Positions 1-61,404 are shown, numbered from the stretch's first letter. The stretch is 61,404 nucleotides of DNA from an uncultured Bacteroidia bacterium (GCA_964493765.1 CAZBPK010000117.1:1-61404); one strand, 5' to 3'. Numbers and translations are program-made. The notes: generated by a model not told the origin, from the letters alone.

Positions 1-99
1 AGCTAAAAATAAATATGAACTTAAAATTAAAGCAATAAAAAACTTCATTTTGATTTAATATTTTATGCAAAGTTATTGAGCGATTTAATATAAAAAAAC

Positions 100-128
100 A
101 AAAAAAAATAGGAGTTTACAAAACCCCT
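100..128 (-). terminator. Probable intrinsic terminator of the pspA operon
   Basis: Minus strand reads AGGGGTTT-TGT-AAACTCCT (8-bp stem, one G.U pair), then A and a T-run; lies downstream of ORF 183..647. Confidence 0.6.
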
Positions 129-182
129 TTTTTATTTTACAAATGCTAGGAGAAAATTTGTAAAAACTATATTCCTATAAAA

Positions 183-647
183 TTAATGTTCTTCGTCTCC
201 AATTGTTTTACTAGAAAAATTTTTATCAGCAGATAAATTTTGGGATTGTTTTTCTTCTTCCAATAAGGTTTTGGAAGCCTCAGAAATATCATTATTCTCG
301 TTCTGAACATTTTTCTCTAATAAACCCATTTCCATTTTAATTTGGTTCAAAATATCTTCAGGAGAAGGAATTTTGGTTTCTTTTTCTTGAGATTGATTTT
401 CTAAAGCAATATCTAATTTTGATTCAGAAATTTGAGAAGATGTGTTCAATTTTTCGATAAAATCATTCATATCATCAGAAATTTGAGCAAGTTTTAAAAC
501 TTGCTCAAGATTTTCTGAAATTTTGTTCATTTGATTAGTTTCTTTCATTTTATCAAGAATTTTTTTGCGTAGTTTTAATTCTTGCAAATATTCTTGTTTC
601 ATTTTTTCTCGTTGTTCTTCCGAACTTAATTTTTTATTTTCATCCAT
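183..647 (-). CDS. Coiled-coil protein resembling the C-terminal half of PspA/IM30
   Basis: 154-aa helical ORF 13 nt after pspA; FIEKLNTSSQISESKLDIALE aligns with PspA MISKLNEKTAKSEAKLEMALD. Confidence 0.7.
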   Translation of the reverse strand: MDENKKLSSEEQREKMKQEYLQELKLRKKILDKMKETNQMNKISENLEQVLKLAQISDDMNDFIEKLNTSSQISESKLDIALENQSQEKETKIPSPEDILNQIKMEMGLLEKNVQNENNDISEASKTLLEEEKQSQNLSADKNFSSKTIGDEEH

Positions 648-660
648 AAAGATATATGAA

Positions 661-1398
661 TTACAAAGTTTTATCTTTATTTTGGAGAATATCAGAATCT
701 AAATTGGTTTCAGTTGTAGAGGTAGTGGTAGGACCTTGCATATCTAATTTGAATTGTTTTAATAGTTCTGCGGCTTTAATTTTCTCCATTTCTTCTTCCA
801 TTTTCATACCAGAGGTATCAACGGTATCTAAAGCCATTTCTAACTTTGCTTCTGATTTAGCAGTTTTTTCATTAAGCTTAGAAATCATTTCTTCATGAGT
901 TTCTGCAACAGACATGGTTTCAAAAGATTGCATGGTATTAGCAATTTTTTCCATCCATTTAGAACGTTCATGTGCTTTAAGAGCTTCTTTAGCCTCATTA
1001 ATTTTTTTGTCTTTTTCTTTCATGAAGGCTTTTTTCACTTCAACAGCTTTTTCGTAAGCTTTAGTTGCTGCAGCTAATTGAGCTTCAATAGTGGACAAAG
1101 AAGATTTTGTTTGTTCTAATTTTAATGCATATTGACCCGCTAAATCATCCCTATTCTGATTAATAGCAGCTTTTATTTTTACTACTAAGTCATCGTGCTC
1201 GGCTTTCTTTTTATCATATTCTTTTTGAAAAAGATTTACTTGTGCTTTAGCAGTAGCAACTGCATCATTCATTTTAGGAACTTGTTCGTTTAATTCACGA
1301 ATGTTTTGTTCTAAAATTAGTTTAGGATCTTCAATAGCAGTAATTGCACCGCCAAATAGCGATTTTATCGCTCTAACAAAACGTTTCCAAAGACTCAT
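661..1398 (-). CDS. pspA: PspA/IM30 (Vipp1, ESCRT-III-like) family protein
   Basis: N-terminal amphipathic helix MSLWKRFVRAIKSLF, EDPKLILEQNIRELNEQV motif, long coiled coil, 245 aa. Confidence 0.88.
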   Translation of the reverse strand: MSLWKRFVRAIKSLFGGAITAIEDPKLILEQNIRELNEQVPKMNDAVATAKAQVNLFQKEYDKKKAEHDDLVVKIKAAINQNRDDLAGQYALKLEQTKSSLSTIEAQLAAATKAYEKAVEVKKAFMKEKDKKINEAKEALKAHERSKWMEKIANTMQSFETMSVAETHEEMISKLNEKTAKSEAKLEMALDTVDTSGMKMEEEMEKIKAAELLKQFKLDMQGPTTTSTTETNLDSDILQNKDKTL

Positions 1399-1439
1399 AA
1401 ATTTCGGTAATTAAATTTTTGTGCAATATATAACATTTT

Positions 1440-2447
1440 TTAGTGCAAAACAATAGTTTTATTTAAAAATTTATGAATTAATTCCATTTCTTGTTTGGAA
1501 CCTACATACAAAGCAGTTCTTTCATGAAGTTCTTTAGGTTGCTTTTCTAATATTCGATTTTGTCCATCGGTGGCTAAACCTCCAGCTTGTTCTGCTAAAA
1601 ACGCAATAGGATTGGCTTCATAAAGTAAACGTAATTTTCCATTAGGCTCTTTTTTGGATGCTGGATAGATAAAAATTCCACCTTTTAATAAAGTTCTATG
1701 AAAATCCGCAACTAAAGAGCCAACATATCTTGCTTTGTAAGGTCTTTTCGTTGCTTTATCATCTACCTTTATGTATTCCAAGTATTTTTTTAAGTTCTCA
1801 TCAAACCCCCAAGAATTGCCCTCATTAATAGAAAATGTATTGGATTTTTCTGGCATTTTAATATCAGGATGGGATAAAAAATATTCCCCTATTGAAGGCT
1901 CTAAAGTAAAACCATTCACTCCAGCTCCTGTTGTATAAACCAACATGGTACTAGAACCATAAATAACATATCCCGCAGCAACTTGTTTAAAACCTGGCTG
2001 TAAACAATCTTCTAACTTACAATCTTCATTTACTTTTCTATAAATGGAAAAAATGGTCCCAATATTAATATTTACATCAATATTGGAAGAGCCATCTAAA
2101 GGATCAAATAAAATAATGTATTTGGCTTCAGAGTTTGAGGGTATTACATCTTCATTCTCTTCTGAACCCATTAATGCAATGGATTGGCTGGAGTTCAAAG
2201 ACTTAATCATAACCTCATTTGCATACTCATCAAGTTTTTTTACTTCCTCTCCTTGAACATTATAATATCCCGTTGTACCTAAAATATTGGATAACCCTGC
2301 TACTCTGACTTCCCTATTAATAATTTTAGTGGCTAAGCTAATTCCTCTTAATAACTGTGATAATTCACCATTAGCATAAGGAAAACCTTTTTCTTTTTCA
2401 TGGATAAATTCAAACAATGAAATTAAATTTTGTGATGCTAAGTTCAT
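1440..2447 (-). CDS. fbp: Fructose-1,6-bisphosphatase class 1
   Basis: GEEVKKLD, SEE, FDPLDGSSNID, RYVGSLVADFHRTLLKGG and LRLLYEANP motifs; ATG 2447 preferred because the longer TTG start overlaps a TAAATTTG promoter box. Confidence 0.95.
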   Translation of the reverse strand: MNLASQNLISLFEFIHEKEKGFPYANGELSQLLRGISLATKIINREVRVAGLSNILGTTGYYNVQGEEVKKLDEYANEVMIKSLNSSQSIALMGSEENEDVIPSNSEAKYIILFDPLDGSSNIDVNINIGTIFSIYRKVNEDCKLEDCLQPGFKQVAAGYVIYGSSTMLVYTTGAGVNGFTLEPSIGEYFLSHPDIKMPEKSNTFSINEGNSWGFDENLKKYLEYIKVDDKATKRPYKARYVGSLVADFHRTLLKGGIFIYPASKKEPNGKLRLLYEANPIAFLAEQAGGLATDGQNRILEKQPKELHERTALYVGSKQEMELIHKFLNKTIVLH

Positions 2448-2601
2448 ACTTCTTTTATTGTAAATTTTACGCAAATTTACAATTTAAATCAATCCAATCT
2501 CGGATTATCAAAATTTGAATAATACTTTCTATCTATAGTATTTTGTTTTGTTATCCAGCAAAAAAAGCTAAATCACAACATATTATATTGTAAAACTGGC
2601 T

Positions 2602-3222
2602 TTATAAAATCCTGAATTCCCCTCTTATTCCATTGATAATAAATTCAACTCCAATACTTAAAACTAAAAAACCAGTAATTTTTGTCATAGCAGTGATTCC
2701 ACTTTTTCCAAGAATTTTAGCATAAAATTTTGACGATCTCAAAACCAAAAAACAAGAAAAAGCTGTTAGGGCTATAGCCAAAACAAGAGCTATGATTTGT
2801 GAAAAATCTTGAGTTTTAGAATACAAACCTATAACCAAAGAAATGGAACCTGGACCTGAAAGCATTGGCATAGCTAATGGTGTAAAAGAAATGTCAGTTT
2901 TGTCAGTATCTTCTTGGTTTACCTCTCCTTCTTTTTTTTCAGAATTTTGTTGAAGCATTCTTAAACCATTTAAACAAATCATAATACCACCAGCAATTCT
3001 CATTCCATGAACTGTAATACTAAAAAAATTCATTATTGCAGTACCAAAAAATGCAAAAACTAAGAGAATTAAAAAAGCATTAAATGAGGATTTGTAGCTC
3101 ATTTTAAACTGCCAATCATTTGATTTACCAGCAGAAAGGGTTATAAAAGAAGGAACTACGTTAAACGGATTAACGATAGAGAAAATTGCTGTAAAAGCCA
3201 TGATAAAATAAGCAATATCCAT
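2602..3222 (-). CDS. MarC family inner membrane protein
   Basis: IVNPFNVVPSF, GMRIAGGI and TPLAMPMLSGPGSI motifs, six hydrophobic segments; ATG 3222 preferred. Confidence 0.9.
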   Translation of the reverse strand: MDIAYFIMAFTAIFSIVNPFNVVPSFITLSAGKSNDWQFKMSYKSSFNAFLILLVFAFFGTAIMNFFSITVHGMRIAGGIMICLNGLRMLQQNSEKKEGEVNQEDTDKTDISFTPLAMPMLSGPGSISLVIGLYSKTQDFSQIIALVLAIALTAFSCFLVLRSSKFYAKILGKSGITAMTKITGFLVLSIGVEFIINGIRGEFRIL

Positions 3223-3299
3223 AATTGATTGCAAAAATAAATTTCAATTATGGAGTAAAAAAATATATTTTAAAAATCAGTAAAATTAAGTAATTAAGA

Positions 3300-3758
3300 T
3301 TATTTTTGATATAATGCTAAAATTTGCTCAGTATGAGCGTCAGTTTTTACCTTTTTTATAATATTTTCAATTAAACCCTCTTCATTGATGATGTAAGTAT
3401 AACGCATAATTCCTTGCGTAATTTTACCGTACATATTCTTCTCGCCCCAAGCACCATAAGCATTAATAATTTTCTTGTCTTCGTCATGTAATAAAGAAAA
3501 ATTAAGCTGATGTTTATTTGCAAATTTTTTATGAGATTCTAAACTATCGGCACTGACACCTAAAACCACAAAGCCTTTTTCTTGTAATAAGTTAATATTA
3601 TCCCTTAGGTTACAAGCTTCTTTGGTGCATCCGGGGGTATCATCTTTGGGGTAAAAATACAAAATCACTTTTTTTCCTTTAAAATTACTTAATGAAATTA
3701 CATTTCCTAATTGATCTTGGGTAGTAAAATCAGGTGCTTTTTGTCCAATTTCTAACAT
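3300..3758 (-). CDS. bcp: Thioredoxin-dependent thiol peroxidase (BCP/PrxQ)
   Basis: YFYPKDDTPGCTKEAC motif. Confidence 0.95.
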   Translation of the reverse strand: MLEIGQKAPDFTTQDQLGNVISLSNFKGKKVILYFYPKDDTPGCTKEACNLRDNINLLQEKGFVVLGVSADSLESHKKFANKHQLNFSLLHDEDKKIINAYGAWGEKNMYGKITQGIMRYTYIINEEGLIENIIKKVKTDAHTEQILALYQK

Positions 3759-3817
3759 AAATTAATTGATAATTTGAAAAACAAAGTTACAAACAAAAAG
3801 TTCAAAGTTTATAGGTT

Positions 3818-4522
3818 TTAAGATAAAAATTCTTGAATAATAGGTAACTTAGATTGAAAGAAAAAATCTAAATTCTCAAAGAAGTAACCTGTTTGATGAT
3901 CAATAAACAAAACTTTATTAGCAATTTTACGAACAGATTCAATATTATGTGTAATCATAACTAAGATTTGTTGAGGTTGAAAGATATTAATTATTAAATC
4001 GTCAATTAAGCGTGCATTGATAGGATCTAAACCAGAATGGGGTTCATCAAAAAAAAGAATTGTAGGATGATGATATAAAGCACGTGCAATAGAAACTCTT
4101 TTTTTCATTCCACCGGATAATTCTTCCACTTTTTTATTTTGGTCTTCTTTATTCAAACCAACTAAAGGTAAGATTTTGGATACATTTTCAATAATTTCAG
4201 AATACTTTTTATGATTATAAATATCAATTATTCCGATGTTTTCCCATACATTATAGGTATCAATTAAAGCAGGATTTTGAAAAACAACTCCCATTTGTTG
4301 AGATATTCTAGAATTTAAAGGATAAACTTTTTGACCTTTTAGCAAAATATCACCGTTGGTAGGTTCTAATAGCCCAGTCATTAATTTAAAGAGAACACTT
4401 TTTCCTTCACCACTTTTACCAATTATACACAATTTATCTCCTAGAAAAATTTCAAAATTGATATTTTTTAAAATAAATTTTTCGTTAAAAGCATGACTAA
4501 TATTCTGAATTTGAATAGCCAT
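3818..4522 (-). CDS. ABC transporter ATP-binding protein (MlaF-like)
   Basis: Walker A GKSGEGKS, signature LSGGM, Walker B FFDEP, THN switch; ATG 4522 preferred. Confidence 0.88.
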   Translation of the reverse strand: MAIQIQNISHAFNEKFILKNINFEIFLGDKLCIIGKSGEGKSVLFKLMTGLLEPTNGDILLKGQKVYPLNSRISQQMGVVFQNPALIDTYNVWENIGIIDIYNHKKYSEIIENVSKILPLVGLNKEDQNKKVEELSGGMKKRVSIARALYHHPTILFFDEPHSGLDPINARLIDDLIINIFQPQQILVMITHNIESVRKIANKVLFIDHQTGYFFENLDFFFQSKLPIIQEFLS

Positions 4523-4526
4523 AAAA

Positions 4527-5288
4527 TTATAAATCAAGCATTTGCTTCAAAGACTTAGAACGTTCTCTACTACAAATTACCTCCATTCCATTGGTTAGTA
4601 TTAGTTTTAAACGATGTCCAAACCAAATTACAAATTCTTTAACGTGTGTCAAATTTACTATTGCAGAACGATTAACTTTCACAAAGGTGTTGGTAGGTAA
4701 TTTTTTTTCAAACTGTTCTAAAGTTTGATTAACCATAAATCGTTTATCAGTAGTAAAAATATGAGTTAATCTTTCCTCAACCTGCACCAAAATAATATCT
4801 TCTAAATCCACTAATTTATAACGGTCAGCAGTAGGTATAGGAATTTTATTGTTGAACTGAAAACCATTTTGTTGAAGTTGGTGATTGAGTTCATCAATAG
4901 GTAATTTGTGAGATTCATGTAAAGATAAGTTTTTTTGAATTTTTTCAATAGTTGAATGAAGGCGTTCTTTAGTAACAGGTTTTAAAAGGTAATCAATACT
5001 ATTAAGCTCAAAAGCTTTTACAGCATGTTCTTGGTATGCAGTAGCGAATACAATTATAGGATGTAAATTTTTAGGTAAATTCTGAACAACTTCTAAACCA
5101 TTTAAGCCGGGCATTTCAACATCTAGGAAAACAACATCAGGTTCTAATTCTACTATGGAATCTAAGGCTTGAAGTCCATCTTCAGCAATACCAACAACCT
5201 CTAATTGCTCATAATTTTCAAGCAATCTGAGCATTTTTTTTCTTGCCGGTTCTTCATCATCTGAGATTAAAACCCTTATTTTAGACAT
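4527..5288 (-). CDS. LytTR family response regulator (REC + LytTR)
   Basis: DDEEPARKKM, phosphoacceptor FLDVEMP, DYLLKP, C-terminal FVKVNRSAIVN. Confidence 0.92.
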   Translation of the reverse strand: MSKIRVLISDDEEPARKKMLRLLENYEQLEVVGIAEDGLQALDSIVELEPDVVFLDVEMPGLNGLEVVQNLPKNLHPIIVFATAYQEHAVKAFELNSIDYLLKPVTKERLHSTIEKIQKNLSLHESHKLPIDELNHQLQQNGFQFNNKIPIPTADRYKLVDLEDIILVQVEERLTHIFTTDKRFMVNQTLEQFEKKLPTNTFVKVNRSAIVNLTHVKEFVIWFGHRLKLILTNGMEVICSRERSKSLKQMLDL

Positions 5289-5294
5289 TGTAGA

Positions 5295-5510
5295 TTAAGG
5301 TTTATTTTTGCCTTTTAAATGATTAAAAATCAAATAAAAAATAAAAATACTTAACAATAAAAAAAACAAAGAAGTAACCCATTCAAAACTACATTCATAA
5401 CAATTAAATATTCTTTTAGAAATAAATTCGTATAAATAAGTTAGGATTTGTTTATCCTCTAAAGCAGATTGATTGGGAAAAATTGAACCACCAAATAACA
5501 AAATACTCAT
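5295..5510 (-). CDS. Small hypothetical membrane protein
   Basis: 71-aa ORF filling the gap between two same-strand genes; C-terminal hydrophobic helix followed by basic tail. Confidence 0.5.
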   Translation of the reverse strand: MSILLFGGSIFPNQSALEDKQILTYLYEFISKRIFNCYECSFEWVTSLFFLLLSIFIFYLIFNHLKGKNKP

Positions 5511-5521
5511 AGTACAGAAAA

Positions 5522-6277
5522 TTAATAGTGCATTTTAGGCATTAAAATATAAGAAATTCCAATAAGCAAACCACCATTAATATTAGTAGTTTTGGGTCTA
5601 TTTTCTGGGTAATAATTTACAGTCTGGGTTACGCCTTGAGTGGTTAAATCATAAGTCGCATTCTTATTTTCAGCATCAGTAAAAGCGTAATCTACCCAAA
5701 CTCGAGCATTCATTTTCATATTATATCTTAATTTAACATCTATGCCTGTTCTTAAAGTTGCGCCTAACAAAAAAGAATTAAATGTTTCATAACGAGAAGG
5801 AACATTAGTTTTATAAACAAAAGGGACTTGTTCATATTGATATGCTCTATCATTATTTCGTTCTTTAACCCCCATCAGAAAATTAAACTGTGGTCCGGCT
5901 TCAACAGTAAATGCATATTTTAATTCTGGATCAGTTGTATATTTAAAAAGTATTGGAACTTTCAAAAAATATTGACGAAGTTGATGTCTTACGGTATCTT
6001 GAAGTCTATTTTTATAGGTATGATCTTGACCTTGTGTAGAATACAGTAAATTAACATGAACCCCTAAATGATCTTCAAAATGATAACCTAGAGAAATTCC
6101 TCCAGACATTCCATAAGTTCTTAAATAAGAAAATTGATCTTTAGATGCATCAGAATCTTGCTGATTCAGCATCCAAGAACTCAAAGGCATAGCATAAACG
6201 CCTAAATGATATCCTTCTTGTGCATTTAAGTTTTGTAGTGTCAGTAGAAATAACAAAGAGAAAATTAATTTTCGCAT
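5522..6277 (-). CDS. Outer membrane beta-barrel protein (PorT-like family)
   Basis: Signal peptide MRKLIFSLLFLLTLQNLNAQ; alternating strands; YFLKVPILFKY and EAGPQFNFL motifs. Confidence 0.75.
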   Translation of the reverse strand: MRKLIFSLLFLLTLQNLNAQEGYHLGVYAMPLSSWMLNQQDSDASKDQFSYLRTYGMSGGISLGYHFEDHLGVHVNLLYSTQGQDHTYKNRLQDTVRHQLRQYFLKVPILFKYTTDPELKYAFTVEAGPQFNFLMGVKERNNDRAYQYEQVPFVYKTNVPSRYETFNSFLLGATLRTGIDVKLRYNMKMNARVWVDYAFTDAENKNATYDLTTQGVTQTVNYYPENRPKTTNINGGLLIGISYILMPKMHY

Positions 6278-6345
6278 TATATAAAAGAAAATAACATGCA
6301 AATATAAAAATTTTTTTCAAAAGTGATTTAAAAATGAAAAAAAAA

Positions 6346-6585
6346 CTAATCAATAGATTTTCTAACTTTTTCGGTAAACGCTCTTATTGCTTCATTTAAA
6401 CTCATTCCGTTTTGAACAGCTTCTAAAACCCATATTGCACCTAATATATGGGTAAGTTGTTCTCCTTCATCATCACCCATTACATCAATATCTAAAGACT
6501 CTCCATCAAGTAGTTTTTTTTCTTGAAGTTTTAAAGTATCTAAATTTTGTTCTTGAACTAACTTTTTAACAGCAATAATTTTCAT
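6346..6585 (-). CDS. Conserved Bacteroidota small protein (DUF6952-like)
   Basis: DDEGEQLTHILGAIW and AIRAFTEKVRKSI match my recollection of this family. Confidence 0.65.
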   Translation of the reverse strand: MKIIAVKKLVQEQNLDTLKLQEKKLLDGESLDIDVMGDDEGEQLTHILGAIWVLEAVQNGMSLNEAIRAFTEKVRKSID

Positions 6586-6666
6586 ACTAAAATTTTATTT
6601 CAAATGTAACACATATTTTTATTTTTAAGTTTTAAAACCTAAAAAGGAAATTTAAAATAGAAAATA

Positions 6667-8268
6667 TTACATTCTAAAAACTCCAAATTGAGAAGTACCT
6701 TCAAAAGGAGCATTATAAACAGCAGCTAAGGAAAAAGCTAAATAATTGCGAGTATCACGAGGATCCATAATACCTTCATCCCAAAGTTGACCAGTAGCAT
6801 AAAAAGCATTGGATTCACTTTCAACTTGATGACTAATCATCATTTTAGTCATTTGAATTTGTTGTTCATCAATGGGTTTATTGGCTTTAGCGGCAGCATC
6901 TCTCTGAATGATTTCCATTACGCCTGAAAGTTGCTCAGGGCCCATAACAGCAATTCTTGAATTGGGATAAGTAAATAGAAAACGAGGGTTATAAGCTCTT
7001 CCGCACATGGCATAGTTACCTGCACCATAGGAAGAACCCACTATTATAGTTAATGCAGGAACTTTACTATTAGCAACTGCATTAATCATATTTGCACCAT
7101 GTTTAATGATGCCACCTTGCTCATACTGTTTTCCAACCATAAAACCTGTAATATTTTGTAAAAACAACAAGGGTCTATTTTGTCTATTACAAAGTTGTAT
7201 AAATTGAGTACCTTTATTCGCAGAATCTGAAAATAAAACCCCATTATTTGCTATGATACCTACAGGATAACCACAAATTTCCGCATATCCAGTCACTAAT
7301 GTAGAGCCAAAATCTGGTTTAAATTCAGTAAAATAGGAACCATCAACAATTCTTGCAATTAGTTCACGAATATCAAAAGGTTTTTTAATGTCAGCTTGAA
7401 CAATACCTAAAATTTCATCAGGATCATAGATGGGATTTTGAAAAGAATTTGAAAAAAGAGAAATTTTTCTTTGGTGTTTAAAAGTAGCCATAATTTCTCT
7501 ACAAATTTTAAGTGCATGAAATTCATTTTCAGCTAAATAATCGGAAACACCAGAAATTTTAGAATGCATTTCTGCGCCTCCAAGACTTTCTTCGTCTACA
7601 ATTTCCTTGGTTGCCATTTTCACAAGAGGTGGACCTGCTAAAAAAACTTGAGCTTGCTTTTTTACCATCACAGTATAATCGGACATTCCTGGAATATAAG
7701 CCCCACCTGCGGTTGAATTCCCAAACACCACTGAAACAGTAGGGATTCCTTTTTCAGAACGTCTAGTAATTTCTCTAAAAGTTATACCACCATAATTAAA
7801 AATTTTAGCTTGCTCAGGTAAATTAGCTCCAGCAGACTCAACTAAGTTAATAATGGGCAATTCATTTTCCATTGCAATTTCGTTAATTCTAAAACTTTTT
7901 TGCAATGTAGTATAATCTATAGAACCACCTTTAATAGTTCCAACATTTGCAGTAATTAAACACAATACTCCACTTACAATACCTAAACCGCAAACCATGG
8001 TTCCTCCTAAAGCAATATTTCCTTTGATACCATAACCCGCTAATGGCATTAATTCCAAAAAAGGGCTATCTTTATCCAAAAGAAGTTCAATTCTTTCTCT
8101 TGCTAATAGTTTTCCTGCATCTCTATAACGATCAATATACTTTTGATCACCTTGAAAAAGAGATTTATTGAGTTCATTTTTCAATTGATTGCAAAGTGAA
8201 AGCATTGACTCATAATTTTTTTGAAAATCTACACTCTGCTTATTGATTTTACTTTGAATAACTCCCAT
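6667..8268 (-). CDS. Acyl-CoA carboxylase carboxyltransferase (beta) subunit, AtuC/AccD2-like
   Basis: GKLLARERIELLLD, VESAGANL, FGNSTAGGAY, QNITGFMVG and SYGAGNYAMCGR motifs. Confidence 0.9.
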   Translation of the reverse strand: MGVIQSKINKQSVDFQKNYESMLSLCNQLKNELNKSLFQGDQKYIDRYRDAGKLLARERIELLLDKDSPFLELMPLAGYGIKGNIALGGTMVCGLGIVSGVLCLITANVGTIKGGSIDYTTLQKSFRINEIAMENELPIINLVESAGANLPEQAKIFNYGGITFREITRRSEKGIPTVSVVFGNSTAGGAYIPGMSDYTVMVKKQAQVFLAGPPLVKMATKEIVDEESLGGAEMHSKISGVSDYLAENEFHALKICREIMATFKHQRKISLFSNSFQNPIYDPDEILGIVQADIKKPFDIRELIARIVDGSYFTEFKPDFGSTLVTGYAEICGYPVGIIANNGVLFSDSANKGTQFIQLCNRQNRPLLFLQNITGFMVGKQYEQGGIIKHGANMINAVANSKVPALTIIVGSSYGAGNYAMCGRAYNPRFLFTYPNSRIAVMGPEQLSGVMEIIQRDAAAKANKPIDEQQIQMTKMMISHQVESESNAFYATGQLWDEGIMDPRDTRNYLAFSLAAVYNAPFEGTSQFGVFRM

Positions 8269-8332
8269 AAAAAAATTGCTGCAATTTAGTTTATTTTGAA
8301 ATACAAAACTAAATTGTTTAAAAAGTTTTCAC

Positions 8333-8366
8333 AAAAAAAACCTCGCCAATTTTGGGGCGAGGTTTT
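8333..8366 (-). terminator. Intrinsic terminator of the T9SS cargo gene
   Basis: CCTCGCC/GGCGAGG stem followed by T8 on the minus strand, 20 nt after the stop codon. Confidence 0.8.
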
Positions 8367-8386
8367 ACTGTGAAAAACTATAATTT

Positions 8387-11300
8387 TTATTGAACAACTA
8401 ATTTCGATGTGGTTGTTTTTCCATCAATTTTTACATTGACAAAATAAACACCTTTAGACCAATTAGAAACATCCAATGTATATTCATTACTTAACTGAGG
8501 TTTTAAATTATTTTTCCAAACAGATTGCCCAAGAGAATTAACAATATTAATGTCAATATCTAAAGCATTGGTTTGGGATAAATTAAAAGTCAATGTATTA
8601 GAAACAGGATTAGGGTAATAAGAAATCCATCCAATTAATTGATCAAATCTAATAGTTCTAATTTGAGAGTAAGTTTCCAACCCATTAAAGTCAACTTGTT
8701 TAATTCTATAATAGGAAATACCTTTAGCAGGATTAAAATCTGCATACTGATAAGATTTAGGAGTGTTAGAATTACCTGCACCATTTACTTTACCAATAGA
8801 TTCGTAATTAGTAGCATCTAGGCTTCTTTCTATTGAAAAATAACTATTATTTTTTTCATTTGCTGTTGTCCAATTTAAATCCACTACCAAACCATTAACT
8901 TTAGCATCAAAGTTCATAAATTGAACAGGAAGAGGTTCAGAAGCATCTACAATAGTCCATGGACTAAATTGACTAATACCTGTAACAGAAACTCTTTTTA
9001 AAACAACATTCACAGAACCTACAGGATCTTCCCATAAAGTACCATTCCATCTTTGAGCTTTTAGCATATTTTCATCAATGGTATTTGGAATTTGTACTTC
9101 GGAAGTACCATAACCAAAACTAGCATCTGCAGTAAATCCAACGCCAGATGGAGTAATTACAAAAAATCTATCAGCAGTAAATTTACTATTATTTCTTGCA
9201 GAATTATTTAACAATTCCGTAACTCCAACAGGATAAGGAAGATTATCTGCTGCAGTTCCATATGTAGAAGCTTGTACAGTTCCTAAATTTCCTGATGTTA
9301 AAGTTACAATGAAAGGAACATACTCACTAGAAGTATTGATAAAAGGGAACTCGTGAACATCGGTATTGGTATTAATAGCCCACTCTACTCTACCATTATG
9401 ATCGGTGGATTCAGATACGATACCTCCACTAGTTCTTGAAATAGCAGTTCCTAGAGGATTAGCTACTTTTAATATCTTACTGTTAAGGATTAATTCTCCT
9501 GCTGTTATTTGCAAAGTTCCTGCATTATTAATTTGCATTTCATTGTTGAGAACTAATTTTAAAGTGGGGTTATTCAAAATAACATTTCTAAATAAATTTA
9601 CTCCACTGGTAGCAGTTAAATTAATGGTACCAGAACCATCAAAAACCGCATAGCTATTGGCTAAACCATTGAAATTAATAGTAGTAGCAGAGTTTACTGT
9701 AACATCGCCTGCAAATGTGGAGCTGGTATTATAAACAGGAACTAAAGTACCAGAATTATTTATAAAAGTAACATCAGCATTAAAATCATCTCCTGTAGTA
9801 TTAGCTAATCTAAAAGTTCCTGTAGTATTTTCTATGGTTGTAGAATTGTTAAAGACATTTCCTCCAGTGGAAGTACTAGTTCCAGCACCATTCTTATGTA
9901 AGCTAGTAACGTTGTTATAAGTAGAATTAGCAGTTGTAAGCAAAGGTGCTTGAAACTTGGCTACTGCTTCCCATGTACAATTAGAAACAACAAGCGAACC
10001 CGTAGGCATAGCAATGGTTTGTGTTAAAGTATTATCTATTTGATTGATGTTATTAAGTTGTAAAGTACCACCATTTGTAAAATCTATTATGTTGAGTAAA
10101 ACTCCAGTATTCCAGTTTGATACTCCCCCTCCATTACCAAATCTAACATTTCCCCCTCCAATATTATTAATATTTATAGAACTATTAAAATTGGCTAAAC
10201 AACCTGTAGCTTGAGCAAAACGAATAGTACCAGTACTGTTATTGACAACATTTATAGTGTTATTAAAATCAGAAGTTCCTGTATTTCCGAAAGTTAGAAA
10301 AGCTGAAGTATTATTTCTAATATCTATGCTTCCGGTAAAAAGGTTAATACCTGTATTTGCAAAAATAAAATTAGCAGAACTATTGTTAGTCACATCCAAT
10401 TTTGAATTAAAGATATCTCCAGCATTATTACCAAATCTTCCGCCAATTGTTCCATTAAGCTCAATATTAACATCCCCATTAAAAGTGTTTCCACCGAAAG
10501 AATTGTCTGCCGTGGTATTATTATTTCTTGTTAAATTAAATTTTCCTTGATAAGTACTAGACTGGGACAAAAATCTTGAAGTATTTAATGTAAAATCAAA
10601 ATTAAAAGTAGAATTGATGGACTGGAAAGTACCATTGGTTCCTAATGTTAAAGATAATGGATTTTGATCAAATGTACAACTTTCAAATATTACTGAGCTA
10701 CTGCTTATGCCAGTAACATCTATAAAATTATTTAAAATAACATTTGCAGAAGGTCCACCTACTCTAATAATTCCAGAGGTAGCCAAAAGCACAAAAGGCT
10801 GTATATATGTTGCATTAGCAGCATATTCTACCTGGAACTGGGAGGTGCCTGTATTTTGAAAGATTGCCAATGCATTAAAAACGTCAGCAGTTAAATTAGC
10901 TAATCTCCAGATTGCATTACTAGAATTAGTCAAACTAACAGGAGCATTAAAAGTAGAACCTCCATTAGCATAAGTTGTAGTACCTGTTTTGCTCAAATTT
11001 ACAAGATTATTAAACGTACCTCCATTAAAAAGAATTCTTCCCGCCGAACCACTTAAATCAGCGTTACAAGTAAAGCTGCCACTAAATGTTAAATTATTTC
11101 CTGTGGCAATATTAAAAGAAATGCTTCCATTGGATACCGTTCCACCACTAAATACGCTATTTTTAGCACCGCTAATGGTTAAAGTATTGCCATTCAAATC
11201 TAAACTTCCCGCAGATATTGTTAAAGATAAAATCGAGGTAGCTCCTGATAACACTGGATAATTGGGCAACATACCATTATTAATGATTACATCATTTGCT

Positions 11301-11437
11301 GCACCAGGAATACCTGCGGGAGTCCAATTTGATGCAGTATTCCAATCTGAACTTATGGACCCATTCCATGTAAAACTCTGAGAATTTACTAAAGAAAAAA
11401 TCCCAACTGTAAAGATTAAAAGTAAAATTCTTTTCAT
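8387..11437 (-). CDS. Large secreted protein with T9SS type A C-terminal sorting domain and beta-helix-like repeats
   Basis: Signal peptide; Asn/Gly/Thr-rich repeats; PLPVQFMNFDAK-WTTANEKNNSYFSIERS Ig module; YPNPVSNTL...KGVYFVNVK...SKLVVQ CTD. Confidence 0.88.
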   Translation of the reverse strand: MKRILLLIFTVGIFSLVNSQSFTWNGSISSDWNTASNWTPAGIPGAANDVIINNGMLPNYPVLSGATSILSLTISAGSLDLNGNTLTISGAKNSVFSGGTVSNGSISFNIATGNNLTFSGSFTCNADLSGSAGRILFNGGTFNNLVNLSKTGTTTYANGGSTFNAPVSLTNSSNAIWRLANLTADVFNALAIFQNTGTSQFQVEYAANATYIQPFVLLATSGIIRVGGPSANVILNNFIDVTGISSSSVIFESCTFDQNPLSLTLGTNGTFQSINSTFNFDFTLNTSRFLSQSSTYQGKFNLTRNNNTTADNSFGGNTFNGDVNIELNGTIGGRFGNNAGDIFNSKLDVTNNSSANFIFANTGINLFTGSIDIRNNTSAFLTFGNTGTSDFNNTINVVNNSTGTIRFAQATGCLANFNSSININNIGGGNVRFGNGGGVSNWNTGVLLNIIDFTNGGTLQLNNINQIDNTLTQTIAMPTGSLVVSNCTWEAVAKFQAPLLTTANSTYNNVTSLHKNGAGTSTSTGGNVFNNSTTIENTTGTFRLANTTGDDFNADVTFINNSGTLVPVYNTSSTFAGDVTVNSATTINFNGLANSYAVFDGSGTINLTATSGVNLFRNVILNNPTLKLVLNNEMQINNAGTLQITAGELILNSKILKVANPLGTAISRTSGGIVSESTDHNGRVEWAINTNTDVHEFPFINTSSEYVPFIVTLTSGNLGTVQASTYGTAADNLPYPVGVTELLNNSARNNSKFTADRFFVITPSGVGFTADASFGYGTSEVQIPNTIDENMLKAQRWNGTLWEDPVGSVNVVLKRVSVTGISQFSPWTIVDASEPLPVQFMNFDAKVNGLVVDLNWTTANEKNNSYFSIERSLDATNYESIGKVNGAGNSNTPKSYQYADFNPAKGISYYRIKQVDFNGLETYSQIRTIRFDQLIGWISYYPNPVSNTLTFNLSQTNALDIDINIVNSLGQSVWKNNLKPQLSNEYTLDVSNWSKGVYFVNVKIDGKTTTSKLVVQ

Positions 11438-11608
11438 AATATAATAATTTTATTACAAAGATAATTGATTTAAATTAAGATTCCAAATTTTCAATGGTTA
11501 AAAAATGAAAAAAATGATTGATATTCCTAATTTTCAAGTTTTTGTAATTATGGAAATTTTTTTTTGTCAATTCAATGGAAAACTTACATATTTGCAATTC
11601 AATTCATC

Positions 11609-12454
11609 ATGGAAATTACAAAGATAGGGATAATTGGTGGTGGAATCATGGGCTACGGCATAGCAATTGTTTGTTTACAAGCTGATTTCAAGGTTATTTT
11701 ATTTGACAAATACGAAAATAGCTTGCAAAATGCTAAAAAAAATATTGAAGATTTCTTTGAAAAAAGTCTTCTTAAAGGAAAAATATCTCCAGAAAAAAAA
11801 ATAACTTTGCTATCCAATATTGAATATACCTCAATTTTCAATCATTTTAATGCAGACTATATTATTGAAGCTGTACCTGAAAATCTCAAATTGAAACAAG
11901 AGTTATTTGTTGAAATAGAAAAAAATAATCCAAATAGTATTTTAGCTTCCAATACATCAACTATTCCAATTACTAGAATTGCTTCTGCAGTTCAAAAACC
12001 TCAAAATATGATTGGAATTCATTTTTTCAACCCAGCTCCTTTAATGAAACTAGTTGAAATAATACCTGCAGAAAAAACATCAGAAGTAACATTAAAAACC
12101 TCCATAGAGTTAATTCAAAAATTACAAAAATCTGGAGTCATTGTAAAAGATTCTCCAGGTTTTATTGTTAATAGAGTTGCTAGACATTATTATTTAGAAA
12201 GTTTAAAAATTTTAGAAGAAAATATTTCGGATTATTCCACTATTGATAATATCCTGGAAAATTGCGGATTTAAAATGGGTGCTTTTAAGCTAATGGATTT
12301 AATAGGTATAGAGACCAATCATTCAGTAACTCAATCTTTATATGATTCCTATTTTTTAGAACCAAGGTTCCAGCCTTCTTTAATCCAACAAAAAAAGGTA
12401 GATGCGGGTCTTTTCGGTAAAAAAACAAGTGAAGGATTTTATAAATATGACTGA
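11609..12454 (+). CDS. 3-hydroxyacyl-CoA dehydrogenase (Hbd/PaaH-like)
   Basis: GIIGGGIMG NAD motif, IEAVPENL, ASNTSTIP, GIHFFNPAP, PGFIVNR; ATG 11609 preferred. Confidence 0.92.
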   Translation: MEITKIGIIGGGIMGYGIAIVCLQADFKVILFDKYENSLQNAKKNIEDFFEKSLLKGKISPEKKITLLSNIEYTSIFNHFNADYIIEAVPENLKLKQELFVEIEKNNPNSILASNTSTIPITRIASAVQKPQNMIGIHFFNPAPLMKLVEIIPAEKTSEVTLKTSIELIQKLQKSGVIVKDSPGFIVNRVARHYYLESLKILEENISDYSTIDNILENCGFKMGAFKLMDLIGIETNHSVTQSLYDSYFLEPRFQPSLIQQKKVDAGLFGKKTSEGFYKYD

Positions 12455-13187
12455 TTCAATACTAATTATAGAAGATGAATTCTCAATTGCTTTAGACTTA
12501 GAACTCTCATTAACTCAATTGGGCTTTAAAGTGTTGGGAATTGTTGATTCTTTTGAACAATGTAAAGATTTTTTAGCCTCAGAATTACCCAATGCAATAT
12601 TAATGGATATCAATCTTAAAGGTAAATTAACTGGAATAGAAACAGCAAAATGGATTAATCAAAATTATCAGATACCCATCGTATTTTTAACTGCACTTTC
12701 TGACGAAAAAACTTTAGAAAATATTTTAGATACCGATAGTTATGGTTATTTGACAAAACCCTACAAAGAAAAAGATTTATTTCATACACTAAAAATTGCT
12801 ATTAAAAATTTTAATCTTTTAAATGAAGCTAGAAAAGAATCTTCTGAAATGAATTTTGTGAATTCAAAACTCAAATACTTAGACCAAATTTTTATTAAAG
12901 ATAAATCAAAATTAGTTCCTGTGGCTATTAGTTCCATTTCTTTCTTTGAAGCATTAGAAAATTATACTCAAGTGGTATCAGAGAATAAAAAATGGATTAT
13001 AAATGGTTTTTTAAAAGATATAGAATCAAAATTACCCGATGAATTTACAAGAGTACATCGTTCTTATATTGTTAATCTGAATAAAATTGAAAAAATTGAA
13101 GATAATTTTATTGTAATCAACCAAAACAACATCCCAGTTGGTCGTTCTTATAAATCTGATTTATTTAAAAAAATTAAAATTATATAA
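12447..13187 (+). CDS. Response regulator with LytTR domain
   Basis: IIEDEFSIA, LMDINL, YGYLTKPY, FTRVHRSYIVN; ATG 12447 overlaps the upstream stop. Confidence 0.9.
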   Translation: MTDSILIIEDEFSIALDLELSLTQLGFKVLGIVDSFEQCKDFLASELPNAILMDINLKGKLTGIETAKWINQNYQIPIVFLTALSDEKTLENILDTDSYGYLTKPYKEKDLFHTLKIAIKNFNLLNEARKESSEMNFVNSKLKYLDQIFIKDKSKLVPVAISSISFFEALENYTQVVSENKKWIINGFLKDIESKLPDEFTRVHRSYIVNLNKIEKIEDNFIVINQNNIPVGRSYKSDLFKKIKII

Positions 13188-13198
13188 TCTAAATTAAC

Positions 13199-13960
13199 AT
13201 GGAAATTCTCATAGACTTAGTTTCGCTTACGATTTTAGAAATTGCTTTAGGTATTGATAATGTGATTTTTATATCCATTATTATTAGTAATTTACCCAAA
13301 GAATACCATAATAAAGCAAGAAATCTTTGGCTTCTAATGGCTTTTATTCTCAGAGGAATTATGCTTATAGGTTTAGATTGGACAATCAAGTCTGTAGGTG
13401 ATTTATTTACACTTTTTGATAAAGTTTATACTTTAAAAGAAGTATTTCTTATTGGAGGTGGTTTATTTTTGTTATACAAATCAGTTAAAGAAATTCACCA
13501 TAAATTAGAGGGGCAAGAAGAAGGGCAAGCAGAAGTAAAAAATAATTCTTTTGGTTCAGTTATGTTTCAAGTATTTATTTTAGATTCTGTTTTTTCTATG
13601 GACTTTATTATAACAGCATTAGGAATCGCAAAACATGTATGGGTCATGTGTACTGCTGTAGGTATATCATTAATCTGTATGTACTTCTTTGCAGTTCCTT
13701 TAGCAAAGTTTATAGAAAAACACCCAACTAGTAAAATTTTAGCTTTATCATTTTTGATGTTAATAGGTATGACATTAATCATTGAGGGTATGGGTATTCA
13801 TATTCCAAAAGGATATGTATATTTTGCAATGTTCTTCTCTGTATTAGTAGAAGGATTAAATATTATTTTTAAATCTAAGCAAGAAAAATCAAATATAAAA
13901 ATAAATTTTCCAAATATTGACGAAGGTATTTGGAAATCTCAAAAGGATCCTTTAAATTAG
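13199..13960 (+). CDS. TerC family membrane protein
   Basis: LEIALGIDNVIFI, DSVFSMD and FIEKHPTSKILALSFL motifs. Confidence 0.92.
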   Translation: MEILIDLVSLTILEIALGIDNVIFISIIISNLPKEYHNKARNLWLLMAFILRGIMLIGLDWTIKSVGDLFTLFDKVYTLKEVFLIGGGLFLLYKSVKEIHHKLEGQEEGQAEVKNNSFGSVMFQVFILDSVFSMDFIITALGIAKHVWVMCTAVGISLICMYFFAVPLAKFIEKHPTSKILALSFLMLIGMTLIIEGMGIHIPKGYVYFAMFFSVLVEGLNIIFKSKQEKSNIKINFPNIDEGIWKSQKDPLN

Positions 13961-13981
13961 CCGCAATTTTTATTATACGTT

Positions 13982-16282
13982 ATGAAAATATCCTTGGTAC
14001 TCATTTTCTTTGCAATTTCATTTCATTTGAGTGCTCAAATTATAGCCACCAATAAAGGAGACACTTTATACATAGGTCCCAATTTAGTGTTTACGGTTGA
14101 AGGCGGTTTTTTAAACCAAGCCAATGGTAGGGTATTTAATAATGGTGAAATGTATATCCAAGATACTGTTTATAATAATGCAGGAAATCCTATGTTTTTT
14201 GACCATCTACCCGGTAAAGTTTTTCTTTATGGTAATGACCAAGTAATGGGTGGTCAAGATCCTATTTTATTTTACGACCTAATTCTTACAGGTTCTGGAG
14301 TTAAATCCATGGATAATAATGAATTTGTAGAAAATTCAATCAATCTTAATGATTTACAACTCCAAACCAGAAATAATACTATGTATGTAACCAATCCATC
14401 ATTAAACTCTGTACTTAGAACCAATGGATTCGTAAGTTCTTTTCAAAATGGATATTTCCAAAGGACTATGAACCAAACTAATGGATACCTATTCCCTACA
14501 GGCGAGCCAGGTAAATACAGACCCATCATTATTACACCTTCTGTTACTGCTAGAGATTCTTTTGGAGTACGTTTTGCTAATCTTGATGCCTCCTCGGAAA
14601 ACTTTGATAGAAATTCAAAAGATACTTCTTTATGTTTAATCAATCCAGACTATTACCATTGGATTAGAAAATCTTTAAATAACAATGCTTCCGCGCAAAT
14701 TGAAATGTTTTTTGACCCTGCAGATCCTGTAAAAGAAACTATGGCACATTGGAATGCTGGTAATTTTTGGGAAAATATGTCCCCTGTGGTTACAAATCCA
14801 ACTAGTTTAACAAAAACTGCTTGGTTAGATTTTCAACCAGTTCCTTTTGCATTCGCTTTAGTCAAACCCCAAGCAAATATTACCAATTCTAGTACTGATT
14901 TTTGTAGTAATGAGCCTTCTATTCTATTGGAGGCAACTCCCACAGGAGGAACTTTTAGCGGGAATGGAGTTGTAGGTAACACATTTGACCCTTCTTTAGC
15001 TGGTGCAGGTACACATACTATTCAGTATATTTATGATGCTCCAAATGGTTGTTCCGATACTGCTTTTTTCACTTTTAATATTAGACAAGCCCCTAACCCT
15101 AGATTCGGAACTTCTAACTTAGAATTTTGTGATGGGCAAACTCACACTCTACAACTCAATGGTAACTACTCTAACTATCAATGGTTTGATATTAACGGCA
15201 ATTTACTAGGAACCAATACTTCTTTAACCGTAAGTCAAACAGGTGAATACTATGTTCTCGTTGATTCTAATCAATGTTCCGCTACTTCTGATACTATCAG
15301 CATTCTATTCAAGCCTAATCCTAATCCCATCATTACACCCGATAGAAATACCAATTTATGTGCAGGAGAAACCGTTATTCTTGATGCTGGAATTGGTTAC
15401 AATAGCTATGCATGGTTGTTAAATGGTACAGCAACAGGACAAAACACCCAAACCATAAATGTTAATACTGCTGGAACTTACACTGTATTAGTTGATTCTA
15501 ATGGCTGTACTTCAACTTCAAACCCCATCACTGTAACCATAAGACAAATTCCACAAGCCAATATTTCTGTTACAGGTCCCTTAACATTTTGTGAAGGTAA
15601 AGGTTCTGTTACTTTAACTTCAAGTCCTGCTCAAGGCTATTTATGGTCAACAGGAGAACAAACCCAATCCATTACAGTAACCCAATCGGGTATTTATGAT
15701 GTAACAATTACGGATAGTTGTGGAAACTCTACATCAGCTCCAGTTACAGTTACAGTAAATTCAAATCCTATTGCTAATTTTACTACAGACCCTGCGGATA
15801 CCGCTTTATCTTTCACTACCGTTCAAATGATAGATTTAAGTACTAACGACGTCATCAGCTGGTCTTGGACTTTTGGAAATGGACAAACTGCAAACAACCA
15901 AAATCCTTCTACTGAATACACCACAGGAGGAACTTTTCCTATTACTTTAACGGTTTCTAATGGTAATTGTACTGACTCTATCACCAAGTATATCTACATT
16001 GATGATGAATCTTATCTCTGGATTCCTACAGGTTTTACACCTAATAACGATGGACTAAATGATACTTGGGACATTTACACCAGAAATATTTCTGATTTTT
16101 CAGTTACTGTTTGGAGCAGATGGGGACATTTGGTTTTCCAATCTAATGACCCTTTGGTAAGATGGAACGGTATGTTTGATGGTAAGCATGTTCAAGAAGA
16201 TGCTTATACTTTTGTTGTTAAAGCAACTACAAAAAAAGGTAAAAAAATACAAAAACTTGGAAGCGTAACCATCATTCGCTAA
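13982..16282 (+). CDS. Secreted surface protein with Ig-like repeats, PKD domain and T9SS type B (gliding-motility-type) CTD
   Basis: Signal peptide; Cys-containing Ig-like repeats; PKD SWSWTFGNG...NPSTEYTTGG; CTD IPTGFTPNNDGLND...WSRWG...GSVTIIR. Confidence 0.88.
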   Translation: MKISLVLIFFAISFHLSAQIIATNKGDTLYIGPNLVFTVEGGFLNQANGRVFNNGEMYIQDTVYNNAGNPMFFDHLPGKVFLYGNDQVMGGQDPILFYDLILTGSGVKSMDNNEFVENSINLNDLQLQTRNNTMYVTNPSLNSVLRTNGFVSSFQNGYFQRTMNQTNGYLFPTGEPGKYRPIIITPSVTARDSFGVRFANLDASSENFDRNSKDTSLCLINPDYYHWIRKSLNNNASAQIEMFFDPADPVKETMAHWNAGNFWENMSPVVTNPTSLTKTAWLDFQPVPFAFALVKPQANITNSSTDFCSNEPSILLEATPTGGTFSGNGVVGNTFDPSLAGAGTHTIQYIYDAPNGCSDTAFFTFNIRQAPNPRFGTSNLEFCDGQTHTLQLNGNYSNYQWFDINGNLLGTNTSLTVSQTGEYYVLVDSNQCSATSDTISILFKPNPNPIITPDRNTNLCAGETVILDAGIGYNSYAWLLNGTATGQNTQTINVNTAGTYTVLVDSNGCTSTSNPITVTIRQIPQANISVTGPLTFCEGKGSVTLTSSPAQGYLWSTGEQTQSITVTQSGIYDVTITDSCGNSTSAPVTVTVNSNPIANFTTDPADTALSFTTVQMIDLSTNDVISWSWTFGNGQTANNQNPSTEYTTGGTFPITLTVSNGNCTDSITKYIYIDDESYLWIPTGFTPNNDGLNDTWDIYTRNISDFSVTVWSRWGHLVFQSNDPLVRWNGMFDGKHVQEDAYTFVVKATTKKGKKIQKLGSVTIIR

Positions 16283-16291
16283 TTTTGCGAT

Positions 16292-16966
16292 ATGGATAAT
16301 TTACAATATTATACTGAATTGCCTCCATTACCTTTTAAAGATTATGGAAGAAATATCATCTTATTAATTGAAAAGATTAAAAGTAATCCCAACAAAGAGC
16401 AAAGAAACTTTTATGCTCAACAAGCTATTAAATCTATGTCAGCCGTGAACCCTCTTCAAAAGGACATGGCTGACTACAAAAAAAAACTTTGGCATCATCT
16501 TTTTATTTTAGCTAATTATGAACTTGATGTTGATTGTCCTTATGACTTATCAGAAATAGACAAAAATCTTACGGATAAACCTCATCAAAAACTTAGTTAT
16601 CAAAATGAAAATCCTAAATACAAACAATATGGAAAAAATATTGAGATTCTTATTTCTAAAATTATGGAAATGCCAGAAGGCGAGAATAAAAACTTTCAAA
16701 TTCAAGCATTAGCAAACCTAATGAAAATTTGTGCCCAAAAAACAAACGAAGAAAAAGTTGAAGATGATACAATATTTCAACATCTAGCACATTTAACCAA
16801 CGGAAAGTTAATTTTAAACAAAGAAGAAGTCACGCTTCAATATATTCCCTTTTCAAAAAATAAAAATAAAAACAACAAAAATTCTAAGTTCAACAAAAAT
16901 CCAAACAATAATAACAAAAATAAAAAGTTTTTCTTTAATAAAAATAAAAACAAAAACAAAAAATAA
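16292..16966 (+). CDS. DUF4290 family protein
   Basis: YGRNI, KKLWHHLFILANYELDVDCPY, YGKNIE motifs, Asn/Lys-rich tail, directly upstream of murA. Confidence 0.88.
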   Translation: MDNLQYYTELPPLPFKDYGRNIILLIEKIKSNPNKEQRNFYAQQAIKSMSAVNPLQKDMADYKKKLWHHLFILANYELDVDCPYDLSEIDKNLTDKPHQKLSYQNENPKYKQYGKNIEILISKIMEMPEGENKNFQIQALANLMKICAQKTNEEKVEDDTIFQHLAHLTNGKLILNKEEVTLQYIPFSKNKNKNNKNSKFNKNPNNNNKNKKFFFNKNKNKNKK

Positions 16967-16968
16967 TT

Positions 16969-18291
16969 ATGGAATACTTTGAAGTGGAGGGAGGTCATAA
17001 ACTTCATGGTGAAATTCTTCCCCAAGGTGCTAAAAATGAAGCACTTCAAATTTTATCAGCGGTAGTTCTAACAGAAGAAGAAGTTATTATAGATAACGTT
17101 CCTGAAATTCTGGATGTTTTAAGATTAATTGATATTTTAAAAAAATTAGGAGTTGAGGTTTCCAGAATCCAAGAAGGAAAATTTTCTTTTATTTCCAAAA
17201 ATCTTAACGAAGAGTATTTAAATTCTCCAGCCTATTTGAAAGATGCAGCAAGTTTACGTGGTTCTATCATGTTAGTAGGAGCTTTATTAAGTAGATTAGG
17301 CTATGCAATTATGCCCAAACCTGGAGGTGATAAAATTGGAAGAAGAAGGTTAGATACTCACTTTCTGGGTATTCAAAAATTAGGCGCTAACTTTAATTAT
17401 GATTCTGAAAATCAAATTTATAGAGTTTCAAATAATGGAAGTTTAAAGGGTAATTATATTCTTTTAGACGAAGCATCAGTTACTGGAACTGCAAATATTA
17501 TTCTAGCATCTGTTTTCGCAAAAGGAACCACTACTATTTTTAATGCAGCTTGTGAACCTTATGTGCAACAGCTTTGCAAAATGTTGGTTACCATGGGTGC
17601 AAAAATTGAAGGAATTGGTTCTAATTTATTACATATTACTGGAGTCAGTAGGCTAAATGGAACTTATCACAAAATTCAATCGGATATGATTGAAATTGGA
17701 AGTTTCATTGCTATGGCAGCTATGACCCAAAGCCATTTAATTATTAAAAATACTTTCCCTGACCAATTAGGAATCATTCCAGATATTTTCCAAAAATTAG
17801 GAGTAAAACTACAGTTAGAAACCGATAAAATTATAGTTCCTGAACAAGATATTTACGAAATAGAAACTTTTATTGATGGAAGTATCTTAACAGTTTCAGA
17901 CCACACTTGGCCAGGTTTTACACCCGATTTAATCAGTGTTGCTTTAGTCTTAGCCACGCAAGCAAAAGGTACAGTTTTAATTCACCAAAAAATGTTTGAA
18001 AGCCGTTTATTTTTTGTGGACAAGCTCATCGATATGGGTGCCCAAATTATTTTATGTGACCCCCACCGTGCAACTGTAATTGGATTAGGAAGGGACCATC
18101 CTTTAAAAGGTATTTCAATGACTTCACCTGACATTCGTGCGGGTGTGGCAATGCTTATTGCTGCTATGTCTGCTCAAGGAAAAAGTAAAATCTTTAACAT
18201 TGAACAAATTGACAGAGGCTACATGAAAATAGATGAAAGGCTAAATGCTTTAGGAGCCAAAATAGAACGTAAAACTTCTTCTAAAGATTAA
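16969..18291 (+). CDS. murA: UDP-N-acetylglucosamine 1-carboxyvinyltransferase (Asp at the catalytic Cys position)
   Basis: GAKNEAL, LRGSI, PGGDKIGRR, SVTGTAN, WPGFTPD, DIRAG, IDRGY. Confidence 0.97.
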   Translation: MEYFEVEGGHKLHGEILPQGAKNEALQILSAVVLTEEEVIIDNVPEILDVLRLIDILKKLGVEVSRIQEGKFSFISKNLNEEYLNSPAYLKDAASLRGSIMLVGALLSRLGYAIMPKPGGDKIGRRRLDTHFLGIQKLGANFNYDSENQIYRVSNNGSLKGNYILLDEASVTGTANIILASVFAKGTTTIFNAACEPYVQQLCKMLVTMGAKIEGIGSNLLHITGVSRLNGTYHKIQSDMIEIGSFIAMAAMTQSHLIIKNTFPDQLGIIPDIFQKLGVKLQLETDKIIVPEQDIYEIETFIDGSILTVSDHTWPGFTPDLISVALVLATQAKGTVLIHQKMFESRLFFVDKLIDMGAQIILCDPHRATVIGLGRDHPLKGISMTSPDIRAGVAMLIAAMSAQGKSKIFNIEQIDRGYMKIDERLNALGAKIERKTSSKD

Positions 18292-18312
18292 TTTAGGTTT
18301 TATTAATTTTTT

Positions 18313-18436
18313 GGGCGTGTCCCTCACTAGGTTCGGGTCGGGCTGTTTCGGGCTTCGCTGTTCGCTACGGCAATCCTTTTTCCACTTTTTTCAAAAGCGT
18401 CAAAAGGCAGTGCTAAACCCTACACATCCCTCACGC
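18313..18436 (+). repeat. Dispersed structured repeat, copy 1 (REP-like / possibly Flavo-1-like)
   Basis: GGGCGTG...GGGTCGGGC...GGCAATCCTTTT...AAAAGGCAGTGC...ATCCCTCACGC; four further copies in the window. Confidence 0.9.
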
Positions 18437-18488
18437 TTTATTTTTTCATTTGAATTAAAAAAAACAATAAAAAAAATTTAAAAAAAAT

Positions 18489-18519
18489 TTGCACACAAAA
18501 AAAACTTAGTATAATTTTG
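18489..18519 (+). promoter_or_regulatory. Bacteroidota sigma-70 promoter (-33 TTG / -7 TAATTTTG) for tRNA-Gln
   Basis: TTG at 18489, 20-nt spacer, TAATTTTG at 18512; matches the TTG-N19-21-TAnnTTTG consensus. Confidence 0.8.
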
Positions 18520-18544
18520 CAACACTTTTCTAAAAAAGAAAAAC

Positions 18545-18615
18545 TGTCCGATGGTGTAACGGTAGCACAGAAGATTTTGGTTCTTTTAGTCAGGGTTCGA
18601 ATCCTTGTCGGACAA
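18545..18615 (+). tRNA. tRNA-Gln (anticodon TTG), CCA not encoded
   Basis: Acceptor stem TGTCCGA/TCGGACA, D arm GTGTAACGGTAGCAC, anticodon loop TTTTGGT, T loop GGTTCGAATCC. Confidence 0.96.
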
Positions 18616-18626
18616 CTTAAAACCTT

Positions 18627-18660
18627 AAAAATCCACTTTTTTATTAAGTGGATTTTTTTA
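18627..18660 (+). terminator. Hairpin terminator after tRNA-Gln
   Basis: AAAAATCCACTT / AAGTGGATTTTT inverted repeat followed by a T-run. Confidence 0.7.
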
Positions 18661-18716
18661 TTTCATGTATTGGGTTTTTGTATAATTCCAATCAAAATTT
18701 TATAGATATTTGTAAA

Positions 18717-19490
18717 ATGAAAATTCAAAACTTTCTGACAGCCCTTTTATTTATAACATTGACCAATCACCACAAACTTTTTTCCCAAATTAGTTTAAAA
18801 GATTCTTGTGCTAATCTAGGTTTTTTTCATTTTGGTGCAGGAATTGGTAATACCGCTGGAAACTGGAACAAAAAATATGGCATAATGCCTCAAGTTGATG
18901 TTGAAATAGGCTTCAAGTCAAAAAAAAATTGGTCTTTTACAGGCAACTTCGGTTTTATTTATACGGATAGAGTAAAAATTCGTACTCAACTATTCCAAGA
19001 TATTGACACTTTTGATGGTTTACTAATTGATACGAATGGAGAATTAGTTTTTCCTGATGTTACGGCGCAAGGTTGGGCTGGAGGAATTCGATTCGGAAAA
19101 ACTTTTTCCTCCTTATTTTGGAAAGACCCTAACCCTAATTCAGGTTTATTTGTTGAAGCTGGATATAAATTCATAAGGCATAAACTCAATATTCAAGTTC
19201 CATTAACCTTACCCATGATGCTCAATGATTATCTAAAAGGTTATGACCGTTTAACCTTTTCTCAAGGTGCAAATTTTATTTTGGGTTATCGATTTTTTAA
19301 CAATAAAAGATTTCTAAATTTTACTGCCTTTACTGAATTTGCAGTTTTTTACTCGCAAAATTTAAGACGTTTTAATTATGATACTCGGGCTTTTGATAAT
19401 CAAAAATCATTAGATGTTCTATCTAGCATTAAAATTATGTGGTGTTTACCATTATACCAACGTGCTCCTGAAAGTTTTTACTATTACTAA
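18717..19490 (+). CDS. Hypothetical outer membrane beta-barrel protein
   Basis: Signal-like N-terminus from ATG 18717; Gly/aromatic alternating strands. Confidence 0.65.
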   Translation: MKIQNFLTALLFITLTNHHKLFSQISLKDSCANLGFFHFGAGIGNTAGNWNKKYGIMPQVDVEIGFKSKKNWSFTGNFGFIYTDRVKIRTQLFQDIDTFDGLLIDTNGELVFPDVTAQGWAGGIRFGKTFSSLFWKDPNPNSGLFVEAGYKFIRHKLNIQVPLTLPMMLNDYLKGYDRLTFSQGANFILGYRFFNNKRFLNFTAFTEFAVFYSQNLRRFNYDTRAFDNQKSLDVLSSIKIMWCLPLYQRAPESFYYY

Positions 19491-19494
19491 ACCC

Positions 19495-20313
19495 ATGAAA
19501 CTTTTCTTCATTATTTTCTTTTGGCTGATTGAATTTTCTTTAAAAGCTCAAAGTCCTACACAGTTTAACAATCAACCCAAAAAACCTCAAAAACCCAAAA
19601 TTATCTATGAACTACATACCACTCATGTTCCCATATTTATTGGAAGTAGTATCATTTATTCTATAGGAAATAATTTAGTGAGAAAACAAACTCCCTTATT
19701 AGAAAATGATTTAGTATTTTTGAATAGAAATTCTGTCAATTCCATTGATAGGTTTGCAACTTACTTGTGGTCTCCAACTTTTTCCAGAATTTCTGATGCT
19801 ACAGTTATTTTAAGTGCGATGAGCACGCCACTTTTATTTTTTGACCCAAAAATTAAAAAAGAATGGTTTACTATTGGATTTATGTTTTTGGAAGCAACTG
19901 TTTTATCGTATGGAATTACTCAAACCACCAAAGGTTTAACCGATAGGTTAAGACCCTTTGTATATAATCCCATTGCACCATTAGAAAAAAAATTAGAACC
20001 TGATGCAAAGCATTCCTTTTTTTCGGGTCATACAGCCCTAACCGCAACTTATTCCTTTTTAACCTATAAAATTTATTCAGATTTTTATCCGAAATCTGAC
20101 TTAAAACCCTATTTTTTAGCTGGTGCTATTGGCTTACCCTTGCTCACCGCAACTTCTCGAGTTTTGGCAGGGAAACATTATCTTTCTGATGTACTCACTG
20201 CTTATGCTTTTGGGGCTTTAGTGGGTTATGGTTTACCTTTTTTGCACCTTAAAAAAAATAGACCGAACTCCCCAAGCTCCTCTATCAATATTTTGATTAT
20301 TCCAAGATTTTAA
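19495..20313 (+). CDS. PAP2 family phosphatase
   Basis: KGLTDRLRP, SFFSGH and SRVLAGKHYLSD motifs; ATG 19495 preferred. Confidence 0.88.
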   Translation: MKLFFIIFFWLIEFSLKAQSPTQFNNQPKKPQKPKIIYELHTTHVPIFIGSSIIYSIGNNLVRKQTPLLENDLVFLNRNSVNSIDRFATYLWSPTFSRISDATVILSAMSTPLLFFDPKIKKEWFTIGFMFLEATVLSYGITQTTKGLTDRLRPFVYNPIAPLEKKLEPDAKHSFFSGHTALTATYSFLTYKIYSDFYPKSDLKPYFLAGAIGLPLLTATSRVLAGKHYLSDVLTAYAFGALVGYGLPFLHLKKNRPNSPSSSINILIIPRF

Positions 20314-20340
20314 ATATTTTTGAAAATAAATTTCCTCAAA

Positions 20341-21369
20341 ATGAAAAAAATATTGCTTTTTTTTATATCAATACTTTTCATTGCTTGTAAACCTCAAAAA
20401 AAAGAAAATCCTTTTCCTGAAAAACTTTCTGAATGGAACTTCTTTCAAGATTTGACAAACTTAGTTCCTTCAGAAAAGGTTGTTCCTTATGACCTAAATA
20501 CACCCCTATTTACTGACTATGCAGAAAAAGCACGTTTTATTTATGTTCCAAATGGTTCAAAAATCATTTATAACGACACCAGTTTTTTTCATTTCCCGAA
20601 TGAATCCGTTATCATTAAGAATTTTTATTACTACCATGATGTAAATCTTCCAGAAAAAGGAAAAAAAATTATAGAAACTCGTTTATTATACAAAAAAAAT
20701 GGTTCTTGGATACCTTTAACTTATCAATGGAATGAAAATCAAAAAGATGCTGAAATCTTATATGCAGGTAATTATGTTCCCATTGAATGGAAAGACCATG
20801 AAGGAAAAACTCAAAAAATTGAATATAAAATTCCTAATTTGAATCAATGCAAAAGTTGTCATGAAAATCAAGGAGTTATTCAGCCAATTGGTATTAAAGC
20901 CAAGCATTTAAACAAAAATTTTGTTTACAATCATGGAGAAGAAAATCAATTATCGTATTGGCTAAAAAACAACCTATTAGAAGGTTTACCCTTGAATCAT
21001 CCCATACCTCAAATAGTAAATTATGAAGATTCTTCCAAAAATTTAAACGATAGAGCCAGGGCGTGGTTAGATATTAATTGCGCGCATTGCCATAATCCCA
21101 AAGGACCTGCAGCAACTTCAGGTTTATTTTTGAATAGTGAAGAAAATAATCCTGTTCATTTGGGAATTATGAAAAGCCCTGTTGCTGCTGGAAAAGGTAC
21201 AGGAGGAAACTCTTTTGATATAGTTCCTGGTAAACCCAATGAATCTATTTTATATTATCGCATGAATAGTAATGACCCCGGCGAAATGATGCCCGAACTC
21301 GGTAGAACCATGGTTCATAAAGAAAGCCTAAAATTAATTCATGACTGGATTAAAAATTTGAAACAATAG
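20341..21369 (+). CDS. SO2930-family diheme c-type cytochrome lipoprotein
   Basis: Lipobox ILFIAC; YDLNTPLFTDYAEKARF; CKSCH and CAHCH; MMPELGR. Confidence 0.85.
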   Translation: MKKILLFFISILFIACKPQKKENPFPEKLSEWNFFQDLTNLVPSEKVVPYDLNTPLFTDYAEKARFIYVPNGSKIIYNDTSFFHFPNESVIIKNFYYYHDVNLPEKGKKIIETRLLYKKNGSWIPLTYQWNENQKDAEILYAGNYVPIEWKDHEGKTQKIEYKIPNLNQCKSCHENQGVIQPIGIKAKHLNKNFVYNHGEENQLSYWLKNNLLEGLPLNHPIPQIVNYEDSSKNLNDRARAWLDINCAHCHNPKGPAATSGLFLNSEENNPVHLGIMKSPVAAGKGTGGNSFDIVPGKPNESILYYRMNSNDPGEMMPELGRTMVHKESLKLIHDWIKNLKQ

Positions 21370-21431
21370 GCATAATTTTTGCATATCTATTTTGTATATC
21401 TATTTTTTTTACATAAATATTTAAACGCTGA

Positions 21432-22226
21432 ATGTATCATCAAATTATTGAAAAACTCTTGCCTTCCATCCAAAAAACTGCAGAATTTATCAGTAAAGAA
21501 TTTATAAGTTTTGATCCTGCCAACATAGAAATTAAAGGTCATAATGACTTAGTTTCTTACGTGGATAAAACCGCTGAATCTATGCTGGAAGATGCATGCT
21601 TAAAAATTACTCCTAATGCAGGATTTATCAATGAAGAAACGGGTATCAAATCCCCTGATTCTGAGTTTGTTTGGATTATTGACCCCTTAGATGGAACTAC
21701 TAACTTTATGCAAAAAATTCCTGTTTTTGCCATTTCCATTGCTTTACAACATCAAGGAAATTTAGTTTTAGGAATTGTTCATGAAGTCAATCGTTTTGAG
21801 ACTTTTACAGCCATTAAAGGACAAGGGGCTTTTCTCAATGGAAAACCCATTAAAGTAACAAATGAAAAACAACTTTCACAAGTTGTAGTAGCTACTGGTT
21901 TTCCCTATTCTAATTTTTATAATCTACAAGATTATATGGAAATGTTTAAAGAATTTTTGTATAGTACGAGAGGTTTAAGGAGATTAGGCTCTGCCGCTGT
22001 AGATTTAGCTTTTACTGCCGCGGGGCGCTTTGGTGGTTTTTTTGAAGCCAATTTAAAACCTTGGGATATTGCAGCAGGTACATTAATTGTTCAAGAAGCT
22101 GGCGGTTTAGTAACTGATTATCATGGAAATCAAGATTGTGTTTTTGGCAATTCTATTTTAGCCTCTACCCCAATTATTCATGACCAAATGATGCAAATTA
22201 TTCAAAAAAACGTAAAAGTAAATTAA
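21432..22226 (+). CDS. suhB: Inositol monophosphatase family protein
   Basis: DLVSYVD, NEE, WIIDPLDGTTNF, RRLGSAAVDL, PWDIAAG. Confidence 0.9.
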   Translation: MYHQIIEKLLPSIQKTAEFISKEFISFDPANIEIKGHNDLVSYVDKTAESMLEDACLKITPNAGFINEETGIKSPDSEFVWIIDPLDGTTNFMQKIPVFAISIALQHQGNLVLGIVHEVNRFETFTAIKGQGAFLNGKPIKVTNEKQLSQVVVATGFPYSNFYNLQDYMEMFKEFLYSTRGLRRLGSAAVDLAFTAAGRFGGFFEANLKPWDIAAGTLIVQEAGGLVTDYHGNQDCVFGNSILASTPIIHDQMMQIIQKNVKVN

Positions 22227-22271
22227 GGGTAAATGTTCATGTATTGATTTTTTTGACTTTTTCATTTTTTT

Positions 22272-22302
22272 TTGAAAGTATATATTTTTCATAATATATT
22301 TG
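22272..22302 (+). promoter_or_regulatory. Bacteroidota sigma-70 promoter for the acylase gene
   Basis: TTG at 22272, 20-nt spacer, TATATTTG at 22295. Confidence 0.7.
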
Positions 22303-22315
22303 CAGAAAAAAAATA

Positions 22316-24466
22316 ATGTCAAAATTAAAGGTTTTATTTCTTATATTTAGCTTTTCACTTCTTAAAACTCATGGGCAAATTGAACCAGAAAATATTCAAA
22401 TCATTAGAGACCCATGGGGAGTACCTCATATCTACGGAAAAACAGATGCCGAGGCGGCTTACGGTTTGGCTTGGGCTCACTGTGAAGATGACTTCCCTAC
22501 CCTACAATATCAATTAATTCGTTACAAAGGTCGTGCTGGTGAATATGAAGGAATAAATGGAGCTTTGACTGATTTTTTCTATCATTACATCAAAACACAA
22601 GAAACCGTTGAAAAAGAATATAAGCATCTTTCTAAAGAATATTTAACTTTTTTGAATGGATATGTTCAAGGAGTGAATGATTATGCATCAAAACACCCTA
22701 AAGAAATTCTAATGAAGGGATTATTTCCCATAACTGACAAAGATATTCTGGGTGGCTATGTAATGACTACTGCAGCTATGGTGGGTTTACCTTACGCTTT
22801 AGATTACGTATTAAAAGGCAAAGCGGATGATTATATGTTTAGACCCGGCTCAAGAGCCGAACACAAATACAATGGAAAACCCATTCGTGGTTTAGAAAAC
22901 CCCTTTGACCATCAAAGCACTATGGGTTCTAATGCAATTGCAGTGCATCATTCCGCTGCAAAAGATAAAAAAAATCATATTGTTATCAATCCTCATATAG
23001 GATTAGATGATGTTATTCACTGGTATGAAGCACACATGGTAAGTGAAGAAGGACTAAATATTCTTGGTGCACTTTTTCCGGGTGCTACAAGCCCTGGCTT
23101 AGGTTCTACACCTCATCATGCTTGGGCTATGACTTTTAATTGGCCTGATTATGTGGATATTTACAGAATGGAACTCAATCCTAAAAACAAAAATCAGTAT
23201 TTATTTGATGGTCAATATTATGATTTTGAAAAGCGTAAAATCAAACTAAAAGTAAAAATTGCGGGGATACCTATTAAAGTAAAAAAAGTTGCTTATTGGT
23301 GCCACTATGGCCCTGCATATAAAACCAAAGATGGCAGAGTCTTTGCAACCCGACATGCAGCTAATGTAACTACCAAATCAGGTGAACAATGGTATAGAAT
23401 GGCTAAAGCACAAACTTTTGATGAGTTTAAAGAAGTTTTAAAAATGCGTAATATCCCTTTGTTTAATATCATTTATTCCGATAAAGACAACATTATGTAT
23501 TTTTTTAATGCTGCTTTACCCAAAAGAAACCCAAACTACAATTGGCAAAAAACTCTTCCCGGTAATACCTCTGAAACATTATGGAACGAATTTCTTACTT
23601 ATGAAGAACTACCCAAAGTAATCAATCCCCAATGTGGTTTTGTTTATAATACCAATAATTCCCCTTTTTACGCTACTTGCTCTCCAGATAACTGCGATAA
23701 AAATCAATTTGAAAATATTCATGCTTGGGATTGGAATCGCCAAAATAACAGAGCTTTACGCTTAGAGCAACTTTTGGGTGAACACTCTTCCTTTGATATG
23801 GATTTACTCAAAAAAATTAAATATGATGATAAATATCCCGTTAATGGTGGTATTTATAAAACCTATCAACAAATTTTTAACCTTGACCCCAACCAATATC
23901 CTGATATTAAAGATGCCATTGAACTTCTTAAAACTTGGAATTTAGGAACGGACACATTAAACAAAGTTTGTCCTTTATTAGTAGTTGCTTTTGATTTTAT
24001 TTTTACCAATACCAACTCTGGTTATGTTGAACTAGAAACTGGTATTTCTATCAGTGAAAAATTAATGGTTGATGCTATTCGTTATTCAAAAAAATGGTTA
24101 TTAAAACATTACAAAAAAATAGACCCAACTTTTGGTGAAGTGCAGCGAATTCGTAGAAAAGGGGCTAAAGAAAATTATGCAATTAGTGGTATGCCAGAAA
24201 TGTTATCTCCTATTGCTTCCAAAGTTATGAAAAAAGAAGGATATTTATTGCCTGTTAATGGGGATACATACATTCAGTTTGTAACTTTTGGAGTTAATGG
24301 TTTAGAAAAAATTGAAACTATTGTTCCTATGGGTGCTTCCAGAAGAGAAAACTCCCCTCATTATACTGACCAAATGCAATTATTTGCTCAAAGAAAAGTT
24401 AAATCTATGACCTTAAATAAAGAGGAAATCCTAAAAAACGCAGAAAAAGTGTATTCTCCTAAGTAA
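22316..24466 (+). CDS. Penicillin acylase family (S45 Ntn-hydrolase) protein
   Basis: Signal peptide; IIRDPWGVPHIYG; beta-chain start MG/SNAIAV; NPHI; AWAMTFNWPD; NSPHYTDQ. Confidence 0.9.
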   Translation: MSKLKVLFLIFSFSLLKTHGQIEPENIQIIRDPWGVPHIYGKTDAEAAYGLAWAHCEDDFPTLQYQLIRYKGRAGEYEGINGALTDFFYHYIKTQETVEKEYKHLSKEYLTFLNGYVQGVNDYASKHPKEILMKGLFPITDKDILGGYVMTTAAMVGLPYALDYVLKGKADDYMFRPGSRAEHKYNGKPIRGLENPFDHQSTMGSNAIAVHHSAAKDKKNHIVINPHIGLDDVIHWYEAHMVSEEGLNILGALFPGATSPGLGSTPHHAWAMTFNWPDYVDIYRMELNPKNKNQYLFDGQYYDFEKRKIKLKVKIAGIPIKVKKVAYWCHYGPAYKTKDGRVFATRHAANVTTKSGEQWYRMAKAQTFDEFKEVLKMRNIPLFNIIYSDKDNIMYFFNAALPKRNPNYNWQKTLPGNTSETLWNEFLTYEELPKVINPQCGFVYNTNNSPFYATCSPDNCDKNQFENIHAWDWNRQNNRALRLEQLLGEHSSFDMDLLKKIKYDDKYPVNGGIYKTYQQIFNLDPNQYPDIKDAIELLKTWNLGTDTLNKVCPLLVVAFDFIFTNTNSGYVELETGISISEKLMVDAIRYSKKWLLKHYKKIDPTFGEVQRIRRKGAKENYAISGMPEMLSPIASKVMKKEGYLLPVNGDTYIQFVTFGVNGLEKIETIVPMGASRRENSPHYTDQMQLFAQRKVKSMTLNKEEILKNAEKVYSPK

Positions 24467-24572
24467 TAATTGATATAAAGTTTTGGGCATGCCTCTTTAA
24501 TTTTTACTTTTAGAATTATTCTTATCATTTATTAAATTAGGCATTAAATTTGCATAGCTAACTTAAAAATTC

Positions 24573-24950
24573 ATGAAACTTTTTACCATTATAGGTCTTT
24601 TCGCTTTAGCATTCATTTTTATCCAATGCAATCCTTCTAAAAAAAACCAAAAAAGTACTTCTCAAGAAGCCAATTTAACAAAAGTAAGATTAAAAGTGGC
24701 TTTTATCAGTATAGGTCAAGGTATTAATTTTGAAGCAGCAAAGTATTTTCCTCAATTCATTGAAAAATTTAACAAAGAACAAAAAGTTACTTTAAAGTAT
24801 GAAATTGTTCCTTGGGGACGTGAAGGAGAATTAAACTATTGTTTTTATGAACAAAAGAAAATTAATGAGTTTATACTACAAGTTCAAAAGGAAATGAGTA
24901 AATATGAAAATGTAGAATTTCATGAAAATCCGTTAAACTGTGATCGATAA
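24573..24950 (+). CDS. Hypothetical lipoprotein
   Basis: Lipobox-like FIFIQC; FISIGQGIN and WGREGELNYC motifs. Confidence 0.7.
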   Translation: MKLFTIIGLFALAFIFIQCNPSKKNQKSTSQEANLTKVRLKVAFISIGQGINFEAAKYFPQFIEKFNKEQKVTLKYEIVPWGREGELNYCFYEQKKINEFILQVQKEMSKYENVEFHENPLNCDR

Positions 24951-24971
24951 ATTAGAATTGATTTTTTTCAT

Positions 24972-25448
24972 TTACAATGATTTGAATTGCTCAAAAGTTT
25001 CTTTACAGTCATGGCAATGGTGTATTGCTCTACATAATGTAGGACCAAAAGGGTTTAGTAATTGAGTATTTTTTGAATGGCATTTTGGGCACTCAACGTT
25101 CTGTAAACTTTTTAATAAATCTTCGGAAGACTTAGAAGGCTTCGCTAAACCAAATTCTTGTAATTGTTTTAACCCTTTTTCTGTAATAAAATCTGAAGAC
25201 CAAACTTTGTTATAATTAATTACAGCATGCGAAGCTATGCCTTTATTAAAAAGAACTTCTTCTACATTTTTTCGCATATATTCAATAGCTGGGCATCCAG
25301 CAAAAGTAGGAGTTAACTCTACCAAAACTTGCTGGTTTTCTTGAATTTGAACATCAGAAATAACCCCTAAATCAACTAATGAAATAGCTGGTATTTCTGG
25401 GTCTTTAACTTCCTCTAAGTATTCCAAAATCAAATCTTTGGTAATCAT
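24972..25448 (-). CDS. paaD: Phenylacetyl-CoA epoxidase subunit PaaD (PaaJ in other nomenclature)
   Basis: VKDPEIPAISLVDLG, TPTFAGCPA, CPKCHS...FGPTLCRAIHHCHDCKETFEQFK. Confidence 0.92.
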   Translation of the reverse strand: MITKDLILEYLEEVKDPEIPAISLVDLGVISDVQIQENQQVLVELTPTFAGCPAIEYMRKNVEEVLFNKGIASHAVINYNKVWSSDFITEKGLKQLQEFGLAKPSKSSEDLLKSLQNVECPKCHSKNTQLLNPFGPTLCRAIHHCHDCKETFEQFKSL

Positions 25449-25451
25449 AAT

Positions 25452-26216
25452 TTACCATTTTGCAGTTGGATCTATAACAAAAACTTCTGACATTTCGTTT
25501 ACAAGTTGCTCCAAGTGTTCAGAATGTTTACCTTCTCTACCTCCGTAATGCAAAGTTGGGTTTTCAATAATGGGAATCACAATAGGTGTTTTTTGTACAA
25601 TGGATTGAACTTCCTGAACCCATTGATTTTCAAGTTCTTTTTCTGAAACAATAAAACCTTCTTTTTCCAAAATAGCATGGTAATCAGCAACCTCAAATAA
25701 AGAAAATGCTAAAGGATAAGCAAAATTAAATGCGTTTTGCATACGAATACGAGCTTCTTCTCCTCCATTACAAAGTTGTTGAAACCAAGTAACTGCATGC
25801 ATGTAATGGTATTTTTCTTCACGAATTAACTTAGAAGCTAAATTTGCCAATGGCTCATATTTAGATTGACTTAACGCTTTTAAACGTATCATTTCTTGAA
25901 CATCATAGAATAAATGGCGAACTAAACTAAAATCATACTCACCAATAGGATATTCCACCAAATGGCAGCATTTAAACATTTTATAACTTCTATAAAAAGC
26001 CAAAGTATCAGGGTTTTGTTCTCCTAATTCATGAAGTAATAAATAAAATGCTTGTGCATGCCCAATTTCATCTTGAGCCATAGAGGCAAATGCAATATCT
26101 TCTTCTAAAATAGGACCAAAACCTGTCCATTCAGAATTTCTATGACCCATAATTAACTCGTCATCAGCTAACTGAAATAAATATTTTTTTAAGGCTTCTA
26201 AAACTTCTGGTTTCAT
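25452..26216 (-). CDS. paaC: Phenylacetyl-CoA epoxidase subunit PaaC
   Basis: LADDELIMGHRNSEW, EEDIAFASMAQDEIGHA, KLIREEKYH, HSEHLEQL; ATG 26216 preferred. Confidence 0.92.
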   Translation of the reverse strand: MKPEVLEALKKYLFQLADDELIMGHRNSEWTGFGPILEEDIAFASMAQDEIGHAQAFYLLLHELGEQNPDTLAFYRSYKMFKCCHLVEYPIGEYDFSLVRHLFYDVQEMIRLKALSQSKYEPLANLASKLIREEKYHYMHAVTWFQQLCNGGEEARIRMQNAFNFAYPLAFSLFEVADYHAILEKEGFIVSEKELENQWVQEVQSIVQKTPIVIPIIENPTLHYGGREGKHSEHLEQLVNEMSEVFVIDPTAKW

Positions 26217-26290
26217 AAACTTGTCAGGAAAATAAATAGCAAATATCAGTAATTTTATCGATTTATCCAAAAAATTGCCAATTTTGTTAC

Positions 26291-27289
26291 ATGAAATTTT
26301 TAATCATTCGATTGAGTTCTATTGGCGATATTGTTTTAACTACTCCTGTAATTTCTGCTATTCATCAAAAATTTCCTAATGCTGAAATTCATTTTTTAAC
26401 AAAAAAAGTTTTTAGTGATGTTCTCATTCATCATCCTAAAATTACAAAAATTTGGTCTTTCGAAAAAAATAACCTTCAAAATATTATTCATGACTTAAAA
26501 AAACAAAACTTTGATTTCATCATTGATTTGCATAATAACTTACGTTCAAAATGGATTACCTTTCGTTTACAAGCAAAAACATTTACTTTCTATAAAGAAA
26601 ATTGGAAAAAATGGAAAATGGTGTATTTAAAATCAAAAATTTCTGTTTCTCATGTTGTGGATAGATATTTGGATACCCTCAAAAATTTTGAATTTACCCC
26701 TAAAGAACCTTTAAAACTTGAGTATTATGCTGGTGAAAAATCAGAAAAAGAAGCCCTTCAAATTCTCAATACCCATCAAATAAATAAACCTTATCTATCT
26801 ATAGTTCTTGGGGCTACACATTTTACCAAAAAATGGTTAAAAGAATATTTTGTAGAATTTATTCAATGGATTGATAAACCCGTGGTTTTGATTGGTGGGA
26901 AATCGGAGTTAGAGGAAAGTTTATGGATTGAAAATCAAATTAATAATAAATCTAAACTTTTGAATTTATGTAGTAAAACCTCTTTGAATGTTTCAGCATC
27001 AATGATTAAAAATAGCGAATGGGTTTTAACTCATGATACTGGATTTATGCACATAGCATGCGCTTACCAAAAAAAAATGATAGTTTTATGGGGTAACACC
27101 AGCCCAGAAATCGGCTTCTATCCTTATCAAAATCCCAATGCCAAAAATATAAGTTTAGATTTAGCTTGTAAACCCTGTTCAAAACTAGGTTTAAAATCAT
27201 GCCCTAAAGGTCATTTTGATTGTATGAAAAAAATTACACCTCAAATGGTTTTAGAAAAATTCTTAGAATTTCATAATCAATTTATTTGA
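26291..27289 (+). CDS. Glycosyltransferase family 9 (heptosyltransferase-like)
   Basis: IIRLSSIGDIVLTTP, LTHDTGFMHIA, CKPCSKLG...CPKGHFDCM. Confidence 0.9.
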   Translation: MKFLIIRLSSIGDIVLTTPVISAIHQKFPNAEIHFLTKKVFSDVLIHHPKITKIWSFEKNNLQNIIHDLKKQNFDFIIDLHNNLRSKWITFRLQAKTFTFYKENWKKWKMVYLKSKISVSHVVDRYLDTLKNFEFTPKEPLKLEYYAGEKSEKEALQILNTHQINKPYLSIVLGATHFTKKWLKEYFVEFIQWIDKPVVLIGGKSELEESLWIENQINNKSKLLNLCSKTSLNVSASMIKNSEWVLTHDTGFMHIACAYQKKMIVLWGNTSPEIGFYPYQNPNAKNISLDLACKPCSKLGLKSCPKGHFDCMKKITPQMVLEKFLEFHNQFI

Positions 27290-27296
27290 GTTTTCA

Positions 27297-27426
27297 GGGC
27301 GTGCCCCTTGCTACGCTGCGGGTCGGGCTTGCTTCGGGCTTCGCTTTCGCTTCGGCAATTCTTTTTCCACTTTTTTCAAAAGCGGCAAAAGGCAGTGCCA
27401 CTTCGTGCCCTTTGCATCCCTCACGC
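27297..27426 (+). repeat. Dispersed structured repeat, copy 2
   Basis: Same termini and core as copy 1; 7 nt after the GT9 stop codon. Confidence 0.9.
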
Positions 27427-27526
27427 AACTACGAATAAAAAATTCGTTTTATCCTTTCCACTTAAACATAACTTCATAAGAATTTGGATAAAATTACTTA
27501 TCTTTGCGTTTTGATAGTACATCTAA

Positions 27527-30385
27527 ATGGAATTAGAATACATTGAGGTAACAGGAGCAAGAGAACATAACCTAAAAAATATTGATATTACCATTCCCAG
27601 AGATCAATTGGTAGTTGTAACGGGTGTAAGTGGTTCTGGTAAAAGTTCATTAATTTTTGATACAATTTACTCAGAAGGACAAAGAAGATACATTGAAACC
27701 TTTTCTAATTATGTAAGGCAATTCATCGGAAATTTAGAAAGACCCGATGTTGATAAAGTAAATGGTCTTAGCCCTGTAATTGCTATTGACCAAAAAACCA
27801 CCAATAAAAACCCCCGCTCTACTGTAGGAACCGTTACAGATATTTATGATTTTTTTCGTTTATTATACGCACGGATTGGAGAAGCCTATAGCTATGTTTC
27901 GGGAAAAAAAATGGAACAACTTTCTGTAAATGAAATTCTGAATCGTATTTTAAATCAATATAAAAATCGTAAAATTTTTATCCTTGCTCCGATTATTAGA
28001 GGTAGAAAAGGACATTACAGAGAAGAATTACGCAAAATCTTGCAAATGGGTTACCAAGCTCGTATTGATAAAAAAATAACGGATATTAAGCCTGGAATGA
28101 GTTTGGAACGTTATAAAGTTCATGATATTGAAGCAGTTATTGACAAAGTTGATGTGAATGAAGAAAATGCTTCACGTATTGACAAATCGCTTCAATTAGC
28201 CCTTAAAATGGGAAAAAAAACCGTCATCATCTATGATGAACAATCCAATCAAGATAAACTTTTTAGTTTAGCTTTAATGGACCCAGAGTCCGATTTGAGT
28301 TATAATCCACCAGACCCCAATAGTTTTTCCTTTAACTCGCCTTATGGTCAATGTCCTAAATGTCAAGGTCTTGGAATGTTTTATGATATTCCCATTGAAC
28401 AGATTTTAACAAATCCTGAAAAATCCTTATTAAATGGTGCTATTCCTTTACTTACAGAAAGTGAAAATGATGACTTCTATGAAATTCTTCAAGGCTTAAA
28501 AGTTTTTTGTAAAGAACAAAAAATTGACATCAAAAAACCCTTTCAATCTTACCCTAAAAATGTTCAAGATTTGTTGCTTTACGGTGAAGAAGAAATTACA
28601 CTTGAAGAGGAAAATGAGGAAGTCTCTATGATGGAAATCATCTTTGCTAATTTATCACGATTTAAAGGAATTAAAAATTATTTAATTCAATCTTATAATG
28701 AAGCGAATACAACTGTTCAAAACACCATTGAGCCTTATATTAGGCAAGTAAATTGTCCAAGTTGTAATGGAGCAAGGCTCAAAAAGGAAAGTTTATTTTT
28801 TAAAATTGATGATAAAAATATTCATGAAGCTTGTTCTCAAGATTTAGAAGTCCTATTAAATTGGGTAAATGAACTTCCAAATAAACTGACTAATAACCAA
28901 AATCTTATTGCAAAAGAACTTATCAAAGAAATCAAGCAAAGAATAGAATTTTTAATCCAAGTAGGTTTAGGATATTTGAATTTACAAAGACCCTCAGCTA
29001 CCTTATCCGGTGGAGAAGCCCAAAGAATTCGTTTAGCTACCCAAATTGGTACTCAACTTACAGGTGTTACTTATATTTTAGATGAACCCAGCATAGGTTT
29101 GCATCAACGAGATAATTTTAAACTCATTGATTCCTTAAAATCTTTAAGAGATTTAGGGAATTCCGTTCTTGTAGTGGAGCATGACAAAGATATGATGCTG
29201 CATTCAGACTATATTATTGATATTGGTCCGGGAGCAGGTACTCACGGTGGACATGTAGTTGGGTTAGGTAAACCAGAAGATTTTATTAAAATTGAAGGCA
29301 ATATTACCGCTGATTACTTAACCAATAGAAAAGCTATTGTTGTACCTACCAAAAGAAGAGAAGTAAACCCTGACAAAAAATTAATTATAGAAGGTGCAAA
29401 AGGTCATAATCTAAAAAATATTACCGTTGAAATTCCATTAGGCATGTTGGTTTGTGTTACGGGTGTTTCGGGATCAGGAAAATCTTCTTTAATTCGCCAT
29501 ACTTTATATCCTATTTTACATAAGCATGTTTATAATTTCCGCAAAGAAACACTACCTTTTGATAATGTTTATGGCTTAGAACATATTGATAAAGTTATTG
29601 AAGTGGACCAAAGCCCTATAGGAAGAACTCCACGTTCTAATCCTGCAACTTACACCGGTTTATTTACTTTAATCCGTAACCTTTTTGCGGAATTACCAGA
29701 ATCTAAAATAAGAGGTTATGCACCAGGTCGTTTTTCTTTTAACGTTAAAGGAGGACGCTGTGAAACCTGTAAAGGGGGGGGTATGCAAGTGATTGAAATG
29801 AATTTCTTACCTGATGTTCATGTTCCATGCCCTGATTGCAGAGGTAAAAGGTATAATCGTGAAACCTTAGAGGTTCGTTATAAAGGAAAATCTATTAATG
29901 ATGTTCTTGAAATGACTATTGAAAATGCTATCCAATTTTTTGAAAATCAAACTTCTATAAGAAAAAAACTAGAAGTTTTAAATGATGTAGGTCTAGGTTA
30001 TTTAACTATCGGACAATCCTCAACAACTTTATCAGGTGGTGAAGCTCAAAGAATGAAAATCGCTACGGAACTTTCTAAAAAAGACACTGGTAAAACCTTT
30101 TATATTCTAGATGAACCCACAACTGGCTTACATTTCCAAGATATAGATAAATTGATTCAAATCTTAAATAAATTGGTGGGTAAAGGAAATACTGTTTTAG
30201 TTATTGAACACAATTTGGATATTATCAAAGTGGCAGATTATATTATTGATATTGGACCTGAAGGAGGAAGCAAAGGTGGTGAATTAGTGGCTACTGGTAC
30301 TCCTGAGGATATTGCTAAAGTAGAAAATTCTTATACAGGTAAATATTTAAAAATTGAATTAGAACAAAGCATATACTCATGCTAA
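27527..30385 (+). CDS. uvrA: Excinuclease ABC subunit A
   Basis: GAREHNLKNI, two Walker A motifs GVSGSGKSS, two LSGGEAQR signatures, Zn fingers CPKC/CPSC and CETC/CPDC. Confidence 0.98.
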   Translation: MELEYIEVTGAREHNLKNIDITIPRDQLVVVTGVSGSGKSSLIFDTIYSEGQRRYIETFSNYVRQFIGNLERPDVDKVNGLSPVIAIDQKTTNKNPRSTVGTVTDIYDFFRLLYARIGEAYSYVSGKKMEQLSVNEILNRILNQYKNRKIFILAPIIRGRKGHYREELRKILQMGYQARIDKKITDIKPGMSLERYKVHDIEAVIDKVDVNEENASRIDKSLQLALKMGKKTVIIYDEQSNQDKLFSLALMDPESDLSYNPPDPNSFSFNSPYGQCPKCQGLGMFYDIPIEQILTNPEKSLLNGAIPLLTESENDDFYEILQGLKVFCKEQKIDIKKPFQSYPKNVQDLLLYGEEEITLEEENEEVSMMEIIFANLSRFKGIKNYLIQSYNEANTTVQNTIEPYIRQVNCPSCNGARLKKESLFFKIDDKNIHEACSQDLEVLLNWVNELPNKLTNNQNLIAKELIKEIKQRIEFLIQVGLGYLNLQRPSATLSGGEAQRIRLATQIGTQLTGVTYILDEPSIGLHQRDNFKLIDSLKSLRDLGNSVLVVEHDKDMMLHSDYIIDIGPGAGTHGGHVVGLGKPEDFIKIEGNITADYLTNRKAIVVPTKRREVNPDKKLIIEGAKGHNLKNITVEIPLGMLVCVTGVSGSGKSSLIRHTLYPILHKHVYNFRKETLPFDNVYGLEHIDKVIEVDQSPIGRTPRSNPATYTGLFTLIRNLFAELPESKIRGYAPGRFSFNVKGGRCETCKGGGMQVIEMNFLPDVHVPCPDCRGKRYNRETLEVRYKGKSINDVLEMTIENAIQFFENQTSIRKKLEVLNDVGLGYLTIGQSSTTLSGGEAQRMKIATELSKKDTGKTFYILDEPTTGLHFQDIDKLIQILNKLVGKGNTVLVIEHNLDIIKVADYIIDIGPEGGSKGGELVATGTPEDIAKVENSYTGKYLKIELEQSIYSC

Positions 30386-30714
30386 TATTTCATATTACTA
30401 CCCCTGAACTTTGGCAAACTGCTTTAAATAGAGGAATTTATGAATGCCCTTCTTTAAAAGAAGTAGGTTTTATTCATTGTTCTACGATTGAACATTTGTT
30501 GGATAGTGCTAATATTCATTTTAAAGATGTTGAAGCAGAAGAACTTATAGTTTTGCATATCCCTGAAAAAAAAGTTCGCCAAAATTTAAAATGGGAAATC
30601 ACAAGAAATGAAATTTCTTTTCCTCATATTTACAGCAAAATACCTACAGAAGTAATCCAAGACATTAGCTTATTGGAAAGAAACGCTGAAGGATTATGGG
30701 TTTTTAGTGAATAG
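30379..30714 (+). CDS. DUF952 family protein
   Basis: IFHITTPELW, SLKEVGFIHCST, FPHIY. Confidence 0.88.
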   Translation: MLIFHITTPELWQTALNRGIYECPSLKEVGFIHCSTIEHLLDSANIHFKDVEAEELIVLHIPEKKVRQNLKWEITRNEISFPHIYSKIPTEVIQDISLLERNAEGLWVFSE

Positions 30715-30741
30715 TTATTGATAGTAAAGCCACAAAGTTAT

Positions 30742-30771
30742 AAAAAAAGCTGCCTTGAGAGGCAGCTTTTT
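30742..30771. terminator. Bidirectional intrinsic terminator between convergent DUF952 and gdhA
   Basis: A7-GCTGCCT-TGAG-AGGCAGC-T5. Confidence 0.88.
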
Positions 30772-30792
30772 GGTCTAAATTATTCATTCAAA

Positions 30793-32076
30793 TTAATATT
30801 TACCAAGCATTTGTAAGCCTTTAGCGACTCTACCCACACCCACAATATAGGCAGCAGTTCTCATAGAAACTTTATGTAATTGAGAAGTTGTGAAAACCTC
30901 TTCAAAAGCTGCATTGATAATTGCATCATGACGAGCATTAATTTCTTCTTCCGTATAATAATGACCTCTACGATTTTGTACCCACTCTAAATAAGAAACC
31001 GTTACACCACCAGCATTAGCCAAAATATCGGGTATAGCAATAATTCCTTTACTATCAATAATGGGGTCAGCTTCAGCAGCAACAGGACCATTAGCACCTT
31101 CAACAATTAATTTTGCTTTAATATCATTTGCATTTTTTGCAGTAATAACATTTTCTAAAGCCGCTGGAACTAAAATATCTACCTCTAAAGCTAAAAGCTG
31201 TTCATTGGTAATTTTTTCACCACCATCAAAACCTTTTAAACCATCTCTACCATTACTATCACGGTATTTAATTGCATCAGAAATTAAAAATCCTTTAGGA
31301 TTATAATAAGCACCAGAAATATCAGAGATAGCAACTACTTTAATACCTTGTTGAGAAAGTAATTTTGCACCTATGGAGCCTACATTACCAAAACCCTGAA
31401 CAGCAGCAGTGCAATCTTGAGGTTTTTTTCCAATTTTTTTCAATGCAGCAAGGGTATTCACCATTACTCCACGACCTGTAGCTTCTACTCTACCTTTTGA
31501 ACCCCCTAATTCAATGGGTTTTCCTGTAACTACACCAGGGTAAAATTTACCACCATTTAATTGAGAAAATTCAGAAACTATCCATGCCATTTCTCTACCA
31601 CTGGTATTAACATCAGGAGCGGGTATATCTAAATCTACACCAAAAACATCTACCATTGCACGAGTATATTTTCTGGTAAGTCTTTCTAATTCACCAACGC
31701 TCATTTCTTTTGGGTTACATTGAATCCCCCCTTTACCACCACCATAAGGTAAATTAACTACTGCACATTTCCATGTCATCCAAGCAGCTAATGCTTTAAC
31801 TTCATCTAAATCTACAGCCATATCATAACGAATACCACCTTTAGAAGGACCTAAAACAGTGGAATGTATTACTCTATATGCAGGAAAAACTTTGGTAGTT
31901 CCATTATCCATTTCTACGGGTAAATTAACCCAAACAATTTTTGAAGGTTGAGATAATATATCTCTTTCTCTTTGACCTAAATTCAAGATGTCAGCTGCTG
32001 AATAGAATCTAGCTAACATGGATTCATAGGGATTGATGTGCTGTTTTTCTTCCATTTCTTTTTTATTTTTTGCCAT
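30793..32076 (-). CDS. gdhA: Glutamate (Glu/Leu/Phe/Val) dehydrogenase
   Basis: GPSKGGIRY, MTWKCA, PYGGGKGG, DIPAPD, VTGKP, QGFGNVG, EGANGP, ANAGGVTVSYLEWVQN. Confidence 0.92.
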   Translation of the reverse strand: MAKNKKEMEEKQHINPYESMLARFYSAADILNLGQRERDILSQPSKIVWVNLPVEMDNGTTKVFPAYRVIHSTVLGPSKGGIRYDMAVDLDEVKALAAWMTWKCAVVNLPYGGGKGGIQCNPKEMSVGELERLTRKYTRAMVDVFGVDLDIPAPDVNTSGREMAWIVSEFSQLNGGKFYPGVVTGKPIELGGSKGRVEATGRGVMVNTLAALKKIGKKPQDCTAAVQGFGNVGSIGAKLLSQQGIKVVAISDISGAYYNPKGFLISDAIKYRDSNGRDGLKGFDGGEKITNEQLLALEVDILVPAALENVITAKNANDIKAKLIVEGANGPVAAEADPIIDSKGIIAIPDILANAGGVTVSYLEWVQNRRGHYYTEEEINARHDAIINAAFEEVFTTSQLHKVSMRTAAYIVGVGRVAKGLQMLGKY

Positions 32077-32228
32077 TTTAAATTGCGATTAAGTTGTTTT
32101 TTGCTGCAAATATAACTTTCTTTTTTTTATTCACAAAAAATCCTTTCATTTTACCCGTCAACACTATTTTTTTACCTTTAAAACCTTTTCATTTCTTTTT
32201 TTGTTTTTGTTTATATTAAATTTGCAAT

Positions 32229-33494
32229 GTGAAAAATATTTTTCATTTTTTCTTTGAAGCCTTAAAATTATCTTGGAAAGCCATTTTATCTCATCGTTTA
32301 AGAACTCTTCTTACCATGTTGGGAATTTCTATTGGTATCTTTTCAATTACAATGATTTTTACTTTGGTAAATACCCTCCAATATAGTGTTACATTAAATT
32401 TGAGTAGTTTAGGAAGCACTATTTTATATGTTCATAATTGGCCATGGAAAGATAACTCAGAAGACTGGTTCAAATATTTTAATCGTCCCAAAGTTAGCCT
32501 TGCGGATTATGAAAAACTAAAAAATGAGTTAAAATCTGCTTCTGCCATCAACTTCTCCTACATAAAAAATGGTAGCACAGTAAAATATTTAAAAAAAACC
32601 GCAGAAGGCACTCAAGTTGTGGGTTGTACACGCGATTTTGTATTTGTTAATAATTTTGAAATGGAAAAAGGAAGATTTTTATCCGAATTTGAAATTTCTG
32701 GTGGTAGAAAAAACTGTGTTTTAGGTAATCAAATTGCTAAAAACCTTTTTGGTCCTTTTGCTAATCCTATTGGTGAAGAAATTATGATTAAAGGAAAAAA
32801 ATTTAAGGTTGTTGGGGTAATTGCTCCTCAAGGTGATATGAACATTTTCGGTCCTAGTATTGATTTTCAAGTCATTATACCCTATTCTACTTTTGCTAAT
32901 ACTTTTGATGTAACTAAGAGAAGTGTAGATAGATTAATAACCGTCAAAGCAGAAAGCCCTGAAAAAGTTTATGAAGTAGAAAATCAAATTATTGGATTAA
33001 TTCGTGCAAAAAGAGGTTTAAAACCCTCCCAAGAAGATAATTTCTCTATAAATAAACAAGAAGCACTCATGAAGCAATTTGACCAAATTTTTGGAGCTTT
33101 AAATATCGGTGGAACGGTTATTTCATTGTTTTCGCTTTTAGTGGGTGGTTTTGGTATTGCCAATATTATGTTTGTTTCCGTTAAAGAACGCACCGTTGAA
33201 ATTGGCATTCAAAAATCTTTGGGTAGCACTCAATGGTTTATTTTGCAACAGTTTTTACTTGAATCTATTATTCTTTGTGTTTTGGGTGGTTTAATTGGTA
33301 TCTTTTTCTTACTTGCTATTAGTGGATTACTTCAATGGTTTATTTATATGGCTGATTTAAAATTGTTTATGACCATTAAGTGGCAAGATATAGCCTTAGG
33401 AATTGGATTAAGTGTAATCATTGGTATTATTTCTGGATTTTTACCCGCCTACACTGCTTCCAAATTAGACCCTGTTGAAGCCATGCGTTCCTAA
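32229..33494 (+). CDS. ABC transporter permease (MacB/FtsX family)
   Basis: LRTLLTMLGISIG, GIANIMFVSVKERTVEIGIQKSLG, ASKLDPVEAMR; GTG start. Confidence 0.9.
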   Translation: MKNIFHFFFEALKLSWKAILSHRLRTLLTMLGISIGIFSITMIFTLVNTLQYSVTLNLSSLGSTILYVHNWPWKDNSEDWFKYFNRPKVSLADYEKLKNELKSASAINFSYIKNGSTVKYLKKTAEGTQVVGCTRDFVFVNNFEMEKGRFLSEFEISGGRKNCVLGNQIAKNLFGPFANPIGEEIMIKGKKFKVVGVIAPQGDMNIFGPSIDFQVIIPYSTFANTFDVTKRSVDRLITVKAESPEKVYEVENQIIGLIRAKRGLKPSQEDNFSINKQEALMKQFDQIFGALNIGGTVISLFSLLVGGFGIANIMFVSVKERTVEIGIQKSLGSTQWFILQQFLLESIILCVLGGLIGIFFLLAISGLLQWFIYMADLKLFMTIKWQDIALGIGLSVIIGIISGFLPAYTASKLDPVEAMRS

Positions 33495-33515
33495 ATTGTT
33501 TTTCAAATCACCAAT

Positions 33516-34169
33516 ATGGATATTAAACAAGAAGTAAAACAAGTTTTAACCATTCTTAAACAACACATTCCCAATCCTCAAACAGAATTAGAATACCAAA
33601 CTCCTTTTCAATTGATGATTGCGGTGATTTTATCCGCACAATGCACTGACAAAAGGGTCAATCAAGTTACACCTAGTCTTTTTGAAAAATTCCCTGATGC
33701 TCAATCCTTATCAAAAGCAACTTTTGAAGAAGTCTTTCCTTTAATCAAATCCATTTCTTACCCTAATAACAAGTCTAAACATATCCTAGAAGCATCTAAA
33801 ATTTTGATAGAAAATTATGATGGAGAAATTCCCAATTCTTTAGAGGAACTCACTAAAATTCCGGGAGTAGGAAGAAAAACCGCAAATGTTTTACTCTCTG
33901 TTCTTTATAACCAACCTGCTATGGCTGTTGATACTCATGTTCAGAGAGTTGTGAATAGATTGGGTTGGGTAAAAACCAAAAATCCTTTACAAACAGAAAA
34001 AGCTCTTTTAGAACTTATTGAACCTCAAGATATTCCTGATGCACATCATTTAATCATACTCCATGGTCGTTATACATGCAAAGCCAAAAATCCTGATTGT
34101 TCCAATTGCCCAATTACACTTTATTGTGATGAATATCAAGAAAAATATCAAAATACTTTATCAAAATAG
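33516..34169 (+). CDS. nth: Endonuclease III
   Basis: VILSAQCTDKRVN, HhH IPGVGRKTANV, AVDTHV, 4Fe-4S CKAKNPDCSNCPITLYC. Confidence 0.96.
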   Translation: MDIKQEVKQVLTILKQHIPNPQTELEYQTPFQLMIAVILSAQCTDKRVNQVTPSLFEKFPDAQSLSKATFEEVFPLIKSISYPNNKSKHILEASKILIENYDGEIPNSLEELTKIPGVGRKTANVLLSVLYNQPAMAVDTHVQRVVNRLGWVKTKNPLQTEKALLELIEPQDIPDAHHLIILHGRYTCKAKNPDCSNCPITLYCDEYQEKYQNTLSK

Positions 34170-34176
34170 ATAATTT

Positions 34177-34309
34177 GGGCGTGCCCTTTGCTGCGCTGCA
34201 GGTCGGGCTTGCTTAGGGCTTCGCTAATCGCTACGGCAATCCTTTTTCTGCCTCGTTAAACTCAGCATCAAAAGGCAGTGCCACTTCGTGCCCTACGCAT
34301 CCCTCACGC
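34177..34309 (+). repeat. Dispersed structured repeat, copy 3
   Basis: Same termini and core; different apical loop; 7 nt after the nth stop codon. Confidence 0.9.
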
Positions 34310-34349
34310 TTATCATGCAATAAAATTGCATTTATTTGCAATAATCCAA

Positions 34350-35417
34350 TCAATATGATGCTTGTAATTCAGGGTGTTGATGAAAATAATTATCAATATG
34401 TTTATTCATCACATAAAACCAAAGTGGTGGAATTAATGACAAAATCATCATTCCAGGATAACCAGTTGGCATTTGTGGAGCATTTTCATGATGATTTAAA
34501 ATTTGGTATTTCCTACTAGCTTTATAGTGATGGTCTGAGTGTCTTGAAAGTTCAAATAAAAAGATTCTTCCCAATATATGATTGGAATTCCAAGAATGAT
34601 GTGGCATGACTCGTTCATAAATATTGGGTTTGATTTCTTTTCTTGCAAGTCCATAATGCTCAATATAATTCACAGTTTCTAAAAGTAACCAGCCAAAAAT
34701 TGATGCTATGATGAAACATAAAGTTACAAATCCATTGGTAAAAAAATAGATTGAAAGAACAAAAGCAATTTGAAAAATTTGAAATCTTAACATTTCATTT
34801 TGAAAAGACCCAAAAGATAAATTTTTATTTTTAAGTCTTTGAATTTCAATTTTCCATGCGGAAATATAAGAATTGATTATGGATCTCAACCAAAAAGCAT
34901 AGACAGTTTCATTTCTTCTAGAAGAAGCAGGGTCATGAGGAGTTGAAACATTTTTGTGATGACCTCGGTTATGTTCTATATAAAAGTGCATGTAAAGTGT
35001 AGATAAAAGCAAAAGTTTTGCAAAAATTCTTTCATGGGGTTTTACTCTGTGCCCTAATTCATGTGCAACATTAATTCCAAAAACTCCATTTAAAACCCCC
35101 ATGGTAGTTATATATCCTGAAATTTCTAACCATGATAAATTGGGAGTTTGGAGCCTAATCAAAAATAAATATAATAACGCAAATTGAATAGGAACTACCA
35201 AATACACCAAAATATCATAATAAAAATCATCTTTGACAAGCTCTTCTTCCATTTTAGATAAATTTTTTTCATCAGGCTTAAAAAAAAGTTCTAAAAGTGG
35301 TATTAATCCAAATGCAAAAAATAGCAAAAGAAAGCTTTTGATTCCTGTTGAATGAAAAGAAACAAAAGCACAATAGGGAATTAAAATTACCCAAAGATAT
35401 TTAAGTTTTCTTGCCAT
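34350..35417 (-). CDS. alkB: Alkane 1-monooxygenase (AlkB-type membrane non-heme diiron)
   Basis: His boxes HELGH, EHNRGHH, NYIEHYG, LSRHSDHH; PQMPTGYP. Confidence 0.9.
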   Translation of the reverse strand: MARKLKYLWVILIPYCAFVSFHSTGIKSFLLLFFAFGLIPLLELFFKPDEKNLSKMEEELVKDDFYYDILVYLVVPIQFALLYLFLIRLQTPNLSWLEISGYITTMGVLNGVFGINVAHELGHRVKPHERIFAKLLLLSTLYMHFYIEHNRGHHKNVSTPHDPASSRRNETVYAFWLRSIINSYISAWKIEIQRLKNKNLSFGSFQNEMLRFQIFQIAFVLSIYFFTNGFVTLCFIIASIFGWLLLETVNYIEHYGLARKEIKPNIYERVMPHHSWNSNHILGRIFLFELSRHSDHHYKASRKYQILNHHENAPQMPTGYPGMMILSLIPPLWFYVMNKHIDNYFHQHPELQASY

Positions 35418-35503
35418 AATCTAAACAATTTTATGCAAATATAATCCAATTAACTACAAATCGAACTTTTTTTTCAAACTTTTAGGCAATTATTGGGTTG
35501 CAT

Positions 35504-35625
35504 GCGTGAGGGATGCGGAGGGTTTAGCACTGCCTTTGACTGCGAAGTATGAGCAGACAAAGGATTGCCGAAGCGATAGCGAAGCCCGTAGCAGCCCGAC
35601 CCGAAGCGAAGCAAGGGGCACGCCC
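35504..35625 (-). repeat. Dispersed structured repeat, copy 4
   Basis: Reverse complement GGGCGTGCCCC...ATCCCTCACGC; 17 nt after the M23 stop codon. Confidence 0.9.
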
Positions 35626-35642
35626 AAATAAAATTTTATAAA

Positions 35643-36608
35643 CTATAAAATTTCGTCTAAAAATACAATTTTCTCAAATTCTTCTTTTAAAAAAGGCAAA
35701 TCTAAAAAGGGGGTTCTTTCAAAAGTTTGAGTATAAATATTTTCTTTGTGGTTAAAACGAGTGGGATAGTAACACATTTCTATTATGGTTTCAGAAGCTT
35801 TGAGTTTTAATTCAGAAATATTGGATAAATGATTTCTTACTTTTTCGGTTTTACAAGATTGAATGACTTTTTCTAATTTATGGGAGTTATATTCAGAAGG
35901 TTGCCAATAATGATTGTTATTTTGAGAATCATGAAACTGAGGCATATCACCCGCTAACCATATAGAATTCAATCCATTATAAGGAAAAGGATCAATAGGT
36001 TCACAATTAAGCCAAACATTAAAATGAACATGAGGTACTCCAAAGGGAAAAGTAATCATTCCATCAATTCCGCTATATCCGGACAATGCTATAGGTTGGC
36101 CTCTTTGTACAATATCTCCTACCTTTACTAAGGTTCTAGCTAAATGTGCATAGGTAGTCATTAAACCGTTACCATGGTCAATAAAAATTTTTTTACCCCC
36201 TCTATTAAATTCAGAACGAATACTAACTACTTCACCGGGTGCAGCCGTGCAAACGGTACTACCCACAGGTATGGAAAAATCTGTTCCATTATGGCTGTTA
36301 TAAGTTAGCTTTTTTCCTCTGAAGTCCAAAATTTGAGTTTTTTCCACAGACCAACCTTGTTCAATTGGGGTTTGTGTATGGTTAAATAAATTGGTAATTA
36401 TGATAGTTTTATCCAAAAAGGGTTTTCCTCTCCAAAGTTTAGTTCCGATTTTGGGATACAATTGCTTTAAACTGGAAAGTCCAAATTTTGATCGGGGAAT
36501 ATCTTTTTCACCAAATAATGTAACTAATGCTTGTTGAAAACTTTGCTTGTAGGGAGCAAGCCCCATCACTTCAGCAAATAATTTTAAGTCATTAGACTTT
36601 TTTATCAT
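35643..36608 (-). CDS. M23 family metallopeptidase without obvious signal peptide
   Basis: HNGTDF, GLMTTYAHL, HVHF zinc motifs. Confidence 0.82.
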   Translation of the reverse strand: MIKKSNDLKLFAEVMGLAPYKQSFQQALVTLFGEKDIPRSKFGLSSLKQLYPKIGTKLWRGKPFLDKTIIITNLFNHTQTPIEQGWSVEKTQILDFRGKKLTYNSHNGTDFSIPVGSTVCTAAPGEVVSIRSEFNRGGKKIFIDHGNGLMTTYAHLARTLVKVGDIVQRGQPIALSGYSGIDGMITFPFGVPHVHFNVWLNCEPIDPFPYNGLNSIWLAGDMPQFHDSQNNNHYWQPSEYNSHKLEKVIQSCKTEKVRNHLSNISELKLKASETIIEMCYYPTRFNHKENIYTQTFERTPFLDLPFLKEEFEKIVFLDEIL

Positions 36609-36771
36609 TTAATACTTTTATTTTTTGCAAATATATGAAATATTGAATTTTATGTCAATAGAAACTGTAAAAAAATGAATTTTAATTTTTAAATTGAATA
36701 TTTTGAATGAAATGATGTTTTGAAAATATATTTTTAAAGTGTTAAAAAGTTTCTATAATTTTGCTTTTGTT

Positions 36772-37338
36772 ATGATGGAACAAATTTTTGAAATTGGTCA
36801 AAGAAATTATCCCATTGAAGATTGTTATATTGTGGGTTTTTTTGAAGATGGAATGGATAAAGAAATCCAATGGAACATTGTAGTGGAATTCCCGGGTGAA
36901 GATGTTTATGCTTCTTTTGAAAATATTTTAATTAATGGAGTTAGAAATTTTAACGACCTCCAAAACAAAGAATTTAATATTGAAGAAGATGATAGTGAGG
37001 AAAGTTTTGTTTATGAAGGAGTTGATGAAGAATTGATATTTGTTGATTCTATTGAATTTTTTGAAATTGATCATGAAAATGAAACTATTACTGTTCAAAT
37101 TAATGGATTTGCTGCTGATGAGTTGCCCGATAATGAAGATTCTGAAGAAATGGAATTAGAGGGTGAAGATTTAGAAATAGTTTTGAATCCACAATTTGAA
37201 GGTATTTACTTCATAACTAAAAACAAAAAGAATGTTGAAAAATTTGTAAAAGATTTCATGAAAAAAGATTTGGATTCCGTTGATATTGAATATGAAGAAG
37301 AAGACGGTGTCTGGAATTGCATCATTACCTATAATTAA
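36772..37338 (+). CDS. Highly acidic hypothetical protein
   Basis: 188 aa from ATG 36772, about 53 Asp/Glu versus 11 Lys/Arg by hand count; preceded by a TAATTTTG box. Confidence 0.75.
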   Translation: MMEQIFEIGQRNYPIEDCYIVGFFEDGMDKEIQWNIVVEFPGEDVYASFENILINGVRNFNDLQNKEFNIEEDDSEESFVYEGVDEELIFVDSIEFFEIDHENETITVQINGFAADELPDNEDSEEMELEGEDLEIVLNPQFEGIYFITKNKKNVEKFVKDFMKKDLDSVDIEYEEEDGVWNCIITYN

Positions 37339-37343
37339 TTTTT

Positions 37344-38654
37344 ATGGATCTAAAATCCTCCAAAAATGACCCCAAAGTTATACAGGCTTGGTGTCTTTAC
37401 GATTGGGCAAATTCTGTTTATAATTTAATCATTAATACAGCAATTTTTCCCATTTACTATGCTTCTGTAACACGTTTAAAGTTTGGAGGAGATACCATTC
37501 AGCTAATGGGATTATCAATATCTAATTCAGTTGCTTATACTTACGCTATTTCATTTTCCTACTTTATTATTGTTTTCTTATCCCTTTTTTTATCAGGTTT
37601 AGCGGATTATTCTGGTAGGAAAAGGCTTTTTATGCAAATATTTACTTATTTAGGTTCTATAGCTTGTATGTTATTGTACTTTTTTGAAGGTTCTAATGTT
37701 GAGTATGGTTTGGCTATGGTAATTCTAGCAAGTATTGGTTACGCAGGTTCTTTAGTTTTTTATAATGCATTTTTACCAGAAATTGTAACAAAAGACCAAC
37801 TCGATGCTGTTTCAGCAAAAGGTTTTAGTTATGGTTATTTAGGTAGTTTAATTTTATTGATAATCAATTTATTAATGGTATTAAAGCCCTCTTTATTGGG
37901 TTTATCTGATTCCACTCAGGCTTCAAAAGTTAGTTTTTTGATGGTTGGAGTTTGGTGGGTATTCTTTGCTCAATTTGCTTTTAATAAGTTAAAACCTTAT
38001 GAAAAACCTACACCTATTCAATTTTTTATGTTAAAAGAAGGAGTCAAAGAATGGTTAAAAACTTTACAAGAAGTTATAAAAACCCAGACCCTCAAACAAT
38101 TTTTAATAGGTTTCTTTTTTTTATCTATGGGCGTTCAAACCATTATTTTGTTGGCTTCATTATTCGGAGAAAAAGAAGTAAAGATGGAAAGTACAGAGTT
38201 AATTCTCGTAATTATTATTGTCCAAATAGTTGGAATGTTAGGCGCATGGATATTTTCCAAAATATCTCAATGGAAAGGGACCCAAGTCAGCATTTTAATA
38301 GCATTATTTTTGTGGTTCTTTTTGTGTTTTAGAGCATATTTTGTGCAAGAGAAATATAGTTTTTTTGCGTTAGCAGGTCTTTTAGGGTTAATTATGGGGG
38401 GAATACAGTCCCAAAGCCGTTCTTTTTATTCTAAATTATTGCCCGAAGCCAATCAAGACAACGCCTCTTTTTTTAGTTTTTACGATATACTAGAAAAAAT
38501 GGCTATCGTTATTGGAACGTTTTCTTATGCAACTATTGAGAACCTAACGGGCAGTTTAAGAAATTCTATAGTAGTTATGAGTATATTTTTTGTAATTAGT
38601 TTTGTGTTTATTTATCGTATAAATTTTGCTAAAAAGCATGAAATTGCAAATTAG
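37344..38654 (+). CDS. MFS transporter (UMF1/Atg22-like family)
   Basis: AWCLYDWANS, LADYSGRKR, FYNAFLPEI, SRSFYSKLLP; about 12 TM segments. Confidence 0.9.
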   Translation: MDLKSSKNDPKVIQAWCLYDWANSVYNLIINTAIFPIYYASVTRLKFGGDTIQLMGLSISNSVAYTYAISFSYFIIVFLSLFLSGLADYSGRKRLFMQIFTYLGSIACMLLYFFEGSNVEYGLAMVILASIGYAGSLVFYNAFLPEIVTKDQLDAVSAKGFSYGYLGSLILLIINLLMVLKPSLLGLSDSTQASKVSFLMVGVWWVFFAQFAFNKLKPYEKPTPIQFFMLKEGVKEWLKTLQEVIKTQTLKQFLIGFFFLSMGVQTIILLASLFGEKEVKMESTELILVIIIVQIVGMLGAWIFSKISQWKGTQVSILIALFLWFFLCFRAYFVQEKYSFFALAGLLGLIMGGIQSQSRSFYSKLLPEANQDNASFFSFYDILEKMAIVIGTFSYATIENLTGSLRNSIVVMSIFFVISFVFIYRINFAKKHEIAN

Positions 38655-38721
38655 TTTTCAAAAAAATCCTATATTTGCAACAAAATCTTAATTTTGAATT
38701 TAAAAAATCCAGTATAAACTT

Positions 38722-39231
38722 ATGACAAAAGATATATTAATTGTAGTGGGTTCCACAGAAGACATAGTTATTTTGAAAGAAGCTATTAACTTTTTAGAAA
38801 AAATTGGAGTAGCTTATGACGTAGTGGTTTGTCATCCCCAGTTAAGCCCTGGAGAATTTTATAATTTAGGCACAAATGCTCATAAACAAAATTATAAAGT
38901 AATTATTGGAGCATCATCGGATTGTCCTAGTATAGCAGGTAACTTTGCGGCATTAACACCACTACCCGTAATTTCTGTACCTATTGTTAGACATCATCCT
39001 GTGGGTGGTTTAGATGCAATTTTAACATCTCTACAAATGCCAGAGGGAGTTCCTGTAGCAACAGTAAGTACCAACACACCTCAAAATGCAGCTTTATTAG
39101 CTTTACAAATGTTAGCAATTGCTCACCCTTCTTATCAAGAAATTATTATTGCATACAAAAGAAAACTTAATGAAAATATTTTAGATCAAAACAAACTTTT
39201 ACAATCTAATTTTCAAAATTTGATTTCATAA
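38722..39231 (+). CDS. PurE-family (AIR/N5-CAIR mutase fold) protein with degenerate active-site loops
   Basis: LTPLPVISVP and SLQMPEGVPVATV are conserved, but SAHRTP reads HPQLSP and GAGGAAHLPG reads ASSDCPSIAG. Confidence 0.8.
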   Translation: MTKDILIVVGSTEDIVILKEAINFLEKIGVAYDVVVCHPQLSPGEFYNLGTNAHKQNYKVIIGASSDCPSIAGNFAALTPLPVISVPIVRHHPVGGLDAILTSLQMPEGVPVATVSTNTPQNAALLALQMLAIAHPSYQEIIIAYKRKLNENILDQNKLLQSNFQNLIS

Positions 39232-39235
39232 GTCT

Positions 39236-40084
39236 ATGGTAAGGTTATATTTTCTTTTGCTTTTTGTGGTTGTTTTTTTACTGAATTGTGATAGGGTCAA
39301 AGGTCCATTTGTTGAAGTTCAACAAGATATAGACACTACTTGGAAACCTGTTTTTCCTGAAAGGACAAATCCTGTAAAGAAAGTTTTACTGGAAGATTTT
39401 ACAGGACATCAATGTGGGAATTGCCCAAGAGCTCATGAAGAAGCAGTAAATTTAACTAACCAATACCCTGGTAGAGTAATTGTTTTAAGTGAACATGTTG
39501 GATATTTTGCGGAAGTTAGAACCTCAGGAAAATATACCTATGATTTTAGAACTACCATAGGCAATGAAATAGATAATGAATTTGGTGCTGCTGCTGCAGG
39601 ACTCCCCAAAGGTATGATTAATAGAATTACTTACAATAATTCGAAAATTCATGATAGAAATGTTTGGAATACTATTATCTCCCAAGCTTTACAAAGTCCT
39701 ATTCAAGCAGATATTCAAATCTTATACAAGTGGAATGATTCCAAAGAGAAATTAAATGTAGCAGTGCAATCCAAAAATATTCAATCTTCAAGCCCTAATT
39801 TAAAACTAATCGTTTATTTAGTAGAAGATTCAATAATCAATTGGCAAAAAGATTATAGTAAAAGTCCTCAGGATATTGCTGATTATGACCACAGACATGT
39901 TTTAAGGGCTTCTTTCAATGGAACTTGGGGTGATAATGTTACTTGGAATAATAGTCTATTTGAAAAAAAATATGCTTTGAATATCAATCCTGAGTTCAAT
40001 AAACAAAAACTATCCATTATTGCAGCTCTTTATGACAATAGCTCCAAGGAAGTTATTCAAGTAGAAGAAGTTAAAATTCAATAG
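39236..40084 (+). CDS. Omp28-family outer membrane lipoprotein (thioredoxin-like)
   Basis: Lipobox FLLNC; VLLEDFTGHQCGNCP; GLPKGMINR; HRHVLRASFNGTWG. Confidence 0.85.
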   Translation: MVRLYFLLLFVVVFLLNCDRVKGPFVEVQQDIDTTWKPVFPERTNPVKKVLLEDFTGHQCGNCPRAHEEAVNLTNQYPGRVIVLSEHVGYFAEVRTSGKYTYDFRTTIGNEIDNEFGAAAAGLPKGMINRITYNNSKIHDRNVWNTIISQALQSPIQADIQILYKWNDSKEKLNVAVQSKNIQSSSPNLKLIVYLVEDSIINWQKDYSKSPQDIADYDHRHVLRASFNGTWGDNVTWNNSLFEKKYALNINPEFNKQKLSIIAALYDNSSKEVIQVEEVKIQ

Positions 40085-40088
40085 TTCC

Positions 40089-40634
40089 ATGAAACATGAG
40101 CAAAATGAAGACAAAGTTTCTGGTAAATTAATTTTAGAGGCATTAAAGGGTTTTGGCTCCAATTTGGAATGGATATTAACAACGTTCCAAAAACACGGAA
40201 TACCAGAAATTAATATTCATAAAGATTATAGTTTATCGGATTGTATTCAAATGCTTGAGATTCTCAAAAACGAATCTGGAACTAATACTTTGTTTAAGTT
40301 AGGATTAGAAACTTCAAAAGTTTACAAAATACCCCCAATTTATAATCAATTTAAAACCCCTCATGAAATTTTTCCTTTTTTGGATTATGCCTATAAATTG
40401 AATATAAAAACTTATGAAAATAATACTTATTATTATTATGAAAAATGGAATGACCAACAAGCTATTTTAAGAGCTTCCACTCCTTTTCACTGTGAATTTC
40501 AAAAAGGGTTCTTAACAGGATTACTTCATTATCACTTTAATTATAATTTATCTCAAATTGAAATTCTACATTATCCAGAATTAGCTTGTAGAAATTTTGG
40601 TAATTCATACTGTAATTATTTAATCTCTTGGTAA
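40089..40634 (+). CDS. Stand-alone V4R/H-NOX-like ligand-binding domain protein
   Basis: TPFHCEFQKGFLTG and C-terminal CRNFGNSYCNYLISW (three-Cys V4R pattern). Confidence 0.6.
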   Translation: MKHEQNEDKVSGKLILEALKGFGSNLEWILTTFQKHGIPEINIHKDYSLSDCIQMLEILKNESGTNTLFKLGLETSKVYKIPPIYNQFKTPHEIFPFLDYAYKLNIKTYENNTYYYYEKWNDQQAILRASTPFHCEFQKGFLTGLLHYHFNYNLSQIEILHYPELACRNFGNSYCNYLISW

Positions 40635-40643
40635 AAAATAATC

Positions 40644-42239
40644 ATGCAAAAAAAAATAGACTTTTTAGTGATTGGAACTGGTGTGGCGGGTTTAAGTTTT
40701 GCACTTAAAGCCGCAGAAATCGGTAAAGTTTTAGTATTATCAAAATCCAATATCAACAATACCAATACCAATTGGGCTCAAGGTGGAATCGCTGGAGTAA
40801 CCTCCACAATTGATAATTTTGAAAAACATATTCAAGATACTTTAATTGCAGGTGATGGACTTTGTAATGAAAATATTGTAAAAATTGTAGTTACTGAAGG
40901 TCCACAAAGAATTCAAGAATTGATAAATTGGGGAGTCAATTTTGATAAAAATCCTGATGGTTCATTAATGCTTGGTAAAGAAGGTGGGCATTCTGAATAT
41001 CGTATTTTGCATTCTCAAGATGCTACTGGTGCTGAAATTCAAAGAGCTTTATCCGAGAAAGTTTTAAAACACCCTAATATAGAAGTATCAGAAAACTTTT
41101 TTGCTATTGATTTACTTACTCAGCACCATTTAGGAAGATATGTAAACAAAGGTTATAAAGATATAGAATGCTATGGAGTATATGCTCTAAACATTCAAAC
41201 TCATGAAATTATTACGATTCTTTCCAAAGTTACAATTTTAGCTACGGGAGGTGCTGGAAATGTTTATTATAACACTACCAATCCATCAGTTGCTACTGGT
41301 GATGGGGTTGCAATGGCTTATAGAGCGAAAGCTCAAGTCGCCAATATGGAATTTTATCAATTTCATCCTACTGCATTATATGACCCATCAGGTGCTAGAC
41401 CCGCATTTTTAATCACAGAGGCTTTACGTGGTAAAGGGGCTATTCTTAAATCTTCTTACGACAAAAAAGAATTTATGTACCAATATCACCCTAAAGGTAG
41501 TCTTGCCCCTAGAGACATTGTTGCAAGAGCAATTGACAACCAAATGAAAATCTCTGGTAATGATTTTGTTTACTTAGATGCTACTCATATCCCAAAAGAA
41601 GAACTAATTCATGAATTTCCTAATATTTACAAACATTGCCTTTCCAAAGGTATTGATATTAGTAAAGATTATATTCCCGTTGTTCCAGCTGCTCATTATA
41701 TGTGTGGTGGTATTTTAACTGATGAGTTTGCAAGAACTTCTATTCATAGATTATATGCTATTGGTGAATGTGCTTGCACTGGCTTACATGGAGCTAATCG
41801 ATTGGCTTCCAATTCTTTATTAGAGGCTATTGTTTTTTCAGATAGAGCCTTTAAAAATATTCAACCTCATATCCAAAATTTAGATTTTCAAAATAATATA
41901 CCTGATTGGAATGATGATAATACAGAAAAAACTGATGAGTGGATTTTGATTTCCCATAATTTCAAAGAACTTCAAAATATAATGACCAATTACGTGGGCA
42001 TCGTCCGTAGTAATTTACGTCTTGAAAGAGCACAAAGAAGAATCAATCTTATTTTTAACGAAACACAAAATTTTTATCAAAAAACGAAAATAAGTCCTGA
42101 ACTTTGTGAACTAAGAAATTTGATTACAATTGGATATTTAATTATAAAATCTGCTCAGCACAGAATGGAAAGCAGAGGGCTTCATTATAGTGTGGATTAC
42201 CCCAATAAATTACCAGATATTTTTGATACTGTCTTGTAA
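40644..42239 (+). CDS. nadB: L-aspartate oxidase
   Basis: GTGVAGL, EGGHSEYRILH, QFHPT, TEALRG, LAPRDIVARAI, GLHGANRLASNSLLE. Confidence 0.96.
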   Translation: MQKKIDFLVIGTGVAGLSFALKAAEIGKVLVLSKSNINNTNTNWAQGGIAGVTSTIDNFEKHIQDTLIAGDGLCNENIVKIVVTEGPQRIQELINWGVNFDKNPDGSLMLGKEGGHSEYRILHSQDATGAEIQRALSEKVLKHPNIEVSENFFAIDLLTQHHLGRYVNKGYKDIECYGVYALNIQTHEIITILSKVTILATGGAGNVYYNTTNPSVATGDGVAMAYRAKAQVANMEFYQFHPTALYDPSGARPAFLITEALRGKGAILKSSYDKKEFMYQYHPKGSLAPRDIVARAIDNQMKISGNDFVYLDATHIPKEELIHEFPNIYKHCLSKGIDISKDYIPVVPAAHYMCGGILTDEFARTSIHRLYAIGECACTGLHGANRLASNSLLEAIVFSDRAFKNIQPHIQNLDFQNNIPDWNDDNTEKTDEWILISHNFKELQNIMTNYVGIVRSNLRLERAQRRINLIFNETQNFYQKTKISPELCELRNLITIGYLIIKSAQHRMESRGLHYSVDYPNKLPDIFDTVL

Positions 42240-42347
42240 TGATTAATTTAAAATTGTAAATTACTTTATGTTTGTATAAGTTTTTTATCAAAAAATTTGC
42301 AAATTCATAATCTATTATTTATAATTGCGTTTAAAATCTTAAAATTT

Positions 42348-42809
42348 ATGACAGTTCACGAATGGTTTGATAAATATGGTGAAAGCCATCAAAATCCAAC
42401 AAATAAAACAATACATTGGATTTGTATTCCTCTAATTATGTTTAGTTTAATGGGAATGCTTTGGACTATTCCTTTACCAGCATCTATTCAAGTGCATCCA
42501 TTAATTAATTTTGGAACATTTTTGATTCTTGGTGCATTGATTTTCTATTTAAGATTATCCATTCCACTAGCATTAGGAATGCTTTTTGTTGGTAGTGCAA
42601 TGCTTTATGGAAATTATGTGTTATCTCAAAACACTGAAAAATTATTCTTGATAAGTTTCGCTATTTTCTTTTTAGCTTGGGTTGGTCAATTTATTGGACA
42701 TAAAATTGAAGGTAAAAAACCCTCTTTTTTTGAAGATTTACAGTTTTTATTAGTCGGTCCTATGTGGTTATTAGGATTTATTTACAGAAGTTTAGGTATC
42801 AAATATTAA
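42348..42809 (+). CDS. DUF962 / Mpo1-like membrane protein
   Basis: YGESHQNPTNKTIHWICIP and QFIGHKIEGKKPSF; ATG 42348 preferred. Confidence 0.88.
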   Translation: MTVHEWFDKYGESHQNPTNKTIHWICIPLIMFSLMGMLWTIPLPASIQVHPLINFGTFLILGALIFYLRLSIPLALGMLFVGSAMLYGNYVLSQNTEKLFLISFAIFFLAWVGQFIGHKIEGKKPSFFEDLQFLLVGPMWLLGFIYRSLGIKY

Positions 42810-42843
42810 ATAATTTGTAAATTTGTAACTTTAAAATTTGTTC

Positions 42844-43224
42844 ATGTTCAAAAACTTTTTTTTAATCATTTTTTCAATTTTTACATTGCTTATAGTAAGT
42901 TGCAATAAATCTGAAGAATTACCCGATAAAAGCCAAACAGATTTTCATGGAAATTTAGATGTATCTGTTACAAGACCAATTTCTGGTCCAGGGCCTAATA
43001 TGTTAGTTCATATTTACATAAGTGAAAATCAATTTATTAATAGAATTCCTTATGCTTCAGGAAAAACTGATAACGATGGTTTAGTTTCGTTTAAAAAAAT
43101 ACCAGCGGGTTCATGGTTTGTGGATTGCACAATCCCTTTTGATACCACGCTTTATGATTCTACCAGAGTCGGAGTTATTAAAGACCAAACTACTTTTGTT
43201 GCTTTAGAATTACAACCTAGATAA
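42844..43224 (+). CDS. Hypothetical lipoprotein (beta-sandwich/prealbumin-like)
   Basis: Lipobox LIVSC; GKTDNDGLVSFKKIPAGSWFV. Confidence 0.7.
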   Translation: MFKNFFLIIFSIFTLLIVSCNKSEELPDKSQTDFHGNLDVSVTRPISGPGPNMLVHIYISENQFINRIPYASGKTDNDGLVSFKKIPAGSWFVDCTIPFDTTLYDSTRVGVIKDQTTFVALELQPR

Positions 43225-43230
43225 ATTTGT

Positions 43231-44040
43231 TTGGAAAATTATATTTGCTTAACTATACAAATTCCTGAAAATGAACAGGATAATTTGGTATATTTTCTTT
43301 CTGAAAAGAACGCTGAAGGTTTTGAACAATCTTCAGAGGAATTGAAAATTTACTTTAAAGAAAGTGAATTTTCAATAAAAGAAATTCAAACTTTTATTGA
43401 AAATTATTCATACCAAATAGAAACAATTTTTCCAACGAATTGGAATGAAACTTGGGAGTCTAATTTTCCTATGGTTACAATAGAGGGAATTTGCGAAATT
43501 TATGCATCGCATCATCACCCAAATTTGAATCAGCCTTATTCCATTCATATTCAGCCACAAATGTCTTTTGGTACTGGGCATCATTTTACCACTCAATTAA
43601 TGATTAAGTTAATTCATGAAGTTAATTTAGAAAATAAAATCATTTTGGATATGGGTGCTGGAACGGGTATTTTGGGCATTTTTGCATTGTTAAAAAATGC
43701 CTTAAAAGTTACTTTTATTGATATTGAGGATTGGGCTGTAGAAAATATTAAAGAAAATCTTTTACTCAATAATTTGCCCAACCAAATGGCAATATGTGGT
43801 GATCATAACTCTATAGATGGGATTTTTGATGTAATTTTTGCAAATATCAATAAAAATATACTTCTACAACATTCTAGCATTTACTATCAACATCTTAAAA
43901 ATCAAGGAGATTTATTTTTAAGTGGTTTTTTTGATTTTGATGAAGAAAGTATTTTGGATACCTACTTGCCTTTAGGTTTTTCATTATTAAAACGTTATGA
44001 ATCAAATGGTTGGATTGCTTTGCATTTAATTAAATTATGA
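43231..44040 (+). CDS. prmA: Ribosomal protein L11 methyltransferase
   Basis: NWNETWESNF, MSFGTGHHFTT, LDMGAGTGIL, FANINKN; TTG start. Confidence 0.92.
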   Translation: MENYICLTIQIPENEQDNLVYFLSEKNAEGFEQSSEELKIYFKESEFSIKEIQTFIENYSYQIETIFPTNWNETWESNFPMVTIEGICEIYASHHHPNLNQPYSIHIQPQMSFGTGHHFTTQLMIKLIHEVNLENKIILDMGAGTGILGIFALLKNALKVTFIDIEDWAVENIKENLLLNNLPNQMAICGDHNSIDGIFDVIFANINKNILLQHSSIYYQHLKNQGDLFLSGFFDFDEESILDTYLPLGFSLLKRYESNGWIALHLIKL

Positions 44041-44990
44041 AAACTGAAGAAGACAACAAAGAATTTTATTATTTTGATAAAGAATCATTTAGCTATAAAA
44101 AAGAACCCAAGAATTGGATTTATTATCTACGTACTTATTGGATTCTTATTATTTCGTCTGGATTTTTTCTAGTTTTTTTCATTTATTTATTTTTGAGGTT
44201 TTATAATGATTCTTCTGTAATTGATATCGAACAAAAAAATCAGCAACTTGAACAACAAATAGCTGAAAACGATAAAGCCATTTTAGAAATTAAATCTCTT
44301 TTAGATACCCTCAATGAAAAAAACAAAGTAGTTTATAAATTGATTTTAGGTTCTGATTATGAGGAAGATACTACCAATAGTGAAATGGATAGTTTATCAT
44401 TAAAAGAAAATGCTACCTGGGAAGCGATTGAAGAAGAAATCAAAAAACTTCGCGAAAAAGTATATGACCAAACCAATAACCAATCTATGTTGTATCAATT
44501 AGCAACTGAAAAAAAGGCGGAGATAAAAGCAATACCTTCTATCAGGCCAATTCCCTCCGAAATTATTAGTGGTTTTGGTTTAAGAATTCACCCTGTTAGA
44601 AAAGACTCTGCTCAACATAATGGTACTGATTTTAAAGCAGATGTTGGTTCAAATGTTATGGCAACAGGTGATGGTTATGTCATGGAAGTTGGGAATAATC
44701 CCAATGAAGCAGATGGCATTTATATCATTATAAATCATGGTTTTGGTTACACTACAAAATATAGCCATCTTTCAAAAGTTTTGGTTCCAAGGTATGCCCA
44801 AGTGAAGAGAGGTCAAATAATAGCCAAATCTGGAAAAACTGGAATTGTCAAAGGACCTTGCTTACACTATGAAATTAGAAAGAATTATAAACCCGTAGAC
44901 CCCATTGATTATTTCTTTTCAGATTTATCCGCTGATGAATTTCCTAAAATCAAAAAGCAGAATCAAACCGTTAATGAATCCATGGATTGA
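44037..44990 (+). CDS. M23 family peptidase (MepM-like, TM + coiled coil)
   Basis: N-terminal TM; SGFGLRIHP, HNGTDF, YSHL, GPCLHYE. Confidence 0.9.
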   Translation: MKTEEDNKEFYYFDKESFSYKKEPKNWIYYLRTYWILIISSGFFLVFFIYLFLRFYNDSSVIDIEQKNQQLEQQIAENDKAILEIKSLLDTLNEKNKVVYKLILGSDYEEDTTNSEMDSLSLKENATWEAIEEEIKKLREKVYDQTNNQSMLYQLATEKKAEIKAIPSIRPIPSEIISGFGLRIHPVRKDSAQHNGTDFKADVGSNVMATGDGYVMEVGNNPNEADGIYIIINHGFGYTTKYSHLSKVLVPRYAQVKRGQIIAKSGKTGIVKGPCLHYEIRKNYKPVDPIDYFFSDLSADEFPKIKKQNQTVNESMD

Positions 44991-45009
44991 TATTTCAATA
45001 GGATAAAAG

Positions 45010-45219
45010 TTAATCAACGGGGTCATACCCACATCCACCCCATGGGTTACATCTTAAAATCCTCTTGAATGCTTTCCAAGACCCCTTAAAAACTCCATGT
45101 TTTTGAAGGGCTTCAATTGCATAATGAGAACAAGTAGGAGTATATCTACAAGAATTTGGAATTATCGGAGAAATTGCTACTTGATAAAATTTAATGAGAA
45201 ATATCAGAATGGTTTTCAT
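45010..45219 (-). CDS. yidD: Membrane protein insertion efficiency factor YidD
   Basis: [33 protein letters not shown]. Confidence 0.95.
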
Positions 45220-45667
45220 TGAATTGTTTGTATAAATTTATAGGAACGATATTTAATGATTTTGGGCTTAAGGGTTTGGGTTTTATCCAATCAATATCTT
45301 TTTTTAACCAGATATATAATAAGCCCAAAGCCAAAACTATTATAAAAAACAAAATTTCAAATAAACTAAAATAATTCCATGAAGTGTTATAAGCTATAAT
45401 TTGCTTGTCAAAAAAAGAGAAAGCCCAAGGAAAAATTAAAATGAGTTCCACATCAAAAATTAAAAATACTAAACCCATAACATAAAATCGAATGTTAAAC
45501 TGGCTCCAAGCGTTTCCAACTGGATCTTCACCACATTCATAGTGAGTGTTTTTCTCAGGATTAGGTCTATGGGGTCTTAATAGCCAGGAAGTTAGTAATC
45601 CTAATATGATAAAAATCAATCCAAAAACAAAATATAATATACCCTTACCTAACTCTGTAATTTCCAT
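45191..45667 (-). CDS. nuoA: NADH-quinone oxidoreductase subunit A
   Basis: [28 protein letters not shown]; three TM segments; C-terminal extension. Confidence 0.92.
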
Positions 45668-45676
45668 TTTGTTACT

Positions 45677-46132
45677 TTATCTAACGTTAGTGATCTGAAA
45701 TTGGTGATTAAACTTTAAATAAAAGATTTCATTAGAAGAAATTGAATCCAATTGATTAGAATAAATAATGGGTATTTCATTGTTTTTTAATGAATTAATT
45801 AAAGGTATAAAGGCTATTGTATCTTGTGATTGCCAAAAAAATAAAATACTATCATTTTCTATAACAGCAATTTTGCTAACCGCTTGAAGATGTGGAGCAA
45901 TCTTTTGTAATTTCTTTATGGGCATAAATGCAATACATTCAGAGATATTATTTTTATTCCAATCTAAACCATTTAATGCTACTTTAAAGCCTTTACCCAA
46001 AACTTTTCTAGCATAAATTACATTTCTATCTTGCCAACTGGGATTTTTTTTAAACCAATAAATTGCGTAGTAAAAAACTCCAACTAAAAGAATACTCAAT
46101 AGAACCACTAATAAACCCATATTTTTTGTCAT
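45677..46132 (-). CDS. Hypothetical protein with N-terminal TM anchor
   Basis: 151-aa ORF in a same-strand run, overlapping the upstream stop. Confidence 0.6.
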   Translation of the reverse strand: MTKNMGLLVVLLSILLVGVFYYAIYWFKKNPSWQDRNVIYARKVLGKGFKVALNGLDWNKNNISECIAFMPIKKLQKIAPHLQAVSKIAVIENDSILFFWQSQDTIAFIPLINSLKNNEIPIIYSNQLDSISSNEIFYLKFNHQFQITNVR

Positions 46133-46872
46133 AAAATAGGATTTAAGATTTTACCAGAATGAATATAAGCAATCAAAGTATCATCAATTAAAGATTTATT
46201 TAGCATCTCAATATGCTTTTCATGATGAGTATCTGTTCCTACAAAATCCACTAAATTATTTTTCATAAGAAATTTTGCAATGGATTTGGGTTTTTCTGTA
46301 TAATAACCCGATAAAGAATTAATATTGATTTGAAACAATAAACCTAGTTCCTTTAGTTCAAAATATTGTTCTTTATGATTCCATAGGTATAAATATCTTT
46401 CAGGATGAGCAAAAATAGGTTTATAACCTTTCATTAAAATATCAAAAATAATTTGTTTAAATCGATCAGGTTTAATATGGTGTGAAGTTTCAATAAGTAC
46501 AAAATTTTGCTTGCTAAAAGACAATAATCCACTATTGAGGTGATAGGAAAAGCCTTCATCTAGCATATATTCTGCTCCGTATTCTAATTGGATAGAAATA
46601 TTTTTTGAGGACAAAAAACTAAGTAGAGATTCATAGTTTTTTTTAATTGTATCACTTGTATTAGGGTAATTTATATTGATATGAGGAGTAGTAATAAGCT
46701 TTTTATAACCCAAATCTTTTAAAGCTTGAATTAAAAATTCACTTTCTTCAAAATTTTGAGAACCATCATCTAAAGCAGGAATTAAATGTGAATGTATATC
46801 GTGTTGTAAAAGTTCAACAACTTTCTTGGGAGTATTTTCTTTTTTAAATATAGATTTAAATAGATTGATCAT
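46129..46872 (-). CDS. PHP-family protein-tyrosine phosphatase (CpsB/YwqE type)
   Basis: DIHSHLIPALDDG, TTPH, AEY, AHPERY, GTDTHH; next to wzc. Confidence 0.9.
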   Translation of the reverse strand: MINLFKSIFKKENTPKKVVELLQHDIHSHLIPALDDGSQNFEESEFLIQALKDLGYKKLITTPHININYPNTSDTIKKNYESLLSFLSSKNISIQLEYGAEYMLDEGFSYHLNSGLLSFSKQNFVLIETSHHIKPDRFKQIIFDILMKGYKPIFAHPERYLYLWNHKEQYFELKELGLLFQININSLSGYYTEKPKSIAKFLMKNNLVDFVGTDTHHEKHIEMLNKSLIDDTLIAYIHSGKILNPIL

Positions 46873-46874
46873 AT

Positions 46875-49217
46875 TTAAGATTTAAAGTAATTTTTAATCT
46901 TTTTTAATAATGAAACATTTTCGTTTTCAACATAATAACCAGAATTGTACCCGTAACCATAGCCATAGCCATAACCATAGCCATAGCCATATCTTGAAGT
47001 GTTTGCTTCTAAATAATTTACAAGTAAATATAAGTGTTTTAAATCATGTTCATTTTTTAATACTTCTGCATTTTTCAAAAAGTTTTTATCAGATTTATTA
47101 GCACGATAAACATACAAAGCAATATTCGCTAATTTAAGCACAGGTATAGTATCGGTAACAAGACCAATTGGAGCTGTATCACAAACAATGATATCATAAT
47201 CCGATTTTAATCTTTCTAATAAATCAACAAATTCTTGAGAATTAAGCATTTCTGAAGGATTTGGAGAAATTGGACCGGAAGTAATTATGTCTAAATTAGG
47301 GTAACCTGAAAATTGAACAAAATCTTTAAAATCCAATTTAGGGTTGACTAACAAATTAGATACTCCTTTTTCATTTGATAAATTAAAAGCTAAATGTAAA
47401 CGGGGTTTTCTTAAATCTAAATCTAATAAAATGATTTTTTTATCCAGTAGAGATAAAACACCAGCCGTATTTACTGAAATAAAAGTTTTTCCTTCACCAG
47501 AAGTTGTTGAGGTTATAGACAAAATTGGTTTCTCAATTTTTGCTAATGAAAACATAATATTTGCCCGAAGAGTTCTAAAGCACTCTGTAAGGTGAGAACG
47601 AGGATTTGTGATTACTTGCATACTTGCATCGTCAGAAACTTGGTTAGACCTAATAACAGTACCTAAAATGGGTATATCAGTAGATGCTTCAACTTCTTCA
47701 CGGGTGGTCAATGTTCTATCGGATAAATATTTAATCAAAATAAATCCAAACCCTAAAACTAAGCCAATAAAAGCAGTTATAACATAAATTTGTTTAGGAT
47801 TAGGAGAAATTGGGATTCTGGGCATAGTAGGTTTATTTAACACCCTACTGTTAGAAACAATAGAAGCCTTTTGGATAGAGGTTTCCATTTTTTTATCTAA
47901 AAGAGAATAATAAATTTTTTCATTGAGTTCAAAGGGCTTTTTATAAGTAGATAAATCTCTCTCAAGAGATGGAATGCTTGATAGGTTTATATTTGCTTCA
48001 GCAGATTTTTGCTTAATATAAATAAGTTTTTCTTTATTTTTTTCTTTTGCATTTTCAATACTTTCTAAAAGAACTTTCTTGGATTCAGAAACTTGGTCAT
48101 TAATTTTTTGTATTAAAGGGCTATTGATAGTATGTTTTTTGAGTAAAATAGACTTTTGAACCAATAATTGGTTTAACTGATTGATATTCTGAACGAGAAT
48201 TGGGTCAATCAATCCTTCCATATTAGGAGCAAAAACAATATCTTTATCTTGAGGATTAATTTTTAATTCAACATACTTTTCTAAATCAGTCAGAGTTTTA
48301 TCCGAGAGTTTAATATTGGAAATTTCAGTTTCAAATTGAGAAATTGTAGTTAAAATGCTTTGTTTCTTTGATTGTATTGCAGGGATTTCATATGTTTTTT
48401 CAAATGATTCTAAATCAGTTTCAGACTTTTGTAGTTTTTGAGAAAAATCACTAATTAAAGTATCAATAAACTGAATTTTTTGGTCTAAAGAACGTTTTTT
48501 TATAGTAAGTTCATCTTCTAAATATACTTTTAATAAATCTTGTAAAAAGTCATAAGCTCTTTCGGGAATTACATCTGTTACAACGATTTTAAAAATTCCG
48601 GGTTTATAAGGAGCAAAGTTAATGGTTTTTGAATAGTAAGAAAATGCTTCTTCTGAAGATTGTACATAAACATAATAAAGTTCAGAAGAAATAACCCCTT
48701 TCTTGCTAACTAGAATATCACTACCTTTATACTTAATTAAGTTATCAAATAAACCTTTGATAGTATCTTGCTGATTTACCCAAAGGATAAATTCTTTTTG
48801 GTTAATGGGTTTAATATTGATGTAAGTATTATATAATTTAAAATTGGTACTATCGTACCTGAAGATTATAGGACAATTTTTATAAAACTCTGTTTTTCCA
48901 ATTTTTCCAATTGTAAAATATTTGATATCTAATTTTAATGATGAAATTACTTTATTGATAATTTCATTAGATTTGATAACTTCAAGTTGTGCCTCTAACT
49001 CCTCTCCTACTTGATCTAAAGCTTTTTTTTCTAATGTAATTTCTGATTGTAACTCAATTTTTAGTACTGATTCTGATTGATACTGATATTCAACATATCT
49101 TAAGTAAATAAAACCACAAAAAACCCAAAAAAATGTAAAAATTATTGGAACATAAAAATATTTCCATAAATATTTTAAAAGTCTTTGAATTTCAAAATTT
49201 TGGTTATTTTTATCCAT
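46875..49217 (-). CDS. wzc: Polysaccharide chain-length regulator / BY-kinase
   Basis: Two TM segments, periplasmic coiled coil, Walker A STTSGEGKT, DLDLRKP, DTAP, C-terminal Tyr cluster. Confidence 0.93.
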   Translation of the reverse strand: MDKNNQNFEIQRLLKYLWKYFYVPIIFTFFWVFCGFIYLRYVEYQYQSESVLKIELQSEITLEKKALDQVGEELEAQLEVIKSNEIINKVISSLKLDIKYFTIGKIGKTEFYKNCPIIFRYDSTNFKLYNTYINIKPINQKEFILWVNQQDTIKGLFDNLIKYKGSDILVSKKGVISSELYYVYVQSSEEAFSYYSKTINFAPYKPGIFKIVVTDVIPERAYDFLQDLLKVYLEDELTIKKRSLDQKIQFIDTLISDFSQKLQKSETDLESFEKTYEIPAIQSKKQSILTTISQFETEISNIKLSDKTLTDLEKYVELKINPQDKDIVFAPNMEGLIDPILVQNINQLNQLLVQKSILLKKHTINSPLIQKINDQVSESKKVLLESIENAKEKNKEKLIYIKQKSAEANINLSSIPSLERDLSTYKKPFELNEKIYYSLLDKKMETSIQKASIVSNSRVLNKPTMPRIPISPNPKQIYVITAFIGLVLGFGFILIKYLSDRTLTTREEVEASTDIPILGTVIRSNQVSDDASMQVITNPRSHLTECFRTLRANIMFSLAKIEKPILSITSTTSGEGKTFISVNTAGVLSLLDKKIILLDLDLRKPRLHLAFNLSNEKGVSNLLVNPKLDFKDFVQFSGYPNLDIITSGPISPNPSEMLNSQEFVDLLERLKSDYDIIVCDTAPIGLVTDTIPVLKLANIALYVYRANKSDKNFLKNAEVLKNEHDLKHLYLLVNYLEANTSRYGYGYGYGYGYGYGYNSGYYVENENVSLLKKIKNYFKS
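46947..46991 (-). repeat. Coding hexamer tandem repeat (TATGGY)6-TACGGG-TAC encoding the Wzc (YG)n cluster
   Basis: Two perfect copies of TATGGCTATGGCTATGGT read from the sequence. Confidence 0.85.
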
Positions 49218-49220
49218 AAA

Positions 49221-49985
49221 TTACCTAAAGCTTTGTAATCTGAAATAAATAATTAAAATACCTCCAATTGTAGAAACTATGGATGATAATTGTAACCAAG
49301 GTAATACATTTCTTGTAAATAACGCAATTGGTTTGGGTCTTAAATATATTATATCCCCATTTTGAACAATCAATTCCTCAGCTTTTAAGATGTTTTGTTT
49401 CGTTAAATCCACCCAAATAATTTTCGGTTTTTTTAAATCTCCTCTTATAATTTTCAATCTATCTATTTTGGCAAAATTATTTATACCTCCAGCAAGTCCT
49501 ATTACTTCCATTAAATGCATTCTATCATGGGTTAGTGAAATTGCACCTGGCTTATTAAATTCTCCAAATACATAAACCTTCATGGATTTATTGATTACGT
49601 TAATCTTAGGATCTACATAAAAGTTGGCATATTTTTCTTCTAAAGTATCAATTAGTTCATAGGATGTTAAACCTTCTACTTTCAATTTCCCTAATAAGGG
49701 TAATAAAATCTCTCCATTATTATTTACGAAATAATCTTTTGTAACAGTTGCAACCTCCTCAGTTATAGGTTGATTGATATACTCTATAGAAATATTATCA
49801 CCAATTTTAATTTTGGGTATGTAATATGTTGTGTCTTTAGAAGAAGGATATCTAGTAATACTTTTACCTTCTACTTTTAATGATTTATATAAATCCTTTT
49901 CATTATCTGTCTGTAGCAACATCATTTTACCACAACCAGATGCAAGAATAAAAATTATAATAATTATTAGTGAGTGAATTTTCAT
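49221..49985 (-). CDS. wza: Polysaccharide export lipoprotein (Wza/SLBB)
   Basis: Lipobox ILASGC; IKIGDNISI, GEILLPLLGKLKVEGLT, VFGEFNKPG, EVIGLAGG. Confidence 0.88.
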   Translation of the reverse strand: MKIHSLIIIIIFILASGCGKMMLLQTDNEKDLYKSLKVEGKSITRYPSSKDTTYYIPKIKIGDNISIEYINQPITEEVATVTKDYFVNNNGEILLPLLGKLKVEGLTSYELIDTLEEKYANFYVDPKINVINKSMKVYVFGEFNKPGAISLTHDRMHLMEVIGLAGGINNFAKIDRLKIIRGDLKKPKIIWVDLTKQNILKAEELIVQNGDIIYLRPKPIALFTRNVLPWLQLSSIVSTIGGILIIYFRLQSFR

Positions 49986-51016
49986 TTTTTGGTAAAATTT
50001 TTAACTTGTTTAACAAGCTCTATAACATTTTCTCTAGGGGTATCTGGATAAAGACCATGACCTAAATTTACAATATGATTTACAGGAAGTGATTCTAAAA
50101 ATTGATTTACTTTTTGATTTAAATAGTTTTTTCCTGCATATAACAAACAAGGATCTAAATTGCCTTGAGTAGTTTTGCTAATTTGTTTTTTTGAAAAATC
50201 CAAAGGGACATTCCAATCTAAACCTATAGCATTACAATTTATGTTGTTAATTTTGTTCAAGGAAAAATTTGCACCTTTAGCAAATACAATTTTAGGTACT
50301 TCATGAATAGAATCACATATTTTTTGTATATAAGGTAAAGACCAAGTTTCAAAGTCTTCTTTAGATAAAATGCCAGCCCAAGAGTCAAAAATTTGAATTA
50401 CATTGACCCCTTTTTCAATTTGACCTTTCAAATAGATAATGCTAGCATCGGTAATTAGGTCTAAAAATTGGTGGGCAAACTCAGGATCTTGATATAAAAT
50501 TCTTTTAGCTTGAGAAAAAGTTTTAGAACCTGAACCTTCTGTACAATAAGCAAAAATTGTCCAAGGAGCACCACAAAATCCAATTAAAGGTATTTTGTTT
50601 TGTAGTTTTTCCTTAGTGATTTCAATAGCTTCTAAGGTAAATCGTAAATTTGATTGATAAAGATTTGGTAATTGTAATTTTTTTAAGTCTTCTTTATTTC
50701 TAATGGTATTAGGGAAAAATGGGCCTTTTTTTTCTTCCATGATATAATCACAATTCATGGATTCTGGCACAACCAAAATATCAGAAAAAATAATTGCAGC
50801 ATCTACCTCTAAAATATCCACCGGTTGGAGAGTAACCTCAGCAGCATTTTCAGGATTTTCTAATAAACCTTTAAAACTTCCAGCTTTTTCCCTAACTTTT
50901 CTGTATTCCACTAAAAATCTACCTGCTTGCCTCATAAGCCAAATTGGGTATCTCTCTGTTTTTTCCTGATTTAAAACTTTTAGCAAAAGGTCATTCTCAA
51001 TGTTTTGAATTTTCAT
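49982..51016 (-). CDS. hemE: Uroporphyrinogen decarboxylase
   Basis: PIWLMRQAGR, AIIFSDIL, QIFDSWAG, QGNLDP, NLGHG. Confidence 0.97.
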   Translation of the reverse strand: MKIQNIENDLLLKVLNQEKTERYPIWLMRQAGRFLVEYRKVREKAGSFKGLLENPENAAEVTLQPVDILEVDAAIIFSDILVVPESMNCDYIMEEKKGPFFPNTIRNKEDLKKLQLPNLYQSNLRFTLEAIEITKEKLQNKIPLIGFCGAPWTIFAYCTEGSGSKTFSQAKRILYQDPEFAHQFLDLITDASIIYLKGQIEKGVNVIQIFDSWAGILSKEDFETWSLPYIQKICDSIHEVPKIVFAKGANFSLNKINNINCNAIGLDWNVPLDFSKKQISKTTQGNLDPCLLYAGKNYLNQKVNQFLESLPVNHIVNLGHGLYPDTPRENVIELVKQVKNFTKK

Positions 51017-51102
51017 TTAGATAATTACTTGCAAAATTATTTATTTTTTTGATATGTTGAAATACTAATTTTTTTTTGTATTTTTGTGATGTTAGAAAAT
51101 TT

Positions 51103-52350
51103 ATGCAGCAACACTTAGAATCAGCATCAGAAGGTAGTCATTTTCAGAAATATTCTATTTCTCCTTCACTCCTACAAGTTACGCAAGAGTCCGCTGTTCA
51201 AGTTAAAAAAGAAAAAAAAATTATTAGAATTGGAATACCAAGAGAATCCTCTTCACAAGAAAGAAGAGTTCCTCTTACACCTGCAGTAGTTGATGTTTTG
51301 GTAAATAATGGTGCTGAAGTTTTTGTTGAACATGATGCGGGTCTAGACGCAGGTTTTTTAGATAGAGATTATTCAGAAGCTGGTGCATTTATAACTTATT
51401 CTAAACCTGAAGTATTTGAAAAAGCTGATATTATCATTAAAATTGAAAGACCCAATTATCAAGAAATTGAATATCTAAGAAATCGTCAAATTTTAATTTC
51501 TGCATTGCATTTGGGAAGTTTAACATCAGAATTTTTAAAAACGATTACTCAAAAAAATATTACAGCAATTGGATATGAATTTTTAAGAGGCGAAGATGGG
51601 AGTATTCCTATTATGCAAATGATGTCAGAAATAGCTGGAATTAATGCTATTCATATTGCTGCTGAACTTTTAACCTCTAATAAAGGAGGCAAAGGTATGC
51701 TTTTAGGAGGAATTACAGGCGTTCCACCTTCTATCGTTACAATTATTGGTGCAGGAACTGTAGGCTTAAATGCCGCACGTTCTGCTTTAGCACTTGGTGC
51801 TACGGTTAAAGTTATTGATGAAGAAGTATATAAATTAAGACGTTTGGAAGAAAAGCTGGGTACAAAAATTTATACTGCTGTTACACAACCTCAATTTATT
51901 GAAGAAGCTGTTATTTCCTCCGATGTTATAATTGGTGCAATCTATAAACCGGGACATAGAACACCTTGTTTGGTTTCTGAAAATATGATTAGCAAGATGA
52001 AAGAAGGTTCAATTGCCATTGATATTGCAATAGACCAGGGAGGTTGTTTTGAAACTTCTAAACCCACTACCCATGAAAATCCCATTTTTGTGAAACACGG
52101 TGTAATTCATTATTGTGTACCCAACATTGCTTCTCGTGTGCCTTATACAGGCTCAATTGCTTTAAGTAATATTTTGGGTTCCATTATATTGAAAATTATT
52201 CATTATGGAGGTATAGGCGTTTTACAAAATTCCACAACCATTAAAAATGGCATCTACACTCATCATAAGCATATCACCAACCGCTACTTAGCGAGAATTT
52301 TTGGAATGGATTATATTGATATTAACTTGTTGCACGCCACCAATTTATGA
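51103..52350 (+). CDS. ald: Alanine dehydrogenase (Bacteroidota type with N-terminal extension)
   Basis: IGIPRE..QERRVPLTP, MSEIAG, IIGAGTVG, DIAIDQGGCFETS, HYCVPNI; ATG 51103 preferred. Confidence 0.9.
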   Translation: MQQHLESASEGSHFQKYSISPSLLQVTQESAVQVKKEKKIIRIGIPRESSSQERRVPLTPAVVDVLVNNGAEVFVEHDAGLDAGFLDRDYSEAGAFITYSKPEVFEKADIIIKIERPNYQEIEYLRNRQILISALHLGSLTSEFLKTITQKNITAIGYEFLRGEDGSIPIMQMMSEIAGINAIHIAAELLTSNKGGKGMLLGGITGVPPSIVTIIGAGTVGLNAARSALALGATVKVIDEEVYKLRRLEEKLGTKIYTAVTQPQFIEEAVISSDVIIGAIYKPGHRTPCLVSENMISKMKEGSIAIDIAIDQGGCFETSKPTTHENPIFVKHGVIHYCVPNIASRVPYTGSIALSNILGSIILKIIHYGGIGVLQNSTTIKNGIYTHHKHITNRYLARIFGMDYIDINLLHATNL

Positions 52351-52353
52351 TGT

Positions 52354-53073
52354 ATGTCCTATTTAAGAAAATTGTGGAATGAAATTTCTGAAGACTGGAA
52401 AAATATTTTTATCCAACAATTTTCTATTCCTGTTTTAAAATTTTCCAATTGGAATACTTTATTTATTTCTCAAAAGTTTTTAGAAAATATTTATTTCTCT
52501 GAATCTATTGATATTCAGAACTTTAAAGTTAATGAACTGTCTGGTTTAAAACTCACTCCCTACCTCAAAAAACTTCGCATTTCCAATACTATCCTTGATA
52601 ATCTTGACGGAATTGAAAAATTATATTTTTTAACAGAATTGATTGTTACTAAAAATGTCATAAAAAATATTTATCCAGTATATTTTCTTAAAAATTTGAA
52701 TTTATTGGACATTTCTTACAATCAAATTTCTTATTTATTTCCGCTTTTCTGCTCAAACTTAGAAGTTTTGTACTGCAATCATAATAAAATCAAATCTTTA
52801 GATGGATTAGAAAATGTTCAAAACTTAAAAATAATAGATGCTTCTTACAATAAATTAACGGAATTAGATTTTACTTATTGGAAAAATTCACCTTATGAAA
52901 TTTGGGTAGCTCATAACAAAATTGAAAAATTAATGGGATTTGATGGGCATTTTACTCAAACCCTTGAAATATTAGATTTATCTCATAATCCTATTTACTT
53001 AGAGGATTTACCTTTAAATTTTCAAAATGAATTAATACATGAAGGTATAAAAGAGAGACAATCACAGAATTAG
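52354..53073 (+). CDS. Leucine-rich repeat protein
   Basis: Repeated LxxLxxxxNxI motifs (LDISYNQI, LYCNHNKI, IDASYNKL, LDLSHNPI). Confidence 0.85.
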   Translation: MSYLRKLWNEISEDWKNIFIQQFSIPVLKFSNWNTLFISQKFLENIYFSESIDIQNFKVNELSGLKLTPYLKKLRISNTILDNLDGIEKLYFLTELIVTKNVIKNIYPVYFLKNLNLLDISYNQISYLFPLFCSNLEVLYCNHNKIKSLDGLENVQNLKIIDASYNKLTELDFTYWKNSPYEIWVAHNKIEKLMGFDGHFTQTLEILDLSHNPIYLEDLPLNFQNELIHEGIKERQSQN

Positions 53074-53093
53074 CAGTAATTAATGCGAGTTAT

Positions 53094-53222
53094 GCGTGAG
53101 GGAAGCGGAGGGCACATAGTGGCACTGCCTTTTTTCGCTTTTGAAAAAAGTGGAAAAAGGATTGCCGAAGCGAAGCGGAGCCCGTAGCCAGCCCGACCCG
53201 CAGTGAAGCAAGGGACACGCCC
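53094..53222 (-). repeat. Dispersed structured repeat, copy 5
   Basis: Reverse complement GGGCGTGTCCC...TTCCCTCACGC; begins right after the TGA TGA of ORF 53226..53513. Confidence 0.9.
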
Positions 53223-53225
53223 TCA

Positions 53226-53513
53226 TCAATCTACTTTTTTCTTATTCCAGTAAACCGGATTTACTAAATTTTGCCAGTATCCAAATTCACTTCCTAAATC
53301 TATGTTTTTTAAAAATTCAATAAAATCGGATTTAGAATTAAAAGGATAGGCTATTTCGTCATATTCATCGTAATTGACACGAATGAAAACACCATCTTTA
53401 TACATTAAGCCAACGCCTATACGTCCTCTACAACTGTAAGTTTTTCCGCTTTCTAATTGAAGAAGTATAAATTGGATTTCTTCTTGGTTTAAAGATTTTT
53501 TATTTTCCATCAA
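53226..53513 (-). CDS. Hypothetical protein
   Basis: 95-aa ORF abutting the upstream stop; no recognisable motif. Confidence 0.65.
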   Translation of the reverse strand: MMENKKSLNQEEIQFILLQLESGKTYSCRGRIGVGLMYKDGVFIRVNYDEYDEIAYPFNSKSDFIEFLKNIDLGSEFGYWQNLVNPVYWNKKKVD

Positions 53514-54782
53514 TTATTTATGGATAATAATTTCCACTAATTCAATACGAATAGGGGTAGCCTCAATAATTTTAATTTTTAGATTTTCAAATTCAATGAT
53601 TTCATCTTTTTGAGGGATTAATCCGCTAGTATTAGTAATAAAACCAGCCAATGTGGTGTACTCACCTTCTGGTAAATTGAGTTCATATTTTTTATTGAGA
53701 TAATCAATTTCGTGTCTAGCTGAAAAAATAAAATGATTTTCAGAAACTTTTTTTTCTGTGAGACCTTCTTCATTGGATTCATCAAATTCATCGTCTATAT
53801 CGCCAATCACCGATTCAATTAAATCTTCAACAGTTACTAAGCCCGAAGTTCCGCCAAATTCATCTAAAACTACTGCAATGCTTTTTTTCTTGGCATTAAA
53901 CTCTGAAAGCAGTTGATGAGCAAGCATGGATTCAGGAACTTTAATAATTTTTTTGAGAATTTCATTTAAGTTTGAAGGTCTTTTCAGTAGATCCAAAACA
54001 TGCACATAACCCACAATGTTATCTAAGGAATTTTGATAAACAATCATTCTAGAGAGTTCTGTTTCAATAAATTGATTTTCAAGTTCTTGAATTGAAATAT
54101 TTGAAGGAACTGCAATAATTTCAGTTCTGGGAATCATGATTTCACGAATTTTTAATTCATTGAAATAAAGAGCATTAGAAAATATTTCAGGGTTAATTTC
54201 GGGTTCTTTTTCGTTGGATTGAAAGTTTTCTTCAATGTAAAATTGCAAATCCGTTTTGGTAAAAGCCTTTTCTTTTTCAGTTTCTTTTACTTTAAACAAT
54301 GGAAATAAAATATTATGATTCAAAAAGTTAAGTAATAAAACAACTGGTTTTAACAATTTGGAAATCAAATAAATAATAGGTGTAGCAAAAATAATGGCTC
54401 TATCTGCATGTTTTTTGAATAAAACTTTGGGAATATATTCTGCAAAAAGTAAAACGATAAAAGTAGAAATAGCTGTTTGTAGTAAAGTATATTCAATACC
54501 AAGTTTTTTTAAATCGTAACCATGTTGAATGGCTAGATGATCAATCATAAAAGCCATAATCATGGAATAAATCACCAACATAAGGTTGTGGCTAATCAAT
54601 AAAACAGAAATAAATTCAGGCACATTTTTATAAAAATAAGATAAAATTTTTCCAGACCAATCACCTTTTGAATTTTTTAATTCAATTTTAAAACGATTAG
54701 CAGAAAAGAAAGCAATTTCAGTACCCGATAAAAAACCGGTAATCATTAAAACAATCAAACAAAGTAGAATCCAATTAGTCAT
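53514..54782 (-). CDS. CNNM/HlyC-CorC family protein (DUF21 + CBS pair + CorC)
   Basis: FLSGTEIAFFS, AEYIPK, REIMIPRTEI, VLDEFGGTSGLVTVEDLIE, C-terminal CorC domain. Confidence 0.92.
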   Translation of the reverse strand: MTNWILLCLIVLMITGFLSGTEIAFFSANRFKIELKNSKGDWSGKILSYFYKNVPEFISVLLISHNLMLVIYSMIMAFMIDHLAIQHGYDLKKLGIEYTLLQTAISTFIVLLFAEYIPKVLFKKHADRAIIFATPIIYLISKLLKPVVLLLNFLNHNILFPLFKVKETEKEKAFTKTDLQFYIEENFQSNEKEPEINPEIFSNALYFNELKIREIMIPRTEIIAVPSNISIQELENQFIETELSRMIVYQNSLDNIVGYVHVLDLLKRPSNLNEILKKIIKVPESMLAHQLLSEFNAKKKSIAVVLDEFGGTSGLVTVEDLIESVIGDIDDEFDESNEEGLTEKKVSENHFIFSARHEIDYLNKKYELNLPEGEYTTLAGFITNTSGLIPQKDEIIEFENLKIKIIEATPIRIELVEIIIHK

Positions 54783-55005
54783 TATTTATATCGGGGTTTA
54801 CGTCCGTTTGGGTTGAGTCATCATTTTCTGAAGAAGGATTTTGTGCAATTCTTGAATATCTCCTAAAGGAGTATAAAAAAGTAGAAAGTAATAAAGCAAC
54901 CAAATATAAAATTTTTTCTCTCAAAGCTAAACTTTCATAGTTTGTAACGAAAATAAGGCTTATAAAAATGGTCATAAATAACCAAAAAAGTTCAATAATT
55001 TTCAT
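54775..55005 (-). CDS. Small two-TM membrane protein
   Basis: 76 aa, two hydrophobic helices ending in FRR, overlaps the next start codon. Confidence 0.65.
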   Translation of the reverse strand: MKIIELFWLFMTIFISLIFVTNYESLALREKILYLVALLLSTFLYSFRRYSRIAQNPSSENDDSTQTDVNPDINND

Positions 55006-55024
55006 AGTGCAAAATTACAAAAAT

Positions 55025-55897
55025 TTACTTTAAAAAAAAGCAAGATACTATACCACCCATCATAATCCACTTTAAATAAGAGCTTGTTTGGGTATATTTT
55101 TCAATAAAAAAGCCTTTAATCAACAAGGTTCGGAGCACAAAAAACAAAGGTAAAATTACCAAAAATGTACTTATGAATAAATAGCTCCATAGATACTCTT
55201 GAAAAAGAATATAATGAAAAATAAATGGCATAGGAATACTTAAAATTAAAAAAATAATCAGGCTAAACAAAATAGTTTGTGTAAGTTTAAGACCTGCTAT
55301 GATAGGAAGTGTTTTGAGAAAATTTTTTAAATCTCCTTTTACATCTTCAATGTCTTTGACAATTTCTCTTATCAAATTAATTTGAAAAGCAAAAATAGAC
55401 ATCCACATTAAAGGCAATTTAATATGAACTAACAATCCTCCACAAATTATTACCATGGAAGTTAAGGTACTAACAATAAGGTTGCCAATAATGGCATAGC
55501 GTTTAAAATAATAAGCATAAAAAAATAAAATTACAATAGATGAAAAATTGATAATCATAAACTTAATAGGCAAAAAAAGGCTGATTATAATAGCAAAAGA
55601 AATCATTACAAAATAAACAGTCCAAAATTTTTTGGAAGATGCATAAAAATTGACAAAAGTTTTATGGGGCTTATTGATTAAATCAATTTTATAATCATAT
55701 AAATCATTAACAATATAGCCTGATGCCGTAACTATCAGAATAACAATGGATTGTAACCAATAATTGAACGAATAAATAAATTCAAAACTATAGAGAAAAG
55801 AAAAATAAGCAGCAACAGAAAAAGTTACCCAAGTAATCCATAAATTGATAGGTCTTGAGGCAAAAAAAATACCTTTAAGATTTTGTCTATTCAACAT
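55025..55897 (-). CDS. UbiA-family prenyltransferase (DGGGP synthase-like)
   Basis: SRPINL, NDLYDYKID..NKP and REIVKDIEDVKGD Asp-rich motifs; multi-pass TM. Confidence 0.85.
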   Translation of the reverse strand: MLNRQNLKGIFFASRPINLWITWVTFSVAAYFSFLYSFEFIYSFNYWLQSIVILIVTASGYIVNDLYDYKIDLINKPHKTFVNFYASSKKFWTVYFVMISFAIIISLFLPIKFMIINFSSIVILFFYAYYFKRYAIIGNLIVSTLTSMVIICGGLLVHIKLPLMWMSIFAFQINLIREIVKDIEDVKGDLKNFLKTLPIIAGLKLTQTILFSLIIFLILSIPMPFIFHYILFQEYLWSYLFISTFLVILPLFFVLRTLLIKGFFIEKYTQTSSYLKWIMMGGIVSCFFLK

Positions 55898-55901
55898 AAA
55901 A

Positions 55902-57137
55902 TCAAAGATTGGCTATAACTTGGAGCAACTGAATAGCAATTTGTTCTTTATGAAGTAGTTCTGATTCGATAGTAAAATTAGGAGAAATAAAAAAAACTTT
56001 ATTGGTATCATGCCCAAAAGTTGCACCTTCTTGCTGCATAGAATTTAAAACAATTAAGTCTAAATTTTTTTTCTTTAATTTAGATTTAGCATTTTCCAAC
56101 TCATTTTGGGTTTCTAATGCAAAACCAATCAATTTTTGATGAGGCATTTTTTGTTTACTCAATTCCTGTAAAATATCAGGGTTTTTAGATAATTCTAAGT
56201 TCATGGTATCAGAATTATCCATTTTTTTTATTTTTTGAGTTGCATAATTTTGGGGTTTAAAATCAGCAACTGCGGCTGACCCAATGATGATTTCTGAGTT
56301 ACGGAAATGATTTTGCATAGCTTCTAACATTTCTAAAGCACTTGTCACAGAAATCGTATTTAAATATTCAGGAATAGAAATGGTCAATGGACCTGAAATA
56401 ACAGTTACATTTCCCCCCATTCTGTAAGCCCATTTGGCAATAGCAATGCCCATTTTTCCTGTTGAATGATTTGAAATAAATCGAACTGGGTCAATAGCTT
56501 CTTGTGTGGGACCCACATTGATTAAGATATTTTTTTTGTCTAAAATTTTGGGGGTTAAAGCAGAAATTATATATTCAAAAATTTTTTGGGGTTCCAGCAT
56601 TCTACCCAAGCCCTCTAAACCTGATGCTAAAAAGCCTGATTCTGAAGGTAGAATTTGATAACCAAACTCTTTCAAAATTTTTAGATTTTTTTGGTTTTGC
56701 GGGGAAGCATACATTTCTCTGTCCATGGCTGGAGCAATCAAAATAGGACAAGAAGCAGAAAAAACTGTAGCGGTTAAAGCATCATCGCAAATTCCATTGG
56801 CTAATTTACTCAAAGTGTTCATGGTAGCAGGAGCAATAATGATTAAGTCTGCATTTTGAGCAATTTGAACATGTAGAGACCAATCTTGATTACCTGTAGA
56901 TTCATGCCATAAATATGAAAAAACAGGTTTTTGAGATAAAGTAGAAAAGGTTAAAGAGGTTACAAATTTTTCTGCATTCTGAGTCATAATTACTTGAACA
57001 TCAGCACCTTGATTTTGTAACAATCTTAATAAAAAAACGGATTTATAAGCAGCAATGCTACCAGAAACCCCTAAAAGAATTTTTTTTCCTTTTAGGGGTT
57101 GTTTACAGTCTATAAAAATTGAATTTATTCCTTCCAC
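55902..57137 (-). CDS. coaBC: Phosphopantothenoylcysteine decarboxylase/synthetase
   Basis: GVSGSIAAYK, APATMNTL, PAMD, GPTQEAIDPVRFISNHSTGKMG, AAVADF, GFALET. Confidence 0.96.
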   Translation of the reverse strand: MEGINSIFIDCKQPLKGKKILLGVSGSIAAYKSVFLLRLLQNQGADVQVIMTQNAEKFVTSLTFSTLSQKPVFSYLWHESTGNQDWSLHVQIAQNADLIIIAPATMNTLSKLANGICDDALTATVFSASCPILIAPAMDREMYASPQNQKNLKILKEFGYQILPSESGFLASGLEGLGRMLEPQKIFEYIISALTPKILDKKNILINVGPTQEAIDPVRFISNHSTGKMGIAIAKWAYRMGGNVTVISGPLTISIPEYLNTISVTSALEMLEAMQNHFRNSEIIIGSAAVADFKPQNYATQKIKKMDNSDTMNLELSKNPDILQELSKQKMPHQKLIGFALETQNELENAKSKLKKKNLDLIVLNSMQQEGATFGHDTNKVFFISPNFTIESELLHKEQIAIQLLQVIANL

Positions 57138-57430
57138 TCAATCAAATTATTTTGATACTCGTAAAGAGCAATGATAGTGGGTTTAGGCATTTGTTCATAT
57201 ATTTTTGAAACTTCAATTTGCTCACGATTTTCAACAATTTCTTCAACGCTATCAGAATAGCTGGAAAAATCCGTTAATCTAGAAACAATTTCTTGTTTCA
57301 TTTGCTGAGCAATGATGTTTGAACGTTTTCCTGTAATCATTAAAGCCCTATAGATACTTCCTGTTTCATCAAGAATTTTAAATAAATCTAAAGGTTGAAT
57401 ATTGGGTTCTAATTTATCTGGTATATTCAT
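57125..57430 (-). CDS. rpoZ: RNA polymerase omega subunit (Bacteroidota type)
   Basis: TGSIYRAL...KRSNII, EEIVENREQIEVSKIYEQMPKP; lies between bamD and coaBC. Confidence 0.88.
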   Translation of the reverse strand: MNIPDKLEPNIQPLDLFKILDETGSIYRALMITGKRSNIIAQQMKQEIVSRLTDFSSYSDSVEEIVENREQIEVSKIYEQMPKPTIIALYEYQNNLIEWKE

Positions 57431-57431
57431 A

Positions 57432-58244
57432 TTACTGTATATTTTTTTTAATTTTTTCTAAGGATTTTTGGGCAATTGTGTAGCATTCTTCAGAATCTTT
57501 GAGGAATTTACTATTAGGATAACGATCAATAAATTTTTGATATAATTCAATAGTTTTTTCGTACCTCTCAATTTGTTTAGTTTCAATACTTAATTTAGCA
57601 TATTCCAAAGAAGATTTAATCATTTTAAAAGAGGCTTCTTCACGATAAGGAGAACTGGGATAATCGGAAATAAAATTTTTAAAGGCTACAACTGCTGATT
57701 TATAATAACCAATCTTATAATACAAATTTGCTTGTTCATAAGCTTTAATCATTAATTTCTGGCGCAATTCTTTGATATGAGCTTCTGCTTTTTCTACCCT
57801 TGGAGACATAGGATATTGTTCAATAAAAAACTCAAAATTTTCAATGGCTTTTTGAGTTTCTGATTGGTCTAAAACATAACTCGCAGACATTGCTCTGTAA
57901 CAATTAGCAACCATAAATTGGGCTTCTTCTGTAAATTCTGAATTGGGAAATTGCTTAACAAATTCTTCAAAATAAAATGCTGCGGTTACAAAATCATTCA
58001 AACCGTATTTACAATATGAATAAAAATACAATATTTTTTGATAACGAGCAGTTCCTCTATAAACCCCTAATAATTCTTCAAATAATGGCATAGCAGTTTC
58101 ATAACTTTTTTTATTAAAAAAATATACTGCAGCAGAATCTTTTTCTGCTATACTTCCTTTTTTTGCCATTTTAGCATACTTATTGGAACAACTGATCCAA
58201 ATGATAGCGCTGAGAATCAGCAATAAATATTTATGCATTATCAA
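57432..58244 (-). CDS. bamD: Outer membrane assembly lipoprotein BamD
   Basis: Lipobox WISC; TPR repeats; LDQSETQKAIENFEFFIEQYP; bamD-rpoZ-coaBC synteny. Confidence 0.92.
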   Translation of the reverse strand: MIMHKYLLLILSAIIWISCSNKYAKMAKKGSIAEKDSAAVYFFNKKSYETAMPLFEELLGVYRGTARYQKILYFYSYCKYGLNDFVTAAFYFEEFVKQFPNSEFTEEAQFMVANCYRAMSASYVLDQSETQKAIENFEFFIEQYPMSPRVEKAEAHIKELRQKLMIKAYEQANLYYKIGYYKSAVVAFKNFISDYPSSPYREEASFKMIKSSLEYAKLSIETKQIERYEKTIELYQKFIDRYPNSKFLKDSEECYTIAQKSLEKIKKNIQ

Positions 58245-58253
58245 AACGCAAAA

Positions 58254-58823
58254 TTAATAAATAGCTTTCTTTTTTCCAATAATTTTTTGAAGATTAATAA
58301 TTGCATAACGCATTCTACCTAATGCTGTATTGATACTAATATCATTCTTTTCTGCAATTTCTTTAAAGCTTAAATCTTCATAGTACCTTAAAAACACAAC
58401 TTCCCTTTGGCTCGGAGGTAATAAATTGATTGCATTTCTTAGCATTTTTTGATTTTCTTCATTAATAATGTTTTCTAATGTAGAAGTTGCAAAGTCTTTC
58501 ATTTCAATACAATCTTCGGACTCTTGAACACAAATTTTTTGGCTTCTTAGATAATCAATCGCTAAATTTTTACAAACCCTTCCAGCCCAAGCAGAAAATT
58601 TTTGGTGTTCTTTATAACTATTTTCACTAAAAGCATTATAAATTTTTATAATTGCATCTTGCAATATATCTTCCGCTAATTCTTTCTCTTTTACCACCAA
58701 ATAAATAACCTGATGCCATTTATTTCTGTGCCTCTTAATAAGTGCATTGAAGAACGAAGTATGTCCTTCCATGAATTTTCTGATTAATTCCTCGTCGCTT
58801 AGGTTTTTGAACTTTGTTTGCAT
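58254..58823 (-). CDS. ECF-type RNA polymerase sigma factor
   Basis: LAEDILQDAIIK, KNLAIDYLR, LPPSQREVVFLRYYEDLSFKEIAE, SINTALGRMRYA. Confidence 0.93.
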   Translation of the reverse strand: MQTKFKNLSDEELIRKFMEGHTSFFNALIKRHRNKWHQVIYLVVKEKELAEDILQDAIIKIYNAFSENSYKEHQKFSAWAGRVCKNLAIDYLRSQKICVQESEDCIEMKDFATSTLENIINEENQKMLRNAINLLPPSQREVVFLRYYEDLSFKEIAEKNDISINTALGRMRYAIINLQKIIGKKKAIY

Positions 58824-58844
58824 CTTTCTTTATTATATTTAACC

Positions 58845-58904
58845 TTAGCGTAAAATTTCTGTTCATTGGTGTTTTTGTAATTAGCGTAAAAATCTTATTC
58901 ATTG
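58845..58904. repeat. 24-bp imperfect direct repeat (period 36) in the sigma-factor leader
   Basis: TTAGCGTAAAATTTCTGTTCATTG (58845) versus TTAGCGTAAAAATCTTATTCATTG (58881), 20/24 identical. Confidence 0.75.
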
Positions 58905-58920
58905 AATGAGTATTGTTTTG

Positions 58921-58928
58921 CAAAGATA
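58921..58928 (-). promoter_or_regulatory. -7 promoter element (TATCTTTG) for the ECF sigma gene
   Basis: Exact TAnnTTTG match facing the gene; no clear -33 TTG. Confidence 0.55.
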
Positions 58929-59181
58929 AACGGTTTATTTTATATTTTTATTGTGTCTTTTTACGAAAAAATGTTAAGTCATTAAAGTTTAACAATTTTT
59001 ATTAAATGTTATGAAAATTGAAGATATTCGTTATTCTTGTTGGGATTGAATAATTTTGGGGTGGTTTTGGGATTTGCTGGCTATTTTAAGCCCATCTAAG
59101 TTAGGTTTTTGGAATGTCCAATATCAATTCAATAATTGGTACTTTTTTTGTAACTTTGGAAATTAATAAAATCATTCAATT

Positions 59182-59994
59182 ATGATACACACAATTTCAA
59201 AATGGTTACTATTCAGTATTGTGGTTTTTGTGCCTCAGATGATTTCTAGTTATTCAACTCATATTGATAATTTAGAAACCTATGAGTTTAAAATCAAAGA
59301 AACTGCTTTTAATTTAGGGGAAAAAATTGTGCTGAGAGTTCATTACGGTTGGATCACAGCCGGTGATGCAACTTTTGAAGTGGACAATAAATCCAGAAAA
59401 ATTGCTGATAAAAATTGTTTCTTATTAAAAGGATTTGGAAAATCTGCATCTACTTTTGATTGGTTTTTTGAAGTTCGCGATACTTTTTATAGTTATATGG
59501 ACAAAGAAAGTTTGTATCCTGTTAAATATTATAGAGCGGTTCATGAAGGTGGATATCATTTTATAGATGAAGTAGATTTTTCTAAGGAAAATAAAATTAT
59601 TAGCAAAAAAGGTGAATTTAAAGTTCAAGGAAAAACCCATGATATGTTAACATGTTTATATGCAACACGTTGTATAAATTTGAATGAGATGCCTGTAGGA
59701 AAACTAATAAAAGTGAAAATTTGGTTAGATAACGAATTATATGAGTTAGGTTTTAAGATTTTAGGTAGAGAAACTATTAAAACAGATTTAGGCAAATTCA
59801 AAGCCATTAAAATCCAGCCTCTTGTAGTTGCGGATAGAGTATTTAAAGATAATGAAGGAATGAAACTTTGGGTTACTGATGATGCAAATTATATTCCTTT
59901 AAGAATTGAGTCTCCAATTTTAGTGGGTTCTATAAAAGCTGATATTAAAGAAATGAATTTTTTAAAATATCCACTAACTTCTAAAATTAAGTAA
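59182..59994 (+). CDS. DUF3108 family protein
   Basis: GEKIVLRVHYGWITAG, FFEVRD, WVTDDANYIPLRIES...GSIKA. Confidence 0.88.
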   Translation: MIHTISKWLLFSIVVFVPQMISSYSTHIDNLETYEFKIKETAFNLGEKIVLRVHYGWITAGDATFEVDNKSRKIADKNCFLLKGFGKSASTFDWFFEVRDTFYSYMDKESLYPVKYYRAVHEGGYHFIDEVDFSKENKIISKKGEFKVQGKTHDMLTCLYATRCINLNEMPVGKLIKVKIWLDNELYELGFKILGRETIKTDLGKFKAIKIQPLVVADRVFKDNEGMKLWVTDDANYIPLRIESPILVGSIKADIKEMNFLKYPLTSKIK

Positions 59995-60048
59995 GAACTT
60001 TATGAAATTTTCAATTGAATTATCAATAAAAAAATCTAATTTTGCAAT

Positions 60049-60741
60049 ATGAAATTCTGCATCGTTATAGTTATTTTTTTAATAGGTTTTTCTTTTATCC
60101 ATGGACAGGATTTAGAAAAAACAGTTGACGGAACAGGTAAAGAAAATTATTTTGAGGGTTTAATTAAATATAATGTTGATATTACAGGAATTAAAGGAAC
60201 TCCTAATAAAGAATCACAAGCATTTTTAGAAAAAAAGCCTTGTAAAAATATGGATATGTTTTTTAAAGGTTCTGATTTTATTATCAACTTATATAATGGT
60301 GAATTTCCTACTACAAGACTATTTATTGCAGACTCTAATAGAACATATACCCTAGATGTACAAAATAAAAGAGCCTTTCGTTTTGAACAATATGAAGCTG
60401 AATCTTCAACACCTCCTACTGCAATTGCTACAGGTAATAAACTGGTAGTAGCTGGCGTTGAATGTAAAGAATACAAAGTAGAAAAACCTAATAGAACAAT
60501 TATTTATTATGTATCAGACAAATATCGTGTAAATACTAAATTGTTCAAAGGAAAAACTAGAGCTCAAGCGGCTTTTCTTACAAAAGGTTTAGACGGAAGA
60601 ATTCCTTTAAAAACCATTCAAAAAGCAAATAATTTGCAAATCACTACGACTGCAATAAAAATTGAACCCCAAAAATTACAAAAAGAACAATTTAGAATAC
60701 CCAATGGTTGGAAAATGTCTGGTTTGGATTTACGTCGTTAA
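60049..60741 (+). CDS. Secreted protein, DUF4412/GLPGLI-like
   Basis: Signal peptide; TGNKLVVAGVECKEYKV; C-terminal FRIPNGW. Confidence 0.7.
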   Translation: MKFCIVIVIFLIGFSFIHGQDLEKTVDGTGKENYFEGLIKYNVDITGIKGTPNKESQAFLEKKPCKNMDMFFKGSDFIINLYNGEFPTTRLFIADSNRTYTLDVQNKRAFRFEQYEAESSTPPTAIATGNKLVVAGVECKEYKVEKPNRTIIYYVSDKYRVNTKLFKGKTRAQAAFLTKGLDGRIPLKTIQKANNLQITTTAIKIEPQKLQKEQFRIPNGWKMSGLDLRR

Positions 60742-61404
60742 GGGTATTTTCTCATTTATTTATGCTCAAAATCTTATTTTACCTTTACAAAACCATAGTT
60801 TTGAGCATATTGCTATTGATGAACAAAAAAATTTGTACTTACTGAACTCCAAAGAAGCTACATTAACCAAAAAGCTTTATAACTACCAAAAGTATGATTC
60901 AAGTATTACCATAGGGGGTAAAAATTTATCATTGAAAGAAAGTTTTGTGAAACCTAGTGAAATTTTAATCCCTGATAGCAAAACTTTATTTATTATTGAT
61001 TGGCTAGCAAATGATATTAAGTTTTTAAATACCAATTTAAAAATTCAAAAAATTTGGAATTTAAACCAAATTCAAGACGAATACCAGCCTTTTCAGATTC
61101 AAAATGCAACTATTACTCCTACAGGTGAAATGTTTATACAAAACAAACTCAATTCAATGATTTACAGAGTGAATGTATTTGGAGAAATGGACAGAATAAT
61201 TGGGGGTAATAACTTTGCTGAAGCTTCAATTACCGATAATGCCAATATGACTTGCACAAAAGAATGGCTTTATGTCTGGGTAAATAGTGAAAAAAAATTA
61301 TACCAATTTGACCATAATGCTAATTTTAAAAAATTTTTTCAATTTTCAAACAATTTTGAAAATATTATTTCTGACAATCAGAACCTTATAGCATTCTATA
61401 AAAG
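60704..61404 (+). CDS. Partial secreted protein, possible NHL/beta-propeller (runs off window)
   Basis: Not in the ORF track. Hand translation from ATG 60704 gives MVGKCLVWIYVVKGIFSFIYAQNLILPLQNHSFEHIAIDEQKNLYLLNSK..., apparently open towards the window end. Confidence 0.65.
   Translation, partial: MVGKCLVWIYVVKGIFSFIYAQNLILPLQNHSFEHIAIDEQKNLYLLNSKEATLTKKLYNYQKYDSSITIGGKNLSLKESFVKPSEILIPDSKTLFIIDWLANDIKFLNTNLKIQKIWNLNQIQDEYQPFQIQNATITPTGEMFIQNKLNSMIYRVNVFGEMDRIIGGNNFAEASITDNANMTCTKEWLYVWVNSEKKLYQFDHNANFKKFFQFSNNFENIISDNQNLIAFYK

Follow-up and report, generated by a model that had tools for sequence, protein, structure and literature searches.

The five GC-rich repeats in the window (the whole 61-kb stretch of DNA that was analysed, 30.5% GC) are members of a large, uncatalogued family of interspersed repeats, and their most notable feature is the contrast between the window lineage, which keeps old copies intact, and a sister lineage, in which the same copies decay. 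The element is probably, though by no means certainly, a REP- or MITE-like repeat, defined as a family by its conserved fold and not by terminal inverted repeats, which was inserted ancestrally and is actively maintained in the window lineage.

Five window copies and their genomic context

The original prediction of five copies of 122 to 133 bp was borne out by the sequence and by a covariance model, R1. A search of the 61-kb window with this model (filters off, E ≤ 10) recovered all five at 117 to 131 bits and yielded no sixth copy or remnant. The copies, with their R1 scores and neighbours, and two AT-rich hairpins read from the sequence are as follows.

18313..18436, + strand: copy 1, 124 nt, 117.5 bits; 21 nt past the murA stop (18291), tRNA-Gln 109 nt downstream
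27297..27426, + strand: copy 2, 130 nt, 131 bits; 7 nt past the GT9 stop (27289), 3′ end 100 nt ahead of the uvrA start
27431..27453, + strand: AT-rich hairpin and T-run (ACGAAT-AAAAAA-ATTCGT-TTTAT), 4 nt past copy 2; putative terminator
34177..34309, + strand: copy 3, 133 nt, 122.4 bits; 7 nt past the nth stop (34169), convergent desaturase-family stop 40 nt from its 3′ end
34315..34337, no strand assigned: AT-rich hairpin (ATGCAAT-AAA-ATTGCAT) followed by TTATTT, 5 nt past copy 3; putative terminator
35504..35625, − strand: copy 4, 122 nt, 126 bits; 17 nt past the M23 peptidase stop (35643), 86 nt ahead of a desaturase-family start (35417)
53094..53222, − strand: copy 5, 129 nt, 125.4 bits; 3 nt past the stop (53226) of a 95-aa hypothetical ORF, 3′ end 20 nt from the stop of a convergent LRR gene (53073)

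These copies are the sole intergenic islands of at least 55% GC in the window. The core words AAAGGCAGTGC and TCCCTCACGC each occur five times with at most one mismatch, against means of 0.9 and 0.5 in shuffled sequences, and a three-block pattern occurs five times where the shuffles predict none. As the repeat family is also present in independent assemblies and runs, coincidence or faulty assembly as the source of the likeness among the copies, an idea to which we give virtually no credence, is ruled out.

The distances of 21, 7, 7, 17 and 3 nt from stop codon to element, all in the sense of the upstream gene, agreed with the ORF list and the sequence. Pfam searches assigned the neighbours to the MurA-type EPSP_synthase fold, Glyco_transf_9, HhH-GPD (nth) and Peptidase_M23, and found no family for the 95-aa ORF before copy 5. 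Two of the 5 convergent and 3 of the 48 tandem junctions of the window are occupied, and none of the divergent ones, consistent with the expected residence between genes at their ends. The hairpin at 27431..27453 looks like a terminator, which places copy 2 between the stop codon and that hairpin; it was left unflagged by our consensus terminator scan because the scan requires three G-C pairs. The hairpin past copy 3 sits between convergent genes and, as a putative terminator, could work in both directions. Two negative statements of the original prediction also held, with no target-site duplications visible at the window copies and no transposase, reverse transcriptase or HUH domain in window ORFs of at least 90 aa.

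Fold and breadth of the family

Helix P1 (GCGYN/NRCGC) closes the fold. The other parts are H1, a hairpin of variable form that CCC/GGG closes, the long P2-P3-P4 arm, whose junction sequence is conserved (TCGGGCTGCTNCGGGCTTCGCT ... CCCTCCGCATCCCT), the P5/P6 apical arm, which is variable, and an optional hairpin, H3. Variable hairpins are found at three or four positions around this shared multi-helix core, and the family termini are GGGCGYN and NRCGC. The window copies, 122 to 133 nt long, have at least 27 conserved pairs in seven helices, among them the predicted stems GCGTG/CACGC, GGG/CCC, GGCA/TGCY and CCTTTT/AAAAGG. The compensatory CCTTTG/CAAAGG apical stem of copy 4 and the apical variant common to copies 1, 2 and 5 were likewise present as described, as was the G·U pair of copies 1 and 4. 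Two further compensatory changes were identified, C-G to T-A in H1 of copy 3 and TGC/GCA to TGT/ACA in P3 of copy 1, the latter copy being devoid of H3. P1 takes the forms GCGTG/CACGC, GCGTT/AACGC, GCGCG/CGCGC, GCGCA/TGCGC and GCGAT/ATCGC, and the H1 stem can be as short as 3 bp or as long as 17 bp, in the latter case with a 75-nt loop.

The covariation is real: in an alignment of 100 distinct copies, which was itself fitted to the model and whose pair statistics must be read with that caveat, 96.2% of base-pair cells are canonical; slid controls reach 43 to 55%. Double, compensatory changes are seen at 19 of 27 pairs. None of 500 shuffles reached any of the structure measures. Most outside copies were sampled with a pattern that lies inside the core, and conservation of that segment is therefore partly by construction.

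Approximately 130 relatives were recovered from metagenomes, MAGs and IMG/VR viral contigs of 30 to 64% GC. In the source metagenome, the element reached ~200 copy-equivalents, since sequencing depth over it is ~200 times that of single-copy flanks (run X1), and assembly contigs break at every copy. The spread is patchy, with other relatives having no copies in 63 kb and in 46 kb. All copies are intergenic, and most have ttATTT as their 5′ flank; among 50 copies, A is found at position −4 in 31 and at position +1 in 35, and T at positions −3 to −1 in 36 to 39.

Orthologous sites and placement

Comparison of orthologous sites revealed both insertion and decay. In an outgroup (GCA_026003415.1; L137/L138), the GT9-uvrA spacer is 54 nt long and empty, while that of the window, with copy 2, measures 237 nt. 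The empty outgroup site identifies the element as an insertion, in line with the inserted-element behaviour that the comparison of empty and filled sites had been expected to reveal. No polymorphism between freshly filled and empty sites was seen within the population, a point against the preferred reading as regards current mobility. In the sister lineage, whose MurA, GT9 and desaturase are 96, 89 and 93% identical in amino acids to those of the window, the copy-1 site holds a decayed copy of 9 bits, the copy-2 site (L135/L136) one of 22 bits, and the copy-4 site (L134) a 26-nt remnant of the two termini only. Within the element, G or C in the window is replaced by A or T in the sister 28 times and the reverse occurs 3 times, while flank substitutions are symmetric (4:3, 5:3 and 10:8). 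Thus, the window lineage keeps individual old copies intact, whereas the same copies in the sister decay to A/T or lose their interior. Copy 1 and its decayed orthologue share locus-specific variants, the TGT strand of P3 and GCTAAACC without H3, and copy 1 was therefore not overwritten by gene conversion. Locus-specific preservation, copy by copy, fits a host-level function better than purely selfish maintenance, which counts against our preferred reading.

To account for this history, we propose that the folded single strand, DNA or RNA, may be recognised by a trans-acting factor that the window lineage would have kept and the sister lost. Such a candidate factor could both have spread the element and account for its maintenance, by analogy with REP and REPIN populations, which persist only alongside a RAYT. 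REPIN populations decay after RAYT loss. The search for a RAYT, HUH nuclease or reverse transcriptase by the copies, as proposed originally, found none in window ORFs of at least 90 aa and no RAYT beside the outside copies, and the 459 ORFs that flank copies include no recurrent transposase-like one. That these searches found no mobilising enzyme speaks against the preferred reading, and so does the fold, which surpasses known HUH-transposase substrates in complexity.

It had also been predicted that the element always follows a stop codon in sense. This holds for all five window copies but not beyond them. Among 74 independent outside copies, collected with a sequence pattern blind to orientation, the 5′ end faces a same-strand stop in 31 cases and an opposite-strand start in 32, and antisense copies outnumber sense ones in tandem contexts (22 versus 7). 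Stop-proximal sense placement as a general property of the element is thus not supported. With random orientation, five of five such copies would occur with a chance of ~1/32, a suggestive figure, but a weak one given that the pattern was picked after looking. The element avoids divergent promoter regions: where both neighbours of outside copies were called, only 4 contexts are divergent, versus 29 tandem (7 + 22) and 14 convergent. Family-wide, the 3′ end faces a nearby gene start 7 times and a stop 36 times (p ~9e-6), and sense copies keep at least 112 nt to the next start outside the window and 86 to 109 nt within it. Placement just past stop codons might result from an A/T-rich site preference combined with selection against hitting genes or promoters; it would need no translation-coupled mechanism, and the uniform sense orientation in the window may be a lineage-level or sampling feature.

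Known systems and rival explanations

The suggested resemblance to Flavo-1 (RF01705), a candidate structured RNA associated with the Bacteroidetes and of unknown function (Weinberg et al. 2010, PMC2864571), lies in that description and fails at the level of the model. A cmscan against 4227 Rfam families gave no match at the gathering threshold on the window, none at E ≤ 10 for copies 1, 3 and 4 or at E ≤ 1 for eight outside loci, and no RF01705 match on any copy.

Enterobacterial REPs affect mRNA stability. They are located in 3′ UTRs (PMC3733652). Like REP/BIME and REPIN-RAYT systems, our element is extragenic, GC-rich, folded and present in hundreds of copies; as with REP/BIMEs, it is enriched at convergent and co-directional junctions, avoids divergent promoters, generates no target-site duplications and forms mosaics with other repeat modules alongside in some genomes. 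As with REPIN-RAYT, one lineage has intact populations of the element while those of a sister decay. Thus, location, copy number and junction bias are those of a classical REP. In contrast, the single palindrome and the foot tetranucleotide are missing: a REP is one palindrome of 20 to 40 nt, whereas the element, 98 to 320 nt long, has a multibranch junction and five to seven helices. Neither GT[AG]G nor CGTC stands at its foot; where GTAG occurs, in some copies, it is internal and on the opposite strand. The element further differs in that no RAYT accompanies it in the 61-kb window or beside outside copies, and in that its core is conserved across hosts of 30 to 64% GC, whereas REP families are usually species-specific. 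The Bacteroidetes TnpA(REP) subclass 2.6, or RAYT group 5, is flanked by atypical REPs (Quentin et al. 2018, PMC6006769), which have "atypical secondary structures," lack the GTAG foot and occur elsewhere in the genome as well. The host phylum, the lack of a GTAG foot and the dispersed copies are shared with our element. However, Table S1 of that paper shows simple hairpins of 24 to 35 nt (e.g., GCTAGCGCGAGCGTCCCGCTCGTG) without any motif in common with the element, which counts against the preferred reading, and its supplement contains none of the element core words.

The Correia/NEMIS repeats of Neisseria, the enterobacterial ERIC/IRU and the Rickettsia RPE are similar in being 100 to 150 nt long, co-transcribed with neighbours and folded into long structures. 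They affect mRNA processing and stability. They differ by their long terminal inverted repeats, where our element has a 5-bp closing helix and a conserved part that is the internal junction, not the ends; Correia elements also have TA duplications, and the element has none. IS200/IS605 PATEs resemble it by the lack of duplications, the short ttATTT abutting the 5′ end and folded ends that imply single-strand recognition. However, plus and minus copies (3 and 4) interleave within 1.3 kb, a misfit to lagging-strand targeting, there is no TnpA or TnpB nearby, and the element forms one integrated fold rather than two subterminal hairpins. The interleaving is similarly at odds with replication-strand-specific insertion of the IS200/IS605 type under our preferred reading. 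Integron attC sites were considered and rejected, as the termini do not fit R″/R′ sites (RYYYAAC ... GTTRRRY) and the neighbours are housekeeping genes, not cassettes.

The element might instead, as originally suggested, be a cis-acting 3′-UTR RNA module that is transcribed with the upstream gene. Its stable fold would protect or set the mRNA 3′ end or, at very short distances from the stop, influence translation termination, and selection for this RNA role would explain both placement and conservation. We regard this as possible but, on the whole, unlikely. The sense orientation of all window copies 3 to 21 nt past stops argues for it, as does that of L001, L002 and L004, the closest three outside relatives for which an upstream gene was called. 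Copies 2 and 3 lie between a stop codon and a terminator-like hairpin and so would be transcribed, the copy-by-copy purifying maintenance in the window lineage is what a host function predicts, and the 3′-end polarity and the spacing to the next start fit a sense-strand polar effect. Repeats are also found in metatranscriptome contigs in proportion to DNA copy number, but these contigs, from the only RNA run for a related locus, are unstranded and may contain DNA. The covariation supports a fold, as expected of a structured RNA, but a consistent orientation to a transcribed gene was not found, given the random orientation of 5′ neighbours and the antisense excess in tandem contexts; at L047, two antisense copies even lie between closely spaced co-directional genes. 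Furthermore, the gene-sense strand folds no better than shuffles (z −0.6 to +0.2), with the opposite strand at z −1.0 to −3.7, and with constrained folding the consensus fold gains 6 to 16 kcal/mol in stability on the opposite strand. After correction for a sampling bias, wobble counts give no clear preference for either strand. The G+C-rich hairpin and T-run of an intrinsic terminator were not found: the 3′ flank starts with A in 35 of 50 copies, a T-run follows the element at copy 1 only, TTTATTTTTT being directly after that copy alone, and the terminator scan flagged no closing helix.

Another idea, which we consider improbable, is that of a functional single-stranded DNA site. It would be oriT-like or ssi/Frpo-like and recognised by an HUH relaxase or by a primase or RNA polymerase. 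Its native setting would be conjugative or integrative elements and phages, with secondary dispersal into Bacteroidia chromosomes. The opposite strand has repeated GCGAAGC units, and d(GCGAAGC) forms unusually stable DNA mini-hairpins. GC-rich contigs carry the element as a single copy in mobile-element contexts: 45 nt upstream of the start of a TrwC relaxase gene (L151), adjoining a RadC gene (L152), 174 nt downstream of a tyrosine integrase gene (L098), near HTH_36 replication-type proteins (L006 and L008) and in a RecT-bearing, prophage-like contig (L005). The position just upstream of a relaxase gene is the classical one for oriT. Nevertheless, the relaxase-adjacent case is single, most copies of the element lie outside such settings, other GC-rich copies adjoin housekeeping genes (sucD-like, metH, SSF symporter and PNPOx), only ~8 true members occur among 2.9 million viral contigs, and no nic-site consensus or promoter boxes were found. 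We know of no precedent for ~200 chromosomal copies of an oriT or ssi site. A further possible origin is that of remnants of a conventional DDE-transposon MITE, with inverted repeats and duplications, its IS elsewhere in the genome and the fold incidental; we hold it very improbable. A ~98-nt subfamily, with P1 as GCGTT/AACGC, does sit within a ~250-bp unit that resembles IS630/Tc1-mariner MITEs in its terminal inverted repeats of ~28 bp (TAGTGTTCCATTTTGG... / ...AAAATAGAACACTA) and in the TA that flanks it at either end. However, the subfamily core is also found without this shell and is therefore cargo there. The window copies and most others are without those inverted repeats or the duplication; with just the 5-bp P1 helix, no inverted repeats of at least 10 bp and no duplication, such an origin is largely refuted for the window copies, and the covariation shows that the fold itself is constrained.

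A broader and more speculative reading, which we think rather doubtful, is that of a new class of structured nucleic-acid element, in which a conserved multi-helix scaffold carries swappable hairpins. It would be native, as a single copy, to conjugative or integrative elements and phages, and domesticated or amplified in some Bacteroidia to ~200 copies, each kept by purifying selection, with strand-specific action. If so, the strand-specific role would be that of an RNA 3′-end or insulator module or of an HUH-enzyme recognition site, and the native single-copy state would be exemplified by the copy at the oriT position of the TrwC relaxase gene.

Copies in the window and their common fold

The five GC-rich repeats on which the original prediction was built lie exactly at the positions claimed for them, as re-reading of the sequence confirmed. 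The distances between each 5′ end and the preceding stop codon, all in sense, were upheld against the ORFs. An exact search with the MurA protein encoded in the window found no recorded protein.

Copies of the element in the window
18313-18436, plus strand: copy 1, 21 nt after the stop of a MurA-type gene
27297-27426, plus strand: copy 2, 7 nt after the stop of a family-9 glycosyltransferase (GT9) gene
34177-34309, plus strand: copy 3, 7 nt after the stop of nth
35504-35625, minus strand: copy 4, 17 nt after the stop of an M23 peptidase gene
53094-53222, minus strand: copy 5, 3 nt after the stop of an ORF of 95 aa that belongs to no known family

Two core words, AAAGGCAGTGC and TCCCTCACGC, occur five times each with at most one mismatch (0.9 and 0.5 occurrences expected), and a three-block pattern has five occurrences where none is expected. 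A covariance model of the element, R1, run on the window with all filters off at E ≤ 10, returned the five copies at 117 to 131 bits and neither a sixth copy nor a degenerate remnant, showing that the window is free of such remnants. The same five copies are the only intergenic islands of at least 55% GC in a sequence with 30.5% GC overall. Copies 3 and 5 are located between convergent genes, their 3′ ends 40 and 20 nt from the stop of the opposing gene, and the three copies in tandem contexts leave 86 to 109 nt free before the next gene start. Five of five copies in sense next to the nearest stop has a probability of about 1/32 under random orientation.

The stems listed in the original prediction are present in the copies. 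We describe the fold with copy 2 as the reference.

Helices and hairpins of the fold in copy 2
P1: closing helix, GCGTG/CACGC
H1: hairpin closed by CCC/GGG
P2: GGG/CCC
P3: TGC/GCA
P4: GGG/CCC
P5: GGCA/TGCC
P6: apical stem
H3: small hairpin between P5 and P4

Three compensatory changes are found in the window, C-G to T-A in H1 (copy 3), C-G to T-A in P3 (copy 1) and T-A to G-C in P6 (copy 4). Among 100 distinct copies, in an alignment fitted to the R1 model, 96.2% of the pair cells are canonical, compared with 43 to 55% when the partners are slid by 1 to 3 columns. Both sides have changed in 19 of 27 pairs, and none of 500 shuffles reached any of the observed covariation measures; the constancy of the 5′ strands of P2 to P4 is partly by construction, as these strands are inside the search pattern GGTCGGGCTGCTNNGGGCTTCGCT. 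P1 exists in five compensatory versions across the family. H1 varies in size, from a stem of 3 bp to one of 17 bp with a 75-nt A/T-rich loop containing a small hairpin of its own, H3 also varies, and the apical arm differs between copies and often carries other nested repeat modules. Junction sequences and helices are common to the family copies. Two related MAGs carry a member at equivalent sites, each downstream of an orthologous gene of 595 to 597 aa (80% identical; L002:6513-6649 and L004:4571-4695); the two members have almost the same core and wholly different H1 and apical hairpins.

Relationship to known families, abundance and mobile contexts

Searches of Rfam 15 with cmscan gave no match at the gathering threshold for the window, at E ≤ 10 for copies 1, 3 and 4, or at E ≤ 1 for eight outside loci. 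As Flavo-1 (RF01705; PMC2864571) is in the searched library and matched no copy, the resemblance to it that had been proposed fails. By blastn, copy 4 had no match in the PLSDB plasmids and INPHARED phages. The core words yielded only chance or 16S-primer matches in full-text literature, and keyword searches found general REP/RAYT papers in which the element is not described. An integron attC site and an intrinsic terminator were both rejected on sequence. The family thus has no Rfam model or literature match in the searches made, yet it occurs in hosts of 30 to 64% GC and on viral or mobile contigs. To our knowledge, the interspersed repeats of Bacteroidota are poorly charted.

A pattern scan of species-representative genomes returned at least four loci; the matches listed come from two uncultured Bacteroidia MAGs. 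Metagenome contigs scanned with GGTCGGGCTGCTNNGGGCTTCGCT gave at least 120 loci, and R1 identified at least about 130 copies in the outside loci, taken from the matches listed. A scan of IMG/VR with a core word found copies in contigs of 52 to 63% GC; in a second viral scan, 6 of 10 new loci were chance matches within coding sequence. In a metagenome containing 92% of the words of the window (run X1), contigs break at every copy and depth rises about 200-fold over the element relative to the single-copy flanks, in agreement with what the density of the window, 5 copies in 61 kb, would predict for a genome of 2 to 3 Mb. A search for empty sites in related populations, over 19 kb in the contigs of four runs, gave only repeat-mediated joints and contig breaks. 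A search for RNA runs covering the window returned none. At a related hot-spring locus, repeats appear in metatranscriptome contigs in proportion to DNA abundance, these contigs being unstranded and possibly containing DNA.

The original prediction had stated that the window holds no transposase and had proposed a search for a RAYT or HUH nuclease or a reverse transcriptase. No transposase, reverse-transcriptase or HUH domain was detected in any ORF of at least 90 aa in the window. All-against-all clustering of 459 flanking ORFs revealed no recurrent transposase that could be a partner, only housekeeping families and spurious ORFs across the repeats. GC-rich contigs hold the element as a single copy, often in mobile contexts. 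A TrwC-type relaxase/helicase gene starts 45 nt downstream of a member whose P1 is GCGAT/ATCGC (L151:10473-10610), and the position just upstream of a relaxase gene is the usual one for an oriT. Elsewhere the element adjoins radC (L152), follows a tyrosine integrase gene at a distance of 174 nt (L098), is found near HTH_36 replication-type proteins (L006, L008) or is carried by a RecT-bearing contig (one case). These few cases provide a lead to an HUH enzyme and suggest a route of horizontal spread.

In about 30 loci (L013 to L121, e.g., L015:3570-3810), a 98-nt subfamily sits inside a unit of about 250 bp with terminal inverted repeats of about 28 bp (TAGTGTTCCATTTTGG.../...AAAATAGAACACTA) and TA on both flanks, features that resemble an IS630/mariner-type MITE. 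The core can therefore also travel as cargo; some copies of the core of this subfamily are devoid of the shell. In many hot-spring loci (L016, L019, L049, L059 and L075 among them), the conserved modules AACTCACCCCCTTCCCCTCTCTTTTGAAAAAGAGAGGGGCG and (A)ATTCCACCAACTTCGTTGGTGGCTATTCAT directly follow the element on its 3′ side, and a third repeat (CGTCATTGCGAACGAAGTGAAGCAATCTC ... GAGATTGCTTCGGGC...CGCAATGACG) is nested within the apical arm, together forming BIME-like mosaics. Downstream of the element in two IMG/VR contigs (L008:9600-12000 and L006:7015-7112) is a long, strongly C/T-rich, high-GC stretch with CTTCGC-like units throughout and no convincing ORF, the long called ORFs being low-complexity translations. 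One of these viral contigs also contains a sub-threshold match to the glmS ribozyme (L006:2490-2649, minus strand; 30.9 bits relative to a gathering score of 37, E = 0.002).

Placement of the family and the strand that folds

The original prediction held that the repeat always follows a stop codon in sense, and proposed a covariance model with a tabulation of distance and orientation as a check. We called ORFs of at least 80 aa around 74 independent outside copies, with duplicates collapsed. In 31 cases the 5′ end of the element faces a stop on the same strand and in 32 a start on the opposite strand, and the rule observed in the window is thus not general. In co-directional contexts, 22 copies are antisense and 7 are sense (P = 0.008); divergent regions are rare (4 cases). 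One locus, L047, has two antisense copies that lie 32 to 48 nt past the stop of one gene and 20 to 38 nt ahead of the start of the next. Another antisense copy is located in the approximately 700 nt between two same-strand ORFs encoding methionine synthase (L125:3235-7426), one with the homocysteine S-methyltransferase and pterin-binding domains and the other with the B12-binding and activation domains.

The 3′ end behaves differently: a gene start lies within 300 nt of it in 7 cases, whereas it faces a stop in 36 (P ≈ 9e-6), and at least 112 nt separate sense copies outside the window from the next start. This polarity of the 3′ end is real and family-wide. The near absence of gene starts close ahead of the 3′ end yields a concrete prediction, testable by reporter assay. 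Most copies have ttATTT as their 5′ flank, and the 3′ flank opens with A.

The raw wobble count, 100 G.T to 25 A.C, was rejected as evidence for the strand that folds because the 5′ strands of P2 to P4 are within the exact search pattern, leaving only their partner strands free to vary. Outside P2 to P4 there are 23 G.T and 19 A.C, and the basal pair of P5 is in addition a conserved G.T (48 to 1). Relative to shuffles, the gene-sense strand gains no stability (z from −0.6 to +0.2), whereas the opposite strand has z values from −1.0 to −3.7 and is 6 to 16 kcal/mol more stable when the consensus pairs are enforced. The computed thermodynamics thus point to the opposite strand as the one that would fold, contrary to the raw wobble count.

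Orthologous sites and maintenance of the copies

Empty and filled sites, whose comparison had also been proposed, were found in an outgroup and a sister lineage. In the outgroup MAG GCA_026003415.1 (GT9 77% identical), the PaaD-PaaA/GT9-uvrA-DUF952 gene order is kept, and the GT9-uvrA spacer is 54 nt long without the element, compared with 237 nt in the window. The sister lineage is closer (MurA 96%, GT9 89% and desaturase 93% identical), and its copies at three of the sites are decayed or deleted. At the copy-2 site, the element shares the 5′ flank of the window copy (TTTGAGTTTCA|GGGCG) and has a score of 22 bits and a GC content of 41%. The 9-bit copy at the copy-1 site retains the private variants of copy 1, showing that the two are orthologous. 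At the copy-4 site, only 26 nt of the element are left between collinear flanks, 16 nt from its 5′ end fused to 10 nt from its 3′ end. No element was detected in 63 kb and 46 kb of other relatives. As both species have copies at orthologous sites, the insertions are older than their split. In the two decayed copies, G/C in the window corresponds to A/T in the sister lineage 28 times and the reverse occurs 3 times; the same counts in the flanks are 4:3, 5:3 and 10:8. Since the split, the copies of the window have thus been protected from an A/T mutation pressure under which their orthologues decayed. Copy 1 retains variants of its own and was therefore not simply overwritten by gene conversion. 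Preservation follows lineage in an all-or-none manner, and this points to a factor acting at the level of the lineage.

We consider it somewhat probable that the element is a fold-defined interspersed repeat that inserted in an ancestor, and that a trans-acting factor recognizing the folded single strand would keep the copies in the lineage of the window. Such a repeat resembles REP/BIMEs or structured MITEs in being extragenic, at gene ends and in high copy number without duplications, and also in forming mosaics with other modules, in its patchy occurrence among relatives and in having a population that stays intact in one lineage while it decays in the sister lineage. It differs from them by its multibranch fold of 100 to 300 nt with conserved junctions and interchangeable hairpins, and by its conservation in hosts whose GC contents differ widely. 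Bacteroidetes possess a RAYT subclass of their own, 2.6, whose “atypical” REPs are simple hairpins of 24 to 35 nt (PMC6006769); we rejected them as the identity of the element, whose motifs are absent from these REP sequences (PMC6006769).

The main rival is a domesticated RNA module of 3′ UTRs, as the original prediction had proposed. The observation behind that proposal stands, and its interpretation does so in part. The copy-by-copy preservation and the 3′-end polarity favor an RNA module, but the orientations across the family and the folding energies speak against one, and we regard it as rather unlikely. The family is unusually tractable for the old question of whether REP-like repeats are junk, selfish replicators or host tools. 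At three orthologous sites, copies are intact in one species and decayed or deleted in its sister, with the 28-to-3 asymmetry toward A/T, and one site is empty in the outgroup. Genomes that hold intact copies could thus be compared with those that hold decayed ones by phylogenetic profiling, which could directly identify the proposed trans-acting partner.

Two decayed copies of the sister lineage (L135:4551-4620 and L139:7200-7260) contain extra A/T-rich sequence, about 22 nt long, inserted at one shared internal point that follows GCTG[CT]TACG, and both show the change of GGGTCGGGC to G[GA]GTCAGG[CT]. These shared features were either inherited from the ancestral variant or passed between the two loci by sequence exchange. 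In the window, a tRNA-Gln(ttg) gene (18545-18616, plus strand) lies 109 nt downstream of copy 1, with a sigma-70-like TTTGCA-16-TATAAT match (18488-18515) between the two and a hairpin followed by a T-run after the gene (18627-18657). In the sister lineage, where the upstream element has decayed, the stretch from the promoter match to the tRNA is nonetheless almost unchanged.
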